Below are positions 1 to 64,000 of a DNA stretch of 64,000 nucleotides, one piece after another. Under the pieces are notes generated by a model. It had not been told where the DNA came from, searched no databases, and saw only the letters and a program-made list of their open reading frames with translations. The stretch's first letter is position 1. Each line of letters starts with the position of its first letter. Origin of the DNA: Desulfatiglandales bacterium (GTDB lineage Bacteria > Desulfobacterota > DSM-4660 > Desulfatiglandales > HGW-15); contig JBMNCO010000068.1 of assembly GCA_049366815.1 (NCBI GenBank), forward strand, positions 30,256 to 94,255, read 5' to 3'. The position numbers and the translations under genes are program-made.

Positions 1-2496
1 GCAGGCCAGGAAGAGGAAATTGCCCTCTTGGACCAGCGGGTCAAGGGAAGGCATGCCCTGCTGAAGGAGGCCAAGGAGGTCTATGAAGAGGCCAGGACAA
101 GGGTCAATTCCCGGATGTCCAAAGAAATGAGTCTATCCCAGGAATCCGGTTACCTCAGGCAACGGATTGAAGAGATTACAGACGGCCGCTCGCGACTCGA
201 AAAGGAAAAAGAGGAAGTCCGGCTCAAGATCGAACACATCGCCCAGGTGTCACAGAGAAAAATCGAGGTCAGGGAGGCCCTGCTGGATAAGCTCGAGGCG
301 ATTGAGCAGGACACGCTGCGGGAAAAGACAAAAACCGCTGAATTGACCCAGGTCGGGAAAGAGATGGAGGCTCAACTCAAATCTGTTGAAACAGACCTCA
401 ACCGGCACCAGTCTCGCTTGGCCACCCTCCGATCCATGGCCGAAAACTTTGAAGGTTGCAAGCTCGGCGTACGGACCATCATGAAGTCCGATGACCTCGA
501 ACCAAGGCGTGCTGGCCGGATCTTGGGGCTCGTGGCCGATATTATGCGGGTAGATCCCGAATTCGAGCTGGCGGTGGAATCCGTCCTCGGCGACAAACTG
601 CAGTGCATCATCGTGGAAAGCCAGAAGGACGGCAAAGACGCGGTTGATTATCTGAGGGAACGATCCAAAGGCAGAAGCAGTTTCATTCCCCTGGCCGACC
701 TTAACGGCAACGGGAATCATGCCAATCGCAATGGCCACCTCCTCTTGAAGGATATTGTCTCCGTGCCGGAGACCTACCGAAATCTGATGGACGTGCTCCT
801 GGGGGATGCCGCGCTGGTCGACGACCTGGGCCAGGCCCTGTCCTCGTGGGCCGGAAACGGCAAAAATCAGTGCCTCGTGACCCGCGACGGGGATATCGTA
901 GACCCCTCCGGCATCATCAGCGGCGGAAGGTTGGCCCATACATCCCACGGGATTCTTGCCAGAAAAAGAGAGATCGACGACCTTCAGGAAAGAGTCACAT
1001 CCCTGGAGGGAGCGAGGGAGGAACTCGACAGAAGGGTAAACGAAAACAGCCTTGAAATAGACCAAAGAAAGGCCCTCCTGGAGGGGCTGATGGAGGAGAG
1101 GGCCGAGTGTCAGGATAAGATCAACGAACTTGACAAGGAAAACTTCCGACTCAGCCATGAAATGGATCAGCTTGAAAGCCTGTCTGAACGCATCACCGAA
1201 GATCTCGAAAAAAAGGGCAGAGAGCAAAGCAAGCATCGGGAGGCCCTTGTCAGGATTCAGTCGGAGTTGGAGGAGTGCAAGGAATTCAGGGAGCGGGAAG
1301 AATCCTTCTTCCAGGAGAAGGAGTTCGAGTTGAAAGACAGCGAGGAAGAACTCGAGAAGTTCCGGGAAGAACTGGCAACACTAAAGACAGCCTACAGTCT
1401 CTCAAGAGAGGAAGAAAGGGGGCTGGCAAGAGAGCTGGAAAGGATAGATGACTTCACTTACGAGGCCGAAAGAAGGCTGGACACTATAGGCAAAGAAATC
1501 TCAGGAGCAGAGGTCAAATCCCAGGAATATCTTCTGCGGGAAGAGGCCTTGCGGGAGGAACTGCAGGTCCTGTATGAGAGGATGGAACTTGCCAGCGATC
1601 ACGTCACCCTGGCAGAGGGGGATCGCAATCAGACCTGGAGCCGGATTCGGGAAGAAGAAAGGAAGTCGGAAGATCTCCGCGGAGAGATCGAGATCCTCAA
1701 GGAAAAGATCCACAGGGCCAGGATGGAACAATCGGAAATCAAATTCAAGATGAACAGTCTCGTGGAACTCGTCAGAGACAAATTTAACCTTGATTTGTCG
1801 GAAGTCTATATGAAGCACCTCGAGGAGGATTTCTCACTCGCGGAGACCCGGGAGAGGCTGGAGCATCAGAAAAAACTCAAAGAAAGGCTGGGGGATGTCA
1901 ACCTGACGGCCATTCAGGAACACGAGGCACTGAAAGAACGATTTGAATTCATCACGGCTCAGAGGGCTGATCTCCTCACCTCCATGGACGCTTTGAAAGA
2001 GGCGATTCGAAAAATCAACAAGACTTGTCTGGAAAGATTCATGACAACCTTTGAGGAGGTGAACAGCAAGTTAAAAGAGGTCTTTCCGATCCTTTTCAGC
2101 GGAGGCAGTGCCTGTCTGAAGTTGACGGATGAGACCAGGCCCCTGGAGAGCGGGGTCGTTGTGGAAGTCCACCCCCCCGGCAAGAAGGTCAGCCACATGG
2201 CCCTTCTTTCAGGCGGAGAAAAGGCCCTGGTGGCCATGGCTCTTCTGTTTGCCATCTATCTCATCAAGCCAAGTCCCTTTTGTCTGCTCGACGAGGTCGA
2301 CGCCCCTCTCGATGAGGCCAATATCGATCGTTTCAATGAGCTGTTAAGGAAAATTGTGGAGGTCTCCCAGATCATCATGGTGACCCACAGTCGGCGATCC
2401 ATGGAAATCGCTGACAGACTTTACGGGGTCACCATGGAAAAACGCGGGGTGTCCACCCTGGTCTCGGTCAACATAAACGCCTATAGTAACAATTAA
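1..2496 (+). CDS. smc: Chromosome segregation protein SMC, C-terminal ~830 aa; the 5' end lies upstream of the window
   Basis: The frame is open from nt 1; the track start at 28 is an internal TTG. Long E/K/R/L-rich coiled coil. Hinge-like block GRILGLVADIMRVDPEFELAVESVLGDKLQCIIVE. C-terminal ABC signature LSGGEKALVAMALLFAI and Walker B FCLLDEVDAPLD. Confidence 0.95.
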   Translation, partial: AGQEEEIALLDQRVKGRHALLKEAKEVYEEARTRVNSRMSKEMSLSQESGYLRQRIEEITDGRSRLEKEKEEVRLKIEHIAQVSQRKIEVREALLDKLEAIEQDTLREKTKTAELTQVGKEMEAQLKSVETDLNRHQSRLATLRSMAENFEGCKLGVRTIMKSDDLEPRRAGRILGLVADIMRVDPEFELAVESVLGDKLQCIIVESQKDGKDAVDYLRERSKGRSSFIPLADLNGNGNHANRNGHLLLKDIVSVPETYRNLMDVLLGDAALVDDLGQALSSWAGNGKNQCLVTRDGDIVDPSGIISGGRLAHTSHGILARKREIDDLQERVTSLEGAREELDRRVNENSLEIDQRKALLEGLMEERAECQDKINELDKENFRLSHEMDQLESLSERITEDLEKKGREQSKHREALVRIQSELEECKEFREREESFFQEKEFELKDSEEELEKFREELATLKTAYSLSREEERGLARELERIDDFTYEAERRLDTIGKEISGAEVKSQEYLLREEALREELQVLYERMELASDHVTLAEGDRNQTWSRIREEERKSEDLRGEIEILKEKIHRARMEQSEIKFKMNSLVELVRDKFNLDLSEVYMKHLEEDFSLAETRERLEHQKKLKERLGDVNLTAIQEHEALKERFEFITAQRADLLTSMDALKEAIRKINKTCLERFMTTFEEVNSKLKEVFPILFSGGSACLKLTDETRPLESGVVVEVHPPGKKVSHMALLSGGEKALVAMALLFAIYLIKPSPFCLLDEVDAPLDEANIDRFNELLRKIVEVSQIIMVTHSRRSMEIADRLYGVTMEKRGVSTLVSVNINAYSNN

Positions 2497-2651
2497 TCCC
2501 TGTCCTTACGACCCGGAAACTCGAGGCGTCCGCCCTATAAATTTCGCTCCTCACATCACTTCCCGACCGCCCCTCGGCTCACCGGCGGGTGGATGAGGAG
2601 CGGGCTCGCTTTGCATTCCTTGTTTCTTTCTCTCCCACATAACATAAGACG

Positions 2652-3272
2652 CTATCGGTCTGTCATGGCGAGCTTGACACCAAGGGCCGCAAAGGTGGCT
2701 GCAAATGATCGTTGAAGCCACAAAATTAACTTCGGTGAGTTGATAACGCGTCGGCTGACCCCATTTGCCGCAACACCATACAAAATAAAGACGATCAGCG
2801 TCATCGCCATAAAGACACCGCTCAGGATAAACAGTTCAAACATGGGTGATGAGGCCCCCGGCGAGATAAAAAGCGGCAGAAAGGCCAAGAAGAATATCGA
2901 CAGCTTGGGGTTGAGGATATTGAGCAAAAACCCTCTCAATGCGATCCGCCGAAGGGCATTCCTCGAGGAAGGCGAATTGAATCTTATGCCACCCGTCTCA
3001 CGCCACATGGACCACGCAAGGTAGAGTAAATAGATAGCCCCTGCAAATTTAACACACTGAAAGGCAACGGCACTCATATGAAGAATGGCGGATAGCCCCA
3101 GTACGCTTGCCGATAAGTGGGGGATAATACCTGCCGTGCAACCGAATGCGGCAGAAATACTCGCTCGCCAGCCGAGAAAAAGGCCTGTCGAAACAGTATA
3201 AATCACTCCCGTTCCTGGAATCAGAACCACGATCAGTGATGTCAGCAGAAATTCTGCGTTAAACATGAGCAT
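2652..3272 (-). CDS. LysE/RhtB-family amino-acid exporter
   Basis: 206 aa with about 6 hydrophobic helices. LTSLIVVLIPGTGVIYTV and FQCVKFAGAIYLLYLAWSMW blocks are typical of LysE/RhtB translocators. The ATG at 3266 (third codon) has a better-spaced AGGGG SD and may be the true start. Confidence 0.8.
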   Translation of the reverse strand: MLMFNAEFLLTSLIVVLIPGTGVIYTVSTGLFLGWRASISAAFGCTAGIIPHLSASVLGLSAILHMSAVAFQCVKFAGAIYLLYLAWSMWRETGGIRFNSPSSRNALRRIALRGFLLNILNPKLSIFFLAFLPLFISPGASSPMFELFILSGVFMAMTLIVFILYGVAANGVSRRVINSPKLILWLQRSFAATFAALGVKLAMTDR

Positions 3273-3430
3273 CCCCTTCTATATTTTATCTGAATTTCTT
3301 TGGGCTCATCTGATGGAACAGAAGGTTCACCGCTCGTCGGCTTGATCGGCGATCCAGCGGACCCTCAGGCGATGAAAAACGCCTGTATCGCTCTTGTCGG
3401 CCTCCTGTGGAGTGCCTGTTTTGGCCCCCA

Positions 3431-3439
3431 ATTATATCA
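3431..3439 (-). promoter_or_regulatory. Candidate extended -10 promoter (TGaTATAAT) for the LysE gene
   Basis: The minus strand reads ATGATATAAT, a perfect TATAAT preceded by TGn. No convincing -35. This would give a ~150-nt leader containing a CAGGCG/CGCCTG hairpin. Confidence 0.3.
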
Positions 3440-3506
3440 TTCTTCAGCAATGTCCGGACAGGCCGATTTTTCTTTCTCCCCAAGGCGTCTATGTCGAGAG
3501 ATTGAA

Positions 3507-4265
3507 TCAGTAGGCCGACCTGCAGTCAATTCCCAGCCTGGTACACGCATTCGCTATCTTGTTTTGAATACTATGAAAGTATTTGTCGGTGTTCTTTTCG
3601 TCCCACCCTCTTTCTTTATAGATTTTATCTGCGTGTCGGTAATTCATGCGATCGATAATGATGTAGTCGACATTTTCCGGCAGCAATTGGATCAGGTTCT
3701 CGGCCTCAGGAAGGATCGGTGCAATCATCACATAAGTCCTGATACCATTCTGATGCAAAAATTCAATAGATCTCAACCGTTCCGTTATAGAGGGCGCATC
3801 GGGTTCAAATACTTTTCTTATTTCATCATTCGAGGTGGTGATTGAAAGCCCCACTTCGATGTTTTTTGATTTTTTAAACAGGTCCATATCTCGGAGGACC
3901 AGGGAGGATCGTGTCTGAATGACCAGCGGCCAATCGTTCTGCACCAGGATGTCGAGACATTTCCTGCTGAGCAGGTATTCGGCCTCCAGGGGTTGATATG
4001 GGTCACAAACCCCGCTCATCCATACCGTCCCTTTGCTTTTCTTCTTTATTTCTTTACACAGTAAGTCGGATGCATTGATTTTTACATCCACAAAAGAACC
4101 CCAGGGTTCCATATGCCCGGTGAATCTTTTCATAAATCTGGCATAACAATAAGTGCACGCATGTTGACATCCGACATAGGGGTTTATGACGTAGTCATAG
4201 ACTTTTGAGCGAGAAAGAATGGTTTTGGATTGAATTTCCTCTATCTTCATTTTGTAGGGGAGCAC
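3507..4265 (-). CDS. Radical SAM protein, COG1533 / spore-photoproduct-lyase-like family
   Basis: CxxxCxxC cluster motif in VGCQHACTYCYARF near the N-terminus; ~250 aa. Low GC (42/100 in sample 3601-3700). The track start is GTG; an ATG lies at 4250. Confidence 0.8.
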   Translation of the reverse strand: MLPYKMKIEEIQSKTILSRSKVYDYVINPYVGCQHACTYCYARFMKRFTGHMEPWGSFVDVKINASDLLCKEIKKKSKGTVWMSGVCDPYQPLEAEYLLSRKCLDILVQNDWPLVIQTRSSLVLRDMDLFKKSKNIEVGLSITTSNDEIRKVFEPDAPSITERLRSIEFLHQNGIRTYVMIAPILPEAENLIQLLPENVDYIIIDRMNYRHADKIYKERGWDEKNTDKYFHSIQNKIANACTRLGIDCRSAY

Positions 4266-4314
4266 AACATGCTCTCAAGCGTGGGGTGTGGAATCACCCA
4301 TTTTTCTCAACAGA

Positions 4315-4929
4315 TTAAGGGATTACCCAGGATGCATCCATGCGATTGCCATCCCAATGAAATTTCGCCCTGATATTGCCCGTCAGTCTCAGCAGGAGCC
4401 AGTCCATTTCATCGAATCTGCAGACTATGGCGGCGAAATTTTTGCGGGCCATCGAATGATCAAACACTTTGGGTACCTTATCGCGGAGAAAGTCCGGCAG
4501 ACCCGAAGTCCCTTGCTCTGAGGGCGAACCCGGCGGGATTTCGCCGCAGTAATTGATGCGACTTCTCAGGCGCACCTTTTTCCATTGGGATTCAGCCGTC
4601 TCATCATGGGCATGGATCGAAGCGGTTCCGGAAAGGCGCACCTGTATCCACTTTCCGGGATGATAAAATAACCAACTCACATGGGGATTATCAAGGATCT
4701 GTGCAACCTTGGGGGTTCGGGCATCGCAGTGACATACCAATGTCCGTTCATTTTCTGAAAACCCCCTCAGGATCACGGTCCGCACCTCGGGCTTGTTGCC
4801 GTTCATGGTGGTGAGGGCAGGTCGGTAAAAAGGGTGTCTGAAGTTGCGAACCCCCTCATGGACAAGACTCCAGCTCGATTTGAGAACGCCTTCCAGTGTT
4901 GAAATATCTTCTTTTTTCCCAAATATCAT
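4315..4929 (-). CDS. Pyridoxamine 5'-phosphate oxidase (PNPOx)-like FMN-binding family protein
   Basis: 204 aa. Pattern PEVRTVILRGF...LVCHCDARTPKVAQILDNPHVSWLFYHP...QVRLSG resembles the split-barrel PNPOx fold. No SD is visible, because the transposon inverted repeat starts ~15 nt upstream of the ATG. Confidence 0.65.
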   Translation of the reverse strand: MIFGKKEDISTLEGVLKSSWSLVHEGVRNFRHPFYRPALTTMNGNKPEVRTVILRGFSENERTLVCHCDARTPKVAQILDNPHVSWLFYHPGKWIQVRLSGTASIHAHDETAESQWKKVRLRSRINYCGEIPPGSPSEQGTSGLPDFLRDKVPKVFDHSMARKNFAAIVCRFDEMDWLLLRLTGNIRAKFHWDGNRMDASWVIP

Positions 4930-4943
4930 AAGAATAAGAATGA

Positions 4944-4977
4944 GAATGGGGTCACATCTTGATTTGTGAATTGAGAG
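4944..4977. repeat. Left terminal inverted repeat of the Y1-transposase unit
   Basis: 33/34 match to the reverse complement of 5967-6000. Internal hairpin TCACA (4952-4956) / TGTGA (4965-4969). Contains the transposase stop codon. Confidence 0.85.
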
Positions 4978-5917
4978 AATCCTGCTTTCTTTTCCAGTTC
5001 TTGTCTTTCTGCAGTTGCCTCTTTACTCTCCTCACAATATGGCTTACGGCTGAATAGCTCACCTCGAAAAACTTTCCGATCTCCTCGTTCGTAAATGCCC
5101 TCTTCTCCCAAAGGAGATATACCAAGAGATCCCTGTCTTCCCTTTCCTCTCCGTAAAGCCGCCCCATTTCCCTGAACCGATTCAGATCGCGCCCGAGCAA
5201 GGCTGAGGCCCGCATCAGGTATTCATCGGCATCGATCATCCCCACCATTCCCCTTTGCTGGGGCACTTCCCGATCAGGCTTCACCGAAATATATCTTGAT
5301 TTGACCCGTTCCACAAACTCCTCTGTCCCCAACATGAGCCCGTGCCGGAAATCCTCCCAGAGATCCTTTTCCTCCTCTGCGTATCTTTGCACTTTCTCTC
5401 GATATGCCTTTCGAGGATCAGGACCCGAGAAAAGGGAGAGCACCATGTCCATTTTCAGCCACTCGGGGGCCTTGCGCCGGTAGGCATAGGCCGGGTAGCT
5501 GCTCCACTTGTAGTCCATGAGTCGTTTTACCATCCCGGCCCGCAGTGGATTTCGGTGAATATAGCAGGATAGCTCCACGGCGTACGATTCATTTTCCACG
5601 AGAATGCTCTTGAATCGCCCTTGGAAAAGATGGCCCCTTCGGCTATGACGATTATTGAACCTGCGGGTATAGGTCAAACCGAGCCATTGCATGGCCCTTG
5701 ACAAATTGCCAAGGTTTGTTCGCAATAGAAGGTGGTAGTGGTTTGACATCAGCACAAAGGCAAAGACATCTACGTCAAACCGATCACAGGTTTCTCCAAC
5801 GGTCTCCAGGAACAGGCCCTTGTCCTCGTCACCATAAAATATATCCCTTCCCTCGTTTCCGCGGGAAAGGATGTGGTAATAGGCCCCTTCATATTCAATC
5901 CGCCATGGCCTCGCCAT
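4952..5917 (-). CDS. Y1/HUH transposase (IS200-like, Y1_Tnp domain) with a C-terminal DnaA-domain-IV-like HTH
   Basis: N-terminus WRIEYEGAYYHILSRGN. HUH motif in LMSNHYHLLLRT. Catalytic-Tyr helix CYIHRNPLRAG. C-terminus RDLLVYLLWEKRAFTNEEIGKFFEVSYSAVSHIVRRV resembles the DnaA C-terminal DNA-binding domain. Confidence 0.85.
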   Translation of the reverse strand: MARPWRIEYEGAYYHILSRGNEGRDIFYGDEDKGLFLETVGETCDRFDVDVFAFVLMSNHYHLLLRTNLGNLSRAMQWLGLTYTRRFNNRHSRRGHLFQGRFKSILVENESYAVELSCYIHRNPLRAGMVKRLMDYKWSSYPAYAYRRKAPEWLKMDMVLSLFSGPDPRKAYREKVQRYAEEEKDLWEDFRHGLMLGTEEFVERVKSRYISVKPDREVPQQRGMVGMIDADEYLMRASALLGRDLNRFREMGRLYGEEREDRDLLVYLLWEKRAFTNEEIGKFFEVSYSAVSHIVRRVKRQLQKDKNWKRKQDSLNSQIKM

Positions 5918-5966
5918 TCCTTGTCAGCCCTCCTCACGCAAATCGAGACTGCAGACGATATAGCAT

Positions 5967-6000
5967 CTCACAATTCACAAATCAAGATGTGACCCCATTC
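5967..6000. repeat. Right terminal inverted repeat of the Y1-transposase unit
   Basis: Reverse complement of 4944-4977 with one mismatch. Weaker similarity extends ~5 nt outward (ATGnGAATGGGG). Encodes the last 7 codons and the stop of the PfkB kinase gene. Confidence 0.85.
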
Positions 6001-6874
6001 GCATCCTCGCAAGAGCCTCATCCATGCTTCCCTTGAAGGGGCCGGGAGATTCCATCTTGATGGAGACGACGGCGGCCGCAAACCGGAGGCTGTCTTCTAT
6101 GGAATGGTCCAGCCTTCTGGCCAGATATGCGCCGAAGGTCGTATCTCCCCGACCGGTCCTCCCTTCAATACTCCTGTTTGAGAACGGCTCGAAGTATTCC
6201 CGCCCCTCGGCCCTCACCAAAACTCCGTCGGCGCGGGTAACCATCGTCTCAGGGCTTCCCCACGTCTCGACTATGCGGGCTGCCCGGGATAGGTCGGCCG
6301 TCCCCGTCAACAGTTCGGCCTCGACGACGTCAAGCTTCACGGCCTCGGCCATACCTATGATTTCCTTCTTGCGGGGTACGTCTCGAAAATGAATGACACC
6401 GGTAAGGGCGTCGACCTGACGCACGAAGCTCTGTATATCAACGGAAAGATCGTAACCGCGTGTCTTGAGGGCCGACATGAATTCCACGGTGAATTCCCGG
6501 TCCGAAAGACCGGCGAGATGGATGAGGCGTGGTTTTTCGGGAAAGCGGATCTCCGCGTGTTCGAAAGACCCCGCATTCTTCGTTTGAAATATCGCTCTCT
6601 CGTCCGGGTTTTCAGTCCCATGGACGACACGCTGATGGGTGGTTTCCGCAGAGGGCTGGACATAAACATCAATACCTTTTGCCTTGAGCGGGTCGAAAAG
6701 ATGGTAATCGTCGCCGGCCATACGTGTAATCACGGCGATCTTGAGGCCCGGCAGGCATGCGGCCACGGGCGAGTAGAGGGCCGCTCCGCCCGTCTCAATG
6801 CTGGTTTTCCCCCTGAACCTCTGGATCTCGTCGATGCAAATGTGCCCAATAAAAACAATGTCGTAAGGATGCAT
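5975..6874 (-). CDS. PfkB-family carbohydrate/ribokinase-like kinase
   Basis: Start chosen at ATG 6874 (MHPYDIVFIGHICIDE) with a GGAG SD 6 nt upstream; the track start at 6922 is less likely. C-terminal GRGDTTFGAYLA matches the PfkB anion-hole/ATP motif. The C-terminal 7 codons lie in the transposon repeat. Confidence 0.8.
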   Translation of the reverse strand: MHPYDIVFIGHICIDEIQRFRGKTSIETGGAALYSPVAACLPGLKIAVITRMAGDDYHLFDPLKAKGIDVYVQPSAETTHQRVVHGTENPDERAIFQTKNAGSFEHAEIRFPEKPRLIHLAGLSDREFTVEFMSALKTRGYDLSVDIQSFVRQVDALTGVIHFRDVPRKKEIIGMAEAVKLDVVEAELLTGTADLSRAARIVETWGSPETMVTRADGVLVRAEGREYFEPFSNRSIEGRTGRGDTTFGAYLARRLDHSIEDSLRFAAAVVSIKMESPGPFKGSMDEALARMRMGSHLDL

Positions 6875-6931
6875 TATAACTCCTGATACGGGAGCGGCCG
6901 GACATGCTTTCGACCGGCCCATGAGCCTGCC

Positions 6932-7063
6932 TCACGGTGTCATTCCCGTTTCTACCGGCAGATCCTGAATATTTGACCACTCATTAAAGCTGCCGTCATA
7001 GTTCCGGACATTCGTGTAGCCCAACAGGCATTTCAAGATCATTTCTCTGCAATGACCAGCATT
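6932..7063 (-). pseudogene. Remnant of the 3' end of a rhodanese-domain (sulfurtransferase) gene
   Basis: The minus frame reads ...[35 protein letters not shown]. This matches the conserved rhodanese C-terminus (G-Y/F-x-N-V-x-x-Y-D-G-S-W/F-x-E-W). The frame is closed by a stop at 7064-7066, has no N-terminal domain or catalytic loop, and overlaps the 3' end of the methyltransferase gene. Confidence 0.55.
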
Positions 7064-7800
7064 TCAAAATCCTCAGTCGATAGTTCGTCATTCCGACTGA
7101 AGGCACCAAGCTTCGCACCGAAAATATCAATGACATTGAAATCAAGGGTTTTTAACAGCCAGGTTATTTCCGAGGGCGTATAATACCTTTCGTTGCAATG
7201 GAGTTCTTTTTTATTCCCAAGATCATCTTCGGTATGTAGGGTGTTGTGTTCCCGGAAAGTCATCAAATCGAATGAAATGCCGTCGCATTCTGCGTTCCCT
7301 TCTTTTGTGCTCGAATCAAGGAAATCTTTGACGGAATGGAACAGAGGGAATAAGGCATTCAGGGTGGTCAATATCATTTTTCCTCTCTGAGTCAGGGCAT
7401 TGGAGGCATTCCTCAGAATCTGATAATTCATTTCATCAGTCTCCATCAGCGGGAATCCTCCTTCGCACAACATGATGACCAGGTCAAATTCATGGCGGAA
7501 TGGAAGATTTCTGGCATCATGCTTTTGAAAATGAATTTGCAGATGCTCCATGGATGCCTTTTGTCTTGCTCGTTCTAATTGCGAATCTGAAAGATCGACC
7601 CCCACAACAGTATATCCTCTTTTTGTCAGCTCAATTGCATGTCTGCCTGTCCCACATCCAATATCCAGTATTCTCAAGTTCTTATCATAACCCGTCTCTT
7701 TTTCGATAAAGTCGCATTCACCCATGGTGCCGTGGGTGAAGCACTCATTATCATACCTCATTGCGTAATTTTCAAATAGTTCTTCATACCATTGTTTCAC
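7039..7800 (-). CDS. Class I SAM-dependent methyltransferase
   Basis: Motif [32 protein letters not shown] start with an AAGGG SD. Low GC (44/100 in sample 7081-7180). Confidence 0.85.
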
Positions 7801-8095
7801 GTTGTCATACCCTTTCGTTTTGGCCCTAATGAAAAGCTGAACCGGAGCGGCCCAGCGCGGGCTCCGATCGCCTCCAGCGCCACGTCGGCGATGTCATTTC
7901 ATTGATTCAATAATCTCGATTACACTCTGCACGCAAGGCACGCATACCGTGTTTAACAAATCATTCTCTTTCCCGTTGAAGGATCGTTTAGCGTCTATGA
8001 TGGTAGACTTTTTGGGATCGGATAGGAAGAAAATTTGGCAAAATACGAAAAAAGTGCCGCGATGCCCGGAAATCAGGGCACCTTGCCGGGGCCGT

Positions 8096-8123
8096 GACGC
8101 AGTGATCAGCTGCGCGTCTTTTT
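8096..8123 (+). terminator. Orphan plus-strand intrinsic-terminator-like hairpin
   Basis: GACGC-AGTGATCAGCTGC-GCGTC followed by TTTTT (8119-8123). No annotated plus-strand gene lies upstream. Confidence 0.35.
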
Positions 8124-8321
8124 AAGCCGAGCCGTGCTCTTCTATCCTGGAGACCTGCCCTCGGACTCGGCGTGGAACCGAACGAAATCCCTCCCCCTCG
8201 ACGTCTTTTAATGAGATACCTGCTTGTCTTTTCCCCCATTTTTCATTATTTTGGGGAACCGCAAAGAAACGCGCCGCAGGACGGGATCTGCGCTTCAGCT
8301 CGACAGGTTGCAGGGCACCCT

Positions 8322-8361
8322 GAGGCGGATTGCACGCAAGCCCATGACCGAGGCGGATGCA
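8322..8361 (+). repeat. Direct repeat GAGGCGGAT(T)GCA x2, 28-nt period, upstream of ftsY
   Basis: 8322-8334 GAGGCGGATTGCA and 8350-8361 GAGGCGGATGCA, 40-80 nt upstream of the ftsY ATG. Confidence 0.4.
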
Positions 8362-8403
8362 ACCCTCCGGGGTCGAGGATAGGTCACAAGGAGTAACGGA
8401 CAC

Positions 8404-9366
8404 ATGGTCAAGCTGTTTAAGGAAAACAACCGTCAAGATAACGAGAAGGAAAAAGGCTTCTTCCAGCGATTGCGCCAAGGCCTTTCCAGGACAAGATCCG
8501 GCCTGGCAGGCGGACTGGATGCCGTAATATTCGGCCGAAAGGAAATCAACGGGGACCTGCTCGAAAAACTTGAAGAGATCCTGTTCACATCCGATCTGGG
8601 AGTGGCTACCACACAGGAGCTGATTGATCTGGTTCAGGAAGGCGTCCGCAGAAAGGAACTGGACAAACCCGAGAAACTGAAGGCCATGATGAAGGAACAG
8701 ATCCAGGCCTTTCTCCATGTGCCGGATGCCGAGCATCCCTCGCCCGCAGAGGGGGAACCCCTGGTCATCATGGTCATCGGCGTCAACGGAGTGGGGAAGA
8801 CCACAACCATCGGAAAGGTGGGAAACCACTTCAAGGAACAGGGGAAAAAGGTCATGCTTGTCGCCGCCGACACCTTCAGGGCGGCCGCCGTCGAACAGCT
8901 CGAAATCTGGGGACAAAGGATAGGGGCGGAGGTCGTCAAACAAAAGGAGGGTTCCGACCCCTCTGCAGTGGCCTTTGACGCCGTTTCAGCCGCCCGGGCA
9001 AGGGGCACGGATATCGTCATCATCGACACGGCGGGCCGGCTTCATACCAAGAGCAACTTGATGGATGAGTTGGAGAAGATCCGGAGGGTCACCGGAAAAC
9101 AGCTTCCCGGCGCACCCCACGAGGTGTGGCTGGTACTGGACGCGACAACGGGTCAAAACGCTATTGCCCAGGCCGAGATTTTTCATAAGGAAGTAGGCGT
9201 AACCGGCATTATACTCACCAAGCTGGACGGCACGGCCAAGGGAGGCGTGGTCGTGGGCATCTCCCATCAACTCAAACTGCCCCTCAAGTTTATCGGAATC
9301 GGCGAAAAGATCGACGATCTTCGGCCCTTTAATGCACAGGATTTTGTCAATGCCATTTTTGATTAG
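8404..9366 (+). CDS. ftsY: Signal recognition particle receptor FtsY
   Basis: SRP-GTPase motifs [13 protein letters not shown] (G1), DTAGRLH (G3) and [10 protein letters not shown] (G4). AAGGAG SD 10 nt upstream of the ATG. Confidence 0.95.
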
Positions 9367-9403
9367 ATTCCGGGACCGGGCATCCCAATAGATACGGTCA
9401 ATG

Positions 9404-10798
9404 TCAGGACGCCATATCGAAGATCTTTCCCGGATTCAGGACCATGTTGGGGTCAAAGAGGCGCTTGATTCCCATCTGCAGCCGGAGGCTCTCGGGGGAG
9501 ATCTCAAGGGGCATGAACCTCTTCTTGGCCATGCCTATGCCGTGCTCCCCTGAGATGGTGCCCTTCATGGAAAGGACCCGCTCCAGGATCCCCCTGATCC
9601 CCTCCTCGACACGGCCCATATCCGACTCGCTCCCCGCAGTGATGTTCAAATGGATGTTCCCGTCTCCGGCATGGCCGAAACTGTAAATCTTCATGCCGTA
9701 CGCCCTTTCAAATTCAGGAAGGACCCCCACAAAATCCGCAATCTCCCCGACGGGTACGACCACATCCTCAGGGATATACACGGGCCAGTTCTCCTCGATC
9801 CTGAGAGAGACCTGCCTCCGGATCTCCCAGAGTCTCGCCCGCTTCCGGGAGTCCGGAGCCATGAGCACCTCCTGCGCGCCAAAGCCCATACAGATCTGCC
9901 CGACGGCCTCCATCTCCTTTTCAATGGTCCCCGGGGGGCCGTCCAGTTCGATGAGGAGGAGGGTATCTGTTTCCCCGGTGTCTTGAATCGGAAGCATATC
10001 GCCGACCAGGTCAAGGCAGGCTCGGTCAAGAAACTCCAGGGCACAGGGGACATGGCCCTGCCCCAGGATGGATGTGACGGACTCCATGGCAGCGGAGAGG
10101 TGGGAGAAAAAGGCCACGGAAGTTGTGACGGCCCCGGGTTGGGGCAGGAGTTTCAGGATCAACTTGGTTATGACCCCCAGGGTGCCCTCTGACCCGACGA
10201 GGAGGTGAACCAGGTCATAGCCCACGACCCCCTTTCGCGTCCGGACGCCTGCTGCGATCTTCTCCCCCGAAGGGAGGACGGCTTCCAGACCCAGGACGTA
10301 GTCCCTGGTCGTTCCGTACTTGATGCAGCCGGGCCCGCCGGCATTGGTGGCGGCATTGCCGCCCAGGGACGACGTATCCAGACTCGCCGGGTCCGGGGGA
10401 TAGAAGAGCCCGACATCCTTGGCTGCGTCCTTCAGGTCCAGGTTGATGACCCCGGGTTCAACCACGGCGATCAGGTTCTCCCTTTCAATGGAAAGGATCC
10501 GGTTCATCCTGGCCAGAGAGAGGACGACCCCCCCGTGGACCGGAACAGCTCCGCCCGCCAGGCCCGACCCCGCCCCTCGGGGGGTGACAGGGAACGCATA
10601 TCTGTTTGCAAGACGCAGCAGGGCCTGAATCTGTTCGGTTTCCGTGGCCTCTACGACCAGATCCGGCGTGCGGTTGTCCTCACCGGCGTCCTTGCCAAAC
10701 TCTTCCAGCTTTGACCTTTCCAGGACGACAAGACCTGAACCGACCGCTTTTCTGATTTGTTGGATGATTTCGGGTGTGAAGGCCTTGTAGTCTTTCAT
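9404..10798 (-). CDS. FAD-binding oxidoreductase, GlcD / D-lactate dehydrogenase family
   Basis: PCMH-type FAD-binding domain (PRGAGSGLAGGAVP). C-terminal GTISGEHGIGMAKK motif of the GlcD/DLD family. Confidence 0.85.
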   Translation of the reverse strand: MKDYKAFTPEIIQQIRKAVGSGLVVLERSKLEEFGKDAGEDNRTPDLVVEATETEQIQALLRLANRYAFPVTPRGAGSGLAGGAVPVHGGVVLSLARMNRILSIERENLIAVVEPGVINLDLKDAAKDVGLFYPPDPASLDTSSLGGNAATNAGGPGCIKYGTTRDYVLGLEAVLPSGEKIAAGVRTRKGVVGYDLVHLLVGSEGTLGVITKLILKLLPQPGAVTTSVAFFSHLSAAMESVTSILGQGHVPCALEFLDRACLDLVGDMLPIQDTGETDTLLLIELDGPPGTIEKEMEAVGQICMGFGAQEVLMAPDSRKRARLWEIRRQVSLRIEENWPVYIPEDVVVPVGEIADFVGVLPEFERAYGMKIYSFGHAGDGNIHLNITAGSESDMGRVEEGIRGILERVLSMKGTISGEHGIGMAKKRFMPLEISPESLRLQMGIKRLFDPNMVLNPGKIFDMAS

Positions 10799-11473
10799 TT
10801 AAGAACCACGGTGCTCAAAACCTGGAAAACGCAACGAATGCTCAACCCTGTGGAGGCCCCATGTGGCCACAGAGGTGAGCAGGAGATAGACCGCACCCAC
10901 AATGAGGAAGATCTCGGTATATTTGAAGGTCTCCGAGGCGATGATCTTTCCTTCGCCCGTCAGCTCTATACAGGTAATCATGTAGGCCAAAGAGGAGTAT
11001 TTGATCAGATAAATGACCTCATTGCCGCAACCGGGCAGGGCCCTTCGCAGGGCCTGCGGGAGAATGATCGAACGGACCATTTTCAACTTGGAAAAGCCAA
11101 TGGCCTTGGCGGCCATCATCTGCCCGCTTTTTATGGAAAGAAAGGCGCCGCGGATATATTCCGAATGATACGCTGCACTGCAGAGAGAGAATCCGACAAC
11201 GGATGCCAGAAAGGGGCTCATGTAGATACCCACGTGGGGCAGGCCGAAATACCAGATAAAGAGCTGGACCACCAGGGGAAACCCCCGGAACACGACCGTA
11301 TACCCATTGGCCGCTGCGGCGAGCAGGGGATTGCCGTAAACCCTCAGTGCACCGATGACGACCCCCCCGATCAGCCCACAGATCGCCGAGGGCACGATCA
11401 GTTGGATGCTGACCCACAGACCTCTGAAAAGGGAGGGCAGGACATCCTGCTGTATAAAGAAAAGCTCTTCCAT
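10799..11473 (-). CDS. Amino-acid ABC transporter permease (His/Glu/Gln/Arg/opine family)
   Basis: Polar amino-acid permease EAA-loop region AAKAIGFSKLKMVRSIILPQALRRALPGCGNE. Its stop TAA directly abuts the glcD-like ATG (TAAATG). Confidence 0.9.
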   Translation of the reverse strand: MEELFFIQQDVLPSLFRGLWVSIQLIVPSAICGLIGGVVIGALRVYGNPLLAAAANGYTVVFRGFPLVVQLFIWYFGLPHVGIYMSPFLASVVGFSLCSAAYHSEYIRGAFLSIKSGQMMAAKAIGFSKLKMVRSIILPQALRRALPGCGNEVIYLIKYSSLAYMITCIELTGEGKIIASETFKYTEIFLIVGAVYLLLTSVATWGLHRVEHSLRFPGFEHRGS

Positions 11474-11474
11474 G

Positions 11475-12239
11475 TCAGCGGGACTCCCCGTAGAGGTCTT
11501 TCAGCTTTCCGCAGAACTGTCTGGTTCTCTCTCGCTCGGCATTGAAAAGGATCTTTTCCGGGGGCCCTGTCTCCAGGATGCACCCATCCTCCATAAAGAC
11601 CATCTCCTTTGCCAGATCGATGGCAAATCCGATCTGATGGGTCGCCATGAGCATGGGCATACCGTTGATCCCAAGGTCCCGGATGACGGCCAGGACCTCG
11701 GTAATCAGCTCCGGGTCCAGGGCCGATGTGGGTTCATCAAGGAGCATCACCTTGGGGTCCATGGCCAAGGCCCTGGCGATGGACACCCGCTGTTTCTGGC
11801 CCCCTGAAAGTTCCGCCGGGTACTTTGTAACATGATCCTTGAGGCCGACCCGCTCCAGTTCCATAAAGGCCCTTTCCCGGGCCTCGACCCTGTGCATCTT
11901 CCTGACCTTCACAAGACCGATTTCCACATTTCTGAGGGCCGTCAGGTGATCAAAGAGGTTGAATTCCTGGAAGATCATGCCCACCTTCTGCCGATAGGCA
12001 TAAAGCTCCTTTCTATGCCCATGGTTAACCTCCTCCCCGTCCAGCCAGATGCGGCCCTTTTCCGGCTTGATCAGGAAATTGATGCACTGCAGGAGCGTGC
12101 TCTTGCCTCCCCCGGACGGACCGATCAGGATCTTCAATTCTCCCTCGTTGATGGCAAGAGAGGCCTCCTTGAGGACCTCCTTGTCCCCATATCTCTTGCT
12201 GACATTCTCAATCCTCAATACGGGATCTTTTTCATTCAT
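11475..12239 (-). CDS. Amino-acid ABC transporter ATP-binding protein
   Basis: Walker A GPSGGGKST, signature LSGGQKQRVSIARAL, Walker B VMLLDEPTSALD. Confidence 0.95.
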   Translation of the reverse strand: MNEKDPVLRIENVSKRYGDKEVLKEASLAINEGELKILIGPSGGGKSTLLQCINFLIKPEKGRIWLDGEEVNHGHRKELYAYRQKVGMIFQEFNLFDHLTALRNVEIGLVKVRKMHRVEARERAFMELERVGLKDHVTKYPAELSGGQKQRVSIARALAMDPKVMLLDEPTSALDPELITEVLAVIRDLGINGMPMLMATHQIGFAIDLAKEMVFMEDGCILETGPPEKILFNAERERTRQFCGKLKDLYGESR

Positions 12240-12252
12240 CAGGACGTCATCC

Positions 12253-12918
12253 TTATCGCGAATATCCGGGAATTCTGAACCTTTCGTGCAACATCTTGAG
12301 CCCCTTGGTGCCCAGGAAGGTCAAGATCAGGAACAGCACACCCGCGGTAAAATAGAGGGGAAGGTGCTGATAGGTCCTTGAGGCCACAAAATGGGCACGG
12401 GCCATGACCTCGGTGACCCCCAGGGCATAGGCCACGGCGGAATCTTTGAGCACGATGGAATATTCGTTGGACCAGCCGGGGATGGAAAGCCGCAGGGCCT
12501 GGGGGAGGACAATGAAGAGGATCGCCTTGGCATCACTCATGCCGATGGCCCTGGCGGCCTTGAGCTGACCTTCCGGCAGGGCCAGAATAGATCCCCTGAA
12601 GATTTGAGACTGGTAGGCCGAGGTAATCAGGCCCAGGACAATCATGGCCACGGTAAAGGCCGAGAGATTGATATTGAACCAGGAAAAGAGCCCGAAATAA
12701 AAGAGGAAGAGTAGCACCAGGAGGGGGACTCCGCGGAAAAACCAGACATAGATGCCGACGAGCCGCCGCACATGTCTGTGCCCATAGACCTGTCCCACGG
12801 CAAGGGCCACGCCGATGAACAGCCCCAGCCCCATGGCCCCACAAACCAAGGCTATGGTCACAAGCAACCCCTGGAGCAGGTAGGGAAAGGCGTCACTTAT
12901 GGCAATCAGATAGTCCAT
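12253..12918 (-). CDS. Amino-acid ABC transporter permease (second subunit)
   Basis: Paralogous to 10799..11473. AARAIGMSDAKAILFIVLPQALRLSIPGWSNE. Confidence 0.9.
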   Translation of the reverse strand: MDYLIAISDAFPYLLQGLLVTIALVCGAMGLGLFIGVALAVGQVYGHRHVRRLVGIYVWFFRGVPLLVLLFLFYFGLFSWFNINLSAFTVAMIVLGLITSAYQSQIFRGSILALPEGQLKAARAIGMSDAKAILFIVLPQALRLSIPGWSNEYSIVLKDSAVAYALGVTEVMARAHFVASRTYQHLPLYFTAGVLFLILTFLGTKGLKMLHERFRIPGYSR

Positions 12919-13007
12919 TTACCGAAAGGTCCTGAAAAATTTGGAAGGCACCAGGGGCGGGACCCGATGCCTTCCGTGTGTAACCATCCTAAAATTCCCC
13001 TGATGGG

Positions 13008-13769
13008 TTATTCCAGATCATATTGCTTTTTCAATTCTTCCCAGTAGGGGGAAGCCATCAACCGTTTGAGCCCTTCATTCAGGGTGTCCAGAAGTTCTTT
13101 GTCCTCTTTTCGAACGGCGTAGCCAAAGTCTTCATTCTCCATCCCGAAGCCGCCCACGATCCGCACCGGTTTCTTTTTCACGGCATCCTTTGCGGGTGCG
13201 TCATCCATGGCTGCGGCCTTAATACGACCGTTCACCACGTCCTCCACGGCCAGAGGCGCTGAATCATAGTGCACCAGCTTGAAATCCTTCTGCTCTTTCT
13301 TTATCAGGTTGTCTTCGATCCATTTGGCCTCGGTGGTCCCCCGCTGTACGCCGATCTTATTGCCGTTGGACAGCAGCGCATCCACTGACAGCGTGGAATT
13401 TTCCGGCGCCACAAGGACCTGTGCAATGATCCAGTAGGGGATGGTAAAATTGACCTGCTCTTTTCGTTTTTCGGTCACGCTCATCCCGGACGCGATCATG
13501 TCAATCTTCTTGGCCCTCAGGCTTGGGATAATGCCGTCCCAGTCCATGGGCTGATGTTTGACCTTGAATCCCATTTCCTTTGCAATCCAGTCCACTGATT
13601 TGACATCAAAGCCGTCAGGAACGCCGTTTTTGTTTACAAAGGCAAAGGGAGGAAAATTCGCGTCAATCCCGTTAATATAGACCTTCTCCCCGGCAAGGGC
13701 GCCCGGCGCTCTGGTAAACAGGACAACTGCTGAAATTGCCAAAAAAATTGCAAATACCCTCTTTAACAT
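13008..13769 (-). CDS. Amino-acid ABC transporter periplasmic substrate-binding protein
   Basis: Signal peptide MLKRVFAIFLAISAVVLFTRAPGALA. Type-II PBP family 3 pattern GIDANFPPFAF...GFDV...AKEMG...DGIIPSL...KIDMIASGMS. Confidence 0.9.
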   Translation of the reverse strand: MLKRVFAIFLAISAVVLFTRAPGALAGEKVYINGIDANFPPFAFVNKNGVPDGFDVKSVDWIAKEMGFKVKHQPMDWDGIIPSLRAKKIDMIASGMSVTEKRKEQVNFTIPYWIIAQVLVAPENSTLSVDALLSNGNKIGVQRGTTEAKWIEDNLIKKEQKDFKLVHYDSAPLAVEDVVNGRIKAAAMDDAPAKDAVKKKPVRIVGGFGMENEDFGYAVRKEDKELLDTLNEGLKRLMASPYWEELKKQYDLE

Positions 13770-13840
13770 AAGCCTATTCTCCTTTTTTTAGTCATAGTGA
13801 AAAGTCAAAGGACCATCCCTACATCACTTAAAGAGAAGGA

Positions 13841-13869
13841 AGTATAAGACAAAAGGTCCTGCGTGTCAA
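13841..13869 (-). promoter_or_regulatory. Sigma70-type promoter of the ABC-importer/glcD-like operon
   Basis: The minus strand reads TTGACA (13869-13864), a 17-nt spacer, then TATACT (13846-13841), ~70 nt upstream of the substrate-binding-protein ATG. Confidence 0.6.
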
Positions 13870-13987
13870 AGCCCAAAGGCGCCACCCATTGCATTCTCAT
13901 TCGAACGGCATCCTTTTTCTGAAGTGATCTTAATTGGTGGTGAGGGCCCCAACCATAATGGGATCATCGGACATGCAGGCTGTCTTA

Positions 13988-14908
13988 TCAAACGGATTCC
14001 ACCGGTCCCTGAGCCGCCCGAATAACCCTCATGAAAAGATCCGCATCACCTTCCCTCCCAATGATAACCCTCACCCTGGGGCCCAGTGGCCTCCATTGAT
14101 CCACACTGCCGCACTTGAAAAGGGCGATGGACGGCGTTCCAAGCATGGCGGCAAGGTGGGTGACGCCGCTGTCATGCCCCACATAAAGACAGGCACGGTT
14201 GAGATGGGAGATGAGTTCGGAGGGTTCCGGAGAAAAAATAATGTTTGCTGAAGTGTTGAAAAGGTGTTTTTCATAATAGGTGAGCATCGGCTCCTCGGCC
14301 GGTCCGAGAAGCAGGGAAAGAGCTTGCCCTTGTCCAAAATGATGTCTCCATTCTTGCACTAACTTCAGCCAGAAGACAGGAGCGTGATTCTTGGTTTGTG
14401 ATCCGGAACCCGGATGGAAGACGGTCTCCGCCCTCCTCGGGACCGTCGGCTTGCCGCCCAGGAGCGGCCTTTCAATCGCCTTCGACAAACAGAGTTCGGG
14501 CACAATTGGAACGCCCGCCTTCTCGAGGCAGCGTGCGATGTGGAGGGAGGCGTGAATACCGGTCCCTTTTGCCGGAAAAGGAGGGAAGATGTGCACCCTG
14601 GATACAGGGAGCAGATGACCGAGATTTTTTTTGACTGTGCCCTCCGGATCACTCAGAAAGGCCACGACGGGATCCGCCTGCGGAATTGAGAACCCGGGAT
14701 AATCGGCCGGATCCTCCTGAAAGAGGGCATGCCAACCCCGCCCCTCGTAATCTATGGCCTGAAGGACATGGGGTTTGATGTAGGCAAGACCCGGAAACCG
14801 TCCTACGAACAGGATTTCGGTCGAGGTCCGGAGAGCGGCGATGGAAGGCATCAGCATCAGGGTATCACCCAGGGCCCCGGGCCGGATGATGAGAATTTTT
14901 TGTGGCAT
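13988..14908 (-). CDS. Glycosyltransferase family 9 (LPS heptosyltransferase-like)
   Basis: Start chosen at ATG 14908 (MPQKILIIRPGALGDTLM) with a purine-rich SD. C-terminal GHDSGVTHLAAMLGTP motif of GT9. Confidence 0.85.
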   Translation of the reverse strand: MPQKILIIRPGALGDTLMLMPSIAALRTSTEILFVGRFPGLAYIKPHVLQAIDYEGRGWHALFQEDPADYPGFSIPQADPVVAFLSDPEGTVKKNLGHLLPVSRVHIFPPFPAKGTGIHASLHIARCLEKAGVPIVPELCLSKAIERPLLGGKPTVPRRAETVFHPGSGSQTKNHAPVFWLKLVQEWRHHFGQGQALSLLLGPAEEPMLTYYEKHLFNTSANIIFSPEPSELISHLNRACLYVGHDSGVTHLAAMLGTPSIALFKCGSVDQWRPLGPRVRVIIGREGDADLFMRVIRAAQGPVESV

Positions 14909-15057
14909 GGGGCTCTTCTTTCCCTTCCTATTCCAGTCCGGTACAGTTGGACTTAAAAGATTTTTTCCCGACCCAAAGCAGCCCCTGGGATCACAGCGCC
15001 TTCCGATGATCCTGATCATAATCGAAAAAAGACCTTGATTCAATAAGATATCGAGTC

Positions 15058-15085
15058 TTGACAAGAGGGCTTCCATGTTTACCCT
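15058..15085 (+). promoter_or_regulatory. htpX promoter (sigma70-like TTGACA-16-TACCCT; also reads as sigma32-like CTTGACA...ACCCTTTT)
   Basis: TTGACA at 15058-15063 and TACCCT at 15080-15085. GAGGAGG SD and the ATG at 15113 follow. Confidence 0.5.
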
Positions 15086-15112
15086 TTTAACAATACGAGG
15101 AGGTAAAAAACC

Positions 15113-16045
15113 ATGGGAAACTGGTTTAGGACGACCCTGTTATTGGGAATAATGACGGCACTGATCGTGTGGATTGGGCGTCTTTTGGGCGGACAACAGG
15201 GGATGATCTTCGCTTTCATCCTGGCTATAGGCATGAATTTTTTCAGCTATTGGTTCTCGGACAAGATCGTATTAAAGATGTATCGTGCCAGAGAAGTCGG
15301 CCCTCAGGAGAGCCCTGAACTTTATGAAATCGTAAGACACCTGGCAGAGAGAGCCGATCTGCCCATGCCACGTGTCTACATCATCCCTCAGGGCTCCCCC
15401 AATGCCTTTGCAACCGGGCGAAATCCGCGTCATGCCGTGGTAGCCGTGACCGAGGGCCTGCTCAAGCTCATGAATCGGGAGGAAATCAGCGGCGTGCTTG
15501 CCCACGAGATGGCCCACGTCAAAAACAGAGATATCCTGATCGGTTCCATTGCCGCCACGATGGCGGGCGCCATCATGATCATCGCCACTATGGCCCGATG
15601 GACGGCCTTCCTGGGGGGTGGTTCCAGCGACGACGACGAAGGAGGACTGGGCACGATTGGTCTGCTGGCCATGTCCATCCTCGCGCCTCTCGCGGCTATG
15701 CTCATACAGATGGCCATCTCCAGGTCAAGAGAATATCATGCCGATGCAACGGGAGCAGCCTTTGCCGGAAGGCCTGAGGGCCTTGCCTCGGCCCTGGGGA
15801 AACTGGGGGCCTATTCCAAGCGCCTGCCCATGCATACCCATCCCAACACGGCCCACATGTTTATCGTCAACCCCCTTTCCGCAAGCAAGTTGGCCCACCT
15901 TTTTTCGACCCATCCGCCCCTGGAGGAAAGGATCACACGGCTCCTGGGAAGCCGCTCCTCCTCATCATCCGGGGGACAGGCCCCGGAAGAAGGACACCTC
16001 GGTCGAAGAGCGGCCCGGGACGCCTGGCGCAATCTCTCCAGGTGA
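15113..16045 (+). CDS. htpX: Zinc metalloprotease HtpX (M48 family)
   Basis: N-terminal TM helices, HEMAH zinc motif ([14 protein letters not shown]), downstream EYHAD glutamate ligand region. Confidence 0.92.
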
Positions 16046-16095
16046 GCCTTTGGGAGCAGGCCTTGATGGGGTGATACAGGGGCAGGAATCCTGTA

Positions 16096-16124
16096 TTGAC
16101 ACCCTGTCCCGATATCCCTATAAT
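16096..16124 (+). promoter_or_regulatory. Consensus sigma70 promoter of the OmpA-family lipoprotein gene
   Basis: TTGACA (16096-16101), a 17-nt spacer, then TATAAT (16119-16124). Both hexamers are perfect; 24 nt upstream of the ATG at 16148. Confidence 0.75.
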
Positions 16125-16147
16125 TTTGCTCAAAGGGGGTTTTGATT

Positions 16148-16792
16148 ATGAAGAGATTTATAGTAGCCGCACTCCTGTTGACGCTGGCAGGAGGTTGCGC
16201 ACCACAGAACAGGACTCAGAAGGGCGGAGTTTACGGGGCGGCAGGCGGTGCCGCTGCAGGCGCCATCGTCGGGCAACTCATCGGAGGAAAGACCAAATCG
16301 ACCCTGATCGGAGCGGCCATAGGCGCGGCCGTAGGAGGTGCCTCGGGAGCAGGCGTCGGGAACATGATGGATAGGCAGGAGGCCGAGTACAGACAGACCC
16401 TGTCCGATTCCGAAGCCGCCGCAGTCCGGCGTGAGGGCAATCTTTTGGCCATCACCTTTAAGTCGGATTTTGTCTTTGGCACCGATTCGGCCCAGATCAA
16501 TCCGGGACTCATGCCCGAGATTCAGCGTATTGCAAGGATCATGGCTGAATATCCCCAGACCTTGATCCGTGTTGAGGGACACACGGACAGCACAGGCACA
16601 GCGGCTTACAACATGAAGCTGGGCCAGCGCCGGGCCGACGCCGTGCGCGATCTTCTTATCCAAAACGGTGTAGCCCCGGAGCGAATGGAGGCCGTATCTT
16701 TCGGTGAAGATCAGCCCATTGCCGACAACACCACCCCTGAGGGCCGGCAGTTGAACCGCCGGGTGGAGATCAAGATCGCGCCACAGCAGTAG
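16148..16792 (+). CDS. OmpA-family lipoprotein (glycine-zipper N-terminal region plus OmpA_C peptidoglycan-binding domain)
   Basis: ATG at 16148 (the track start at 16142 is TTG). Lipobox LTLAGGC. Gly-rich AAGGAAAGAIVGQLIGG region. OmpA_C motif RVEGHTDSTGTAAYNMKLGQRRADAV. Confidence 0.9.
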   Translation: MKRFIVAALLLTLAGGCAPQNRTQKGGVYGAAGGAAAGAIVGQLIGGKTKSTLIGAAIGAAVGGASGAGVGNMMDRQEAEYRQTLSDSEAAAVRREGNLLAITFKSDFVFGTDSAQINPGLMPEIQRIARIMAEYPQTLIRVEGHTDSTGTAAYNMKLGQRRADAVRDLLIQNGVAPERMEAVSFGEDQPIADNTTPEGRQLNRRVEIKIAPQQ

Positions 16793-16883
16793 TTGCGATA
16801 TCATTTCCTGTTTGCGGCTTTCGGCCCTTTAGAGACGCATTGAACATTCCCAGGGGTACGCGCTGTGTGCCCGTCGCGCCATA

Positions 16884-16917
16884 ACAAAGGCCCTTACCAT
16901 CCGGTTCGGGCCTTTGT
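16884..16917. terminator. Bidirectional terminator hairpin between the convergent ompA-family and lon genes
   Basis: ACAAAGGCCC (16884-16893) pairs with GGGCCTTTGT (16908-16917). U-rich tails on both strands (TTTGTTGT and TTTGTTAT). Confidence 0.55.
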
Positions 16918-16969
16918 TGTATCTGAAAACGTTGCACTGGCTGGCAGGTCTTGATCTTCAGGAAATGGT

Positions 16970-19333
16970 TCAATTGCATGAAGGTCCCACCGGCTCTTCC
17001 AGCGCCAGCTTAAGGACATCCTCCATGCGTCCCACAAGGTGAAAATTCAGATCACTCTTGATCTTGTCAGGGATCTCCTCCAGATCGTTTTTGTTGTTCT
17101 TGGGCAGGATGATCTCCTTGATTCCGCTTCTTCTGGCGGCCAGGACCTTTTCTTTTATCCCGCCGACCGGAAGAACAGATCCCCGAAGCGTGACTTCCCC
17201 CGTCATGGCAAGCTTGTCCTTGATGGGCCTGCAGGTCAGTAGAGAAGCCATGGCCGCAAGCATGGTCACACCCGCAGACGGACCGTCCTTGGGGATCGCC
17301 CCCGCGGGGACGTGGATGTGCAGGTCATGGTCACTGAAAAAATCCTCTGCAATCCCAAGATCCCCGGCCTTTGATCGCAGGTAGGTGAGGGCCGCCTGAG
17401 CCGATTCCTTCATGACATCTCCCAGTTGCCCGGTAAGGACAAGAGACTTCTTGCCAGGCATCATCGAGGCCTCCACAAAGAGGATATCACCGCCTGCGGG
17501 GGTCCATGCCATCCCCGTTGCCACCCCGGGCATCGAAGTCCGATCCCCCAGATCCGAAGAGTATCTGGGCAGCCCGAGATATTTCCTCACTTCACCTGCC
17601 TTGATGATGAACGCGCCCTCTTCACCCTCCGCTATTCGTCGGGCCACTCCCCTGCAGATCGCGCCAATCTCCCTCTCAAGATTTCTAAGACCTGCCTCTC
17701 GAGTATATTCTCGAATGATTTTCTGGACAGCCGCCTTCCTGAAAGAGATCCTTTTCGGTTCGAGGCCATGTTCCCTGATTTGCCTGGGGATGATGAATTT
17801 TCTGACGATCTCGATCTTGTCTTCCTCGATATATCCGGGTAACTGGATGACCTCCATCCTGTCCAAAAGCGGCTGTGGAATCGTATCCAGCTGGTTTGCG
17901 GTCGTGATGAACATGACCTTGGAAAGGTCGAATTCCACCTCCAGATAATGATCCGAAAAGCTGAAGTTCTGTTCCGGATCAAGGACCTCAAGAAGTGCGG
18001 AAGAGGGGTCGCCTCGGAAATCAGCGCCGAGCTTGTCCACCTCATCCAGCATAAAAAGGGGATTATTGCTGCCGGCCCTTTTCATGCCCTGTATAATCCG
18101 TCCTGGGAGGGCCCCCACGTAGGTTCGGCGGTGTCCCCGAATCTCGGCCTCATCTCTGACCCCGCCCAGTGAGATCCGCACGAATTTGCGCCCTATGGCC
18201 TCCGCGATGGAACGACCAAGACTGGTTTTGCCGGTCCCGGGAGGGCCCACCAAACAAAGTATGGGCCCCTTGTGATCCGGGTTGAGCTTTCGGACGGAGA
18301 GATACTCCAGAATCCTCTTCTTGACCTTTTCCAAATCGTAGTGGTGACTGTTCAAGACCTTCTCGGCCTTCTTGATGTTTAACTTGTCCCTCGTACCCTC
18401 GGACCAGGGAAGCTCCAGGATCCAATCCAGGTAGTTCATGGAGACCGTATATTCTGAGGAGGAGGGATTCATCCTGGCGAGTTTTTCTATCTCCTTCTCC
18501 GCCACCTTGCGGGCATGTTCAGGGAGGGCCTTTCCTTCCAGCCATTCCCGCATTTCGTCAATCTCAGAGGACTCCTTTTTATCCATTCCGAGTTCCCTTT
18601 GAATGGCTTTAAGCTGTTCCCTGAGATAGTACTCCCGCTGTGTCTTATCGATTCCCTTCTGAACCTGGGACTGGATCTTCTGACCCATTCTCTTGCGGTC
18701 CAGTTCCTGGTTGAGAAAAAGGGTCACCTTCTCGAGACGCGCTTTGATGTCAACACATTCGAGAATTTCCTGTTTCTTTTTGCTGTCCATGTTCAGGTAA
18801 GCTGTGACCATGTCCGCAAACGGACCCGGATCCCGCACGCTCCGGGAAAGATGGATCATCTCATCAGGGATGTCCGGTGTGAGGGTCACGAGTTCCTTAA
18901 ACAGCTTCATGGCGTTATCCATGAGGTCCCCCAGGTCCCTGTCCGAATAAACCGCGGAATCCATCTTCTGGATCTTTCCCCTGTAGTATTGGCCGTTGGA
19001 GGCGACCTCGTCAATGGTGACCCTGGAAAGGCCCTGCACCACAACAACCGTTGCTTCAACCGTTCTTGATATCTTTATTACCCTTGCCAGTGTCCCCATG
19101 TTATGAACATTTGCAATCTTGCCCGCTCCTTCATCATCCTGTTTTATTTTTGACACGGCAAGAAGGACGTCCTTTTCCATGACATCCTCCACCATCCGCA
19201 CATAGGCCTCGTCTTTGAGGATCAGCGGCAAGACCATCTTCGGGAAAAGCACGTCATTGGTTAAGGGTAGGATCGGTATGTATTCAGGAGTGTAATTCTT
19301 TTTCTCTTTCGTGGACTTCTCCTTATTTTCCAT
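16970..19333 (-). CDS. lon: ATP-dependent Lon protease
   Basis: LON N-domain. AAA+ Walker A GPPGTGKTSLGRSIA and Walker B LFMLDEVDK. Protease Ser-Lys dyad region PKDGPSAGVTMLAAM. Confidence 0.97.
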   Translation of the reverse strand: MENKEKSTKEKKNYTPEYIPILPLTNDVLFPKMVLPLILKDEAYVRMVEDVMEKDVLLAVSKIKQDDEGAGKIANVHNMGTLARVIKISRTVEATVVVVQGLSRVTIDEVASNGQYYRGKIQKMDSAVYSDRDLGDLMDNAMKLFKELVTLTPDIPDEMIHLSRSVRDPGPFADMVTAYLNMDSKKKQEILECVDIKARLEKVTLFLNQELDRKRMGQKIQSQVQKGIDKTQREYYLREQLKAIQRELGMDKKESSEIDEMREWLEGKALPEHARKVAEKEIEKLARMNPSSSEYTVSMNYLDWILELPWSEGTRDKLNIKKAEKVLNSHHYDLEKVKKRILEYLSVRKLNPDHKGPILCLVGPPGTGKTSLGRSIAEAIGRKFVRISLGGVRDEAEIRGHRRTYVGALPGRIIQGMKRAGSNNPLFMLDEVDKLGADFRGDPSSALLEVLDPEQNFSFSDHYLEVEFDLSKVMFITTANQLDTIPQPLLDRMEVIQLPGYIEEDKIEIVRKFIIPRQIREHGLEPKRISFRKAAVQKIIREYTREAGLRNLEREIGAICRGVARRIAEGEEGAFIIKAGEVRKYLGLPRYSSDLGDRTSMPGVATGMAWTPAGGDILFVEASMMPGKKSLVLTGQLGDVMKESAQAALTYLRSKAGDLGIAEDFFSDHDLHIHVPAGAIPKDGPSAGVTMLAAMASLLTCRPIKDKLAMTGEVTLRGSVLPVGGIKEKVLAARRSGIKEIILPKNNKNDLEEIPDKIKSDLNFHLVGRMEDVLKLALEEPVGPSCN

Positions 19334-19659
19334 TATATTTCACCCCCGCTGTCTATTCGTTGTCATGCGATCTCCAGGAGATCATCGACCTATAGAATCC
19401 CATGCCACCTAAGTAAATATTCTGGTTCCGATAGGGTCTGTTATTTAAAAAGTAATCACTGGCAAAAAAGTGTAAAGGGGTGGCCTTTGGTTCTTGAACC
19501 CAAAGGCGGGCATTGAAGCGGTACAGGGGCACCGGACGGCGGAAGGACCGTCACGTTCTGAAAAGATCTTCTCGTTTCAACATATTATGTGGGATTTCCG
19601 ATGCAAGGGGGCGCGCTGGGGCATTGTCAGAAGGGAGAGATAGAAAGCATTTCATCGGA

Positions 19660-20415
19660 TTACAGGGGACCGATCTCCGGCATCCCCGCCGCCTTGACCT
19701 TACGCCAGGGTCTCTCCGGGCCGAATTGTTCATCGCACCATCGGGCGCCCTGATTCATGCGATCTTCCAAGAGGCGGCGAAAGGCCTCAAGCCCCTCCCC
19801 GTTGATTTGAGGCGGGATCCAGATCGGTTCGCCATGGTACAGGGCGATCCTGGCAAAGGGTTTTGGGACCAGGAATCGGTCCCATGAGTTTAGGATCCAG
19901 CACCGATCACACCCCCAAAGTACGGGAATGAGCGGGACCCTTGCATCTCTGGCCATGACGACAGATCCCATTTTGGCCACTCGGGCAGGTCCCCGGGGTC
20001 CGTCGGCCAGCATGCCGCCGATTGCCCCCTGATTGAGCTTCAGGACGATCTCCTGGAGGGCCTGTGAGCCCCCTCGTGTGGAAGAACCACGGACATTTTT
20101 AAAACCAAGCCAGGAGGCCAATCTGGCGGCATATTCGCCGTCCCGGCTCCGGCTGATCATCACCGTCAGACCGTGCGCGCCAAAACAGTGAAAATGGTAG
20201 GATATCCTCTGGTGCCAGGTGACATAGACCGCACCCCCGCCGGATCTGGCAAGGGCCGCCTGTTCCGCTTCGAGGCCGACCTCTTTCACGACCCGACACG
20301 ACATCATCCAGGCCTTGATCAGCAGCGCGGCCATGGGCGGTATAATCGCCAGGGTCAAGGGATCATACCAACGGAACGGGCTCCGGACAGATGAATGCAA
20401 TGGGCCCCCTTTCAC
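19660..20415 (-). CDS. DUF374-domain lysophospholipid-acyltransferase-superfamily protein
   Basis: VYVTWHQRISYHFHCFGAHGLTVMISRSRDGEYAARLASWLGFKNVRGSSTRGG matches the DUF374 pattern often seen beside LPS genes. The track start is GTG without a clear SD, so the start is uncertain. Confidence 0.7.
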   Translation of the reverse strand: MKGGPLHSSVRSPFRWYDPLTLAIIPPMAALLIKAWMMSCRVVKEVGLEAEQAALARSGGGAVYVTWHQRISYHFHCFGAHGLTVMISRSRDGEYAARLASWLGFKNVRGSSTRGGSQALQEIVLKLNQGAIGGMLADGPRGPARVAKMGSVVMARDARVPLIPVLWGCDRCWILNSWDRFLVPKPFARIALYHGEPIWIPPQINGEGLEAFRRLLEDRMNQGARWCDEQFGPERPWRKVKAAGMPEIGPL

Positions 20416-20484
20416 ATGATGCAGGGCAAAGGATCTGAAAGGGAAACCGAAGGGCGGATCTCCACAGAGCCTTTCACCCGTATT

Positions 20485-21996
20485 TTAGATTCTTTTCACG
20501 ACACCAACGGCCACAAGGTACAAAAGTCGGCCCCCCTTTTTCAACCGCAAAAGTTCCGCCGCCTCCAGGTCGTAAAAGGCCCCTATCCCGCAGCAACCCA
20601 GCCCCCTGGCCGTTGCCGCAAGGTAAAGCCTCTCTCCCAGACGACCGGCCGACATCATGACATGCCGGTAGGCCCGTGCGCCCCAGGCGCGATCCAGGAC
20701 ATCAGGATTTGAAAAGAAGAGAAAGTGGACTCCGGCGTTCTTCAACCAGGCCTGGTCCAGACAGATTTTTGCCGTCATCTCCCCCCATTCCCCCGGCTGA
20801 ATCAGGCCGTACGTCTTGTTTTTCCGATCAATGCCGTAGAGTCCCGGGACCAGGCCCTCCACTCCCACGGCCAGGAACCCGTTACAGAGCATCTGCTCCC
20901 AGGGTGGGGTACTCCCCGATATCCTGTATTCAGGCGCGCACAGGGCCTCGACCAGGGCCGTCATATCTTCCCATTGAACAGGACTTTTCACAAAGTTGCG
21001 ACGGGAGCGACGCCTAAAAAGAACATCCCCGAGACCCATGACATGCGGCCGGTCGGATGTTCGCAGCACCCGATCGGTGCCCTGGAACGACAGACCCAAT
21101 GCATCCGCCATATCCGGTGAGGGACCTGAGGCCATTCCTATCCGGATCCCGGCCCCATGGATCTCTCTTATGGCCGGGTAGTCCACCTCCCGGCCTGATA
21201 CGCGACCGGCCTCCGTGAATCGCTCAGACAGCGCGGGAAACTCGGCCGGCCCGGCTGCGGGGGGCTCAAGGGTGGAAAGGACGGCGACGGCGGCAAGGAC
21301 GACTTCCTTCATCGGATCAAGTCCCAAGAGTCGGTTGGCCTTTTCGTCATCGAAGTCATAGGTTGCCTGGCAGGGTAGACCCAGGGCGCGCAACGAAAGG
21401 ACAAGATTTTCGGCCACGTGTCCTGTATCAAGAAGATGATAGCGGTAGGCACGGTCTCGGTATTTCCAGGCGCTTCGAAAAAAGATGGCGGTAAGGAAAA
21501 AGGTCACCATTGAGATTTTCGAGGCGCAGGAGGGGATGATCGACGCCAGGGAGCCCATCACATTCTCCGCCCTCAGGGGATGAAGACCATGGGGGCGGAC
21601 CGCGAAGTGATACAGGCCGTTTTCCAGACCCTTGATCCCGCCGCTGGCCACATAGATCTCCGTGGGATACAGGGCCCCGGCCGAGGCGGCACTCCGAAAA
21701 TAGAAATCCCCTTCAGGATAGCGCGCCGTGGCCGTCAGGCCGTAGGCCATCAGCAGGACCCCGGAAAGGTCCTCCACCGTCATTTCCCCGGGTATTTCAG
21801 ACTGGTCCGCCTCGTTAAAGAGATGAAAAAGTCCTTTTTCCGGAAGCCTTACATCGCCCGGAAGGGGAATGGGATTGACTCCGGCGTATTCCTTGAACGC
21901 CCGGGGCTGATTGGACCAGTCAAGCCTGTGACCCCCCAGTTTGTACCGGTCGTAGCTGGAATGATCATGGTATTGGGCGGCCGATTTTATGGTCAT
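20485..21996 (-). CDS. Tandem nitroreductase-fold protein, SagB/ThcOx-type dehydrogenase family
   Basis: Start chosen at ATG 21996 (MTIKSAAQYHDHSSY). First half FRSAASAGALYPTEIYV...YRYHLLDTGHVAENL (SagB-type). Second half LFRRRSRRNF...AYRHVMMSAGRLGERLYLAATARGLGCCGIGAFYD (nitroreductase). Confidence 0.75.
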   Translation of the reverse strand: MTIKSAAQYHDHSSYDRYKLGGHRLDWSNQPRAFKEYAGVNPIPLPGDVRLPEKGLFHLFNEADQSEIPGEMTVEDLSGVLLMAYGLTATARYPEGDFYFRSAASAGALYPTEIYVASGGIKGLENGLYHFAVRPHGLHPLRAENVMGSLASIIPSCASKISMVTFFLTAIFFRSAWKYRDRAYRYHLLDTGHVAENLVLSLRALGLPCQATYDFDDEKANRLLGLDPMKEVVLAAVAVLSTLEPPAAGPAEFPALSERFTEAGRVSGREVDYPAIREIHGAGIRIGMASGPSPDMADALGLSFQGTDRVLRTSDRPHVMGLGDVLFRRRSRRNFVKSPVQWEDMTALVEALCAPEYRISGSTPPWEQMLCNGFLAVGVEGLVPGLYGIDRKNKTYGLIQPGEWGEMTAKICLDQAWLKNAGVHFLFFSNPDVLDRAWGARAYRHVMMSAGRLGERLYLAATARGLGCCGIGAFYDLEAAELLRLKKGGRLLYLVAVGVVKRI

Positions 21997-22260
21997 CTTC
22001 AATCCATCCCTGTAAGGGCCTTCTTTTTCCCCGCACCACCTGCGAGGCCTTCGCACCGTTGAAGGGGAGATCCGAATGGGGTGCAGCGGAACACGCTCTC
22101 GAGACCACCGAAAGCCTGAGCGATCGTGCTGAGGATGAGCTGAATCTACCAGGTCTTGCACCCAAAGACAACCGCCATTGCTGCCCCTGAATCACCCTCG
22201 AGGCCTCGTTGATGCGTGATCGATGATCCAATCATTCCTTTTCAGACCGATAAACCACCC

Positions 22261-22289
22261 TTGACTTTCAGCATAGCTTACAGTACCCT
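22261..22289 (+). promoter_or_regulatory. lexA promoter candidate (TTGACT-17-TACCCT)
   Basis: TTGACT at 22261-22266 and TACCCT at 22284-22289. G-rich SD at 22321-22327 and the ATG at 22333. Confidence 0.5.
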
Positions 22290-22305
22290 AAACACAAGAC
22301 TGTAA
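22278..22305 (+). promoter_or_regulatory. Palindrome TTACAGT-n14-ACTGTAA overlapping the lexA -10 and predicted TSS: candidate operator
   Basis: Perfect 7-bp arms at 22278-22284 and 22299-22305. A third ACTG half-site lies at 22311-22314. Confidence 0.35.
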
Positions 22306-22332
22306 ATTATACTGCCAACCGGGGGGGTTGAC

Positions 22333-22938
22333 ATGAAACTGACGGCAAAACAAAAGGCCTTTCTGGCGTATATCGCGCAACATATCGTCCAATGGGGCCA
22401 GTCCCCCAGCTTTGATGAGATATGCAAGCACTTTGGTTTCAATTCCTACAACACGGTGACCACCTACCTCAAGATCCTGGAGCGGAAAGGCTATGTCCGC
22501 CTGCCCGCCATCAAGAACCGGAAACGGGCTATTGAAGTCATCAGTCCGGTGGAGACCACAAGGTTCGAGTTTCCCCTCCTGGGGAAGGTGGCCGGCGGGA
22601 AACCCATCGAGGCGGTGGAAACCCCGGATGTGATTGAAGTGCCCCCTTCCATGATCGGCCGGGGCGACCACTTTGTGCTCCAGGTCAAGGGGAGCTCCAT
22701 GAAAGAGGACGGCATCCTGGACGGAGATTACATCGTGGTCAGGAAACAGCCGACGGCCGAGAATGGAGAGACCGTGGTCGCCCTCATAAACAATGAGGCC
22801 ACAGTCAAGAAATACTACAAAAAGGAAGGCCACGTAGAACTCCGCCCCGCCCACAGTAAGATGGAGCCCATTATCGTAAAGGAGGGGGATCTCCGGATCG
22901 AGGGGAAGGTGGTCGGTGTCATGAGGCATTATAAATAA
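22333..22938 (+). CDS. lexA: LexA repressor
   Basis: N-terminal winged HTH (LTAKQKAFLAYIAQHI...SFDEICKHFGFNSYNTVTTYLKILERKGYV). Ala-Gly cleavage site in GKVAGGKP. S24 peptidase Ser (VKGSSM) and Lys (VVRKQ). Confidence 0.95.
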   Translation: MKLTAKQKAFLAYIAQHIVQWGQSPSFDEICKHFGFNSYNTVTTYLKILERKGYVRLPAIKNRKRAIEVISPVETTRFEFPLLGKVAGGKPIEAVETPDVIEVPPSMIGRGDHFVLQVKGSSMKEDGILDGDYIVVRKQPTAENGETVVALINNEATVKKYYKKEGHVELRPAHSKMEPIIVKEGDLRIEGKVVGVMRHYK

Positions 22939-22979
22939 GCATTGGTGCCAAAACAAAGCAATTTTCTGCTGCGGAGCGC

Positions 22980-23107
22980 AGGGGCGGCATGTTCTCGGAG
23001 CGTGCGTATTTTGGCCCTGAATCAGGATAGATGAAGGGCCAAAATCCCGCAGTGACCGGAGCCATGGACGGCGGAGGGAACGCAGCGTAGAGAACATGCC
23101 GGCCCCT
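22980..23107 (+). repeat. 128-nt nested inverted repeat (long stem-loop) in the lexA-imuB spacer
   Basis: Outer arms AGGGGCGGCATGTTCTC (22980-22996) and GAGAACATGCCGGCCCCT (23090-23107). Inner perfect 11-bp arms ATTTTGGCCCT (23008-23018) and AGGGCCAAAAT (23035-23045). Confidence 0.8.
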
Positions 23108-23121
23108 CCTTGGAGACAAGA

Positions 23122-24312
23122 ATGATAAATAAGGTGCTTTATACCTTGGACCGCAACATCATCCATCTGCATATTCCGGCCTTTCCCATTGCTGTGGAGC
23201 GGGTCCGCCGACCGGAACTCAGGGACCGCCCCGTGGCCGTGGCGCCCCCCTGCTCGGAACGCAGCCTGGTTCTCGCCGTGTCCCCTGAGGCCCGTAAGGA
23301 GGGTATCTTCAAGGGGATGCCACTTGGCAGGGCCCTGAAGTTTTGCCCCGGGTTGATCGTGTTACCGCCCAATCCGGCCCTCACGGAAAGGGCCTCCCGG
23401 GTCCTGTCGAAGATGGCGGCCGTCTATACACCCCTCTGGGAACCCGCCCGCCCGGGACATATTTACCTGGATATCTCCGGCACGGATCGCCTCTGGGGAA
23501 GGGCCAAGGACACGGCAAACCGTCTCAGGAGAGACCTCCGCGAACAGTTGCGGCTCTCCGGGGTCGCAGGGGTCTCCGGCAACAAGATGGTCTCCAGCAT
23601 CGCCTCAAGGATCCTGTCCCGGGATGGGGTTATGGACGTCAATCACGGTCAGGAGTCCCGGTTCATGGCCCCCCTGAAAGTGGATGTCCTCCCGGGCATC
23701 GGGCACGTCCGCAGGAGGGTCCTCCTGGAAGAGCTGAACATCACCCTGGTCCGGGAGGTCGCCGCCATGGACATGGACAGTCTGGAGCTGATCTTCGGGC
23801 GCTCGGGTCATGTGATCCACCAGAGGGCCCTCGGCATCGACCCCACACCGGTTTATCCTCCCCGCCGCAAACCCGAGGTAACCGAGGAGGTCACCCTTCC
23901 CAAGGACGAAAACAACGACGGGAAACTCCTAGGCATCCTGCACGGCCTGATCGAGCGGTGCGCCCAACGGCTTCGGGAGCGTCAACGGATTCCGGGAACG
24001 GCGGGGCTGCACCTTCGTTATGCGGACCAGGAAGAGGCCGTCCGCCGGATCATGCTGCCTCAGACGAGCTTCTGGGATTTTGACCTCTGTGGCCCCCTGG
24101 AGGCGCTCTTTTTCAGAATCTGCCGACGCCGGGTGAGGGTACGGTTCATGAGGGTGTGGTTCCAGAATTTTTCGTCCCCCGATCCCCAACTCTCCCTCTT
24201 CCCCGCCATGGGGCCCGCTCCGGAAAAAAAGATCGGGGCCATCAAGGCCCTGGATCGTATCCGGGGGAAATACGGCGCGGACGCCGTCAAATCCGGACGC
24301 ACGGCGGGATGA
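23122..24312 (+). CDS. imuB: ImuB-type Y-family DNA polymerase homologue (catalytic acidic residues not conserved)
   Basis: ATG at 23122 with a GGAGA SD; the track start at 23110 is TTG. The N-terminus IIHLHIPAFPIAVE aligns with the DinB motif IIHVDMDCFFAAVE, but both Asp residues are replaced. GHIYLDISG stands in place of the S-I-D-E-A-Y-L-D motif. The stop lies 4 nt before dnaE2. Confidence 0.8.
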   Translation: MINKVLYTLDRNIIHLHIPAFPIAVERVRRPELRDRPVAVAPPCSERSLVLAVSPEARKEGIFKGMPLGRALKFCPGLIVLPPNPALTERASRVLSKMAAVYTPLWEPARPGHIYLDISGTDRLWGRAKDTANRLRRDLREQLRLSGVAGVSGNKMVSSIASRILSRDGVMDVNHGQESRFMAPLKVDVLPGIGHVRRRVLLEELNITLVREVAAMDMDSLELIFGRSGHVIHQRALGIDPTPVYPPRRKPEVTEEVTLPKDENNDGKLLGILHGLIERCAQRLRERQRIPGTAGLHLRYADQEEAVRRIMLPQTSFWDFDLCGPLEALFFRICRRRVRVRFMRVWFQNFSSPDPQLSLFPAMGPAPEKKIGAIKALDRIRGKYGADAVKSGRTAG

Positions 24313-24316
24313 TATC

Positions 24317-27300
24317 ATGACCTTTGCCCACCTCAATGTCCATTCCCATTATTCCCGGGGTTGGGGGATCGGCACGATCGAAGAACTCTGCCGGTCCGCC
24401 AAAGATCTGGGGATGGACAGGCTCGCACTGACCGATACCGATGGCCTGTACGGCCTGGTCTTTTTTCTAGAGACCGCAAGGGACATGGGGATTCAACCCA
24501 TTGTGGGAAGCGAGCTCACAGCGGACGGTCATCGGGCGGTCCTCCTGGTCCGGGACCTCGAGGGATATGCCAATCTCTGCCGGCTCATCTCGGACCGCCA
24601 CTGCCACCAGGACTTTGATATGGTCCGGGCCCTCCGGGAACGGCGTAGGGGACTCATCGTCTTTTCAGACGATTTCAGCCTCCTCGGGGCCTTGAAAAGG
24701 GACAGCCTGGAAGGCCTCTTTGTGGAGATGTCGCCGGGTTACAATATGGCTGCCTGTTACGCCTTTTCCCGCAGGAGCGGCATCCCGCCCCTGGCCACCA
24801 ACCGCGTCTACCTGGTGACCCGGGACCAGTTTTCCCTCCACCGGATCCTTCGGGCCGTAGCCCTCAACAGCAAGCTGTCCCGCCTGGAAATCGACGACAC
24901 CTGCCGGGAGCACAATTTTTTGAATGCCCCCGGAGACATGATCGACCAATTCCCCCACGCCCCCCGGGCGATCCGCAATACCCTGGAGGTGGCCGAACAG
25001 TGTCTCACGGACTGGAATTTTGACCGGATCGTCTTTCCCGGCTATGAAGACCTGTCCGACGGGGAGGTCTATGAACGCCTCTACCGGGCCACCTGGGAGG
25101 GGTGCAGACGGCGATACGGAGAAATCACCCGGGAAGTGAAGGAACGGGTGGACTACGAGATGGCCATCCTCCGGGAAAAGAACTTCGCCCACTATTTCCT
25201 GGTGGTGGCCGATATAGCCCGGAAGGCCCGCCGCTCCTGCGGACGGGGAAGCGCGGCCGCCTCTATCGTCTCCTACGCCCTGGGAATCACCCATGTGGAC
25301 CCCATCCGGCACAACCTCTTTTTTGAGCGGTTTTTGAACCTCGGCCGCATGGATCCTCCGGACATCGATGTGGACTTCGCCTGGGACGAGCGGGATCAGA
25401 TCATCGATTACATCTTTGCCCGGTACGGAACCCGACGAACCGCCATGGTAGCCAACCACAACACCTATGGGGCCAGGTCCGCCATCCGGGAAGTGGCCAA
25501 GGTCTTCGGCCTGACCGAGGCGGAGATCGGCCGTGTGACCGGGAAAATCGGATACGGTTTGCGCCTGAAAAAGGCCTGGCGGGAACTCGCAGCCCACCCC
25601 AAGATGAGAGGGATCACCTTCGACAAACCCTGGGATGAGATCCTGGCCGCGGCGGTCCAGTTGGAGAACCATCTCAATCATCTTTCTATTCACTGCGGGG
25701 GGGTGGTCATTGTGCCCGATGAGATCCGCCGTTACTGCCCCGTGGAAATATCCCGTAAGGGCCTCCAGGTGCTCCAGTGGGAAAAGGAATCCGTGGAGGA
25801 AGCCGGCCTCGTCAAGATTGACATCCTCGGTAACCGGAGCCTGGCCGTCATCCGGGATGCCCTGGATCTGGTGGAGAAAAACTACGGACATCATATCGAC
25901 TATGCCGCCTGGGACCCCGTCCAGGATCCCGGGACCGTGGAGATCTTCTACCGTGGAGACACCTTCGGGGTCTTTTATTTCGAAAGCCCCGCCACGCGGC
26001 AGGTCCTGAAAAAGGTGGCCTCAGGCATGACCTTCGAGGAATATCTCCGCCTGGACCATTTCCAGCTCAACGTGGTGGTCACCTCCATCATCCGCCCGGC
26101 CTCGAACCGGAGCATCCACACCTGGGTCTCCAGGCTCCACGGCGAACCCTGGGACCCCCCCCATCCCCTCCTGCGCCCGGTCCTGGAAGAGACCCTGGGG
26201 GTCATGGTCTTTCAGGAGCAGTTGAGCCTGGCGGCCATGCACCTGGCCGGATTTGATCCCGGGGAAGCGGATTCCCTGCGAAAGGTGGTCAGCAAAAAAC
26301 ACAAGATGAAAAAACTCCGGGACTTTCATGCCCGCTTTGTCCACGGGGCAGCGGCAAAGGGGGTCAAGGCCGAGGTCATTGAAGAAATATGGGAGATGAT
26401 GATGGGCTTCGACGGCTACAGCTTCTGTAAGCCTCACTCGGCCAGCTACACCCTGGTGGCCTATAAATCCGCCTATCTCCGGGCCCATTACCCGGCCGAG
26501 TTCATGGCCGCCGTCATTTCAAACGGTGGGGGATACTACGCGACCTTTGCCTATATCTCGGAGGCCAGACGCATGGGCCTCGAAATACGGCCGCCGGACA
26601 TCAACCGAAGTGAGATCAAGTATACCGGAAAGGGCAAGGCCGTCCGGCTAGGGCTCATGCAACTCAGGGACCTCTCCCGGGAGGCCATGAAGGCCGTCTG
26701 CGGTGAACGCGCCAAGCGCGGCCCCTTTGTCTCCCTCGGGGACTTCCTGGACCGGACAGGCACCCGTGTCCACCTCCAGGACGTGAAGGTCCTGATCAAG
26801 GCCGGGTGTTTCGATAACCTGGCCTCCGGCCGGACAAGACCCGACCTGATATGGGAGGCCCTTCGATTCTTTCGGCGTGAACATCAGGAAAAGACCCTGG
26901 GGCTCTTCTCCTCACCCTCTCTTCTTCCGGCCTCCCCGTTGCCCCGGTCCCCCGGCGGGAAGGCCCGGGGAGGAGGGACTTCGAAGCCCTATCCAAAGCC
27001 CCTCATGCTGAAGCATGAAATGGAGACCCTGGGATTCCGCCTCTCCCTTCATCCCCTGGACCGCTATCGGGGCATTCTCAAGGGATCGAGCTATGTCGAA
27101 GCCGGGGATCTCCATGCCTGGGTGGGCAAGCAAGTCACCACCATCGGCTGGATGGTCACAGGAAAGACGGCCTACACCCGGAAGGGGGAGACCATGATAT
27201 TTGTCTCCTTTGAGGACACGACAGGGCTTTATGAGGCGGTGTTCTTCCCGAAAGCGTACAATCGGTTCTGTCATATGCTGAACACCATGCGACCCTATAT

Positions 27301-27391
27301 CCTGAAGGGGAAAGTGGAGGAAGAATTCAGCGCCCTCACCCTGACCGTACACTGGATCGGATTTCTGGACAGGTCTCCGCGCATTCTCTAA
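24317..27391 (+). CDS. dnaE2: Error-prone DNA polymerase III alpha-subunit paralogue DnaE2
   Basis: 1,024 aa. N-terminal PHP domain FAHLNVHSHYS. Pol III alpha core (GRGSAAASIVSYALGIT, DIDVDF). C-terminal OB fold. Sits immediately downstream of imuB. Confidence 0.93.
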   Translation: MTFAHLNVHSHYSRGWGIGTIEELCRSAKDLGMDRLALTDTDGLYGLVFFLETARDMGIQPIVGSELTADGHRAVLLVRDLEGYANLCRLISDRHCHQDFDMVRALRERRRGLIVFSDDFSLLGALKRDSLEGLFVEMSPGYNMAACYAFSRRSGIPPLATNRVYLVTRDQFSLHRILRAVALNSKLSRLEIDDTCREHNFLNAPGDMIDQFPHAPRAIRNTLEVAEQCLTDWNFDRIVFPGYEDLSDGEVYERLYRATWEGCRRRYGEITREVKERVDYEMAILREKNFAHYFLVVADIARKARRSCGRGSAAASIVSYALGITHVDPIRHNLFFERFLNLGRMDPPDIDVDFAWDERDQIIDYIFARYGTRRTAMVANHNTYGARSAIREVAKVFGLTEAEIGRVTGKIGYGLRLKKAWRELAAHPKMRGITFDKPWDEILAAAVQLENHLNHLSIHCGGVVIVPDEIRRYCPVEISRKGLQVLQWEKESVEEAGLVKIDILGNRSLAVIRDALDLVEKNYGHHIDYAAWDPVQDPGTVEIFYRGDTFGVFYFESPATRQVLKKVASGMTFEEYLRLDHFQLNVVVTSIIRPASNRSIHTWVSRLHGEPWDPPHPLLRPVLEETLGVMVFQEQLSLAAMHLAGFDPGEADSLRKVVSKKHKMKKLRDFHARFVHGAAAKGVKAEVIEEIWEMMMGFDGYSFCKPHSASYTLVAYKSAYLRAHYPAEFMAAVISNGGGYYATFAYISEARRMGLEIRPPDINRSEIKYTGKGKAVRLGLMQLRDLSREAMKAVCGERAKRGPFVSLGDFLDRTGTRVHLQDVKVLIKAGCFDNLASGRTRPDLIWEALRFFRREHQEKTLGLFSSPSLLPASPLPRSPGGKARGGGTSKPYPKPLMLKHEMETLGFRLSLHPLDRYRGILKGSSYVEAGDLHAWVGKQVTTIGWMVTGKTAYTRKGETMIFVSFEDTTGLYEAVFFPKAYNRFCHMLNTMRPYILKGKVEEEFSALTLTVHWIGFLDRSPRIL

Positions 27392-27447
27392 AGTGGCGGG
27401 CCGCTGAGGATGCCTTCCAAGGTGAATCCCTTTGCCCGGCCGGGTCT

Positions 27448-27939
27448 TCAATCCCAGTCCGCAAAGTTTTCCCAGAATTCCTTGTCCTTGTTTTTCCAGT
27501 CAGGACCAAACCTTCTGTCGTAAAAGGAGACCCACCTGTCGAGCCAGCGGATCCAGGGATTTCTCCCCTTCTCCTTGTCTTCCAGCACATCCTCCAGATA
27601 GGTGGCGATTTTCGTCATGTCGTCTTTGGGGATGTAGTATGCAGCGCCCTCCTTGTAAGACTTGACGGTGTCTTCAGGGCTGAGGGCATGGGCCGTCACC
27701 ATGACGGCGGTTATCTCCCGCCTTGTTGCTATTTCCAGCAACTTGTAACCATCGACACCCATGATGTCCAACAGGGCCAGATCAAAAAACCGGCTCTCCA
27801 GGAGCGCGGCGGCCTCGTCAAATGTCGAGGCGCACACCACATCACACATGGACAGCAACGACTCCAGTGTTTCAAGCACATCTTCTTCATCGTCCACAAT
27901 GAGTATTCTTTTACCGGTTAACAGGTCCTTAGCAGACAT
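27448..27939 (-). CDS. Stand-alone response-regulator receiver protein with a short Trp-rich C-terminal tail
   Basis: Start at ATG 27939 (GGGAGG SD 6 nt upstream). REC motifs ILIVDDEED, LALLDIMGVDG, VMVTAH and YYIPKD. No DNA-binding or enzymatic output domain. Confidence 0.85.
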   Translation of the reverse strand: MSAKDLLTGKRILIVDDEEDVLETLESLLSMCDVVCASTFDEAAALLESRFFDLALLDIMGVDGYKLLEIATRREITAVMVTAHALSPEDTVKSYKEGAAYYIPKDDMTKIATYLEDVLEDKEKGRNPWIRWLDRWVSFYDRRFGPDWKNKDKEFWENFADWD

Positions 27940-27985
27940 GACACAACCTCCCTGGGTCAAATGTAATTGAGATCTCCGTGCATTC

Positions 27986-29677
27986 TCAGATTTCCCGTCT
28001 AAACCTGTATCGCTCAAAGGGAATGTCTTCGGTCCTAAAGGATATCTCACCGCCCGCACCTTTTTCCGCAAGGATCCATTTCAGCCAGTTCTTATCGTCC
28101 GTTTCGCTGAAGTCTTCCCGGTAAAAGATGCTCTCCCGGGTCTCTCTTCGCATAAGCGCGGCCCTCAGCGTCATCTCAGCGGAAAGCACCATGGTCTGGG
28201 TCTCTTTCGCCTTGATGAGGGCCCTCACATCCCCACCCCACAATTGGGGCAGCTTTTTGTCTCTCAAAGTAACGATTTCGTCAAGGGCCTTTTTCAGATT
28301 GCCTTCGCTCATGACGATGAGGACATTTGCCGGGAAAAGGACCTCTTGCAGGTCATGGACCACCCTGTCGGGATCAAGGCCCGTCTCTTTTCGTAGAGGC
28401 TCAAGGAAATTTTCGCGCTTCTCGGCCAAAAGGACAAAATCGATTTCCTTAAAATCGACGGATCCTGCATAAAGAGCGGCGTTTTCCCCGGCCGTGTATC
28501 CCGACCACGTGCAGGCTGCGATGGACCAACCGGTGAAGGAATTGATCCCCAGGGTCCTGGCCATACCCGCGGCGAACAGACCCTCCAGGTCGGTTCGGCA
28601 ACGGCCGTCCGCCCGAATGCCGAGCTTATTGGATTCATAGGCCGGCTGCCACTCAATATTGTCTCTCAGGGGGTTGTAGCCCTCTTCCCGTTCACATTTT
28701 TCAAAGAGGATCGGCATCCACCCGTGGCTTACCTGAAGGGTACGAAAACGCTCCCGTTCTTCTTCCATCATTCCTTCGACGTCAATGGATATGGGGACAT
28801 TTCCCTTCATGGCCTCCTTTGCCGCCGAGACCACGATCTTCATGACAGGTGCCCTGTCCTTTAGTATTGGATCATACCTCTCCATGAAGTAGTCGCCGCG
28901 GATATTTTTCCAGCGGGCCCCGATTGCGGGCAAGATCCCCGATCCCTCTATTTCATGTCTGGCCGGGCGGATGTTGATGTAGTGAAATTCCGGGTTCTTT
29001 ATCCTCGCCCCGGCATCATAGGCCATAAAAGGACCCGTGCCCTGCAATTCACAGGCAAGGTGATGCCCTCTGTAGCCTCCCGAGTTTGTTGCCACGATAA
29101 CACTCTTGGCCTTGAAGAGGACATGCCTTGACTCACGGACCCCGATCCCCACGGCACCGGCTACACTGCCGTCCCTGGCCTTGAGCAGGTCGTACACGTA
29201 GACGTGATCGATGACCCGGACCCCTCTTGACAGGGCGACCTTTCTCAAGAGGGTCACCTCGTCCCCCGCCGTGGCATTCTCCGGCCACAGGTTCTTGACG
29301 TTCCTCGTTCCCCTGGCCCGGGTCCACACGTATTTCCCTTTCGCTTTTCTGAAAGAAATGCCAAAGGATTCCAAGTCCTTGAGACGCTCATAGGAGCCCC
29401 TGAAGACGGAGGCCACCATCTCCTGGTCCACAAGCCACTCATTCCCCGACACGATGTCCTGAAGGTACTCGTCCGGATCATCCTCCGGCAGAAGGACCAT
29501 CATGGCCCCACCGGCGAAAAAGGAATGTCCGGATTTGCCTGCAAAGGATTTGTCAACGAGGATTACGGTCGAACCGCGCTCGGCTGCCCTGAGGGCGGCC
29601 CACAATCCGCCGAACCCCCCGCCGATGATGAGCACATCTGAGCGTGTGACTTCCCACATCTCCGATTTTTTATTCAC
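27986..29677 (-). CDS. SdhA/FrdA/AprA-superfamily FAD flavoprotein (pair 1 large subunit)
   Basis: Likely GTG start at 29677 (GGAGG 7 nt upstream); an alternative ATG lies at 29659. Dinucleotide fold DVLIIGGGFGGLWAALRAAE. GLFAAG. C-terminal RRETRESIFYREDFSETDDKNWLKW capping motif. Confidence 0.8.
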   Translation of the reverse strand: MNKKSEMWEVTRSDVLIIGGGFGGLWAALRAAERGSTVILVDKSFAGKSGHSFFAGGAMMVLLPEDDPDEYLQDIVSGNEWLVDQEMVASVFRGSYERLKDLESFGISFRKAKGKYVWTRARGTRNVKNLWPENATAGDEVTLLRKVALSRGVRVIDHVYVYDLLKARDGSVAGAVGIGVRESRHVLFKAKSVIVATNSGGYRGHHLACELQGTGPFMAYDAGARIKNPEFHYINIRPARHEIEGSGILPAIGARWKNIRGDYFMERYDPILKDRAPVMKIVVSAAKEAMKGNVPISIDVEGMMEEERERFRTLQVSHGWMPILFEKCEREEGYNPLRDNIEWQPAYESNKLGIRADGRCRTDLEGLFAAGMARTLGINSFTGWSIAACTWSGYTAGENAALYAGSVDFKEIDFVLLAEKRENFLEPLRKETGLDPDRVVHDLQEVLFPANVLIVMSEGNLKKALDEIVTLRDKKLPQLWGGDVRALIKAKETQTMVLSAEMTLRAALMRRETRESIFYREDFSETDDKNWLKWILAEKGAGGEISFRTEDIPFERYRFRREI

Positions 29678-29705
29678 GTCCCTGCCTCCATATTTACAGC
29701 ATCGG

Positions 29706-29915
29706 CTACCAGGCCATGGGTCTGGGTTTTCTGAAGGGATGGACATCAATGGCGTTCACGGGGCATGCCAGCTCACAGCTGAAACAGGTCCAGCAATCCT
29801 GGGGATACTTGATTTTTGCCCTGTCGGCCTCGTCCATGATGATGACATCCCCGGGACAGAAGAGGGCGCAGATGCCGCACCCGATACATACCCTGCTGTC
29901 GATCTTTCGAATCAT
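29706..29915 (-). CDS. 2x[4Fe-4S] ferredoxin, AprB-like (pair 1 small subunit)
   Basis: ATG at 29915; the track start at 29924 is TTG. Cluster motifs CIGCGICALFCP and CWTCFSCELACP. Confidence 0.85.
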   Translation of the reverse strand: MIRKIDSRVCIGCGICALFCPGDVIIMDEADRAKIKYPQDCWTCFSCELACPVNAIDVHPFRKPRPMAW

Positions 29916-29962
29916 TTCGGTCAACCCCTCTCCAGATCAGTTTTTCATCAAAGGGACCCAGG

Positions 29963-30673
29963 TCAAATCTCGACCCAACCCTCTTTGCAGCCCGCTCCCA
30001 GTCTCCACCGGTAATAGTTCCAGGTCCTCTGAAAGGCCTTGCCTTCGGTCACCTGTCTATGGATCTTCTCCACCTCCTCTTCAGGGAGCCAGTGAGGCTC
30101 ACCAAGCAGCATGGCCTGGTACTGGAGTCTAGCGGATTTTTCGGCCCATATGGCCGAAACGCAGGTCTCCTGGATCGATCCCCCCGTGACCAGGTTCCCG
30201 TGTCCCTTCAGGACCACGGTACCGGCCGATCCCATGGTATCGACGATCCTGTAACCCATGTCAAAATTATCCACCAGCCCGTACTCATCAAACATGGGGG
30301 CCTCCCTGCCGAAGGCGGTTGCCCCCAGGTTATCCATTGCCCGTAACCTCGTCCCGGTGGCGCTGAGGGCTACAATCGTCGGAGAATGCGTATGGGCGAT
30401 CGCCGCGACATCGGGACGTCTCTGGTAGACGGCGAGATGAAGGGGGATCTCCTTGGCCGCCTCAAGCCTGCCGTCCAGCCTTTTTCCGTCCAGGTCCAGC
30501 AGGACAAGATCCTCTTCGGTAGCCTGTCCCGGGCTGATCTTCCCGTTCATGAGCACCCTCTTTTTGCCGGGGATCCGCACACTGAAGTGACCCAACTCGT
30601 CCATGATCCCCTCGCGGTCGAGTATCCTACAGGCGGTCAAAAGGTCCTGTATCAATGTCCCATGAGACTCCAT
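29963..30673 (-). CDS. Class II aldolase/adducin-fold protein (aldolase, epimerase, dehydratase or decarboxylase; function open)
   Basis: 236 aa. GHFSVR...AIAHTHSP metal-binding His region. GGAGGAGG SD. Confidence 0.8.
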   Translation of the reverse strand: MESHGTLIQDLLTACRILDREGIMDELGHFSVRIPGKKRVLMNGKISPGQATEEDLVLLDLDGKRLDGRLEAAKEIPLHLAVYQRRPDVAAIAHTHSPTIVALSATGTRLRAMDNLGATAFGREAPMFDEYGLVDNFDMGYRIVDTMGSAGTVVLKGHGNLVTGGSIQETCVSAIWAEKSARLQYQAMLLGEPHWLPEEEVEKIHRQVTEGKAFQRTWNYYRWRLGAGCKEGWVEI

Positions 30674-30770
30674 AATCTATCCTCCTCCAGCCATTTCCGG
30701 TCAGGATTTTGCAGAAACCCGCAGCACTTCAGCCCTTTGAAAACCACTCCATTGGGGAGCGGCAACTTCT

Positions 30771-30799
30771 ATTTTAGACAAATTGCACAAGATTGACAC
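30771..30799 (-). promoter_or_regulatory. Weak internal promoter candidate upstream of the aldolase-fold gene
   Basis: The minus strand reads GTGTCA, a 17-nt spacer, then TAAAAT. The neighbouring imperfect direct repeat TTGTGTCAAT / TTGTGCAAT could be an operator. Confidence 0.3.
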
Positions 30800-30834
30800 A
30801 AACGTTTTCTTAAATTCAAACGGAAACCCCGGAT

Positions 30835-32598
30835 TCATTCCAGAGGGATTCTGGAGACTTTGAATTCTCCGTTCTCCAGTCTGATCGTGGAAAAGGCAAG
30901 CCAATCCCTGTCGTCCTGTTCCGGAAAATCCGCCCTATAAAATCCGCAGGGATGCTTTCTCGTTTCCTCTCTGGCCAAAGAGGCCCTTATGATCATCTCA
31001 GCATTGTCCAAAAGTGATCTGACCTCCAGGCCCCGGGCCAGCTCGTGGGCAGTGAACACCTTGATGGGTTGCTCCCTGATATAGTGCAGGCGATCCAGGC
31101 CTCTTTTCAGCATCTCCCCGGTTTTTACATCGCCGCAATACGTATCCATGACGTTCTGCAGAGTATCCTCCACCTCGCGCCAGGTGAAACCTTCTCCCGG
31201 CCCAAACATCCCGGCGCATCGATCCCGCAATGACGCCAACTTGTCCTCCCCGGCCTCTTGAATCTGCAGCTCCCCCCGGGCGCGTTGTCCGGCCATATCC
31301 CCGGCCCGCCACCCCGTGGTGAAGGCCGCAGGCGAGGCACCGAAGGGCACTCCGCCCACTTCATCACCGGCGGCAAAAAGTCCTCTGATGCCGGTCTCCA
31401 TTTTTTCATCCACGGCCAGGCCCGACGCCGCAAGATTGCCAACCTCCCGACTGCCTAGACCGAGTTCCAGCTTGTCCCTTCTCAGGTCGAGTCCTTCCTC
31501 CCGCAGATGCCTCAGGAGCTGGCAGCACTTGCCCTCATGGCTGAGCGCCCATTCGACGTACCTGATCTCTTCCTCCGTCCCGCCGGTGCAGTCCACACAG
31601 AAGGGCCCGGATTCCTGGAGTTCTTTCCTGGACGGCATCCCCCGGGGTGTTATTCCTCCCCTTGCGAGCCATTGCCGTCTTGTCTCTTTCGCGTCTATCC
31701 GGTATCCTTTCTCAAGGTCACCCCATTCCGGAAAGGTGGTCTTCGGCACAATCGTTTCCCCGGCGGCATTCACGATCGCCGCTGCGGGCTGCCAGGTATT
31801 TCCAGGAGGCCTGCCCGCGGTCTCGTAATTGGCAAGCCCGTAACGCCTGGCCCCGAGAAATTCCATGTTCATAAGCGGAAGGCCGGCGTGAAGGGCCATC
31901 GCTTTACCGTCCGCAGAGAGGTTACCCGGAAGGTGCAGGTTGAAACAGGCACTTCCCGTGGATTCCCGGCCCATTCGACCGGTCTTTCCTCCTGCACTCA
32001 GGACGACGCTCTTGGCCTTCAGGACATAGAGATTGGGCTCTCGGGTGCCTACCCCCAGGGCACCGCAGACCTCTCCCCGGCGGGTCAACAGATCGGTCAC
32101 CATGACCCGATTGATGATCTTTGCCCCTCTTCTTTTCGCCTCGCGGGTCAGTATCATCTTCAGGGGACGCCCGTCAATATTCAAAGAGGTGGGCACACTG
32201 TGGAACTGATAGACCATCCTGAACTTTCCCGGAATGGTGCTGTCCTCGTATCGCACCTTGAGCCCGAATCTTTCCAGATCGAGCAGACGGGCGTACATTT
32301 CGCCTGCAATAAAACGGATGAGTTCCCTTTGGGCAAATCCGCAGGCCACACCCTGCATATGGTCCTCCACGAGGTCATCCAGGGTCCAGCCCATCTTTTC
32401 ATGGACCGGTGGGAAATAGCCCCAGATATGATCGATTCCCGATCCCGCCTGACCGCTGGAAAGAGTGTTGGCCTTGTCGACGACAAGGACATCCACATCC
32501 TGCTCCTTCGCCTTGATGGCCGCCATGCACCCGGCCAGCCCCCCTCCTATGACCAGAACATCCGTTTTGACCGAAACAACTTCCATCCGGGGATCCAT
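30835..32598 (-). CDS. SdhA/FrdA/AprA-superfamily FAD flavoprotein (pair 2 large subunit)
   Basis: DVLVIGGGLAGCMAAIKAKE. GLFAAGDE. C-terminal REETRKHPCGFYRADFPEQDDRDWLAF. GGAGA SD 5 nt upstream of ATG 32598. Confidence 0.8.
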   Translation of the reverse strand: MDPRMEVVSVKTDVLVIGGGLAGCMAAIKAKEQDVDVLVVDKANTLSSGQAGSGIDHIWGYFPPVHEKMGWTLDDLVEDHMQGVACGFAQRELIRFIAGEMYARLLDLERFGLKVRYEDSTIPGKFRMVYQFHSVPTSLNIDGRPLKMILTREAKRRGAKIINRVMVTDLLTRRGEVCGALGVGTREPNLYVLKAKSVVLSAGGKTGRMGRESTGSACFNLHLPGNLSADGKAMALHAGLPLMNMEFLGARRYGLANYETAGRPPGNTWQPAAAIVNAAGETIVPKTTFPEWGDLEKGYRIDAKETRRQWLARGGITPRGMPSRKELQESGPFCVDCTGGTEEEIRYVEWALSHEGKCCQLLRHLREEGLDLRRDKLELGLGSREVGNLAASGLAVDEKMETGIRGLFAAGDEVGGVPFGASPAAFTTGWRAGDMAGQRARGELQIQEAGEDKLASLRDRCAGMFGPGEGFTWREVEDTLQNVMDTYCGDVKTGEMLKRGLDRLHYIREQPIKVFTAHELARGLEVRSLLDNAEMIIRASLAREETRKHPCGFYRADFPEQDDRDWLAFSTIRLENGEFKVSRIPLE

Positions 32599-32742
32599 TT
32601 CGTCTCCTTCCTTTTTCAGCTACCGGCCCCGCGCCGGCGCCTCGAATCATCGTTTGGTGGATACCATGCTCTCCCACGGTATCACCCCCATGTTGGATGT
32701 CCTGCGCAAAATACCTCTTCCAGCCTTTTTGCGCCCTCCAGG

Positions 32743-33021
32743 TCAGGGCCTCCGGCCCCGCACCGCCGAGACCCTCATGGGGAGGGGGATGATCACCCTG
32801 ACGGCTCCCTTGTCCTTCACAGGACAGGTGTCTATGCAACAGCCGCAAAACCAGCATTCCTCGGGATAGGTCACGACAGGAGGCTTCCCCTTTTCCTGAT
32901 TGGGCGCAAGGACGTCCATCGGGCAGATGTCCACGCACCGGTTGCATCCGCTGCAGATTTCTTCATTGATCTGTATGGCCCTGAAACGGCTTGGAACCAT
33001 GTATTGCCGAGTCTCTTCCAT
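32743..33021 (-). CDS. 2x[4Fe-4S] ferredoxin, AprB-like (pair 2 small subunit)
   Basis: ATG at 33021 with a GGGAGG SD. Motifs CSGCNRCVDICP and YPEECWFCGCCIDTCP. Confidence 0.85.
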   Translation of the reverse strand: MEETRQYMVPSRFRAIQINEEICSGCNRCVDICPMDVLAPNQEKGKPPVVTYPEECWFCGCCIDTCPVKDKGAVRVIIPLPMRVSAVRGRRP

Positions 33022-33103
33022 TGGTAACCTCCCATGTCTTCTTTCAGTAAACTTGCAGGCAGGCTTCAAGTGTCTCCAGGAGCCTAAGACCGCACGGCGC
33101 GGG

Positions 33104-35074
33104 TCAGGATTCGGCCAAGTCACTCTTCATGGAAGAGGCCGCCGTTTCTCGGGTGGCGAGTTTTGCGCGTCGGGCCTTCCGGATCTGCCACAGGAAAGGA
33201 CCGGCCAGCAAAAGGATCCCCAGGAGGTCCGTCCAGGGTTCCGGCCAGATCAGGGCGACACATCCGCCGGCGACCAAGGCCTTCAGGAGCAGGGACTTCA
33301 TGCGCACCCAATAGAATCCCTCCAGAATACTGGCCAGGGCGCCCACCGCCAAGACCGCAATGAAGGCCGTCCAGACAATCTCCAGAATCGTGCCGTTGAG
33401 GATAAGTCCCGGCCGGTACATGTAGATGATCGGCACGAGGTAGGCGGCCACGGCCAGACGAATGGCCTGAAATCCCGTGGAATTGGGGTTTCCCCCGGCG
33501 ATGCCCGCCCCTGCGTAGGCCGCCACAGCCACCGGGGGCGTGATGGCGGAAATGACAGAGAAATACACGATAAACAGGTGAGAGGACATCAGGGGAAAAT
33601 CAAGTTCCAGCAGGGCGGGGACCGCCAGCGTGGCCGTCAGCACATAGGCGGCGGGGATGGGCATCCCCATTCCGAGGATGATGCAGACGATCGCCACCAT
33701 AATAATGCAGAGAAAGCTGTTGCCGCCCGTGGCCTGAAATACAAGGCTGGTGAATTTGCCGCCCAGACCCGTAAGCATGATCCCCCCGATGACCATACCG
33801 GCCGCGGCCGAGGCGTTGGATACGGTCAGGATCCGGGTCCCTGTATTATAGAAAGCCTTGAAAATGTCCTTCGGACCCATCCGGTATCCGGGCTTGAACC
33901 AGCTGATGACGATGGTCGTGCAGGTCGCCACCAGCCCCACGACAGTAGGATTGAGTCGAATCGCGATGAGCCAGACCAGGACCACGATGGGTATGATATA
34001 AATGTAATTCTCCTTCAGGACCTGCCATGGCCTTTCTCTGACACCCTCGTCCGCTATGGGCCGCAGGTCCTTTTTGACGGCCCGATAATGGACCTGAACC
34101 ATGATCCCGAAATAGTAGATCAGGGCCGGGATTGCGGCGGCCAGGGCTATCTCGACATAGGGGATGGCTGCGATGTCCACCATGAGAAAGGCCGCTGTAC
34201 CCATGATGGGAGGCAGGATAGAGGCCCCGGAGGAGGCGGCTGCTTCGACGGCCCCGGCAAAGACGGGACTGTAGCCCAGGCGCTTCATGAGGGGGATGGT
34301 GATACTGCCGGTTGTGACCACGTCGGAGGTGGGACTCCCGCTCATTGACCCGTAAAGACCGCTGGCGATGACCGAGATCTTTGCCGGTCCTCCCACCATC
34401 CTCCCCGCGATGGCCGAAGCGAGGCGGAAGAAGAATTCCCCGCCCCCGGCCTGGTTGAAGACCTGGCCGAAGAGTACGAACATATAGACGTAGGTGCAGG
34501 TCACGCCTATGGGCGTACCGAATATCCCGTCAAAGGTATAGACCATCCGGTCCAGGAATCCGACCACATCCATGCCCCGGTGTCCGAAGGCCCCGGGAAG
34601 GTATTCCCCTGCAAAGTTATAGGCGACAAAGATCAGGATGATGATGACGAGGACCGGGCCCACCGTTCGGCGCGTCACCTCGATGACAAGGATGACCAGC
34701 ACCGAAGTAAAGAAGATATCCGCTGCGCTCATGGGATCCACACCCGTCCACCGGTCAATGATCACCTGGCCGTTGATGAAGATATAGACTCCTGCGGCAA
34801 AGCCGAGTGCGGCCATCACCAGGTCAGGGACGGATACCTTCTCCGATCGGGAATTGGATGAAAAATTATAGCAGATGAAGGACAGGGCGAGGACAAAACC
34901 GACAAACATCGCCCGCAGCAAATAGAAATCGATCTTTCCAAAAGGGGCCCCGTAGATTTCCAGTGCCGCCAACCCCAGGACCAGGCAAATCACGACACCA
35001 TTATAGAAGGGAGACAGCTTCCGCCGTCTGCCCGACACAAAGATTGAACCGACTATGCCTTTCAAGTTCATCAT
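33104..35074 (-). CDS. TAXI-type TRAP transporter fused permease (4TM/12TM DctQM fusion)
   Basis: 656 aa, highly hydrophobic throughout with about 18 predicted helices. Lies immediately downstream of a TAXI solute receptor. Confidence 0.8.
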   Translation of the reverse strand: MMNLKGIVGSIFVSGRRRKLSPFYNGVVICLVLGLAALEIYGAPFGKIDFYLLRAMFVGFVLALSFICYNFSSNSRSEKVSVPDLVMAALGFAAGVYIFINGQVIIDRWTGVDPMSAADIFFTSVLVILVIEVTRRTVGPVLVIIILIFVAYNFAGEYLPGAFGHRGMDVVGFLDRMVYTFDGIFGTPIGVTCTYVYMFVLFGQVFNQAGGGEFFFRLASAIAGRMVGGPAKISVIASGLYGSMSGSPTSDVVTTGSITIPLMKRLGYSPVFAGAVEAAASSGASILPPIMGTAAFLMVDIAAIPYVEIALAAAIPALIYYFGIMVQVHYRAVKKDLRPIADEGVRERPWQVLKENYIYIIPIVVLVWLIAIRLNPTVVGLVATCTTIVISWFKPGYRMGPKDIFKAFYNTGTRILTVSNASAAAGMVIGGIMLTGLGGKFTSLVFQATGGNSFLCIIMVAIVCIILGMGMPIPAAYVLTATLAVPALLELDFPLMSSHLFIVYFSVISAITPPVAVAAYAGAGIAGGNPNSTGFQAIRLAVAAYLVPIIYMYRPGLILNGTILEIVWTAFIAVLAVGALASILEGFYWVRMKSLLLKALVAGGCVALIWPEPWTDLLGILLLAGPFLWQIRKARRAKLATRETAASSMKSDLAES

Positions 35075-35292
35075 TCCTCTCCGTCCATTGAACCCTCACA
35101 GGTCCTGTCGATACCGAGGCCCTTTTTCCGCTTTCGTGTGAAGGCCACAACACAAAATTCTCCGGCCTCCCGCACCTGAAAATTCAGGGGCAATCGATTT
35201 CCTGATCAGATTTTCCCGGCCGGCCCCTTTTTTGTGCCCACCCGGCAACGGCAGATTCCCGGATGGGCACCGGACTGGAAACGTGCCTGTGA

Positions 35293-36309
35293 TTATTCGA
35301 TGACACCGATTTCCCGGTAGTATTTGGCGGCCCCCGGGTGAAGCTCCACCATGACGTCCCTTGCCATGATCTCTGGAGTAAGATCTCTCAGATTGGCGTG
35401 AACCTTGTGGAGATAATCCAGCTTTTCGTGCATGGCCTTCACCACGTCATACACCAGGTCATCGGGCTGATCGACACTGGTCAGCAGGATAAGTTTCGAG
35501 TTCAAGGTGCGGCAGTCCTCCTCCTGCCAGGGATAGGTCTTGGCCGGTATGGTGAAGGGCTCCATCCCGAGCTCCTTGCCGAGGGCCTGAAGCTTGTCCT
35601 CGTCAATGGAGAGCATCCTTAATTTGTGCTTTTGACCGTGTTCCAGATACCTGCTGGCTGGGAACTGGGCCACCTCCTGCGCGGCGTCGAGCTGTCCCGC
35701 ATCCCAGAGATCTACGGCCTGGGCGGATGGGATGTAATGCACCTTTCCTCCCCATTTCTCGATATTTTTATAGGAGGCCCCATAGGCCTCCAGGACCTTT
35801 TCGCCGGAAAGGTGCATGATGGTTCCCCTTCGATTTGCGCACACACGCAGGGGATATTTTTTCTCCGCGAGATCCTGGAAGCTCTTGATACCCGTCTTCT
35901 CGTCGATAATGAACTGGAAGGCGCCGGTGGGATTGAGAACCGCAACGGTCCTGACATTGGGATATTTTTTCTTGTAGGGTTCCATGCCGCTGAAGGCTGC
36001 AAAGTTTGTGGCATCGTAGGTGACCGCAAACTGGACCTCGTTTCGGCTGATCATGACCTGATTGGGGCCGTCCTTTCCCGGTTCCGTGGTAATCTGTGCG
36101 TCGGGAAGGGATCGTCGGATGCTTTCGGCGACACCCTCCGTAATCACGGACCAGACGCCTCCGACAGATCCTCCCAGGATCGTCATTTTATAGTCCTTGC
36201 CGGCGGCCTGGACGTGGCCCGGCGTCAACAAGAGGGTCAAGGACAACAGCAGACCAAAGGCCGGCATCACGATGGAAAGACATCTATTCTGAAATTTTCT
36301 CACACACAT
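35293..36309 (-). CDS. TAXI-family TRAP transporter solute-binding protein
   Basis: ATG at 36309 (GAGGAGGAG SD); the track start at 36324 is TTG. Signal peptide ...LLSLTLLLTPGHVQA. ILGGSVGGVWSVITEGVAE and HPGAAKYYRE blocks are typical of TAXI receptors. Confidence 0.78.
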   Translation of the reverse strand: MCVRKFQNRCLSIVMPAFGLLLSLTLLLTPGHVQAAGKDYKMTILGGSVGGVWSVITEGVAESIRRSLPDAQITTEPGKDGPNQVMISRNEVQFAVTYDATNFAAFSGMEPYKKKYPNVRTVAVLNPTGAFQFIIDEKTGIKSFQDLAEKKYPLRVCANRRGTIMHLSGEKVLEAYGASYKNIEKWGGKVHYIPSAQAVDLWDAGQLDAAQEVAQFPASRYLEHGQKHKLRMLSIDEDKLQALGKELGMEPFTIPAKTYPWQEEDCRTLNSKLILLTSVDQPDDLVYDVVKAMHEKLDYLHKVHANLRDLTPEIMARDVMVELHPGAAKYYREIGVIE

Positions 36310-36506
36310 CGTTCTCCTCCTCAAAAATAAGGGGTTTCCTCGAAGGGCAAAAAAGCCCCTGCTCTCTCAGATCACGAGCTCAACCTTTTCTATCGGGCAC
36401 TCAGAGTGTCGACTGACTCTCCAGATTTTCACCTCCTTTCCAAAGACCTCAAACGAACTGCTTTACACTCACGGCTGAAAAACCAGGGGCCGTTTTCACG
36501 TCCGGA

Positions 36507-37502
36507 TCAGATCTTGAATTCTTCGTCCATGGTTTCCGGCGCAAACAAATCCTCCAACGTCATGAGTTTTTCGGACAGGCCCTGCTCGTGGTGGTAGCGA
36601 AGAAAGGTCTCCATTGTTTTCTTATTGTGGCCCGCCAGCCCGTAAGGCCACCAGTCCTCCCCGAGAATTTCCTTGGTGCGTTCCACCTCCGAGACCATCC
36701 AGGGCAGGGCGACCCGCAGGGCCGCGGTCTCCGTATAGCCTTTCATGGCGAGCTCCTTGGCCCGGCAGAACGCCTTGTAGAGGTTTACCGCGATCCAGGG
36801 GTTTTGCCGGTAGATCTCCCGCTTGACAATGATGGTATGCATGATGGGAAAGATCCCGGTCTTCTTGAAATACTGCTCCTCCGTCTCCCGGGGATTCTCA
36901 AAGAGCCGGGCCACATTCGCGGACCCCCGGGTAAAGCAGGAGGGCTCCCGGGCGGTAAACAGGGCATCGATCTCGCCGTCGTCGAGCATTTGGGACAGAG
37001 TCCTGTCATCCGGAATGGTCTCAAGGCGGATTTCAGGAGGAAGTTTGATCTTTACCTTTTCCACTCGCCCCGGGGTCTCTTCCCCCCCGCTGCGCCACAA
37101 AATATCCTTTGGGTAGACCCCGTATTGGTCCTGGAAGATACCCCTCAGCCAGACGACCGCCGTAATCTGGTATTCCGGCAGGCCGACAACTTTGCCCTTA
37201 AGATCCTGAGGATCCCGGATCCCCTTGTGGGTATTGACAAAAACACAGGAGTGCCTGAAGAACCTGGAGGTGAAGGCGGGGATCGCTATGAAGCGTTCAT
37301 CACCCCTGGAGCGCAACATGACGTAAGTGGACAGAGAACACTCGGAAACGTCGAATTCGGAGTGCCTTGCCTGTCGCCAGAAAATCTCCTCCACCGGAAG
37401 TGACAGGAAGTGGAGGCGAATGCCCTCGGGCACAACCTCACCGGACATGAGGGCCTGGACACGGTCGGAGGGTGGACATGCACAGGAAAGCGGAATGGTC
37501 AT
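36507..37502 (-). CDS. 4,5-dihydroxyphthalate decarboxylase (PhtD)-like cytoplasmic PBP-fold enzyme
   Basis: No signal peptide. LSCACPPSDRVQALMSGEVVPEGIRLHFLSLPVEEIFWRQARHSEFDVSECSLSTYVMLRSRGDERFIAIPAFTSRFFRH follows the PhtD-family pattern. AGGAGG SD. Starts 23 nt after the GntR gene stop. Confidence 0.6.
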   Translation of the reverse strand: MTIPLSCACPPSDRVQALMSGEVVPEGIRLHFLSLPVEEIFWRQARHSEFDVSECSLSTYVMLRSRGDERFIAIPAFTSRFFRHSCVFVNTHKGIRDPQDLKGKVVGLPEYQITAVVWLRGIFQDQYGVYPKDILWRSGGEETPGRVEKVKIKLPPEIRLETIPDDRTLSQMLDDGEIDALFTAREPSCFTRGSANVARLFENPRETEEQYFKKTGIFPIMHTIIVKREIYRQNPWIAVNLYKAFCRAKELAMKGYTETAALRVALPWMVSEVERTKEILGEDWWPYGLAGHNKKTMETFLRYHHEQGLSEKLMTLEDLFAPETMDEEFKI

Positions 37503-37525
37503 GGAAAACTATCCTCCTTTCATTA

Positions 37526-38290
37526 TCAGCCTTTTTTCAGGCTCTTGTTCATCTCTACGGGTACGGATTCGCTCCCCTCTTCAATCTCTTTGTGAATTCC
37601 ATGGACGTTGAGGATATGCTCCCTCATCCTTTCAAAGGCCATTTGGGGGTCCTTCTTCATGATGGCTTCGATGATATCTTCATGTTGGGCGAGGATCTGT
37701 TTTTTGGACTGATCATCCAGCTTGATGGTGCTCATCCTCAATGTGTGCACATCCATGAGGACGTCCATGATCATCCGGATAACCTTGTTACCCGTTATCC
37801 GGGAAATGACCCGGTGGGTATTGGGAACGTTCTCCCTAGCGGGGTCGCCGATCTTATATCCTTCCTGAAGCTTCCTGTTGGCCTCCTTCAGGCGCTCGAT
37901 GTCTTCAGGCGTTGCCCTTTTCGCGGCCTCGGCGGCGACCGGCGGTTCAATGATGAGTCTTGCCTGCAGGATGTGCTCAAGGCTCACCTGGCCGAACTCA
38001 AACATGTCAACCATGGATTCTACAACATGTGTAAGTCCGCCCTTCGCTATATAGGCACCCCCCTGGACCCCTTTTCGGATCGTTATGAGGCCGGATCTCT
38101 CCAGTGATCGCAAGGCCTCACGAATACTCGCACGGCTGGCGTCAAACATCTCAGCCAATTCCCGCTCCGCCGGGAGTTTGCCGCCCAAAGGGTACCTGCC
38201 CTTGAAAATGGCCTGTTTGATTTGCTCCTCTATCAACCGGGAGACCCTTTTCCTCCGAACGGGGACAAAATGATTTATTTCTTCAGGCAT
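37526..38290 (-). CDS. GntR-family transcriptional regulator, FadR/FCD subfamily (copy 1)
   Basis: wHTH LPAERELAEMFDASRASIREALRSLERSGLITIRKGVQGG, plus an all-helical FCD C-terminal domain. Confidence 0.9.
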   Translation of the reverse strand: MPEEINHFVPVRRKRVSRLIEEQIKQAIFKGRYPLGGKLPAERELAEMFDASRASIREALRSLERSGLITIRKGVQGGAYIAKGGLTHVVESMVDMFEFGQVSLEHILQARLIIEPPVAAEAAKRATPEDIERLKEANRKLQEGYKIGDPARENVPNTHRVISRITGNKVIRMIMDVLMDVHTLRMSTIKLDDQSKKQILAQHEDIIEAIMKKDPQMAFERMREHILNVHGIHKEIEEGSESVPVEMNKSLKKG

Positions 38291-38536
38291 GTTCTCCTCT
38301 AATCTAAGAAGCTGTCCATCGAAGGATCATTTATCCATAAGAGGGGCTGCCACCCCTCTTCCCGCACCACTGGTTCGGGCTATTGCACTAACAATTTAAT
38401 GGATAATGTTTAACCCATTACGACTTTACAGATGGATTGTCAACAAAAAATAACCACACGGCGATTAGATTACGCCGTACCACCCCCAACATGCCGATGG
38501 CTGCATCGCCTTTTCAGTATGTCTTTTGCCACAAGC

Positions 38537-40927
38537 TCAGGCCTTAAAGACATTACAGGGATGCCCTTTTATGAAGAGTGATCCACTTATCGGATCCTTG
38601 TCCTCTGTGCGATACAGCAGGTTGACGTTCGCCCCCTCCTGGGAATAGGGATCACAGCCGTTGAGCTTCAGGGCATCGCATTCCTGCCACCAGCCATTCT
38701 GGGTACACACCACGCCAGGGGCTATCGACTGCGTGAGTTTTGCCTGCAGACTTATTTTCCCCCAAGGTGTTTCAAGTATGACTCGTTCACCATCTCTGAT
38801 TCCCAGCTCATCCGCCTTTTCAGGATTGATCTCCAGAAAGGGATGGGGGATGCGTTTACGCAGTGAAGGCAGCGCGCGATGTTGGGAATGGCTGTATTCA
38901 ACGACCTTACTGTTGATAAGACGAAGAGGGTACTTTTCTGAAATGTCTTTATCCGAAAAACAGGATGAGGCCGGATCCCGCCAAGCCGGCAGGGGATCAT
39001 ATCCATGATCTTTAAAAATGGTGGAGTATATTTCTATCCTCTTTGACGGTGTAGGCAGGCCCGAGAAATTTCCCGATTCATCCTTCTTGCTGTATTTCCT
39101 GTATGCAACGGGAAGGTCGATTTCCATCAGACCGGAGTTCATCCTCAATTGTTCCACCGTGACATTTGACGGGGCAAATTGATGATTGACCCCCGCTTCG
39201 ATATCGCCGTCCCAGAAAAGATCCCCCAGGCCGAGCCTTTTGGCAAGCTCGAACATGATCTTCATATCAGGCCAGGACTCGTGCTGCGGCGGCACGACCG
39301 CCGGGCGCAACTGTATATAACCCTTGTCTCCGAGTGGTCCGATATTCGATCCAACATGCCAGCATTCCCACGAACTGGCCGCGGGCAGCACGATATCGGC
39401 CAACTCCGCCGTCGGGGAAAGAAAGAGTTCGGTTTGAACGTGGAACTCCAAGCGTGAAATCGCTTCCCTGGCCAGCAGACTCGGGGCATTGGACATGATG
39501 AGATTTCCGCCGAAGCCCACCATCCCTCTGATGGGATAAGGCTTGCCAGTGAGAACAGCATGATAGATCTCGTAAGCCTGGGTGCTCTTGAAGGTCCCCC
39601 CAGGCCCTAGGGGCCGTTCAGCGGAACCGAGCCGCTTTCTGTCCACCTCCGGGCTCAGAAGGTCGTGTCCGAGAATCGGGTTGCTGGCGGGCCCCCGGAG
39701 GATGACATTCCCGCCGGGCGTGTCGAAATTCCCGGTCAGTGCGTAAAGGATACAAATGGCGCGATTCGTTTGAGTCGCATTGATGCTCTGTTCAATACCG
39801 TTCCATGAATACCAGGAGGCGGGCTTGATATTGAAAAACATGTCCGAGGCCTCCAGGATCTTATGCCGCGGAATTCCGGTCATGGTTTCGGTCATTTCCG
39901 GAGTGTACGGGGCTGCCGCCTCCCGCAACAGTCTGAAAACCGTCTTACACCCAACCGTTCTCCGGTCCCTCAGTCTGAAGTTGTGTCCCCCATCGATAAC
40001 GGGGAGAACTTTCACCGGCCTTCCGGGAGAACAGTACGCTGTTCGACCGTCGGCAGCACCCATCACAACATAGTCTGAGAAGCCACCTTCCTCTTCCAGG
40101 TCGCCGGGTCTAAGAAAATCGCCCGTGTCGCTCCTGACAAAAAACGGAGCGGTCGTCCAGTCTCTGACGAATTCCTGATCGTAGAGTTTGTCCTCAATTG
40201 CCTTGTTGATCATACCCAGGGCCAGGGCACCGTCCGCCCCCGGCCGAATCTGCAGCCACAGGTCGGCCATGGCCGCAATCTCCGTCCTGCGAGGATCAAC
40301 GACAATAAGTTTCGCGCCTCGATCCAGTCCCTTCTTTATATACCGGAGAAGAGAGTGGCGCGTCGCGTGGGTATTGTTCCCCCACATCAGGATACAATTC
40401 GAGCGCTCAAACTCCGCCCTCCCTTCGGAATGCATGCCGCCGATATTTCCATAGGTATAGGATGAGCCGCAGTCCCTGTGCCACTGACAGATGTGCGTGG
40501 TGGCGATGTTGTTTGGTGTGCCGAGGGCATTGGCGAATCGTGTGACCCAGAGGCCGAGTTCCCCCATTGCGGAGCCCGCCGGGCCGCTGCGGGCGACAGC
40601 AATGGATTCCGGGCCGTATTTCGATTGTATTTCCTTGAGTCTCGCCGCAATGGTATCCAAGGCATCTTCCCAGGAGATCCTTTCCCAGCCAGGATCAGGA
40701 GCCCCCTTGGGATTTGTTCTTCGTATCGGGTACCTCAATCGTTGATGGCTGTAGACCATTTCCGGTCCGGCCAACCCCTTCGGACAAAGCCCGCAATGAA
40801 GTGGATGGTCCCCGTCCTCCCGCACCTCAACAAAGATTCCATCCTCAACGATTGAGATCGTCGGGCACCAGCATGAGCACTGCGAGCAGTAACCCTTTAT
40901 CTTTTCTTGACTGTTTTGTCTTTCCAT
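38537..40927 (-). CDS. Cytoplasmic molybdopterin (Mo/W-bisPGD, DMSO-reductase/MopB superfamily) oxidoreductase
   Basis: 796 aa. N-terminal [4Fe-4S] motif C-x2-C-x3-C...C (GYCSQCSCWCP...HCGLCPKG). No twin-arginine signal, no in-frame UGA, and no adjacent FeS or membrane subunit. Confidence 0.85.
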   Translation of the reverse strand: MERQNSQEKIKGYCSQCSCWCPTISIVEDGIFVEVREDGDHPLHCGLCPKGLAGPEMVYSHQRLRYPIRRTNPKGAPDPGWERISWEDALDTIAARLKEIQSKYGPESIAVARSGPAGSAMGELGLWVTRFANALGTPNNIATTHICQWHRDCGSSYTYGNIGGMHSEGRAEFERSNCILMWGNNTHATRHSLLRYIKKGLDRGAKLIVVDPRRTEIAAMADLWLQIRPGADGALALGMINKAIEDKLYDQEFVRDWTTAPFFVRSDTGDFLRPGDLEEEGGFSDYVVMGAADGRTAYCSPGRPVKVLPVIDGGHNFRLRDRRTVGCKTVFRLLREAAAPYTPEMTETMTGIPRHKILEASDMFFNIKPASWYSWNGIEQSINATQTNRAICILYALTGNFDTPGGNVILRGPASNPILGHDLLSPEVDRKRLGSAERPLGPGGTFKSTQAYEIYHAVLTGKPYPIRGMVGFGGNLIMSNAPSLLAREAISRLEFHVQTELFLSPTAELADIVLPAASSWECWHVGSNIGPLGDKGYIQLRPAVVPPQHESWPDMKIMFELAKRLGLGDLFWDGDIEAGVNHQFAPSNVTVEQLRMNSGLMEIDLPVAYRKYSKKDESGNFSGLPTPSKRIEIYSTIFKDHGYDPLPAWRDPASSCFSDKDISEKYPLRLINSKVVEYSHSQHRALPSLRKRIPHPFLEINPEKADELGIRDGERVILETPWGKISLQAKLTQSIAPGVVCTQNGWWQECDALKLNGCDPYSQEGANVNLLYRTEDKDPISGSLFIKGHPCNVFKA

Positions 40928-41039
40928 TGATTCTGTCTTCCTCTTTTCGTGGCGCCTTTATCAGACGCGCTCTGCGTCCACTTTTCAGGCCAGGACAATC
41001 ATCCTGATCGGTCGTGATCGACAGGCCCGAATTGCGGCC

Positions 41040-42350
41040 CTATTTGATAAGCATATTAGGGAGCCATGTGACCAGGCCCTCAAAAAAAATGACCGGCAAC
41101 ATCCCAAGGATATAGAGAAGCCAATAAGGTGCTGAACCCTGGATCACATCATTTAAACTGACCTCGGGGGGGGCAACGCCCTTGATGACATAAAGCACAA
41201 TACCCACAGGGGGCGTGATGGTTGCTATTCCACAGTTGATCATGGTCAATATCCCGAACCAGTATAGATCAAAACCAAGGGCCTTGACGATGGGCAGGTA
41301 AATGGGGGTGAAGATAAACAGTATGGACGCCGGGTCCATAAGGCATCCCGCAAGAATAATCAAAATCTGCATGAGAGCGAATATGAACCAGCGGGACACG
41401 GGCAGGGACGTCACCCAGGCGGCCAACTCCGAGGCGAAACCCGTACCGGCCATGATTTGTGTGAATAGGGTCCCGCCGATGAGAATGAACATGACCATAC
41501 AGTTGACTTGGATCGTGGAGAGAAGAATCCTTCTGAGGATATCCCAGTTCAGTTTTCTGTAAAAAAGGAGCAGACATATGGAACCAAAGGCACCCAGCGC
41601 AGCGGCCTCGCTGGGCGACGCCACCCCACCCCATATCGAACCCAGAACCAGAAAAACAAGGAGAAGGAGGGGGAGAATATAGGCGCTGATTCGCAACTTT
41701 TCCGCCAAACCCGAATGGACGCGTTCGGGGGAAGGTGCCATTTCGGGATTGAAAATGGCCCGAAAAATAATATACAGGACAAAGACCCCGGCAATGATCA
41801 GGCCCGGGATCACCCCTGCATAGAACAGCCGGCCCACGGATATCTCAGCCAGGGAACCGTAAATGATCATCAAAATGCTGGGGGGGATAATGATGGCCAG
41901 TCCGGCCCCTCCCGCAAGGGCACCGAGCCCAAGGCCCTTGTCATATTTTCTTTTGATCATTTCCGGAATAATTCCGGGGCCGAGGGCGGAGCACGTGGCC
42001 GGCGCAAACCCGGTCACAGCCCCGAAAATGGTGCAACAACCCACGGCCGTGACCGCGACCCCGCCGGGTACCCACCCGAGCCAGATGTCGATCATCTTAA
42101 AGGCGTCATTCCCGATACCGCTTACGGCCACGCACTCTCCCATGAATATGAAAAGAGGGATGGCGATGAGTAAGAAACTGGCATTGGTCGTATAGGCGGA
42201 CGATGCGACCATCATGAGACCATCGAATCCCCAGAGGAAATACATCACCACCATGGACACAAAACAGAGTGAAAAAGCTACGGGAATACCGATCATCAGA
42301 AGCAAGACAAGAAACACAAAACATATAACACCGATAAGCCACCATTCCAT
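41040..42350 (-). CDS. dctM: TRAP transporter large permease DctM
   Basis: 436 aa, 12-TM-type hydrophobic profile. Sits in a DctP-DctQ-DctM gene order. Confidence 0.9.
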   Translation of the reverse strand: MEWWLIGVICFVFLVLLLMIGIPVAFSLCFVSMVVMYFLWGFDGLMMVASSAYTTNASFLLIAIPLFIFMGECVAVSGIGNDAFKMIDIWLGWVPGGVAVTAVGCCTIFGAVTGFAPATCSALGPGIIPEMIKRKYDKGLGLGALAGGAGLAIIIPPSILMIIYGSLAEISVGRLFYAGVIPGLIIAGVFVLYIIFRAIFNPEMAPSPERVHSGLAEKLRISAYILPLLLLVFLVLGSIWGGVASPSEAAALGAFGSICLLLFYRKLNWDILRRILLSTIQVNCMVMFILIGGTLFTQIMAGTGFASELAAWVTSLPVSRWFIFALMQILIILAGCLMDPASILFIFTPIYLPIVKALGFDLYWFGILTMINCGIATITPPVGIVLYVIKGVAPPEVSLNDVIQGSAPYWLLYILGMLPVIFFEGLVTWLPNMLIK

Positions 42351-42426
42351 GAATTTCCCCTTGTCGGTCCAGTGTAAAAGTAACTATGATTTTCTTGCGA
42401 ATTTCCCTGAAATTTCCTGCGTCGAC

Positions 42427-42930
42427 CTAAAATCGGCCTGTCGATTCTCCTGAGCGGTATGTGTTGATATTCTTGATGGCCTTGGCAAGGGTCTGAAGCA
42501 TAAGGAAAAAACCGCCGACAGGCACGATAATGTAACTCGGGAACAGGGGCAGAAGGCTGATGGAGGTGGTGCGGGCATAAAGATTTTCCCATGCCAGTTC
42601 CCAGCCCTTTATCATGAGCACGACACAGAAGGTCACTATGGCCAGATAATGACAACATTTCAGGAAAAACCGCTTTCGGGTTGAAAAGGCATCGAAGAAA
42701 AGGGAGATGTTCACATGGCCGTCAACCTGCAGGGTATAGGCACCACCTAAAAAGACGGCTCCCACCAGCAGGAATTCCGAGAAGTCCAGAGGCCAATCCA
42801 GGGGACTGTTTAAAACATATCGCATGATCACCGCATACACATTGGAAACAATCAAGACAAGGACTAAAAATCCTGCCAAGATTGCCAAAGCCCGACAAAT
42901 CGTATCAATCAATCTGATGAATCCCGTCAT
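42427..42930 (-). CDS. dctQ: TRAP transporter small permease DctQ
   Basis: Start chosen at ATG 42930 (GAGGG SD 7 nt upstream). 167 aa with 4 hydrophobic helices. Confidence 0.8.
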   Translation of the reverse strand: MTGFIRLIDTICRALAILAGFLVLVLIVSNVYAVIMRYVLNSPLDWPLDFSEFLLVGAVFLGGAYTLQVDGHVNISLFFDAFSTRKRFFLKCCHYLAIVTFCVVLMIKGWELAWENLYARTTSISLLPLFPSYIIVPVGGFFLMLQTLAKAIKNINTYRSGESTGRF

Positions 42931-43016
42931 TTCACGCCCTCGATCCATTGGAATTGAAGTGGTCTTCAAACGCGGACCGTCGGCATTTGAAGACCTGATT
43001 TTGAGTATCGTCCAAT

Positions 43017-44027
43017 TCACTCACCGGTCTTTTTGAATGCCTGAATAATGCTTTCGGCATATTTTGGGGAAAGCTTGTGGGCCGCTTCGTTCGCCCCCTT
43101 CTCCACGGCTTCGAGAAAAGCCCTCTTCTCATCTTCGGGCAGATCGAAAAATACAACATTCTGCTGGGGAAATTTTCCCATAAGTGCCTGATCTTTCTTT
43201 TCCCAGAAATCGACTGCCTGGCGTGTTGCATCCTTTCCGGCTTCAAGGAGGATCTTCTGAAACTCATCGGACAGTTTGTCCCATGCCCTCAAGCTGATGC
43301 AGATATCTCCCGTTGCCCATGTCACGGGCGTGCTGATGCCATAACGGGTCAATTCGTATTCTTTAAAACTGTTCAAAGCCGGCAGATTTCTCACCGCGCC
43401 GTCGATAATTCCCCTTTCCAAGGCGATGTAGACCTCTGTAGAAGGTGTCGTCACCGGCGTTGCGCCCAGGGCCTTTACAATAAAGGGCACATACCCCCCA
43501 TGGCCCCGGATTTTCATGCCCTTCAGATCAGCCATACTTTTCAAAGGTTCCTTTGTCCAGAGGTAGAAGGGGAAGACCTGGGTACATCCAATAGGCTTGA
43601 TCTTCAGTTCCTTTTCTAGAAGCGGACCCACGATCCGCCGTGTTTCATAGTAAGCGGCCGACTCTGTTTTGTATGAACGGAATAACGGATAGGCATCGGC
43701 AATACCCGCGGCCGGGACCCGTCCCCCATGATAACCCACACAGGTCTGCATGACATCGATGGTGCCGGCCTGTCCTGCCGTTGAAAAATCCTTTTCTTTT
43801 ACATATTCCGGCCCGCCAACCCATCTGATTTGCAGTCGGCCCTGTGAACGTTCTTTGACCAGATCAAAAAAACGAAAATAGATCGTGGTAAACGGTGAGG
43901 TTTGGGGCCAGGCGCCTGTAGCCTTTAAGACGGTGGGTTCCGCGGCGGCCCGGTCAGGGGACAAAACAGAACAGCCGAATACCAATAAAACGGCAATTCC
44001 CAACAAAATGACCCGGTTTCTCTTCAT
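43017..44027 (-). CDS. dctP: TRAP transporter substrate-binding protein DctP family
   Basis: ATG at 44027 with an AGGAGG SD. Signal peptide with lipobox-like LLVFGCS. DctP-type fold blocks LKGMKIRGHGG and NSFKEYELTRY. Confidence 0.88.
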   Translation of the reverse strand: MKRNRVILLGIAVLLVFGCSVLSPDRAAAEPTVLKATGAWPQTSPFTTIYFRFFDLVKERSQGRLQIRWVGGPEYVKEKDFSTAGQAGTIDVMQTCVGYHGGRVPAAGIADAYPLFRSYKTESAAYYETRRIVGPLLEKELKIKPIGCTQVFPFYLWTKEPLKSMADLKGMKIRGHGGYVPFIVKALGATPVTTPSTEVYIALERGIIDGAVRNLPALNSFKEYELTRYGISTPVTWATGDICISLRAWDKLSDEFQKILLEAGKDATRQAVDFWEKKDQALMGKFPQQNVVFFDLPEDEKRAFLEAVEKGANEAAHKLSPKYAESIIQAFKKTGE

Positions 44028-44177
44028 TTTTGACCTCCTATGCTTGAAAAATTGGAAAAGAAAGTACGCCACTACTGTCTCAGTTATGACTGAAACCACA
44101 GGTCGCGATATGCGCCCTGCATACGCTTCTTCACAGGACCTCGAATCCATAACGAATTGACATCACAGAATAAAACT

Positions 44178-44963
44178 TCATTGTATTTCGTGAATGACTG
44201 ATGTGCCGGGAATTCGCGCACTATCCCCGGCGGCCTTTTCAAGCCGGGAAAGCTCCTTTTGTATGCCTATGATATGCCCTCTCATTTCTTCATACGCCAT
44301 GTCGGGGTCTCCCTTTCTTATTCCCTCTATAATTTGCGCGTGTTGCCGTATGAGTTCATGCTTTCCTTGATCGTCCAGCCGGATACCCTTCATACGCGAG
44401 GCATGGATATCCGTGAGCACCTTCATGAGCAGGGCGAATACGCGATTGCCCGATATCTCCGCAATCAAGCTGTGGACACTCTGGTCATGCCCGATATCCG
44501 CCCCACCGCACATCAACTCCTCCGCGTGCCGTTGACAAGCCTCTTCCAGTTTCTTGATATCTTCCTTTCCAGCCCTCCGTGCCGCCTCTGCGGCCACGGG
44601 GGGCTCTATTGCAAGTCTCGCCTGCCTGATCTCCTCAAGACTCACCTGTCCGAGCTGAAGCATATCCTTGAAGGAATCTACAATGGGACGCGGATCGCTG
44701 ATATTTACATAGGCCCCTCCGAGCACCCCCTTTTTGACCTTGATCAGGCCGGCTTTCTCCAAAGAACGGAGGGCCTCCCTGACGCTTGAGCGGCTTGCAT
44801 CAAACATCTCGGCAAGCTCACGTTCAGGAGGTATCCTGTCGCCCTCTCCAAAATGGTTGTCAAATATGGCCTGTCTAATCTGAGTTTCTATGAGATGGGA
44901 AATTCTCTGGGGTCGAACACTTGAGAATATCTTTTTGCTCATCTTTATTGATTTTTCGTTCAT
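44178..44963 (-). CDS. GntR-family transcriptional regulator, FadR/FCD subfamily (copy 2, paralogue of 37526..38290)
   Basis: IPPERELAEMFDASRSSVREALRSLEKAGLIKVKKGVLGG. Shares AIEPPVAAEAARRA and the LDDQ...HA.IIEGI blocks with copy 1. Confidence 0.9.
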   Translation of the reverse strand: MNEKSIKMSKKIFSSVRPQRISHLIETQIRQAIFDNHFGEGDRIPPERELAEMFDASRSSVREALRSLEKAGLIKVKKGVLGGAYVNISDPRPIVDSFKDMLQLGQVSLEEIRQARLAIEPPVAAEAARRAGKEDIKKLEEACQRHAEELMCGGADIGHDQSVHSLIAEISGNRVFALLMKVLTDIHASRMKGIRLDDQGKHELIRQHAQIIEGIRKGDPDMAYEEMRGHIIGIQKELSRLEKAAGDSARIPGTSVIHEIQ

Positions 44964-45024
44964 TCGGTTTCACCAACGGATGGTCCAGAAATGACATGAA
45001 AGATATAATGAATTAATCAATTAA

Positions 45025-45034
45025 TGGTCAGACC
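45025..45034 (-). promoter_or_regulatory. FadR/GntR-type operator candidate TGGTCAGACC
   Basis: Near-palindromic GGT-n3-ACC core resembling the E. coli FadR site core TGGTCnGAC. Lies at about +2 to +11 of the predicted GntR copy-2 promoter. Confidence 0.4.
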
Positions 45035-45042
45035 TTTATTCC

Positions 45043-45071
45043 TGCATACAATTTTATGATGTTCTTGTCAA
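45043..45071 (-). promoter_or_regulatory. Promoter candidate for GntR copy 2 (TTGACA-17-TATGCA)
   Basis: The minus strand reads ATTTTCTGTTGACAA. This 15-mer is identical to the one at the tRNA promoter (47713-47727). -10 TATGCA at 45048-45043. Confidence 0.4.
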
Positions 45072-45229
45072 CAGAAAATATGGCCGTATCATTCTTCCCG
45101 AATACTTGACAGGGCGGATGAATATGTAAAATTGCCATCTTTGACTCTTGATTTCCACCGAGGCAGCGAAAGGTGGGGCCGGAATTTTCCTGTTGGATCC
45201 AGACGGGCTTTGATATCTTTTGACCGCAC

Positions 45230-45265
45230 AAAAAAACCGAGGCTGATAACTTCGATCAGCCTCGG
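45230..45265 (-). terminator. Rho-independent terminator of the CoA-ligase gene
   Basis: The minus strand shows CCGAGGCTGAT-cgaagtt-ATCAGCCTCGG followed by TTTTTTT. 11-bp perfect stem, ~90 nt after the stop. Confidence 0.85.
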
Positions 45266-45353
45266 TTTAACGAACCGGAAAGGATCAGGTTTTCCCGTCT
45301 AGCCGAAAAACCTGGCCATTATCCTGTCCTTGTCACTTTTTGTTCTATTTGTT

Positions 45354-47012
45354 CTATGCGCCCTCTTGCTCGAGCTTTTTCTTGATGTCTTCCTGCAGGG
45401 AGCGTTTGTCCACCTTTTCGGCTCCGGTGTAGGGCATGGCATCAATAAATTCGATCCGCTCGGGAAGCTGAAGCACCGAGGCCTTCTGGCCCTTCAGGAA
45501 GTCGATGATCCCTTCAAAGGTCGGCTGCGCACCGGCCTTGGGCTGGACATAGGCGCAAACCCTTTCGCCCATGAGCTTATCGGGCATGGCGATGACCGCC
45601 ACTCCGGCGACATCCTCATGACGGCTGATGAGTCTCTCGATGTCCGTCGCACTGATGCTCTCTCCGCCGCGGTTGATCATCTCCTTGATTCGGCCTGTGA
45701 GTGAAATATAGCCCTTTTCATTGATCTTGGCCACATCCCCGGTCCTGAAGAACCCGTCCTTCGTGAAAATCGCTTTGTTCTCCTCAGGATTGTTGTAGTA
45801 GCCTGTGAAGACGCCGGGCCCCTTAAGGACCAATTCACCTGACGTGTTGAGGGGAAGTTCGTTGCCCTCTGGGTCAATGACCTTGTACGTATCATAGGGG
45901 CAGGTGGGTCTTCCCACGGTGGTGCAAATGGTCTCCAGGTCATCCGTGGTGCGGGTGATGGTCGTCATGCCCTCTGTGGCCCCGTACCCGTTGTAGAACT
46001 TCATTCCCAACCGCTCGGTCACCTCTTTGACCAGATTGGGATGGCTTGCACCGCCGGCGCTGTGCATCTTTTTCAGGGTGCTCAAATCATACTTGTCGAG
46101 GTCTTCGAATTGGAGCATCCTTTGCGCCAGGGTGGGCACCCAGACGATGGCGGTCACTTTTTCCTTTTGGATTGTTTCGCAGATGTCTTCATTTCTCACA
46201 GAGTCCAGAAGGATGGCCTTTCCGAAGGTGAGTATGCAACCCATGAAGCCCTTGGAAAAGGACAGGTCGTGACCCAGGGGGCCACAGAGCAGGGTGACGT
46301 CATCACAGTGCTGATCCCAGGATTGGGCGCAATAATAGATGCCGGTCACCAGACTGTTGTGCGAGCGGCCGACGATCTTGGGCGCACCGGTTGTACCGCC
46401 GGTCGGTCCCATGTGGGCGACCTGCATGGGGTCAGGCCGCCTTTCGGCCAGGCGGGCCAGATTTTCATCGGTCAATTCACCCGCTTCCATCAGCTTTTCG
46501 AGGCTTGAAAAGGGCTTCTGATCCCCCTCTCCCCGGACGGTAATCACATGCTTTATCTGAGGATTTTCCTTCAGGACGTCATTGATGATGGGAATATAAT
46601 CCGTTTTCTTGTATCGGGAAGGGACTATCCAGGCCGTGGCCCCGGTGAGGCCGGCCAGGTGGTTTATCTCAAACTGACGATACCTGTCGATCAGCAATAC
46701 CGGAATGGCTCCGATCTTCTGGACGGCAAAATAGGCAAAGACGAATTCGTTCCAGTTCGGAAGCTGAACCATAACCCGATCCATGGGCTTGATGCCCAGA
46801 TCCATCATGCCTATGGCCAGCTTATTGGTCTTTTCCCGGGCCTCCCCGTAGGTCAGCCGCGTTATCCCGTCCACGAAGGCCTCTTTGTCCGGGTGGATAT
46901 CTGCGGCCCTGTCAAGACAATCGCCGAAGGTCAGCCCAAACCACCACCGGTTGTCGTAATACTTTTTGATATCCTCGTCACTGTAAGGTACATATCCATC
47001 AATATACTTCAT
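45354..47012 (-). CDS. AMP-forming acyl/aryl-CoA ligase (ANL superfamily; aryl-acid/2,3-dihydroxybenzoate-AMP-ligase-like)
   Basis: AMP-binding motif PTGGTTGAPKIV, GYGATEG, and C-terminal hinge IKEMINRGGESIS. AGGAGG SD. Confidence 0.88.
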   Translation of the reverse strand: MKYIDGYVPYSDEDIKKYYDNRWWFGLTFGDCLDRAADIHPDKEAFVDGITRLTYGEAREKTNKLAIGMMDLGIKPMDRVMVQLPNWNEFVFAYFAVQKIGAIPVLLIDRYRQFEINHLAGLTGATAWIVPSRYKKTDYIPIINDVLKENPQIKHVITVRGEGDQKPFSSLEKLMEAGELTDENLARLAERRPDPMQVAHMGPTGGTTGAPKIVGRSHNSLVTGIYYCAQSWDQHCDDVTLLCGPLGHDLSFSKGFMGCILTFGKAILLDSVRNEDICETIQKEKVTAIVWVPTLAQRMLQFEDLDKYDLSTLKKMHSAGGASHPNLVKEVTERLGMKFYNGYGATEGMTTITRTTDDLETICTTVGRPTCPYDTYKVIDPEGNELPLNTSGELVLKGPGVFTGYYNNPEENKAIFTKDGFFRTGDVAKINEKGYISLTGRIKEMINRGGESISATDIERLISRHEDVAGVAVIAMPDKLMGERVCAYVQPKAGAQPTFEGIIDFLKGQKASVLQLPERIEFIDAMPYTGAEKVDKRSLQEDIKKKLEQEGA

Positions 47013-47344
47013 TTATTGTTCCTCCTTCAGTCTCATTAAATTGCCTTTCAGCTTTGCGGACCTCACCCCTGGGTGCGGCCGCGAACAAAAAAATAGAGAA
47101 ACATCGCATTCAGCCATGGGGCCTCATCCGATGTTCTGTCCCATCTATTTGAGTTGGCGTAAATTGGAAGAGTGGGACGTGTTAATTTCGGTGAAAAGGC
47201 TTTACCATCGACGACCGTGCCACCAACAAATAAACCCGGATGTACTGAACCGGGCCTGCATACCCTTTCAGAATCACAGCGTTCCTCGATGAAACGGCCC
47301 CGTGGGACCACCCTTCGAAGGGCTGTTAAGCCTTTAACTTTTCA

Positions 47345-47373
47345 AAATTACTAAGTGCAAAGAATCATGTCAA
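47345..47373 (-). promoter_or_regulatory. Promoter candidate for the CoA-ligase gene (TTGACA-17-TAATTT), implying a ~330-nt leader
   Basis: TTGACA at 47373-47368 and TAATTT at 47350-47345 on the minus strand. Confidence 0.35.
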
Positions 47374-47470
47374 GCCAAATCCGCCATCTCATATGGCAGG
47401 GTCAGAAGAGGATGCGTTTTCCCCCTTCCCCTAGGTGAATCTCGACCCGTTACGCCCCGTTATTAGACCT

Positions 47471-47502
47471 AAAAAAACCTGCAGATTCATAAACCTGCAG
47501 GT
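47471..47502 (-). terminator. Rho-independent terminator after tRNA-Cys
   Basis: The minus strand shows ACCTGCAG-gtttatgaat-CTGCAGGT followed by TTTTTTT. Confidence 0.8.
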
Positions 47503-47515
47503 CTCAGATGTGCCC

Positions 47516-47591
47516 TGGAGGCGGCAACCGGATTCGAACCGGTGAATAACGGTTTTGCAGACCGCTGCCTTAGCCACTTGGCTATGCCGCC
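47516..47591 (-). tRNA. tRNA-Cys (GCA)
   Basis: Cloverleaf read by hand: acceptor GGCGGCA/TGCCGCC, anticodon loop CTGCAAA, T-arm ACCGG-TTCGAAT-CCGGT, discriminator U73, encoded CCA. Confidence 0.93.
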
Positions 47592-47604
47592 GGATTTTCA
47601 GTGA

Positions 47605-47680
47605 TGGAGCGGGAAACGGGACTCGAACCCGCGACAACCACGTTGGCAACGTGGAGCTCTACCAACTGAGCTATTCCCGC
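47605..47680 (-). tRNA. tRNA-Gly (GCC)
   Basis: Acceptor GCGGGAA/TTCCCGC, D-arm GCTC-AGTTGGTA-GAGC, anticodon stem-loop CCACG-TTGCCAA-CGTGG, T-loop TTCGAGT, encoded CCA. Confidence 0.93.
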
Positions 47681-47692
47681 TCAAATGTAAGT

Positions 47693-47720
47693 ATTTTATT
47701 ATATATGAATCGTTTGTCAA
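47693..47720 (-). promoter_or_regulatory. Sigma70 promoter of the tRNA-Gly/tRNA-Cys operon (TTGACA-16-TAAAAT)
   Basis: TTGACA at 47720-47715 and TAAAAT at 47698-47693. The tRNA-Gly 5' end lies 13 nt downstream of the -10. Confidence 0.55.
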
Positions 47721-47765
47721 CAGAAAATCTCATCTCAGGGAGGTGAATCCCTTATGCGAAATATT

Positions 47766-48344
47766 CTACAGGGTTTTAGAGAAGAACACGTCCTTGAAAC
47801 TCCTGAAATACTCCCAACCAGACCAAAGGGTGAAAACCAGTGCTACCCACAAAAAGGTCATTCCCACAACATGGAAATCGATCTCAAGATAGGGATAATG
47901 GAGACAAAGGCCGATGGTGGCCGTGGATTGAAATATGGTCTTGTATTTCCCTGTCTTACTTGCCTGGATCACGGTCCCCTCATTGGCGGCAATGCTGCGA
48001 AGCCCCGTTACGGCCAGTTCTCTCGCTATGATCAATACGACGATCCAAGAGGGGATCCGGCCCAGAGGGATGAGGCTGATCATGGTCCCGGAAACAAGAA
48101 TTTTGTCGGCCAGGGGATCCAGGAACTTCCCGATGCTCGTCACATCTCCTCGTTTTCTTGCAAAATAGCCGTCGAGAAAATCGGTGATGAAGGCCACCCC
48201 AAAAAAAAGCGCGGCCAGGAAGCTTCCCAGCCTGCCGGGAAAATACAGACAGGCCATCACGAGTGGAATGCAGGCCAATCGGAACAAGGTCAGCGTATTC
48301 GGCAGGTTGAAAAGGTCCTCCTTGTGTTTGCGATGGGTACGCAT
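47766..48344 (-). CDS. pgsA: CDP-diacylglycerol--glycerol-3-phosphate 3-phosphatidyltransferase
   Basis: CDP-alcohol phosphatidyltransferase motif DFLDGYFARKRGDVTSIGKFLDPLADK. 192 aa with 4-5 TM helices. Confidence 0.92.
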   Translation of the reverse strand: MRTHRKHKEDLFNLPNTLTLFRLACIPLVMACLYFPGRLGSFLAALFFGVAFITDFLDGYFARKRGDVTSIGKFLDPLADKILVSGTMISLIPLGRIPSWIVVLIIARELAVTGLRSIAANEGTVIQASKTGKYKTIFQSTATIGLCLHYPYLEIDFHVVGMTFLWVALVFTLWSGWEYFRSFKDVFFSKTL

Positions 48345-48353
48345 ACGCCGCCT

Positions 48354-48947
48354 TTACTCTTTTTGACCGGATTTGAGCCGTTCATAAAAGTTGAGAACCT
48401 TTGTGACAAAGGACTTGGTCTCAGGGTATGGTGGAATCCCTTGATAATCTTTAACTTTTTCAGGGCCGGCATTGTAGGCGGCGAGAGCCAGGCTCTCATC
48501 ATTGTTAAAGCGTTCCAGCAGGAGGCTGAGATAGCGTGTGCCGCCAAAGATATTCTCTTCAGGGTTGAATGGATTAGCGACCTTCATTTTTGTCGCTGTT
48601 TGAGGCATGAGCTGCATCAGTCCCTGGGCGCCCTTTTTGGATACGGCCCTGTGGTCAAAATCCGATTCTGCCTTTATCACAGCCCTGATCAACAATGGGT
48701 CAACGTTGAATGTCCTTGAGGCCTGCTGAATAATCCCTTCGTATTCCTTTATATATTCCGATGGTTTTTTTTCATATGTCCGAAAATACAGCTTATACCT
48801 TGCATCCGTTTGAACATTCGTGAAATGCCATACGCCGTCCTTGTCGCAATAACGGTAGACATCGGCTGATACAATAGTGTTCCCACAGAATACAAAAAGT
48901 ATCCAGAAGGAAAGGGAAAAAACAATCCTCGTGGGAGACATCCTCAC
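48354..48947 (-). CDS. Lytic transglycosylase (SLT domain) with an N-terminal DUF4124-like region
   Basis: Signal/anchor sequence, then [17 protein letters not shown] catalytic block [27 protein letters not shown] and AYNAGP. The start is either GTG 48947 (overlapping the tal stop) or ATG 48941. Confidence 0.88.
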
Positions 48948-49585
48948 CCCATTTTCTTCCAGTCAGCCAGGAATTTTTCGAGACCAATGTCTGTCAAAGG
49001 ATGTTTAATCAATTGTTCCATAACCTTGAATGGGATTGTTGCAATATCCGCGCCTAAGAGTGCCGCATCGAGCACATGAAGCGGATTTCGGACACTGGCC
49101 ACGAGGACCTCGGTTTCGTACCCGTAATTCTCATAAATGGTCACAATCTGCTCAACCAGATCCATGCCCGTATGGCTTATATCGTCAAGTCTGCCGATAA
49201 AGGGACTGATGTAGCACGCCCCCGCTTTGGCGGCCATGAGGGCCTGGAGGGGCGAAAAGCACAGGGTCACATTGGTCCTTATCCCTTCACCTGAGAGTGT
49301 CTTTACGGCCTTGAGGCCTTCCTTTATGAGGGGGATTTTGACGACGATATTGCCTGCCAGAGAGGCAAGGTGTCTGGCCTCCTTTAACATGCCCTCAGCC
49401 TCGGTACTCACCACCTCGGCACTGACGGGTCCATCGACAATATGGCAGATTTCTTTGATGAGTTCTTCAAATTCCCGCCCTTCCTTGGCAATAAGGCTGG
49501 GATTGGTTGTGACACCGTCCAATAGGCCCATTTCATTGGCCTTCTTGATTTCCTCAATATTTGCCGTATCAATAAAAAATTTCAT
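48944..49585 (-). CDS. tal: Short-type transaldolase / fructose-6-phosphate aldolase family
   Basis: ATG at 49585 with a [39 protein letters not shown], and the Schiff-base Lys region VVKIP. Confidence 0.9.
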
Positions 49586-49613
49586 GTGTCCTCCATTATA
49601 GAAACATGTTTCC

Positions 49614-49889
49614 CTAGGATTGCCCGTTAGGCTGCTCCGCCTTACCTTCTCTTTCCCTTTCGTACCTCGCCGCACATTGATCGCTGCAGAAGAAGAAGGT
49701 CTTTCCCTCTATCACCCTCTTTACAGAATCTCTCCTGGGAATATAGGTCTTGCATAGGGGATCCTGGACCATCTCGTCGATGACGCCGCCGTCCGATGGT
49801 CCTCTCACCTCTCCCGTGCCGGATCGAATAAGGCCTTTCACGAGACGAAACAAGACATAAAACAAAAGAGCCAGTATGATTAGACGCAT
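49614..49889 (-). CDS. Membrane-anchored YHS/TRASH-domain protein
   Basis: N-terminal TM helix [18 protein letters not shown]-type motif DPLCKTYIP...[15 protein letters not shown]. Confidence 0.75.
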
Positions 49890-49892
49890 CGG

Positions 49893-50387
49893 TCATTCCT
49901 CATAGGGGATAACATCCTGTCCATCCTCCTGCAATTGCTCCAGCAACTGACTCATCGTCAATCCCATTGAAGGGTGGGGCACCCCAGGTGCCAGATCGAC
50001 CATGGGGACAAGGACAAATCGCCTGACATGCATCAGAGGGTGCGGGACCTTTAAGTCCTCTTCCTCAATGATCTGATTTCCGTAGAGCAGTATATCCAGA
50101 TCAATGATTCTGGGTCCCCATGGCTCCATCCTGACACGCCCCATCCCTTGCTCAACACGCATCAATCCTTTCAGAAGATCCCGCGCCGGTATCACGACCT
50201 CAAGGGAAAGGGCCCCATTGATAAACCATTCCTGCCTATCAAAGCCCACGGGTTTTGTAAGGTACCATCCTGAAATCCCGGAGATTTTTACCCCTGGGAT
50301 TCGCCGGAGCCGGTCCACGGCCTTCAAACAGTTCTGATGCCGGTCGCCCAGATTGGAACCGATGCCGATATAGGCCGTTTCAGTCAT
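49893..50387 (-). CDS. folK: 2-amino-4-hydroxy-6-hydroxymethyldihydropteridine diphosphokinase
   Basis: AYIGIGSNLGDR N-terminus, RIIDLDILLY, and HPLMHVRRFVLVP motifs of HPPK. Confidence 0.92.
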   Translation of the reverse strand: MTETAYIGIGSNLGDRHQNCLKAVDRLRRIPGVKISGISGWYLTKPVGFDRQEWFINGALSLEVVIPARDLLKGLMRVEQGMGRVRMEPWGPRIIDLDILLYGNQIIEEEDLKVPHPLMHVRRFVLVPMVDLAPGVPHPSMGLTMSQLLEQLQEDGQDVIPYEE

Positions 50388-51554
50388 TCAAAATGTGATG
50401 TCCTTGATCCTCGCGACGGCCTCTTCGAGGCGGGCCCTCTTCTTGGTCAGGGCGATGCGGAAGTACCCTTCACCCGGCTCACCAAAACCGTTTCCCGGTG
50501 TCACGACCACCCCATTATCCAGAAGCCGGCTTACAAAATCTGCTGACGTGACGCCCTCCGGGACCCTGACCCAAAGATAAAAGGTCGCCTTTGGTACCTC
50601 CAGGGAAAACCCGGCATCCTTCAGTCCCTTGACCATGAGGTCCCTTCTCCGTTTATAGACCTCCCTCATTTGCTCCACGCAGGACTGGTCCTGTATCAGG
50701 GCCTCCCGTGCAGCGACTTGAATGGCCTGAAAGGCCCCTGAATCAATGTTACTCTTGATGGCCCCCAGGCCTTCAATGACCTCCCTGTTGCCCACCGCGA
50801 AACCGATCCGCCATCCCGTCATATTATAGGTCTTGGAAAGGGAATGAAACTCCATGCCCACCTCCTTTGCGCCCTCCACCTCCATAAAACTCGGGGGACG
50901 ATAACCGTCAAAGGCCATCTCCGTATAGGCGGCATCGTGGCAGACAATGATGCGGTTTTTCCTGGCAAAGGCCACCACCCGGCTGAAAAAGTCGAGATCG
51001 GCTGTGGCAGCGGTAGGATTATTGGGGTAGTTGATAAACATCAACTTGGCCTTGCGGGCCATATCCACCGAAACGGCGTCAAGGTCCGGCAAAAAACCAT
51101 TTTCCCCCAACAGGGGCATGATATGGGATTGCCCACCTGCAAATATGGTCGCGTTGTGATAGACCGGATATGAAGGGGACGGGATCAGCGCCACATCCCC
51201 AGGATTCACAAAGGCCAGGGGCATGTGCGCGATACCCTCCTTGCTGCCGATCAAGATGACCACCTCGTTCAGGGGGTCTATCTCGACGCCGAATCGGGTC
51301 TTATACCATCCTGCAACGGTCTCCCGGAGGGCCGTCATCCCCACGTAGGAGGGATACTGATGATTTGCGGGATCTTCCGCCGCACGCTTCAGGGCCTCGA
51401 TGATGTGAGGGGGGGTGGGTAGATCCGGGTCCCCGACACCAAGGTCTATGATATCCACTCCCCTCGCCTTGACCTCCTGCTTTTTTCGGTCTATCTCCTT
51501 GAAAAGATATGGGGGAAGACGTTTGAGGCGATCCGCTTTTTCAAAAATCTGCAT
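50388..51554 (-). CDS. dapL: Class I/II aminotransferase, LL-diaminopimelate aminotransferase type
   Basis: [14 protein letters not shown]...[18 protein letters not shown]-terminus and PLP-Lys region [14 protein letters not shown]. Last gene of the lysA-dapF-dapA-dapB run, with no dapD/dapC/dapE present. Confidence 0.7.
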
Positions 51555-51624
51555 GTTGCTTTTCCTTGTTTATTAATCAGATCATAAAATGGTCCTGCGC
51601 CCGCGAGGGGATTTCTGACGGGCG

Positions 51625-52428
51625 CTATCGAAGTCCGAGCACATCCTGCATGTCATAAAGTCCTGCGGGCTGCCGGACCACCCACGCAGCCGCCTTCACC
51701 GCCCCTCGCGCAAAATTGTCCCGGTTATGGGCGCGATGAATCAACTCCAACCGCTCACCAATCCCCCCGAACATCACCGTATGTTCACCCGTAATATCCC
51801 CGGCCCGCCAGGTCTGCACGCCGATCTCCTCATCGGATCTCTCTCCAATGATTCCCTTCCGGGCATAGACCGCCGCCTTTTCAAGATCCCGGCCCACAGC
51901 CCCCGCCAGGATCTGGGCCAGTCGCATGGCCGTCCCGCTGGGGGCATCCTTCTTGAGCCTGTGATGGACCTCAAGGATCTCCATATCGTAGTCGGAGCCG
52001 AGAATCTTGGCCATCTGCTCGGCAATCTTGAACATGACATTGACCCCCACGCTCATATTGGGGGCCATGACACAACGGATGCCCTTTGCAAGGCCGGTCA
52101 ACTCCTCAAGCGTACCCTTGTCAAATCCGGTTGTTCCGATAACCATGGCAAGATCTCTTGAAGACGCGAATCTCACGTTTTCAAGCGTTGCCTCAGGCGT
52201 CGTGAAATCAATGAGCACATCACCGTACTTGGCAACCTCGCCCAGGCTTCCGGCCAGGCTCAATCCTGTCAATCCCAACCCGGCCAATTGTCCAATGTCC
52301 TGACCCACGCTCGGATGGTCGGCCCTTTCAAAGGCCCCCGCCAGAGCCACCTCCCGGCTCTGGTGCACCATATGAATGATCCGTTGCCCCATGCGACCTG
52401 CGGCACCTGCCACAATGGCTTTTGTCAT
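51625..52428 (-). CDS. dapB: 4-hydroxy-tetrahydrodipicolinate reductase
   Basis: N-terminal GAAGRMGQ NAD(P) fold and EVHHRLKKDAPSGTA motif. Confidence 0.95.
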   Translation of the reverse strand: MTKAIVAGAAGRMGQRIIHMVHQSREVALAGAFERADHPSVGQDIGQLAGLGLTGLSLAGSLGEVAKYGDVLIDFTTPEATLENVRFASSRDLAMVIGTTGFDKGTLEELTGLAKGIRCVMAPNMSVGVNVMFKIAEQMAKILGSDYDMEILEVHHRLKKDAPSGTAMRLAQILAGAVGRDLEKAAVYARKGIIGERSDEEIGVQTWRAGDITGEHTVMFGGIGERLELIHRAHNRDNFARGAVKAAAWVVRQPAGLYDMQDVLGLR

Positions 52429-52489
52429 GATAAGGATGTCCTCCTCAATCTAATGATTTCAGCATGATCATGAACGCTCGGCTTTTTCG

Positions 52490-53362
52490 TCAAATAAGGT
52501 CATAATCCTGCAGGACCTTTTGGAGCCTGTCAAGGTTTCCCGGGGACATGGATACCAGGGGCAGTCTCATTTCCCCGGTGCATTTCCCCATGAGCCCGGC
52601 CGCGGTCTTGACGGGCACGGGGTTGGTCTCATAGAACATGGCCTGACACAAGGGCATAAGATCAAAGAATATTTCCCTTGCCTTCTCCAGACGACCATCC
52701 TCCCATGCCTGGACCATTTCCGCGGTCTTTCGGGGCACGAGATTGGCGATGACGGAGATCACGCCCTTTCCTCCGATCGCCAGGATGGGCAAAGTGAGAT
52801 TGTCATCGCCGGAGAGGAGCGTAATCTTGTCGCCGACCAACTTCAGAATCTCGGCCATCTGCCCGATATTGCCGGAAGCCTCCTTGATCGCCACGATCTC
52901 AGGAAGTGCCGCAAGACGTGCCACAGTCTCGGGCAGCATGTTCACGCTGGTTCTCCCGGGCACATTGTAGAGCACCTGAGGGAAGGGCACGGCCTGTGCA
53001 ATGGCCTTGTAGTGCTGATACAGGCCCTCCTGGGTCGGCTTGTTGTAATAGGGTGTAACCTGAAGCGTCGCATCCGCTCCCGCCTTTTTTGCATGTTCAG
53101 TCAGTTCAATGGCCTCATTGGTGCAGTTGCCGCCGGTCCCCGCAATGACCGGGACCCTCTTGTTTGCAGCCTCCACGGCGATATCGATAACCCTGCAGTG
53201 TTCCTCAACATTCAACGTGGCAGACTCACCGGTAGTCCCGCATGGAACAATTGCGCTGGTGCCGTTGGCTATCTGAAAGTCAATGAGTTCTCTGTAGGCC
53301 TCTTCATCAATCTTGCCGTCCTTAAACGGGGTGATAATGGCCACGATCGATCCTTTAAACAT
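52490..53362 (-). CDS. dapA: 4-hydroxy-tetrahydrodipicolinate synthase
   Basis: Start chosen at ATG 53362 (AAGGAG 6 nt upstream). GSIVAIITPF, GTTGESATL, and YNVPGRT with a downstream Lys. Confidence 0.95.
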   Translation of the reverse strand: MFKGSIVAIITPFKDGKIDEEAYRELIDFQIANGTSAIVPCGTTGESATLNVEEHCRVIDIAVEAANKRVPVIAGTGGNCTNEAIELTEHAKKAGADATLQVTPYYNKPTQEGLYQHYKAIAQAVPFPQVLYNVPGRTSVNMLPETVARLAALPEIVAIKEASGNIGQMAEILKLVGDKITLLSGDDNLTLPILAIGGKGVISVIANLVPRKTAEMVQAWEDGRLEKAREIFFDLMPLCQAMFYETNPVPVKTAAGLMGKCTGEMRLPLVSMSPGNLDRLQKVLQDYDLI

Positions 53363-53389
53363 GGTAAACTCCTTAAACATTTATGAATG

Positions 53390-54214
53390 TCAAAGTGCTT
53401 CTTCACATAATTCGGCCTTATACACAAGGGAGGTATTTCCCTCCAGCCATATTTCCTCGAAACGGTCACCCTGTTTGCTGAAATAAATCCGCAGTTCTTC
53501 ACCGCCCCTGGTCCTCACCTTCACGGGCGATTGAACCATTCCCCTGGCCGCCGCCGTCAGGGCGGATGCGATGGCCCCGGTACCGCAGGCAAGGGTCTCA
53601 TCCTCTACGCCCCTTTCATAGGTCCTGAGTTCAATCAGACCGGGGTCGTGGACCTTCATGAAATTGACATTGGTCCCCTGTGGAGAAAACAGGCGATGGT
53701 AACGAACCCCTGGTCCCTGTTCCAGGACTGGGTGGCTTTTCGGGTCTTCCACCTGAAGGACCACGTGAGGAACACCCGTATTAATAAAATCCGCGTGGAT
53801 CCAACCCGGTTCCTGAGTGAGATTTACATCCCTTTGATAGGCGGAGGGATCAGGCATTCGGACCTTGACGATTCTGCCCTTTACCTCCGCCGAAACCGGA
53901 CCGGCAAGGGTTTCAAAAGTCATTTCAGGCCCGGCGATACCCATCAAATAGGCGAAACGGGCAACGCAGCGGCTCCCGTTGCCACACATTTCCACCTCTC
54001 CGCCGTCGGCGTTGAAAAACCGCCACCCAAAGTCATATTGCTCCGATTTGGTCACGACAATGAGGCCGTCTGCACCCACGGACTCCCTTCGGCGGCAGGT
54101 CCCCTTGACCAAGCGTTCCAATTCTTCTGCGGGGATCTGATCCTCCCGGTTGTCGATGAGGATAAAATCATTGCCGCTGCCGTTCATCTTCCAAAATGGG
54201 ATCGCTTCTGCCAT
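53390..54214 (-). CDS. dapF: Diaminopimelate epimerase
   Basis: WKMNGSGNDFILID, and catalytic Cys motifs MCGNGSRC and ETLACGTGA. Confidence 0.95.
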   Translation of the reverse strand: MAEAIPFWKMNGSGNDFILIDNREDQIPAEELERLVKGTCRRRESVGADGLIVVTKSEQYDFGWRFFNADGGEVEMCGNGSRCVARFAYLMGIAGPEMTFETLAGPVSAEVKGRIVKVRMPDPSAYQRDVNLTQEPGWIHADFINTGVPHVVLQVEDPKSHPVLEQGPGVRYHRLFSPQGTNVNFMKVHDPGLIELRTYERGVEDETLACGTGAIASALTAAARGMVQSPVKVRTRGGEELRIYFSKQGDRFEEIWLEGNTSLVYKAELCEEAL

Positions 54215-54256
54215 GACCGTCTTAACACTCCAATGCCGGACGGGCCCAACCTCGGC

Positions 54257-55522
54257 TCACGGGGTTTTCTCCAGAAAGTCAGGGATCTTCTCGCCTCGAA
54301 TAAGGTCCTCATAGGTTTCCCGTGCTCGGATGACCTCATAGTCCCGGCCCTTGACCATGACTTCCGCGACCTTGGGGCGGGAATTGTAATTCGAAGACAT
54401 ACTGAAGCCGTAGGCCCCGGCGCTCATGACAGCCATGAGTTCTCCGGGCTCAAAGCCCTCCACCTCCCTGTCTTTGGCCAGAAAGTCCCCTGATTCGCAT
54501 ATAGGCCCTACGATATCGGCCTGGATCTTTTCATGGCCCCTGATCATGACGGGCTGGATCCCATGATAAGATCCATAGAGGCTCGGGCGGACCAGGTCGT
54601 TCATGGCCGCATCCACAATGATGAAATGCTTATCCTCCGCCGATTTGGTGTAAAGCACCCTTGCCACCAGGATGCCTGCATTGCCCATAATGACCCTTCC
54701 CGGTTCGAGGATCAGGATCAGATCCCGCATATTCATTTCGCTCTTGACGGCCTTGGCGTACTCCCCGGGATGGGGAGGGACCTCCTTCTCATAGGTGATG
54801 CCCAGACCCCCGCCCAGATCCAGATAATCGATTCGAATGTCCCTATGCTGAAGTTCATCAATAAGGCTCTTGACCCTCCTCAGGGCGTCCACAAAGGGTC
54901 TGACCTCGGTCAGCTGGGACCCGATATGGCAGGATACCCCCGAGATTTTCAAGTGGCTGAGCCCTGCGGCCGTCCTGTAGACTTCCAAGGCCTTTCGAAT
55001 ATCAATCCCGAACTTGTTTTCTTTCAGGCCTGTTGAAATATAGGGATGGGTCCGGGGATCCACGTCCGGATTGACCCGAAGCGCTATCCGGGCCTTTTTA
55101 CCTTGTCTTTCAGCCACCTCATTCAGCAGGCTGATCTCCTGCGTCGATTCCACATTAAAGAGAAGGATTCCCGACTTGAGGGCGTATTCCATGTCTTCCG
55201 CCCTTTTCCCCACCCCGGAATATACAATCCTTTCCGGTTCAATCCCAGCCCTCAATGCGCGGAACAGTTCACCCCCCGACACGATGTCCGCGCCGCCACC
55301 CTCACGGGCAATGAGCCTCAGGACGGCCAGATTTGAGTTGGACTTCATGGAAAAACAGGTCAGGTGTTTCATCTCTCCAAATGCGTCGTCAAAGGCCCGG
55401 AAGTGTCTTTTCAGCGTGGCATGGGAATAGAGATAAAAGGGCGTTCCCACGTTCTCGGCGATCTGTGAAACGGAGACCTCTTCGCAAAAAAGTGCGTTAT
55501 TTCTGTAATGAAAGTGATGCAT
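54257..55522 (-). CDS. lysA: Diaminopimelate decarboxylase
   Basis: PLP-Lys region LTCFSMKSNSN, GGGLGI, and the CESGD motif (GPICESGDFLA). Confidence 0.95.
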   Translation of the reverse strand: MHHFHYRNNALFCEEVSVSQIAENVGTPFYLYSHATLKRHFRAFDDAFGEMKHLTCFSMKSNSNLAVLRLIAREGGGADIVSGGELFRALRAGIEPERIVYSGVGKRAEDMEYALKSGILLFNVESTQEISLLNEVAERQGKKARIALRVNPDVDPRTHPYISTGLKENKFGIDIRKALEVYRTAAGLSHLKISGVSCHIGSQLTEVRPFVDALRRVKSLIDELQHRDIRIDYLDLGGGLGITYEKEVPPHPGEYAKAVKSEMNMRDLILILEPGRVIMGNAGILVARVLYTKSAEDKHFIIVDAAMNDLVRPSLYGSYHGIQPVMIRGHEKIQADIVGPICESGDFLAKDREVEGFEPGELMAVMSAGAYGFSMSSNYNSRPKVAEVMVKGRDYEVIRARETYEDLIRGEKIPDFLEKTP

Positions 55523-55818
55523 TTCCTCACAACAATATAAGCTGATTCATTTTTTAGGGTTTAAAGACAGAAAGTCGAAACCCGACCCTGAAGGAATGGG
55601 GCTTGTGTAATACCTGAATGACCCTTGTGCTACCCAGATGGCGTTGCTCTGCATTGAATGGTGCTGTGGCCGTGTCTCCTGTCTTTGCATGCCCCTGGAC
55701 ATGGACCCGAAGGTTGCCCCAGGTCACATGTTCCATCATTTTCGCTGCATAATCTTCATCCCATCATACCGTCGTCCTGGGCCTATCGGGAAAACAACAG
55801 CTTGATGTGTGACCGGTA

Positions 55819-56274
55819 TCAGGGCGAACCTTCCGGTGCAATCTGGATGGTGTTTGAAGGCGGTCCCATCCTGCCATCCGGTCCGAGAAGGTAGACCTTG
55901 AAAAAGAGGACCTGCCCTTCCGTTTTCCCCGGCACATTACAGGAAAATCGTTCCCCTGTAATGACTTCCGGACCGAAATGGTCATAGCCCTGGTACGCAA
56001 TGGGGCAGTCGGCACAGGGCGCCTCCTGCGGCGGAAACTCGCCGTAATAAACCCTGCATCCTGTAATCGACCCCCGGGCCTCCTCTGGAGATCTTGGTCC
56101 CTCTAGGTCTCCTGCGAGAAGAATTTTCCCTTCGGACCACCCGCCCTTGAGATTCGATATCTTCAAGGGGAAGGCCTTTTGCGGGATAAAAGGCGGCCCC
56201 TTTTTACCGCAGCAACACAGAAACACGACAGCGGCCAATAGGAAAATGACCTTTACAGATACCGAGCTTTTCAA
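55819..56274 (-). CDS. LptM/LppL-like lipoprotein with a ~110-aa Cys-containing C-terminal extension
   Basis: TTG start overlapping the argH stop (TTGA), with a GAGGA SD 8 nt upstream. Signal peptide KVIFLLAAVVFLCCCG followed by GKKGPPFIP (compare the LptM CG-x-KGPL motif). Sits immediately upstream of lysA-dapF. Confidence 0.6.
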   Translation of the reverse strand: MKSSVSVKVIFLLAAVVFLCCCGKKGPPFIPQKAFPLKISNLKGGWSEGKILLAGDLEGPRSPEEARGSITGCRVYYGEFPPQEAPCADCPIAYQGYDHFGPEVITGERFSCNVPGKTEGQVLFFKVYLLGPDGRMGPPSNTIQIAPEGSP

Positions 56275-57650
56275 ACCCCCAGTTCCTCTTTCGCCTTTTC
56301 GAGGCTTTTGCGGACCGCATCCGGTCCGGTTCCTCCCGGGAGATTTCTCCGCCCTACGCAGGCCTCAGGATCGAGCCACGAAAAGACATCCGCATCGATC
56401 TTTTCTGAAAACCGTTTCATCTCGTCCAGGGTAAGGTCATGCAACTCCTTGCCCTTTTCCATGGCAAAAAGGACCATCTTTCCCACGGCATCGTGGGCGT
56501 GCCGGAAGGTCTCCCCTTTGGTGACCATATAGTCAGCCAGGTCCGTAGCGGCGAGGTATCCCTTTCCAATCGCCTCTTTCATCCTTTGACCATTGAATGT
56601 GATACCCTTGAGAAGACCGCTGGCGACCTTAAGGCATGGCTCCAGGGTATCGACGGTGTCAAAAAGGGCCTCTTTGTCCTCTTGCATATCCTTATTGTAG
56701 GTCAGCGGAAGTCCTTTCATTGTCGTCAGGAGTCCCATAAGGTGTCCGTAAACACGGCCTGTCTTCCCCCTGATCAGTTCCGGTACGTCAGGATTTTTCT
56801 TCTGGGGCATGATGCTGCTGCCGGTACAGAAGGCATCCGGCAGGTTCACGAAGTCAAACTCCTGGGTGGACCACACGATCAGTTCTTCGCTCATCCGGCT
56901 CAGATGCATCATCAGGACCGAGGATGCAAAGAGGAACTCCAGGATGAAATCCCGATCACTGACGGCGTCCATGCTGTTTCGGGAAATGGTGTCAAAACCC
57001 AATTCCTCGGCCACCATCCTGCGGTCAAGATCAAAGGTGGTGCCTGCCAGGGCCGCACTGCCCAGGGTAAGGATGTTGACTCTCCTGGAATTTTCCTGAA
57101 ATCGCTGCCGATCCCTTTTCAGCATCTCGAAGTAGGCCAGGAGATGATGGGCCACCAGGACCGGCTGGGCCCTCTGCATATGGGTATAGCCTGGAATGAT
57201 CAGACCGATGTTTGATTCTGCGAGCTGGAGCAGGCTCCTTTGCATCTCAATGACCAGCCCGTTCACCCTGTTGATGGCCTCCCTCACATAGAGACGGACG
57301 TCCAGGGAGACCTGGTCGTTTCGACTCCGACCCGTGTGAATCTTCTCACCAATGGGGCCGACTTTGTCCACCAGGGCCTTTTCCACAAGGGTATGGATAT
57401 CTTCGTGGGTTTCATCTGAGAGATACGCGCCCCCGTCCATGGCCTCCTTGATCTCCTGGAGGGCCGAAATGATCCGGGACGTCTCTTCCTCACTGAAGAC
57501 ATTCTGTTTGGCCAAGGCCCGGCAGTGGGCCACGCTGCCCTGGATGTCCTGGGCATATAAACGCCGGTCAAAACGGATGGAGGCGTTGAAACGGTCCACC
57601 ATTTCGTCGGTGTCTTCCTGAAAACGACCTCCCCAGACCTTCTCAATCAT
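56271..57650 (-). CDS. argH: Argininosuccinate lyase
   Basis: Fumarate-lyase signature GSSIMPQKKNPD and TGRSRNDQ. Confidence 0.97.
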   Translation of the reverse strand: MIEKVWGGRFQEDTDEMVDRFNASIRFDRRLYAQDIQGSVAHCRALAKQNVFSEEETSRIISALQEIKEAMDGGAYLSDETHEDIHTLVEKALVDKVGPIGEKIHTGRSRNDQVSLDVRLYVREAINRVNGLVIEMQRSLLQLAESNIGLIIPGYTHMQRAQPVLVAHHLLAYFEMLKRDRQRFQENSRRVNILTLGSAALAGTTFDLDRRMVAEELGFDTISRNSMDAVSDRDFILEFLFASSVLMMHLSRMSEELIVWSTQEFDFVNLPDAFCTGSSIMPQKKNPDVPELIRGKTGRVYGHLMGLLTTMKGLPLTYNKDMQEDKEALFDTVDTLEPCLKVASGLLKGITFNGQRMKEAIGKGYLAATDLADYMVTKGETFRHAHDAVGKMVLFAMEKGKELHDLTLDEMKRFSEKIDADVFSWLDPEACVGRRNLPGGTGPDAVRKSLEKAKEELGV

Positions 57651-57738
57651 AAATCTTTCACCTGTCTTTTTCTTCAGTCCGCAAGAACTTCAGGGCCGGG
57701 AACCTCCTCATGCCGGAGGTCCCTTTGCTCCCTGATAT

Positions 57739-58947
57739 TCACCGTGGCTTTCGCAAGAGATGGGCGATCTTGAGCCGAAGGGCATTGAGCCTGATAAAAC
57801 CCGCCGCATCTTTCTGGTCATAGACCTCATCCTCTTCAAAGGTTGCCACTTCGGGATCATACAGGGATTTTTCGGATTTCCTTCCGACCACCGTGCAGTT
57901 GCCTTTATAGAGTTTGAGTCGTGCCACTCCCGAGACATCCTTCTGCGATTCGTCGATCAAGGCCTGGAGAGCAACCCGCTCAGGCGCGAACCAATAACCA
58001 TAATAGAGCATCTCCGTGTAACGGGGAACCAGACCGTCCCGGAGGTGCATGACTTCCCGGTCCATGGTGATGGACTCTATGGCCTGATGGGCCACCCTCA
58101 CGACCGTTCCGCCGGGGGTTTCATATACGCCCCTGGACTTCATCCCCACATAACGGTTCTCGACGATGTCTACCCGGCCGATGCCGTTCCTTCCGGCCAC
58201 GCCGTTGAGATGGGCCAGTAGCTCCGCCGGCGTCATGGCCTTTCCATCCACTGCCACCGGATCTCCCTGCCGGAACTCTATCTCAATATAGGTGGGCCGG
58301 TCCGGGGCCTTTTCAGGAGACACGGACAGCAGGAACATATCCTCCTCGGGTTCGTTCCAGGGATCCTCGAGAACGCCACCTTCATAACTTATGTGAAGCA
58401 GATTTCTGTCCGAGGAATAGGGTTTCTCCTTGCTCACGGGAATCGAGATATTTCGGGAGCGGGCATACTCCATGAGATCCTCTCTGCCCTTAAAATCCCA
58501 TATCTTCCAGGGGGCGATGATGGCCAGTTCAGGTGCAAGGGCCATGTAAGTCATTTCAAATCTGACCTGGTCGTTGCCTTTCCCGGTAGATCCATGGCTG
58601 ACTGCATCGGCACCATACTCTTTCGCCACTTCCACCTGCCGCTTGGCGATCAGGGGTCTTGCCAATGATGTGCCGAGCAAGTACCCTGACTCATAAATGG
58701 CGTTGCCCCTGAGGGCCGGCCATACATAGTCCCGGACGAATTCCTCTCTGAGGTCCTCGATGATGGCCTCATCCGCCCCCGTTGCCTTGGCCTTTTCTAT
58801 CAGGCCCTCCGTTTCTTCCGCCTGCCCCACGTCAGCCGCGTAGGCGATGACGGGGCACTGGTAGGTTTCCTTCAACCATGTCAGAATGACCGAGGTATCC
58901 AGCCCCCCGGAATAGGCCAAAACGATTTTATTTATTTTTTCACTCAC
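57739..58947 (-). CDS. argG: Argininosuccinate synthase
   Basis: GTG start with an [21 protein letters not shown]-PPase motif and [13 protein letters not shown]. Confidence 0.97.
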
Positions 58948-59136
58948 TGTTTATGTCCTCCTTGGGCTTATTTCTGAAAATGATACGAATCACTGACCCT
59001 ATTCATTTCCAGATGGATGCAAGCATCCTTCAACTACTGATGACAAATGGACTCCCTTGCCCGGGTTGATGGCTATTCCCCCTCAGGCATGAGTCCTTTA
59101 AACTTTCTCTCGGTTCGGGCACAGAAATCGCCCCTT

Positions 59137-60345
59137 CTATAGTGCAGCAAAGACCTCATCCAGGGCCTTGATCATAGGGTCGATCTCCGCCTGGGTTACG
59201 ATGAGGGGTGGGACGAACCGCAGGACGTTCTCCTGGGCGCTGGCGACAATAAAGCCTCTTTCCATACAGGCCGAAATGACCGGGCCCACCGGTCTGTCAA
59301 GTTCCACACCTAGGATCAGGCCCAATCCTCTGACTTCCTTGACAAAGGGATATTTTGCCTTTAATGATTCGAGTCTTTCCCTGAAATACACCCCCATGTC
59401 CCTGCAATGATCGATCCAGCCGTCTTGAATAATGCTTTTGAGGACGGCCTTTGCCACCGCCGTAACCAGAGGCGTACCGCCGAAGGTCGTGGCATGGCTC
59501 CCGGGGCCGAAGGCCTCACTCAATGGTTCCGTCGAGAGCATCGCACCAATAGGGAGTCCATTTCCCAGTGCCTTGGCCAGGGTCATGATATCGGGGGTGA
59601 CACCCGAATGCTCATAGGCGAACAATTTACCGGTGCGACCCATGCCTACCTGCACCTCGTCAAAAATCATCAGGACATTATTCGCCCGGCAGATCTCTCT
59701 GACCCCTTTAAGGTATTCAGGATGCGGCAACACCACCCCGCCCTCCCCCTGAATGGGTTCGAGCATCACGGCACAGACAGAATCTTCTATGGCCGTTTCC
59801 AGTGCCTTAAGATCGTTGAAGGGGACATAATCAAAACCCTCCAGCAGGGGATCATACCCGGTCTGAATTTTGCTCTGACCTGTGGCCGATAGGGTGGCCA
59901 TGGTCCTCCCGTGGAATGAGCCCTTCATAGTTATGATTCGATGCCTTCCGGGACCGTACGCCTCCCGTGAATATCTTCGAGCAAGTTTTATGGCGGCCTC
60001 GTTGGCCTCGGCCCCGCTGTTGCAGAAAAAGACACGATCTGCAAAAGAATGGTTCACCAAAAGCTCGGCCAATTCGATTTGCGGTTTCGTGTAATAGAGG
60101 TTTGAGACGTGAACCAGTTCTCTGGACTGTTCCATCAAGGCCTGACTGACCAGTGGGGAACTGTGCCCAAGGGCGCATACGGCGATTCCGGCCACAAAAT
60201 CGAGATACTCCTTTCCATCCTCGTCCCACACACGGCAGCCTTTTCCCCGGGTCAGCACGACCGGTGCCCTTTTGTATGTCGGGAAAAGGACCGTCTCTGC
60301 GAGTCGAATGGTTTGACTGGTTTGAAGTTCCTTGTTCATATCCAA
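59137..60345 (-). CDS. argD: Acetylornithine aminotransferase
   Basis: Class III aminotransferase: SGAEANEAAIKLAR, DEVQVGMGRTGK, and the PLP-Lys in TLAKALGNG. The track start is TTG; an ATG lies at 60339. Confidence 0.93.
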   Translation of the reverse strand: MDMNKELQTSQTIRLAETVLFPTYKRAPVVLTRGKGCRVWDEDGKEYLDFVAGIAVCALGHSSPLVSQALMEQSRELVHVSNLYYTKPQIELAELLVNHSFADRVFFCNSGAEANEAAIKLARRYSREAYGPGRHRIITMKGSFHGRTMATLSATGQSKIQTGYDPLLEGFDYVPFNDLKALETAIEDSVCAVMLEPIQGEGGVVLPHPEYLKGVREICRANNVLMIFDEVQVGMGRTGKLFAYEHSGVTPDIMTLAKALGNGLPIGAMLSTEPLSEAFGPGSHATTFGGTPLVTAVAKAVLKSIIQDGWIDHCRDMGVYFRERLESLKAKYPFVKEVRGLGLILGVELDRPVGPVISACMERGFIVASAQENVLRFVPPLIVTQAEIDPMIKALDEVFAAL

Positions 60346-60394
60346 TGATCCTCGTTTATCCTCAAGGCATGGGAAATATATGATTTCTGGATGG

Positions 60395-60469
60395 AGCGGT
60401 CTGCGATCAGCATTCAGCGCTCAGCCTCATTCCTCGTCTTCGCATAGCTTTTGCTGATACCTGACCGCT
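60395..60469. repeat. Long interrupted inverted repeat in the argB-argD spacer
   Basis: AGCGGTC-n4-ATCAGCA (60395-60412) pairs with TGCTGAT-n4-GACCGCT (60452-60469). Confidence 0.6.
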
Positions 60470-60486
60470 GAGGGCCGTTCGCGCGA

Positions 60487-60510
60487 ATCCGGAAATACCC
60501 ATTTCCGGAT
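60487..60510. repeat. Perfect 10-bp hairpin ATCCGGAAAT-accc-ATTTCCGGAT just downstream of argB
   Basis: Read directly. There is no U-run on either side, so it is not a canonical terminator. Confidence 0.7.
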
Positions 60511-60537
60511 GAGCACAAGTTAATGACTCGAACCGGG

Positions 60538-62834
<2,297 letters not shown>

Positions 62835-62836
62835 TT

Positions 62837-63382
62837 TTATCCCTTCGCTTGAATCTCTTGGACAACGATGTGTTCATTGGTGTAAAGGCAGATCGCAGCG
62901 GTAATTTTCATGGCCTCTCGAGCAATTTCGGGCGCCTCCAGATCTGAATGGATGAAAAGGGCCTGGGCTGCTGCGAGGGCATAGGGCCCCCCCGAGCCTA
63001 TGGCGGCGACGGATTCGTCCGGTTCAATGACATCGCCTGTCCCTGAAATAATGAAGGTATGCTCCCTGTCCATTGCCAGCAGCAGGGCTTCAAGTTTTCT
63101 AAGGATCTTGTCTGTGCGCCAATCCTTGGCCAATTCCACGGCCGCCCTGGTCAGGTTTCCGTTAAATTTCTCCAGTTTGGCCTCAAGTTTTTCAAAGAGA
63201 TTGAAGGCATCGGCCGCAGCTCCGGCAAAACCTACCAGGACCAGGTCATTGTACATAAAGCGGACTTTCACGGCCTTATGTTTCATGATGGTCTCGTTAA
63301 AGGTGACCTGGCCGTCCCCTGCCATGGCCGCCCTTCCATTCTTGCGGACGGCAAGAATAGTTGTTGCCCGGATTTTTTTCAT
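62837..63382 (-). CDS. hslV: ATP-dependent protease subunit HslV
   Basis: Start at ATG 63382. [28 protein letters not shown] resembles B. subtilis ClpQ/CodW-type HslV with a short propeptide before the catalytic Thr. GSGGPYA motif. Confidence 0.93.
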
Positions 63383-63489
63383 AAAAACCCCAGTCGGTCT
63401 TGATTTGTTGTCTTTATTGGTGCTCAAGACACGGTTGATCGCTTTCTGCAACAGCCCCCAATATCTCAGCACGAATACAAAACGCGTGC

Positions 63490-64000
63490 TCAATGGCTCC
63501 TCGGATGGGCCTTGTCGTATATCTCCATAAGCCTGTCCAGGCTGACGTGGGTGTATTTCTGGGTCGTGGAAAGGCTCGCATGGCCGAGAAGTTCCTGCAC
63601 CGAGCGAAGATCCGCACCGCCATCTAAAAGGTGGGTGGCAAAACTATGCCGTAATGAATGGGGACTGATTTCCATCATCAAGGCGCACTCCCTGCCATAC
63701 CTCTTCACAATCTTGCCGATACTCCGGCTGGAAAGCCTCCCGCCCCGGCAATTGACAAAAAGGGGCGGATCATCCCTGTCCCGCTGCGCCTTTTTCCTGA
63801 GCGCCACGGCCCCATCGAGGTAATTGTTGACCGCATTGATTGCACTTTTTCCTATAGGAACAATCCGTTCCTTGTCCCCTTTACCCAGAACCCGGACCAG
63901 GTGCTGTCCAAAATCAATGCTTGACAGGTTCATTCCCGCCAGTTCGCTGACGCGGAGACCACAAGAATACAGGACCTCTAAAATGGCAAGATCCCTGAGC
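63490..64000 (-). CDS. xerC: Tyrosine recombinase XerC/XerD family, C-terminal catalytic half; the 5' end lies beyond the window
   Basis: The frame stays open to nt 64000 (..[23 protein letters not shown]..). Catalytic residues are in [12 protein letters not shown] and [16 protein letters not shown]. xerC-hslV-hslU synteny. Confidence 0.88.

What the first reader, a model, noticed from the sequence alone, without database searches (positions are those of the whole stretch)
4944..6000. Y1/HUH transposase with a DnaA-like HTH tail in a REP-RAYT-like cradle of 34-bp hairpin-containing inverted repeats
Seen: a single gene is flanked by 33/34-identical inverted repeats. Each repeat can form a TCACA-n8-TGTGA hairpin. 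The protein has HUH (HYH) and catalytic-Tyr (YIHRNP) motifs plus a C-terminal DnaA-domain-IV-like HTH.

Established: classical IS200/IS605 ends are not inverted repeats, whereas REP-associated tyrosine transposases (RAYTs) sit between inverted REP hairpins.

Seen: the insertion lies exactly between two genes. The right repeat supplies the last 7 codons and the stop of the PfkB kinase (..MGSHLDL*). The left repeat ends ~15 nt before the PNPOx-like ATG, which has no SD. No target-site duplication is visible.

Inference: this is a domesticated or recently mobile RAYT-like element that has remodelled the 3' end of one gene and the translation-initiation region of the next.
Basis: partly seen in the sequence, partly recalled or inferred. 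Interest (0 to 1): 0.55.

Follow-up and report, generated by a model that had tools for sequence, protein, structure and literature searches.

The report
Known TIR-flanked tyrosine transposase (TIRtron)
This is an intact 1,049-bp mobile-element-like unit of an already described but little-studied class (a "TIRtron", encoding a RAYT-related tyrosine transposase fused to a DnaA-type DNA-binding domain) that sits at the very end of a sugar-kinase gene, so it is a new example of a known kind and not a new system.

Summary
A 321-aa Y1/HUH protein gene (window 4952-5917, minus strand) lies between inverted repeats that match at 33 of 34 positions (30 of 31 in the core). Shuffled sequence gives none.

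The interpretation needs re-filing. The repeats are not REP hairpins. They are the terminal inverted repeats of a published class, TIRtron/TIRYT (Di Nocera 2013), which corresponds to TnpA_REP subclass 2.1 (Quentin 2018). The repeat starts GGGGTCAC, an exact fit to the class motif GGGGWSAS. The proposed 5-bp hairpin folds no better than shuffled sequence and is broken in about half of the family.

The predicted structure matches E. coli RAYT in the N-terminal domain and the DnaA DNA-binding domain in the C-terminal domain. The same 26-nt repeat bounds full-length (1.04-1.08 kb) and miniature (49-684 bp) elements in genome bins from many phyla, without target duplications.

In this lineage the element looks single-copy. 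It is fixed at this site in four assemblies and under purifying selection (dN/dS 0.14). The repeat replaces the native tail of the kinase with GSHLDL*.

No empty site was found. One puzzle remains: the element is 3-6 times less diverged at synonymous sites than both neighbouring genes.

Verdict: new member of a known kind, modest interest.

The parts
4948..5996 (.). Whole element (TIRtron), 1,049 bp from GGGG tip to CCCC tip
   Evidence: Bounded by the inverted repeats. Full-length relatives in other genomes are 1,035-1,078 bp between the same tips. Low between-lineage divergence starts and stops within 8 nt or less of these tips.
5966..5996 (-). 5' terminal inverted repeat relative to the transposase gene. 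On the minus strand it reads GGGGTCACATCTTGATTTGTGAATTGTGAGA. It also encodes the last 6 codons and the stop of pfkB.
   Evidence: The tip fits the TIRYT motif GGGGWSAS (PMC3733652). The same 26 nt occur in 157 unique ends from other genomes.
4948..4978 (+). 3' terminal inverted repeat, GGGGTCACATCTTGATTTGTGAATTGAGAGA. It overlaps the last 8 codons and the stop of the transposase gene.
   Evidence: The family C-terminus LNSQFKM* is conserved because the repeat encodes it.
4952..5917 (-). TIRYT / TnpA_REP subclass-2.1-type Y1 (HUH) transposase gene, 321 aa. It equals NCBI MFZ7110849.1, 'MAG: transposase [Desulfatiglandales bacterium]'.
   Evidence: Pfam Y1_Tnp E 2.8e-13. Best Foldseek hit is 4er8_A, the E. 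coli REP-associated tyrosine transposase, E 4.4e-7. 7,399 homologs, mostly exactly 321 aa. Cluster look-up. dN/dS 0.14-0.22.
5732..5740 (-). HUH motif, H60-Y61-H62
   Evidence: Read from the sequence. Invariant in the 36-sequence alignment.
5546..5563 (-). Catalytic tyrosine motif Y119-I-H-R-N-P (the class-2 'Y---NP' signature)
   Evidence: Read from the sequence. Y119, H121, R122, N123 and P124 are invariant. The signature is described in PMC6006769.
5237..5371 (-). Low-confidence, probably flexible linker (aa 183-227) between the nuclease and DNA-binding domains
   Evidence: pLDDT below 50 for residues 183-227.
4961..5236 (-). C-terminal DnaA-domain-IV-like helix-turn-helix domain (aa 228-319)
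   Evidence: Profile hits to DnaA chains 8btg and 3pvp only. Foldseek 3pvp TM 0.87, rmsd 1.5 A over 93 columns. NCBIfam DnaA hits, E about 6e-4. R262, D263, W270, N277, F284, S292 and H293 are invariant.
5975..6874 (-). PfkB-family kinase gene (299-aa form; the mechanical ORF runs to 6922). The tail GSHLDL* (5975-5995) is encoded by the repeat.
   Evidence: Pfam PfkB. Ortholog alignment shows the native end ...LARM plus a variable tail.
4315..4929 (-). PNPOx-like flavoprotein gene, 204 aa. Its native ATG lies 22 nt downstream of the transposase stop.
   Evidence: Pfam Pyridox_oxase_2 and PNPOx_N. Orthologs are nearly all 204 aa.
4928..4947 (.). 6-nt microsatellite (ATAAGA x 3.3) abutting the repeat tip. 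It is length-polymorphic between close relatives.
   Evidence: Tandem Repeats Finder. An 8-9 nt indel separates the window from L001 and L129.

Best explanation
**What it is.** Window 4948-5996 is a complete TIRtron. This is an IS-like unit made of one gene for a TIR-associated tyrosine transposase (TIRYT, also called TnpA_REP subclass 2.1 or RAYT group 1) bounded by 26-31-bp terminal inverted repeats that begin GGGGTCAC.

**The protein.** It has two modules joined by a flexible linker:
- an N-terminal HUH/Y1 single-strand DNA nuclease-ligase (H60-Y-H62, Tyr119);
- a C-terminal DnaA-domain-IV-type helix-turn-helix domain.

**Effect on the neighbours (shown).** The unit sits at the extreme 3' end of a pfkB-family kinase gene. 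Its 5' repeat now supplies the last six codons and the stop of the kinase. Its 3' repeat ends 18 nt before the native start of a PNPOx-like gene. All three genes are co-oriented and no terminator is predicted between them.

**How it most likely works (inferred, not shown).**
1. The helix-turn-helix domain reads the almost invariant 26-bp repeat as duplex DNA. The duplex could be ordinary double-stranded DNA or the fold-back stem that the two repeats form on a single strand.
2. This positions the Y1 domain to cut and rejoin a single strand at the GGGG tip.
3. The segment then moves without a target duplication, as in other Y1 elements.

**Status in this lineage.** The copy looks single-copy and vertically kept. 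It remains intact and under purifying selection, so it is either still mobility-competent or retained for a host-level role.
For: **Identity.**
- Pfam Y1_Tnp match.
- Best structural match is E. coli RAYT 4er8 (E 4.4e-7), followed by the IS200, IS608 and ISDra2 TnpA structures. The C-terminal domain matches DnaA-DBD 3pvp at TM 0.87.
- A family profile hits only DnaA domain IV among PDB sequences.
- The repeat tip GGGGTCAC fits the published TIRYT motif GGGGWSAS (PMC3733652).
- A Bac_DnaA_C tail with no REPs nearby defines subgroup 2.1.2 (PMC6006769).

**The repeats are real element ends.**
- The same repeat bounds homologs of 83%, 66% and 58% protein identity in unrelated contexts.
- A genome scan gave at least 118 stretches carrying it, in genome bins from many phyla.
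- Conservation begins exactly at G1 and ends near nt 26.
- At least 17 full-length pairs (1,035-1,078 bp) and about 20 miniature pairs (49-684 bp) were found, with unrelated flanks and no direct repeats.
- One genome bin has at least 11 ends in different flanks, mostly at contig ends.

**Local effects.** The kinase tail GSHLDL* occurs only where the element is present. The PNPOx start is native. No promoter or terminator consensus is found in 4700-6300.

**Constraint.** dN/dS is 0.14-0.22 and the repeats are 31/31 identical in four assemblies of the same locus. The recognition-helix residues are invariant across the family.
Against: - No biochemical or genetic test of any TIRYT was found in the searched library. 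Binding of the repeat by the helix-turn-helix domain and cleavage at the tip are therefore inference.
- No empty site was found, so the insertion event itself is not demonstrated for this locus.
- The protein cluster at 90% identity or more holds only this locus, and a related protein seen on 24 contigs is always at one locus. This resembles a domesticated RAYT more than an active IS.
- DnaA's base-contacting residues (R-D-H-T-T) are replaced by V-S-Y-S-A. The window's inner repeat 9-mer, CAATTCACA, has 2 mismatches to the DnaA box, a level that roughly a third of random 26-mers (about 35%) reach or better.
- Phylogenetic placement within subclass 2.1 was not tested against reference sequences.
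Confidence: 0.82

Rival explanations
1. It is a domesticated, no-longer-mobile TIRYT. On this view the gene and its two repeats are kept by the host for a cellular function such as DNA processing or regulation at the repeats, as is argued for single-copy RAYTs. The inverted repeats would then be binding sites, not transposon ends in current use.
For: - Only two repeat copies occur in 64 kb.
- The element is at the same site in four assemblies from two lineages.
- dN/dS is 0.14.
- The cluster at 90% identity or more contains only this locus.
- Relative P0027 is at one locus in all 24 contigs read, from many samples.
- The literature reports low copy number and low duplication for RAYT group 1 / subclass 2.1 (PMC5581495, PMC6006769).
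Against: - Family members are multi-copy in some genome bins, and miniature repeat-bounded derivatives are scattered in unrelated flanks.
- The element is 3-6 times less diverged at synonymous sites than both flanking genes, and the boundary sits at the repeat tips. This suggests turnover of the element independent of its flanks.
- No host function is known for this class.
Confidence: 0.3
2. It is a REPtron: a classical RAYT cradled by REP hairpins, which would be the master copy for a genome-wide population of REP or REPIN sequences recognised as single-stranded hairpins.
For: - The closest solved structure is E. coli RAYT bound to a REP hairpin.
- NCBIfam REP_Tyr_transpos is the best named family.
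- Each repeat contains the short palindrome TCACA-n8-TGTGA.
- REPIN-like doublets of this repeat exist in other genomes, for example L119:5733-5791, a 59-nt perfect palindrome.
Against: - The hairpin energy is about -2.5 kcal/mol and no better than shuffles.
- The stem is broken in about half of related repeats, although the set was collected with the partner positions fixed, so compensatory changes there could not be seen.
- There is no 5' GTAG tag.
- The score is below the RAYT equivalog cutoff (73.2 versus 80).
- The window has no other copies and no REP family.
- The literature separates these repeat-flanked genes from REP-flanked RAYTs.
Confidence: 0.05
3. It is an ordinary IS200/IS605-family insertion sequence, or the inverted repeat is a chance or duplication artefact around a stray Y1 gene.
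For: The Pfam family is 'Transposase IS200 like'. IS200, IS608 and ISDra2 TnpA structures are significant Foldseek hits.
Against: - IS200/IS605 transposases are about 130-150 aa, lack a helix-turn-helix tail, and their elements have subterminal hairpins and no terminal inverted repeats (established knowledge; PMC6006769).
- This protein has 321 aa, the class-2 Y---NP motif and conserved inverted repeats.
- A chance repeat is excluded by 0 matches in 100 shuffles and by the same repeat flanking distant homologs.
Confidence: 0.02

Closest known systems
TIRtron / TIRYT (TIR-associated tyrosine transposase), Di Nocera, De Gregorio & Rocco 2013, BMC Genomics 14:522 (PMC3733652)
   Same: A RAYT-like Y1 gene flanked by long terminal inverted repeats instead of REPs. 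The repeat tip fits GGGGWSAS exactly (GGGGTCAC). The 3' repeat overlaps the gene end (their '3'ov'). Related repeats occur as singles, dimers and groups in some genomes.
   Different: None in kind. This is a Desulfatiglandales example with a 26-nt repeat variant (GGGGTCAnATCTTGAwTwGTGAATwr).
TnpA_REP subclass 2.1, subgroup 2.1.2 (Quentin et al. 2018, BMC Genomics 19:475, PMC6006769), equal to RAYT Group 1 (Bertels et al. 2017, PMC5581495)
   Same: Long class-2 Y1 protein with the Y---NP motif. C-terminal Bac_DnaA_C-like helix-turn-helix. No REP nearby. Patchy distribution across phyla. Low copy number.
   Different: Placement is by features, not by phylogeny. Quentin et al. compared only the GGGG tip with the DnaA box. 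Here the inner 9-mer of the repeat fits TTWTNCACA with 1 mismatch or fewer in 92 of 158 variants, but this is only about p 0.05 at family level, and the window's own copy has 2 mismatches.
E. coli TnpA_REP / RAYT with REP-BIME sequences (PDB 4ER8; PMC3479197)
   Same: Closest solved fold for the nuclease domain. The gene is cradled by inverted copies of its recognition sequence. Single-copy behaviour.
   Different: There is no GTAG-tagged REP hairpin. The protein has an extra DnaA-type helix-turn-helix domain and is about twice as long. Its score is below the RAYT equivalog cutoff.
IS200/IS605 TnpA (IS608, ISDra2)
   Same: HUH/Y1 catalytic core. No target-site duplication.
   Different: Those elements have asymmetric ends with subterminal hairpins and no inverted repeats, and their proteins are 130-150 aa with no helix-turn-helix.
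DnaA domain IV (for example M. tuberculosis DnaA-DBD bound to box2 DNA, PDB 3PVP)
   Same: The C-terminal 92 residues adopt the same fold (TM 0.87). The equivalent of the minor-groove Arg (R262) and the His of the recognition helix (H293) are invariant.
   Different: The DnaA signature R-D-H-T-T is replaced by V-S-Y-S-A, so the sequence specificity is probably different. There is no AAA+ domain.

Membership tests
TIRtron / TIRYT (Di Nocera 2013) | Encoded protein is RAYT-like, with HUH and catalytic Tyr motifs | tested here: met
   H60-Y-H62 and Y119IHRNP are present and invariant in the family. Pfam Y1_Tnp. Best fold match is 4er8, a RAYT.
TIRtron / TIRYT (Di Nocera 2013) | Gene flanked by long terminal inverted repeats unrelated to GTAG REPs | tested here: met
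   31-42-nt inverted repeat with 30/31 in the core. No GTAG tag. The hairpin is not significant.
TIRtron / TIRYT (Di Nocera 2013) | Repeat carries the shared motif GGGGWSAS (majority subgroup) | tested here: met
   Both tips read GGGGTCAC. The motif is quoted.
TnpA_REP subclass 2.1.2 (Quentin 2018) / RAYT Group 1 (Bertels 2017) | Class-2 Y-motif Y---NP | tested here: met
   Y119-I-H-R-N123-P124.
TnpA_REP subclass 2.1.2 (Quentin 2018) / RAYT Group 1 (Bertels 2017) | C-terminal helix-turn-helix domain related to Bac_DnaA_C (or HTH_23/28) | tested here: met
   Profile hits only DnaA domain IV in the PDB, E 0.036 and 0.07. Foldseek 3pvp TM 0.87. NCBIfam DnaA, E about 6e-4. Pfam Bac_DnaA_C itself did not reach E 0.01.
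TnpA_REP subclass 2.1.2 (Quentin 2018) / RAYT Group 1 (Bertels 2017) | No REP-like secondary-structure repeats near the gene | tested here: met
   The window holds no repeat family other than the two inverted repeats. The hairpin is no better than shuffles.
TnpA_REP subclass 2.1.2 (Quentin 2018) / RAYT Group 1 (Bertels 2017) | Phylogenetic or MCL placement with the reference members of the subclass | not tested
Classical RAYT / REPtron (Nunvar 2010; E. coli TnpA_REP) | Flanked by REP hairpins with a conserved 5' GTAG tetranucleotide | tested here: not met
   No GTAG. The 5-bp stem has about -2.5 kcal/mol, z about 0. The stem positions vary so that the pair is broken in 36-48% of related repeats; partner positions were fixed by the search pattern.
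Classical RAYT / REPtron (Nunvar 2010; E. coli TnpA_REP) | Protein reaches NCBIfam NF047646 REP_Tyr_transpos equivalog cutoff | tested here: not met
   73.2 bits against a cutoff of 80.
Classical RAYT / REPtron (Nunvar 2010; E. coli TnpA_REP) | High-copy REP or REPIN population in the same genome | not testable with these tools
   Only 64 kb of the genome is held, and it contains 2 copies. The source genome bin did not appear among the loci returned by the genome scan.
IS200/IS605 insertion sequences | Short TnpA (about 130-150 aa), asymmetric ends with subterminal hairpins, no terminal inverted repeats | tested here: not met
   The protein has 321 aa in two domains and the element has conserved inverted repeats.

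The most novel reading that the evidence does not exclude
TIRYT elements of this type may be a currently active and essentially unrecognised insertion-sequence family, not domesticated RAYTs, with a mechanism unlike IS200/IS605. In that mechanism a DnaA-domain-IV helix-turn-helix reads the 26-bp repeat as a duplex, possibly the fold-back stem formed by the two repeats on single-stranded DNA, and places the Y1 nuclease at the GGGG tip. Several observations made here would then have one cause: the miniature repeat-repeat derivatives, the stuttered partial tips outside 8% of ends, and the site-precise turnover that leaves this copy 3-6 times younger at synonymous sites than its flanks.
Probability: 0.25. 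Interest if true: 0.6.

Novelty: new member of a known kind. Interest (0 to 1): 0.3.

Why it matters
For annotating this genome, the result is modest. It explains a 'transposase' between two metabolic genes. It shows that the last six codons of the kinase are transposon-derived. It also shows that the downstream flavoprotein gene lost its native upstream region.

More broadly, the TIRYT class has been described in only two comparative papers and never tested experimentally. One of those papers states that formal evidence for autonomous mobility is lacking.

The comparative data gathered here help on that point:
- a 26-nt repeat that is nearly invariant across phyla while the proteins diverge to about 55% identity;
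- multi-copy genome bins;
- miniature derivatives bounded by the same repeat;
- no target duplication.

Together these give concrete substrates (repeat, tip, protein domains) for a first biochemical test of how a Y1 nuclease works with true inverted repeats and a duplex-DNA-binding domain.

Tried and rejected
1. **Empty site.** I searched for orthologs of the kinase and of the PNPOx-like gene.
   - Relatives at 83% identity or less have a different gene order.
   - Every closer relative (L001, L129, L131) carries the element.
   - Two exact-pattern scans of the JGI metagenome collection found nothing.

2. **Hairpin.** Folding gives no signal. The stem is frequently broken in relatives. I rejected it as a functional feature.

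3. **Own promoter or a terminator after pfkB.** The consensus scan found none. A hand-drawn TTGATT-N17-TATATC promoter is too weak to claim.

4. **DnaA-box idea.**
   - The inner repeat 9-mer fits TTWTNCACA with 1 mismatch or fewer in 92 of 158 variants.
   - A random 26-mer does so 4.8% of the time, and all these repeats are homologous, so they count as one observation.
   - The window's own 9-mer has 2 mismatches.
   - DnaA's base-contact residues are not conserved.
   - I kept this only as a hypothesis.

5. **Palindromic-target idea.** Only 4 of 33 independent repeat pairs, including the window, have 4 nt or more of inverted flank. That is significant (p about 0.002) but a minority. It is not a general rule.

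6. **Multi-copy test through identical proteins.** P0027 appears on 24 contigs, but all are one locus from many samples. The exact window protein is on one contig only.

7. **Flank preference by end type.** My classification of ends into 5' and 3' types left 116 of 153 unclassified. No conclusion was drawn.
Full report
**1. The observation**

Window 4937-4978 and 5966-6007 form a 42-nt inverted repeat, 93% complementary, with 987 nt between the arms. The 31-nt core (4948-4978 and 5966-5996) matches at 30 of 31, and no match appeared in 100 dinucleotide-preserving shuffles.

It is the only strong repeat in the 64-kb window. Neither the repeat nor its 18-nt core occurs anywhere else in the window.

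Between the arms lies one ORF, 4952-5917 on the minus strand, 321 aa.
- It matches Pfam Y1_Tnp at E 2.8e-13.
- It carries H60-Y-H62 and Y119-IHRNP.
- Its best NCBIfam match is REP_Tyr_transpos, at 73.2 bits against a cutoff of 80.
- Weak DnaA hits cover aa 262-320.

The neighbours are a PfkB-family kinase gene ending at 5975 inside the right arm, and a PNPOx-like gene starting at 4929.

The only part of the observation that does not hold up is the hairpin. The TCACA-n8-TGTGA stem is worth about -2.5 kcal/mol and folds no better than shuffled sequence.

**2. What the repeats are**

Homologs of the protein are very numerous: 7,399 hits, most of them exactly 321 aa, mainly from Desulfobacterota genome bins. 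Homologs at 83%, 66% and 58% identity, in unrelated gene contexts, are flanked by essentially the same repeat.

| Locus | Repeat |
|---|---|
| L002 | GGGGTCAAATCTTGATTTGTGAATTG |
| L132 | GGGGTCACATCTTGATTTGTGAATTAAG (28/28 perfect) |
| L003-L006 | GGGGTCAAATCTTGAATAGTGAATAA |

I scanned one genome per species with GGGGTCANATNTTGANTNGTGAAT. The hits come from Desulfobacterota, Vicinamibacteria, Stahlbacteria, Bacteroidota, Planctomycetota, Bacillota, Thermotogaceae, Burkholderiales and other genome bins.

In 157 unique ends, conservation begins abruptly at the first G and decays after about nt 26. Outside the tip there is only a weak preference: T at -1 (54%), A at -2 and -3, and purines at -8 to -4.

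Convergent pairs of the repeat fall into two classes:
- at least 17 full-length units of 1,035-1,078 bp, where the window's is 1,049 bp;
- about 20 miniature units of 49-684 bp.

The miniature class includes a 92-bp family found five times in different flanks, and a perfect 59-nt doublet at L119:5733-5791.

Flanks are unrelated between copies and show no direct repeats. One genome bin (JAZDOU01) has at least six 5' ends and five 3' ends of one near-identical element in different flanks, mostly at contig ends. That is the signature of a multi-copy element that breaks assemblies.

The repeats are therefore genuine element termini shared by autonomous and non-autonomous units.

**3. The hairpin is not a conserved feature**

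In the 157 ends, position 8 (C in the window, paired with G19) is A, G or T in 48%. Position 18 (T, paired with A9) is A or C in 36%. The 5-bp stem is thus often reduced to 3-4 bp.

One caveat applies. My search pattern fixed positions 19 and 9, so compensatory changes at those partners could not have been seen.

**4. The protein**

AlphaFold2 with a 36-sequence alignment gives mean pLDDT 78.7. There are two confident domains and a disordered linker at aa 183-227.

Foldseek against the PDB gave these matches:
- **N-terminal domain.** The best hit is 4er8_A, the E. coli REP-associated tyrosine transposase bound to a REP hairpin (E 4.4e-7, target TM 0.73). IS200, IS608 and ISDra2 TnpA follow.
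- **C-terminal domain.** It superposes on the M. tuberculosis DnaA DNA-binding domain bound to box2 DNA (3pvp, TM 0.87-0.88, rmsd 1.5 A over 93 columns).

A family profile searched against all PDB sequences hits only DnaA domain IV, weakly (E 0.036 and 0.07). In that alignment DnaA's R-D-H-T-T-V-x-H becomes V-S-Y-S-A-V-S-H. The Arg equivalent to the minor-groove Arg (R262) and the final His (H293) are invariant in the family.

**5. What is already known**

This architecture is published.

Di Nocera, De Gregorio and Rocco (2013, PMC3733652) named RAYT-like genes flanked by long terminal inverted repeats 'TIRtrons' and their proteins 'TIRYTs'.
- They noted a shared repeat motif, GGGGWSAS. The window's GGGGTCAC fits it exactly.
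- They noted that repeats can overlap the gene ends.
- They noted that some genomes hold moderately abundant families of single, dimeric or grouped repeats.

Quentin et al. (2018, PMC6006769) made several further points.
- They placed most TIRYTs in TnpA_REP subclass 2.1.
- In that subclass, subgroup 2.1.2 carries a Bac_DnaA_C-like or HTH_23/28 tail and has no REPs nearby.
- They equated the subclass with RAYT Group 1 of Bertels et al. (2017, PMC5581495).
- They also stated that formal evidence for autonomous mobility is lacking.

Searches of the held library for later work on this class found nothing further.

**6. The local consequences**

Kinase orthologs without the element end ...LARM followed by a variable 1-12-residue tail, for example RRG*, R* or ARE*. 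The tail (M)GSHLDL* occurs only in loci that carry the element. From its GGGG tip, the repeat therefore supplies six codons and the stop, replacing the native end.

PNPOx orthologs are almost all 204 aa. The ATG at 4929 is therefore native, and only the region upstream of it was replaced. That region has no Shine-Dalgarno-like purine run.

No sigma-70-type promoter or intrinsic terminator is predicted in 4700-6300. The three co-oriented genes may be co-transcribed, but that is inference.

**7. History at this locus**

The window's protein is NCBI MFZ7110849.1, from a Desulfatiglandales genome bin (108-kb contig). Its 90%-identity cluster has six members, all consistent with this one locus.

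The pfkB-TIRYT-PNPOx arrangement occurs in four assemblies forming two lineages: A (window and L001) and B (L129 and L131). No empty site was found. Relatives at 83% identity or less have different gene orders, and two metagenome pattern scans were empty.

Between the two lineages:

| Region | dS | dN/dS |
|---|---|---|
| pfkB | 0.21 | 0.14-0.19 |
| PNPOx-like gene | 0.37 | 0.21-0.22 |
| transposase gene | 0.065 | 0.14 |

- The difference in synonymous divergence between the transposase gene and its flanks is significant (Fisher p 5e-8).
- Both repeats are 31/31 identical.
- Divergence resumes within 8 nt or less of each tip.

The protein is thus under purifying selection, and the element is 'younger' than its flanks with boundaries at the repeat tips. 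I cannot explain this with confidence. The candidates are precise replacement or re-insertion at a preferred site, gene conversion from copies I cannot see, or unusually diverged flanks. No genome-wide baseline was available because the lineage-B contigs are short.

**8. Mechanism**

Shown:
- a two-domain protein, Y1 nuclease plus DnaA-type helix-turn-helix;
- a 26-nt repeat that is almost invariant while the proteins diverge to about 55% identity, including the non-coding 5' copy;
- an invariant recognition helix;
- movement of repeat-bounded units without target duplication in related genomes.

Inferred:
- The helix-turn-helix reads the repeat as duplex DNA and positions the Y1 domain to cut at the GGGG tip.
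- True inverted repeats look different on a single strand. A fold-back stem formed by the two repeats would present duplex repeat to the helix-turn-helix, with both cleavage sites on one strand at the base of the stem. That is compatible with the known chemistry of Y1 transposases. The perfect-palindrome miniature doublets would be ideal substrates.

The inner repeat 9-mer resembles the DnaA box TTWTNCACA.
- It is TTATTCACA in 11 variants and has 1 mismatch or fewer in 92 of 158.
- The family-level chance of that is about 0.05.
- The window's own 9-mer (CAATTCACA) has two mismatches.
- The base-contact residues differ from DnaA's.
- I therefore treat this as a lead only.

**9. Verdict**

However, it belongs to the known TIRtron/TIRYT class, not to a REP-RAYT system. 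Whether this copy is domesticated or still mobile remains open.

It is a new member of a known kind. Interest is modest. It is raised somewhat because the class is experimentally untouched and the comparative data here provide testable substrates.

Noticed in passing
L115:~950-971, L076:~4524-4555, L097:~6312-6342, L093:4440-4461 and 4930-4950, L056:5993-6064, L064:~7380-7407, L111:~277-307, L105, L027, L090, L107: 'Stuttered' ends. 13 of 157 unique repeat ends carry one or two partial tandem copies just outside the tip, each made of a few flank nucleotides plus the first 7-17 nt of the repeat. An example is gagacGGGGTCACATCTATAgagacGGGGTCAC... GGGGTC within 30 nt would be expected by chance in fewer than 1% of ends. 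This may be a footprint of abortive cleavage and rejoining or of slippage at the tip.
   Followed up: partly
window 4948-5996 compared with L129 and L131 (the same locus in a second lineage): The element is 3-6 times less diverged at synonymous sites (dS 0.065) than the flanking pfkB (0.21) and PNPOx (0.37) genes. The change occurs within 8 nt or less of the repeat tips, and both repeats are 31/31 identical. No donor copies are known.
   Followed up: partly
L119:5733-5791; L016:3098-3177; L015:1903-1951; 92-bp family at L045:7475-7566, L049:1039-1130, L089:4532-4623, L109:6388-6479, L113:7051-7142: Miniature elements, MITE- or REPIN-like, of 49-684 bp, made of two copies of the same repeat in inverted orientation. 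Their flanks are unrelated. Some are perfect palindromes. L113 carries a full-length element and a 92-bp miniature on one contig.
   Followed up: partly
L017, L031, L040, L055, L060, L066, L085, L086, L100, L118, L123 (genome bin JAZDOU01): At least 11 ends of one near-identical element lie in different flanks within one genome bin, mostly 100-150 nt from contig ends. The 6-8 nt outside the tips are similar between copies (5' side ..GAAGGCCT|, 3' side ..GGCCAAC|), which hints at a target preference.
   Followed up: partly
window 4928-4947: A 6-nt microsatellite (ATAAGA x 3.3) abuts the repeat tip and overlaps the PNPOx start codon region. Close relatives differ here by an 8-9 nt indel.
   Followed up: partly
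window 4944-4947 / 5997-6000; L008:6350-6454; L065:4547-5581; L072:5111-5566: In 4 of 33 independent repeat pairs the inverted symmetry extends 4-6 nt beyond the conserved tip: GAAT|..|ATTC three times and GAGAAA|..|TTTCTC once. With shuffled partners the expectation is 0.75 pairs (p about 0.002). The cause could be insertion at the centre of short palindromes or a subfamily with longer repeats.
   Followed up: partly
L002:1-10536: A transposon-rich contig holding two full TIRYT elements (3490-4540 and 8960-10026) that share 6 nt of left flank (AGAACT). It also holds a further Y1_Tnp-like ORF, an IS110-type fragment, a Mu-transposase-C-like gene and a DDE_3 transposase.
   Followed up: no
5' ends of related elements, e.g. 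L010:303, L034:3234, L051:849, L076:4524, L094:524, L111:277, L117:7175: A perfect TTGACA hexamer lies within about 25 nt inside the repeat in 17 of 158 ends. Protein bound at the repeat could therefore overlap the element's own promoter and autoregulate it. The window's copy lacks this hexamer.
   Followed up: no
window 6875-6922: The mechanical 315-aa pfkB ORF starts 16 codons upstream of the start used by nearly all orthologs (M-x-PYDIVF, 292-299 aa). The true start is probably the ATG at 6874.
   Followed up: partly
L026:675-2458: A longer variant of 1,784 bp whose inverted arms extend to 92 nt at 79% complementarity around the same repeat tip.
   Followed up: no

What the first reader, a model, noticed from the sequence alone, without database searches (positions are those of the whole stretch)
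27448..47012. 20-kb co-directional orphan catabolic supercluster with no pathway assignment I can make
Seventeen consecutive minus-strand genes run in this order:
- aryl/acyl-CoA ligase
- GntR/FCD regulator 2
- DctP, DctQ, DctM
- cytoplasmic Mo-bisPGD enzyme
- GntR/FCD regulator 1
- PhtD-like decarboxylase
- TAXI solute receptor and TAXI fused permease
- ferredoxin 2 and flavoprotein 2
- class II aldolase/adducin-fold protein
- ferredoxin 1 and flavoprotein 1
- stand-alone receiver

Seen directly: two independent TRAP-class uptake systems. Established knowledge: TRAP/TAXI receptors characteristically bind carboxylates.

There are two candidate cofactor-independent decarboxylase folds. One is the PhtD family. 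The other is the class II aldolase fold, which includes the aromatic decarboxylase 3-hydroxy-2-methylpyridine-4,5-dicarboxylate decarboxylase.

The cluster also has an ANL ligase of the aryl-acid type, a Mo enzyme with no export signal, and two soluble FeS-flavoprotein redox modules.

Inference: this is an oxygen-independent route for a carboxylated (hydroxy)aromatic or polycarboxylic acid, with uptake, decarboxylation, hydroxyl-group chemistry at Mo, ene- or C-X reduction by flavoproteins, and CoA activation. It does not match the known benzoyl-CoA, phthaloyl-CoA/UbiD, gallate/phloroglucinol or sulfonate pathways as I know them.
Basis: partly seen in the sequence, partly recalled or inferred. 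Interest (0 to 1): 0.7.

Follow-up and report, generated by a model that had tools for sequence, protein, structure and literature searches.

The report
Composite anaerobic aromatic-acid catabolic gene cluster
The 20-kb gene run is real, but it is three separate units placed side by side, and one of them is a widespread, still uncharacterised module of strict anaerobes that probably breaks down hydroxylated aromatic acids without oxygen.

Summary
Window 27448-47012 carries 16 (not 17) consecutive minus-strand genes, and every family call is right. The window comes from a Desulfatiglandales MAG. Housekeeping genes flank the cluster.

The reading as one integrated pathway is only partly supported. 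Comparative genomics and a strong terminator split the run into three units.
1. A monocistronic aryl-acid ligase of the salicylate/2,3-DHB adenylating type.
2. GntR2-DctPQM-Mo. This autonomous module occurs alone elsewhere. Its Mo/W-bisPGD enzyme belongs to the acetylene-hydratase/catechol-dehydroxylase clade but lacks the hydratase Asp13.
3. GntR1, PhtD-like decarboxylase, TAXI, two ferredoxin plus AprA/Frd-like flavoprotein pairs, class II aldolase-fold protein, receiver.

The core of unit 3 recurs, with orthologs at 59-75% identity, in Syntrophales and other anaerobe contigs, using TAXI or Tct transporters. Those contigs carry neither the Mo module nor the ligase.

The PhtD-like protein is an anaerobe sister clade of genuine 4,5-dihydroxyphthalate decarboxylases. 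It keeps 101 of 114 invariant positions, and none of 31 anaerobe loci has dioxygenase partners.

The most likely role is oxygen-independent uptake, decarboxylation and ferredoxin-linked redox conversion of hydroxylated aromatic (poly)carboxylates. The substrate remains unknown. I found no published assignment.

The parts
45354..47012 (-). Aryl-acid adenylate-forming ligase (ANL family), 552 aa. It forms its own transcription unit.
   Evidence: Pfam AMP-binding 3.4e-74. Best PDB matches are salicylate-AMP ligase 5wm2 (5.4e-96) and DhbE (4.6e-93). The DhbE equivalog scores 358 bits against a cutoff of 724, so it is not met. A 52% ortholog is adjacent to a PhtD ortholog in L098.
45234..45268 (-). 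Intrinsic terminator directly after the ligase gene.
   Evidence: 14-bp stem with 7 GC pairs plus a T-run. Free energy -24 kcal/mol, z = -4.7, 0 of 200 shuffles fold as well.
44178..44963 (-). GntR/FCD regulator 2, the first gene of the TRAP-Mo unit.
   Evidence: Pfam GntR plus FCD. 53% identical to GntR1. An 83% ortholog heads GntR-DctPQM-Mo in L168. A TTGACA-type promoter-like site lies upstream.
43017..44027 (-). DctP solute receptor of the TRAP transporter (336 aa, using the start called in near-identical L085).
   Evidence: PF03480 5.8e-32 and NF037995 above cutoff. A signal peptide is seen in the sequence. The gene start is taken from L085.
42427..42924 (-). DctQ small TRAP membrane subunit.
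   Evidence: PF04290 8.4e-27. The start is taken from L085.
41040..42350 (-). DctM large TRAP permease.
   Evidence: TIGR00786 scores 338 bits against a cutoff of 268.
38537..40927 (-). Cytoplasmic Mo/W-bisPGD enzyme with an N-terminal [4Fe-4S] domain. It belongs to the acetylene-hydratase/catechol-dehydroxylase clade.
   Evidence: Best PDB match is acetylene hydratase at 1.4e-72; the next best is 2e-50. About 29-33% identity and 248 bits to Gordonibacter Cldh and Dodh, and 32% identity and 323 bits to the D. toluolica homolog. All 108 orthologs keep Cys16, Cys46, Lys48 and Cys141 (Cys9 in 106 and Cys12 in 107 of 108), and 0 of 108 keep Asp13. There is no Tat leader.
37526..38290 (-). GntR/FCD regulator 1, the first gene of the PhtD unit.
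   Evidence: Pfam GntR plus FCD. Orthologs of 57% (L087) and 50% (L173) sit next to PhtD orthologs.
36507..37502 (-). PhtD-like non-oxidative decarboxylase with a periplasmic-binding-protein fold. It is cytoplasmic.
   Evidence: 9jp7 (4,5-dihydroxyphthalate decarboxylase) matches at 4.4e-86. 101 of 114 positions invariant in genuine PhtDs are retained. Relatives in anaerobe-type contexts are 59-77% identical and never lie next to Rieske or dihydrodiol-dehydrogenase genes (0 of 31 loci).
35293..36309 (-). TAXI-family TRAP solute receptor.
   Evidence: TIGR02122 scores 165 bits against a cutoff of 84. A signal peptide is present. Orthologs of 63-69% lie next to PhtD orthologs in L007, L090 and L094.
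33104..35071 (-). TAXI fused DctQM-type permease.
   Evidence: TIGR02123 scores 612 bits against a cutoff of 321. A 76% ortholog is present in L007.
32743..33021 (-). Ferredoxin 2 (2x[4Fe-4S], 92 aa), the partner of flavoprotein 2.
   Evidence: Fer4_7 4.4e-12. A 66% ortholog lies upstream of the Flavo2 ortholog in L172.
30835..32598 (-). Flavoprotein 2, from the AprA/PAPS-reductase-like branch of the fumarate-reductase superfamily.
   Evidence: FAD_binding_2 plus Succ_DH_flav_C. Best PDB match is PAPS reductase alpha 8a8o at 8.8e-42. AprA Asn74 is replaced by Trp. A 68% ortholog is present in L172.
29963..30673 (-). Class II aldolase/adducin-fold protein, a candidate metal-dependent decarboxylase or aldolase.
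   Evidence: PF00596 1.5e-34. PhtC (3,4-dihydroxyphthalate decarboxylase) scores 90 bits against a cutoff of 200, and other class II members score about the same. Orthologs of 59-70% lie adjacent to PhtD orthologs in L088, L093, L108 and L173.
29706..29915 (-). Ferredoxin 1 (2x[4Fe-4S], 69 aa), the partner of flavoprotein 1.
   Evidence: Fer4_7 3.9e-11 and weak aprB-like similarity. Orthologs of 70-78% lie directly upstream of Flavo1 orthologs in L086, L172 and L173.
27986..29677 (-). Flavoprotein 1, a divergent Frd/AprA-superfamily FAD enzyme.
   Evidence: FAD_binding_2 1.6e-32 plus Succ_DH_flav_C. Best PDB match is PAPS reductase alpha at 9e-28. FrdA His232, His355 and Arg390 are not conserved. 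Orthologs of 68-77% are widespread and lie adjacent to PhtD modules in L086, L172 and L173.
27448..27939 (-). Stand-alone receiver protein with a roughly 50-aa C-terminal tail. It is the last gene of the run.
   Evidence: PF00072 9.3e-12, with no output domain found. It is absent from the core modules L172 and L173. A 49% ortholog lies next to a Mo ortholog in L003.

Best explanation
The run is a composite catabolic locus built from three units that exist independently elsewhere. It is not one operon for one pathway.

Unit 1 is a monocistronic aryl-acid (salicylate/2,3-DHB-type) ligase.

Unit 2 is GntR2-DctPQM-Mo.
- A TRAP system imports a carboxylate.
- A soluble Mo/W-bisPGD enzyme of the acetylene-hydratase/catechol-dehydroxylase clade acts on it in the cytoplasm.
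- Inferred: the chemistry concerns a ring hydroxyl, for example reductive dehydroxylation of a catecholic acid.

Unit 3 runs GntR1, PhtD-like, TAXI, Fd2/Flavo2, AldII, Fd1/Flavo1, receiver. It is the local version of a conserved, uncharacterised module found in strict anaerobes.
- A TAXI (or, elsewhere, Tct) transporter imports a di- or tricarboxylate.
- The PhtD-like enzyme removes a carboxyl group para to a ring hydroxyl. Chemistry of the 4,5-dihydroxyphthalate decarboxylase type is shown to be likely by conservation.
- The metal-dependent class II aldolase-fold protein performs a second decarboxylation or a C-C cleavage (inferred).
- Two ferredoxin-coupled AprA/Frd-like flavoenzymes carry out two-electron steps on the ring or on an enoate moiety (inferred; direction and substrate unknown).

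The products would be (ortho-)hydroxybenzoate-type monoacids. The ligase could activate these for the central anaerobic aromatic pathway (inferred).

The units probably cooperate on related hydroxylated aromatic (poly)carboxylates. The paralogous regulators and the shared chemical theme point that way, but each unit is self-sufficient.
For: Architecture:
- A strong terminator follows the ligase.
- Promoter-like TTGACA sites lie upstream of both GntR genes.
- The Mo unit occurs alone, with orthologs of 80-85% identity, and is followed by unrelated genes in L170.
- More distant Mo orthologs sit alone among housekeeping genes.
- Two unbiased look-ups starting from Flavo1 orthologs both landed in PhtD modules. 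L172 carries Tct, PhtD 61%, AldII-like, Fd2 66%, Flavo2 68%, Fd1 70%, Flavo1 70%. L173 carries GntR1 50%, PhtD 66%, AldII 59%, TAXI, Fd1 75%, Flavo1 72%. Neither carries Mo, DctPQM or ligase.
- AldII orthologs are adjacent to PhtD in L088, L093 and L108, and Fd1/Flavo1 orthologs in L086.

Substrate class:
- PhtD matches the solved structure 9jp7 at 4e-86 and keeps 101 of 114 positions invariant in genuine PhtDs.
- Genuine PhtDs are recognised by context: 57 of 132 loci carry a Rieske gene and 46 of 132 a dihydrodiol-dehydrogenase gene. In the anaerobe clade the count is 0 of 31.
- The ligase is closest to salicylate/2,3-DHB adenylating enzymes.
- In L098 the order is UbiD, PhtD 61%, ligase 52%.
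- The Mo enzyme is closest to acetylene hydratase. It is equally close to the soluble catechol dehydroxylases Cldh and Dodh, and closer still to the D. toluolica homolog from the tree in PMC7028382.
- GntR1 and GntR2 are 53% identical paralogs.
Against: - No enzyme reaches an equivalog cutoff, and no substrate was identified.
- PhtD orthologs occur in very varied contexts: hydantoinase A/B, Fe-ADH, AOR, MFS, PrpD. The family may therefore act on several substrates.
- TAXI and Tct transporters and Frd-like enzymes would fit non-aromatic tricarboxylates equally well.
- The hairpin after the Mo gene is not significant (z = -0.9). Read-through from unit 2 into unit 3 is therefore possible.
- The promoter scan as a whole is not above chance (14 sites found, 11.6 expected).
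- The Mo enzyme differs from Cldh and Dodh in its N-terminal Cys motif and has no adjacent small FeS partner.
- Cooperation between the units rests on juxtaposition in a single lineage only.
Confidence: 0.5

Rival explanations
1. One integrated pathway. All 16 genes act on one imported carboxylated hydroxyaromatic substrate. Two uptake systems serve the substrate and an intermediate. Mo hydroxyl chemistry, two decarboxylations, two flavin reductions and a final CoA activation follow.
For: - The genes are strictly co-directional, with short gaps between them.
- The whole set is retained in L085.
- The GntR regulators are paralogs, 53% identical.
- The functions share a coherent chemical theme.
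- The hairpin after the Mo gene is weak.
Against: - L085 is 97-100% identical, so it is not an independent observation.
- In every more distant genome the units are separate.
- The ligase is isolated by a strong terminator.
- A Mo enzyme is absent from all but one of 162 PhtD-anchored loci, and the one exception is only a 33% relative.
Confidence: 0.2
2. Chance juxtaposition. Three unrelated carboxylate-utilisation units happened to land next to each other in one Desulfatiglandales lineage, for instance in an insertion-prone site beside tRNA genes.
For: - tRNA-Cys and tRNA-Gly lie directly upstream, with imuB/dnaE2 on the other side.
- Transposase genes lie next to related modules in L173 and L098.
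- Each unit is found alone elsewhere.
Against: - Independent family-level evidence places all three units in hydroxyaromatic-acid chemistry.
- The regulators are close paralogs.
- A ligase ortholog is linked to a PhtD ortholog in L098.
- GC content does not deviate from the flanks.
Confidence: 0.15
3. The conserved core (unit 3) degrades a non-benzenoid polycarboxylate. Candidates are an unsaturated tricarboxylate (aconitate or tricarballylate type) or a heterocyclic dicarboxylate (pyridine, pyrone or furan dicarboxylate). The Frd-like enzymes would reduce carboxylate-conjugated C=C bonds. The two decarboxylases would act on the resulting beta-keto or vinylogous keto acids.
For: - The transporters are of the tricarboxylate (Tct) or TAXI type.
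- There are two enoate-reductase-like flavoproteins, each with its own ferredoxin.
- The class II aldolase family includes beta-keto-acid and pyridine-dicarboxylate decarboxylases (established knowledge).
- The core contains no CoA ligase.
- PhtD orthologs sit in diverse, non-aromatic-looking contexts.
Against: - 89% of the positions invariant in genuine 4,5-dihydroxyphthalate decarboxylases are retained.
- PhtD orthologs are linked to UbiD and an aryl ligase in L097 and L098.
- Flavo1 lacks the fumarate-binding His and Arg residues.
Confidence: 0.15

Closest known systems
4,5-Dihydroxyphthalate decarboxylase (PhtD/Pht5/OphC; PDB 9jp7) of aerobic phthalate operons
   Same: Full-length homology at 4.4e-86, about 53% identity to context-verified members. 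101 of 114 invariant positions are retained, and the length (about 330 aa) is the same.
   Different: The window protein belongs to a separate clade of 59-77% mutual identity found in anaerobe-type contexts. That clade is never linked to the Rieske dioxygenase or dihydrodiol dehydrogenase (0 of 31 loci, against 57 and 46 of 132). It shows clade-wide substitutions: F42W, P78T, L123F, R227K. Its partners are an aldolase-fold protein, ferredoxin-flavoprotein pairs, and TAXI or Tct transporters.
Soluble catechol dehydroxylases of Gordonibacter (Cldh, Dodh) and their environmental homologs (PMC7028382)
   Same: Both are bis-PGD enzymes of about 790-800 aa without a Tat signal. Both have acetylene hydratase as the nearest solved relative and are encoded next to a transporter. 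Identity is 29-33%, and 32% over the full length to the D. toluolica homolog, including a shared insertion.
   Different: The window enzyme has the classical CxxCxxxC FeS motif of acetylene hydratase, not the C-x3-C pattern of Cldh and Dodh. It has no adjacent small 4Fe-4S partner gene. Its transporter is TRAP rather than MFS. Identity is too low to infer the reaction.
Acetylene hydratase (Pelobacter acetylenicus, PDB 2e7z)
   Same: It is the best solved match (1.4e-72). The four FeS cysteines, Lys48 and the metal-ligand Cys141 are conserved.
   Different: The catalytic Asp13 is Ser here and is absent in 108 of 108 orthologs. Ile142 is Gln or Asn, and Trp179 is mostly Arg. The window enzyme is about 70 aa longer.
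APS/PAPS reductase AprAB-type flavoprotein-ferredoxin pairs (PDB 1jnr, 8a8o) and thiol:fumarate reductase TfrA
   Same: Both use a two-gene layout: a 2x[4Fe-4S] ferredoxin plus a soluble FAD protein with a Succ_DH_flav_C domain. These are the best solved matches for both flavoproteins.
   Different: E-values are only 1e-28 to 1e-42. AprA Asn74 is not conserved in Flavo2. FrdA His232, His355 and Arg390 are not conserved in Flavo1. The NCBIfam cutoffs are far from reached.
Anaerobic phthalate/isophthalate degradation via CoA thioesters and UbiD-type decarboxylases
   Same: Both involve anaerobic hosts, carboxylate uptake by TRAP-class transporters, decarboxylation as the key step and an aryl-acid ligase nearby.
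   Different: The window contains no UbiD or UbiX. Decarboxylation here would be on the free acid, by PBP-fold and aldolase-fold enzymes. UbiD is seen only in the related loci L097 and L098.

Membership tests
4,5-dihydroxyphthalate decarboxylase (PhtD) | Full-length sequence homology to a solved or characterised PhtD. | tested here: met
   9jp7 matches at 4.4e-86 over residues 4-326.
4,5-dihydroxyphthalate decarboxylase (PhtD) | Retention of the positions invariant among context-verified PhtDs. | tested here: met
   101 of 114 positions that are at least 95% invariant are identical. Of the 13 differences, 3 (F42W, P78T, I119L) are shared by more than 80% of the anaerobe clade.
4,5-dihydroxyphthalate decarboxylase (PhtD) | Genomic linkage to phthalate 4,5-dioxygenase and cis-dihydrodiol dehydrogenase. 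| tested here: not met
   0 of 31 loci of the 59%-or-higher clade, and none in the window. In the lower-identity group the counts are 57 and 46 of 132.
4,5-dihydroxyphthalate decarboxylase (PhtD) | Decarboxylation of 4,5-dihydroxyphthalate to protocatechuate. | not testable with these tools
   An enzyme assay is needed.
Acetylene hydratase | bis-PGD fold with an N-terminal [4Fe-4S] cluster and a Cys metal ligand. | tested here: met
   Cys9, Cys12, Cys16, Cys46, Lys48 and Cys141 equivalents are conserved in 106-108 of 108 orthologs.
Acetylene hydratase | Catalytic Asp13 next to the FeS cysteine, and the hydrophobic substrate ring (Ile142, Trp179). | tested here: not met
   Asp13 is Ser here and is kept in 0 of 108 orthologs. 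Ile142 is Gln or Asn. Trp179 is Arg in 72 of 108. Residue roles are from my knowledge of the 2e7z structure paper.
Catechol dehydroxylase (soluble Cldh/Dodh type) | Closer to acetylene hydratase and the dehydroxylases than to other characterised bis-PGD enzymes. This is the criterion used in PMC7028382. | tested here: met
   Acetylene hydratase scores 248 bits against 175 or less for other solved enzymes. Cldh and Dodh score about 248 bits summed. The D. toluolica homolog scores 323 bits.
Catechol dehydroxylase (soluble Cldh/Dodh type) | No Tat signal, size about 790-800 aa, and an adjacent transporter. | tested here: met
   796 aa with no RR leader. DctPQM lies directly upstream. Features are as described in PMC7028382.
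Catechol dehydroxylase (soluble Cldh/Dodh type) | An adjacent small 4Fe-4S partner protein, and the Cldh/Dodh-type N-terminal Cys pattern. | tested here: not met
   There is no ferredoxin gene in the GntR2-DctPQM-Mo unit, here or in L168 and L170. The motif is CSQCSCWC, against GPGCHEGC in Cldh.
Catechol dehydroxylase (soluble Cldh/Dodh type) | Reductive removal of a catechol hydroxyl. | not testable with these tools
   An anaerobic enzyme assay is needed.
Fumarate reductase / succinate dehydrogenase flavoprotein | FAD_binding_2 plus Succ_DH_flav_C domain architecture. | tested here: met
   Both flavoproteins have it.
Fumarate reductase / succinate dehydrogenase flavoprotein | Dicarboxylate-binding and catalytic residues (E. 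coli FrdA His232, His355, Arg390), and family score cutoffs. | tested here: not met
   In Flavo1 these are Arg, Glu and Ser in the pairwise alignment to 3cir. NCBIfam scores are 178-241 bits against cutoffs of 567-826. The alignment is weak in the capping domain, so the residue mapping is only moderately reliable.
Adenylylsulfate (APS) reductase AprAB | A flavoprotein plus a 2x[4Fe-4S] ferredoxin subunit encoded together. | tested here: met
   Both the Fd1/Flavo1 and Fd2/Flavo2 pairs fit. Weak aprB similarity at 5e-11.
Adenylylsulfate (APS) reductase AprAB | Active-site Asn74 and the equivalog score. | tested here: not met
   Asn74 is Trp in Flavo2. aprA scores 116 bits against a cutoff of 642, and PRK06854 scores 184 against 557.
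Class II aldolase/adducin superfamily | Pfam PF00596 above its cutoff, plus the metal-binding His triad. | tested here: met
   119.9 bits against a cutoff of 22.2. The AHTHS and KGHG motifs are visible in the sequence. Mapping to FucA His92, His94 and His155 is from memory.
3,4-dihydroxyphthalate decarboxylase (PhtC) | NCBIfam equivalog NF053537 above its cutoff. | tested here: not met
   90.4 bits against a cutoff of 200. The score cannot be told apart from epimerase and aldolase models at 91-102 bits.
TRAP transporters (DctPQM and TAXI) | A receptor plus membrane components, above family cutoffs. | tested here: met
   TIGR00786, NF037995, TIGR02122 and TIGR02123 are all above their cutoffs, and PF04290 is present.
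Aryl-acid adenylating enzymes (DhbE/EntE/salicylate-AMP ligase) | The closest solved relatives are aryl-acid adenylating enzymes. | tested here: met
   5wm2 at 5.4e-96 and 1md9 at 4.6e-93. Fatty-acyl and coumarate ligases score 1e-49 or weaker.
Aryl-acid adenylating enzymes (DhbE/EntE/salicylate-AMP ligase) | The equivalog score, and an aryl-carrier-protein or NRPS partner. | tested here: not met
   TIGR02275 scores 358 bits against a cutoff of 724. There is no carrier-protein or NRPS gene in the window. A CoA-ligase role is therefore more likely, by inference.

The most novel reading that the evidence does not exclude
The conserved module encodes a previously undescribed, oxygen-independent, CoA- and UbiD-independent route. 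The module comprises the PhtD-like decarboxylase, a class II aldolase-fold enzyme, two ferredoxin plus AprA-like flavoprotein pairs, a TAXI or Tct transporter and a GntR regulator. In this route, hydroxylated benzene polycarboxylates (hydroxyphthalate-type compounds from lignin, humic matter or plasticiser breakdown) are decarboxylated and reduced or dearomatised at the free-acid level. The ferredoxin-driven flavoenzymes involved come from a clade known so far only for sulfur chemistry. In this Desulfatiglandales lineage the module is combined with a new subfamily of cytoplasmic Mo/W dehydroxylase-like enzymes.
Probability: 0.2. Interest if true: 0.8.

Novelty: new variant of a known kind. Interest (0 to 1): 0.55.

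Why it matters
Known anaerobic routes for phthalate-type acids all pass through CoA thioesters and prenyl-FMN (UbiD) decarboxylases.

Here, close relatives of the aerobic 4,5-dihydroxyphthalate decarboxylase turn out to be widespread in strict anaerobes, including Desulfatiglandales, Syntrophales and Desulfobacterales. Relatives are 59-77% identical among themselves. They are always stripped of their oxygenase partners. They are repeatedly joined to an aldolase-fold protein and to two ferredoxin-flavoprotein pairs.

This defines a concrete, testable candidate for a free-acid, oxygen-independent route for hydroxylated aromatic polycarboxylates in sediments and digesters. It also assigns a genomic context to two enzyme clades that have no known function: AprA-like flavoproteins lacking the APS site, and an acetylene-hydratase-like Mo enzyme family lacking the hydratase aspartate.

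If the substrate were identified, it would extend the map of anaerobic aromatic carbon turnover. It could also supply new cofactor-light decarboxylases for biocatalysis.

Tried and rejected
- **Exact-sequence look-up of the Mo protein.** It was not on record. The organism was identified instead through the homolog search.
- **Shared GntR operator.** The GGTCTGACC palindrome upstream of GntR2 is not enriched and does not recur in the other intergenic regions (19 matches found, 15.6 expected). One inverted-repeat call failed on a strand argument and was not repeated.
- **Riboswitch or RNA elements such as Moco.** Only the two tRNAs and a sub-threshold McaS hit came up, and that hit is the ligase terminator.
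- **Terminator after the Mo gene.** The hairpin folds no better than shuffled sequence (z = -0.9), so I do not use it as evidence.
- **The flavoproteins as genuine APS/PAPS reductases acting on sulfonates or sulfate esters.** Rejected: Asn74 is not conserved and the scores are far below cutoff.
- **The flavoproteins as genuine fumarate reductases.** Rejected on the catalytic residues. A possible covalent-FAD histidine in Flavo1 depends on a one-residue alignment shift, so I make no claim about it.
- **The Mo enzyme as acetylene hydratase.** Rejected.
- **Receptor ligand prediction from solved TAXI and DctP structures.** The best hits are only 1e-18 to 1e-20 and are uninformative.
- **Literature searches for an existing assignment.** Queries covered PhtD in anaerobes, hydroxyphthalate in sulfate reducers, and the gene combination. 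Nothing relevant was found.
- **Structure prediction and fold search.** Not used. The sequence matches to solved structures were already unambiguous at the fold level, and a fold match would not identify the substrate.

Full report
**Observation**

Between 27448 and 47012 the minus strand carries an uninterrupted run of 16 genes. The gene calls on a 97-100% identical public contig (L085) also give sixteen.

Pfam and NCBIfam confirm every family assignment:
- a receiver domain;
- two FAD_binding_2/Succ_DH_flav_C flavoproteins, each preceded by a small 2x[4Fe-4S] ferredoxin;
- a class II aldolase-fold protein;
- a TAXI receptor and a fused permease, both above the TIGR cutoffs;
- two GntR/FCD regulators;
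- a Mo-bisPGD enzyme with an Fe4S4 domain;
- DctP, DctQ and DctM;
- an AMP-binding ligase.

The 'PhtD-like' protein has no Pfam or NCBIfam family. It matches the solved 4,5-dihydroxyphthalate decarboxylase 9jp7 at 4.4e-86.

The Mo enzyme has no Tat leader, and PhtD has no signal peptide. The two receptors have signal peptides (sequence).

The window derives from a Desulfatiglandales MAG (100% match).

The flanks are housekeeping genes:
- imuB and dnaE2 on one side;
- tRNA-Cys and tRNA-Gly on the other, followed by SLT, tal and folK, then lysine and arginine biosynthesis genes.

**Is it one unit?**

A 14-bp GC-rich hairpin with a T-run sits immediately after the ligase gene. Its free energy is -24 kcal/mol, z = -4.7, and 0 of 200 shuffles fold as well. 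The ligase is therefore its own transcription unit.

Both GntR genes are preceded by long intergenic regions with similar TTGACA-type promoter-like sequences. The promoter scan overall is at chance level. The hairpin after the Mo gene is not significant. The separation of the remaining genes therefore rests on comparative evidence.

**Comparative evidence**

I anchored on the central PhtD gene, whose ±10-kb flanks cover the whole cluster. I fetched 80 genome loci and 80 metagenome loci and searched them with all 16 proteins. The complete set occurs only in L085, the same lineage.

The Mo enzyme is a well-conserved family, with over 100 relatives at 49-85% identity in Desulfobacterota and Chloroflexota. 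Its neighbours vary:
- At 80-85% identity it is preceded by GntR-DctPQM (L168, L169) or DctPQM (L170). In L170 it is followed by unrelated genes on the other strand.
- At 62-83% identity it stands alone among housekeeping genes (L001, L004, L171).

GntR2-DctPQM-Mo is therefore an autonomous module.

The PhtD gene behaves differently. Within the clade that is at least 59% identical to it, its immediate neighbours recur:
- a class II aldolase-fold gene in 8 of 30 scored loci, plus a split copy in L087 (orthologs of 68-70% in L088, L093 and L108);
- Fd1/Flavo1 orthologs (78% and 69%) in L086;
- other Frd-like flavoproteins in L006, L007 and L096;
- TAXI components in L007, L009, L088, L090 and L094;
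- GntR in L087 and L096-L098.

The decisive test was to start from the other end. I made two look-ups of Flavo1 orthologs, chosen only for contig length. Both landed in PhtD modules:
- L172 (Syntrophales) carries TctA/B, PhtD (61%), an aldolase-fold gene, Fd2 (66%), Flavo2 (68%), Fd1 (70%) and Flavo1 (70%), with a GntR nearby.
- L173 carries GntR1 (50%), a Frd-like gene, a GltD-like gene, PhtD (66%), AldII (59%), the TAXI receptor and permease, Fd1 (75%) and Flavo1 (72%).

Neither locus has the Mo enzyme, DctPQM or the ligase.

Unit 3 of the window is therefore one instance of a conserved module. Its core is a PhtD-like protein, an aldolase-fold protein, one or two ferredoxin-flavoprotein pairs, a di- or tricarboxylate transporter and a GntR regulator.

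**What the parts are**

*PhtD-like protein.* In the lower-identity group (about 53%), from aerobes, 57 of 132 loci carry a Rieske phthalate-dioxygenase-like gene. 46 of 132 carry the GFO-type dihydrodiol dehydrogenase. These are genuine phthalate operons. In the anaerobe clade the count is 0 of 31.

Of 114 positions that are at least 95% invariant in 37 context-verified PhtDs, 101 are identical in the window protein. The differences include clade-wide changes: F42W, P78T, L123F and R227K. The decarboxylation chemistry is therefore probably conserved. According to the classical enzymology cited in PMC13040137, that chemistry is loss of a carboxyl group para to a ring hydroxyl. The substrate pocket appears to be altered.

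*Ligase.* Its closest solved relatives are salicylate-AMP ligase and DhbE (about 1e-95), well ahead of fatty-acyl and coumarate ligases. A 52% ortholog follows a PhtD ortholog in L098, and a UbiD-family decarboxylase lies just upstream.

*Mo enzyme.* The nearest solved structure is acetylene hydratase (1.4e-72). All cofactor ligands are kept. The catalytic Asp13 is Ser and is absent in 108 of 108 orthologs.

PMC7028382 shows that catechol dehydroxylases form the sister group of acetylene hydratase. The soluble Gordonibacter enzymes lack a Tat signal, are smaller and sit next to transporters. Homologs occur in Desulfobacula, Desulfomonile and other anaerobic aromatic degraders.

Using sequences recovered from that paper's supplement, the window enzyme compares as follows:
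- 29-33% identity to Cldh and Dodh, about 248 bits summed, the same as to acetylene hydratase;
- 32% identity over the full length (323 bits) to the D. toluolica homolog, with which it shares a roughly 70-residue insertion.

This is a lead, not a membership proof. The N-terminal Cys motif differs, and no small FeS partner is adjacent.

*Flavoproteins.* They are only 28% identical to each other. The best solved match for both is the methanogen PAPS reductase alpha subunit, followed by AprA or FrdA.
- Flavo2 lacks AprA Asn74.
- Flavo1 lacks FrdA His232, His355 and Arg390.

They are neither APS reductases nor fumarate reductases. They belong to an uncharacterised ferredoxin-coupled branch.

*Aldolase-fold protein.* It keeps the His triad. 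As far as I can map from memory of FucA, it has lost the phosphate-binding serines. It scores about equally against the epimerase, aldolase and PhtC models, all below their cutoffs.

**Most likely mechanism**

Shown: there are three units, and each includes its own uptake or activation function.

Likely, from conservation: unit 3 imports a carboxylate and removes a carboxyl group by PhtD-type chemistry.

Inferred:
- The aldolase-fold enzyme performs a second decarboxylation or a C-C cleavage.
- The two ferredoxin-flavoprotein pairs perform two-electron steps on the ring or an enoate.
- Unit 2 imports a (catecholic) acid and changes its ring-hydroxyl pattern at Mo or W.
- The ligase thioesterifies the resulting (ortho-)hydroxybenzoate for the central anaerobic pathway, which must be encoded elsewhere.

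The 53% identity between the two regulators and the common chemical theme suggest that the units work on related compounds. This remains inference.

**Rivals**

- A single integrated pathway. This is disfavoured by the independence of the modules.
- Chance juxtaposition. The tRNA-flanked position and the transposases next to related modules make it possible. The shared theme argues against it.
- A non-benzenoid substrate for the core. The transporters and the enoate-reductase-like enzymes support it. The conservation of PhtD and the links to UbiD and the ligase argue against it.

**Novelty**

No equivalog model, solved structure or paper in the searched library assigns a function to this module. 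All the folds are known.

What is new is the conserved combination, its restriction to anaerobes, and the fact that it lacks the CoA/UbiD logic of known anaerobic phthalate routes. I rate it a new variant of a known kind, namely anaerobic aromatic-acid catabolic clusters. It is of moderate to good interest and directly testable.

Noticed in passing
window 47516-47680 (minus) and 23110-27391 (plus): tRNA-Cys and tRNA-Gly lie directly upstream of the ligase, and an imuB-dnaE2 mutasome cassette lies directly downstream of the receiver gene. The cluster therefore occupies an island-like slot, although its GC content does not differ from the flanks.
   Followed up: partly
window 35075-35292 (intergenic, minus strand): A very stable hairpin without a T-run follows the TAXI receptor gene (-29 kcal/mol, z = -2.5). 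It looks like the mRNA-stabilising stem often found after solute-receptor genes.
   Followed up: partly
window 27448-27939; L003 12604-13107: The stand-alone receiver has a 49% ortholog directly next to a 69% ortholog of the Mo enzyme in L003. It is missing from the conserved core modules L172 and L173. Its partner kinase and its role are unknown.
   Followed up: partly
L098 1-8838 and L097: Two UbiD-family decarboxylase genes and a GntR flank a PhtD ortholog. L098 reads UbiD, a 128-aa ORF, PhtD (61%), ligase (52% to the window ligase), with a DDE transposase fragment nearby.
   Followed up: partly
L173 11731-12189: An IS200-type Y1 transposase gene sits immediately after the Flavo1 ortholog. 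This hints that the module is mobile.
   Followed up: no
L087 13247-13981: In a Desulfobacula MAG the aldolase-fold gene next to GntR, PhtD and TctC/TctA is split into two ORFs of 123 and 119 aa. This may be a frameshift or a pseudogene.
   Followed up: no
L086, L099, L102, L005, L012, L013: Other PhtD orthologs sit next to tungsten-type aldehyde:ferredoxin oxidoreductase, SDR or Fe-ADH genes, or next to hydantoinase/acetone-carboxylase-like A and B subunits. The anaerobe PhtD clade is therefore used in several different gene contexts.
   Followed up: partly
window 31507-33027 (+) and 32900-34348 (+): Long plus-strand ORFs of 506 and 482 aa lie inside the cluster. They are antisense shadows of the Flavo2, Fd2 and TAXI permease genes, with low-complexity Arg/Gly/Pro-rich translations. 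They are not genes.
   Followed up: yes
window 20485-22161 (minus): A 558-aa protein carries two nitroreductase-family stretches. It lies near the imuB/dnaE2 cassette and Lon protease, and appears unrelated to the cluster.
   Followed up: no
window 47754-48719 (+) and 22288-23172 (-): Two ORFs of about 300 aa bordering the cluster have no Pfam match at 1e-5.
   Followed up: no
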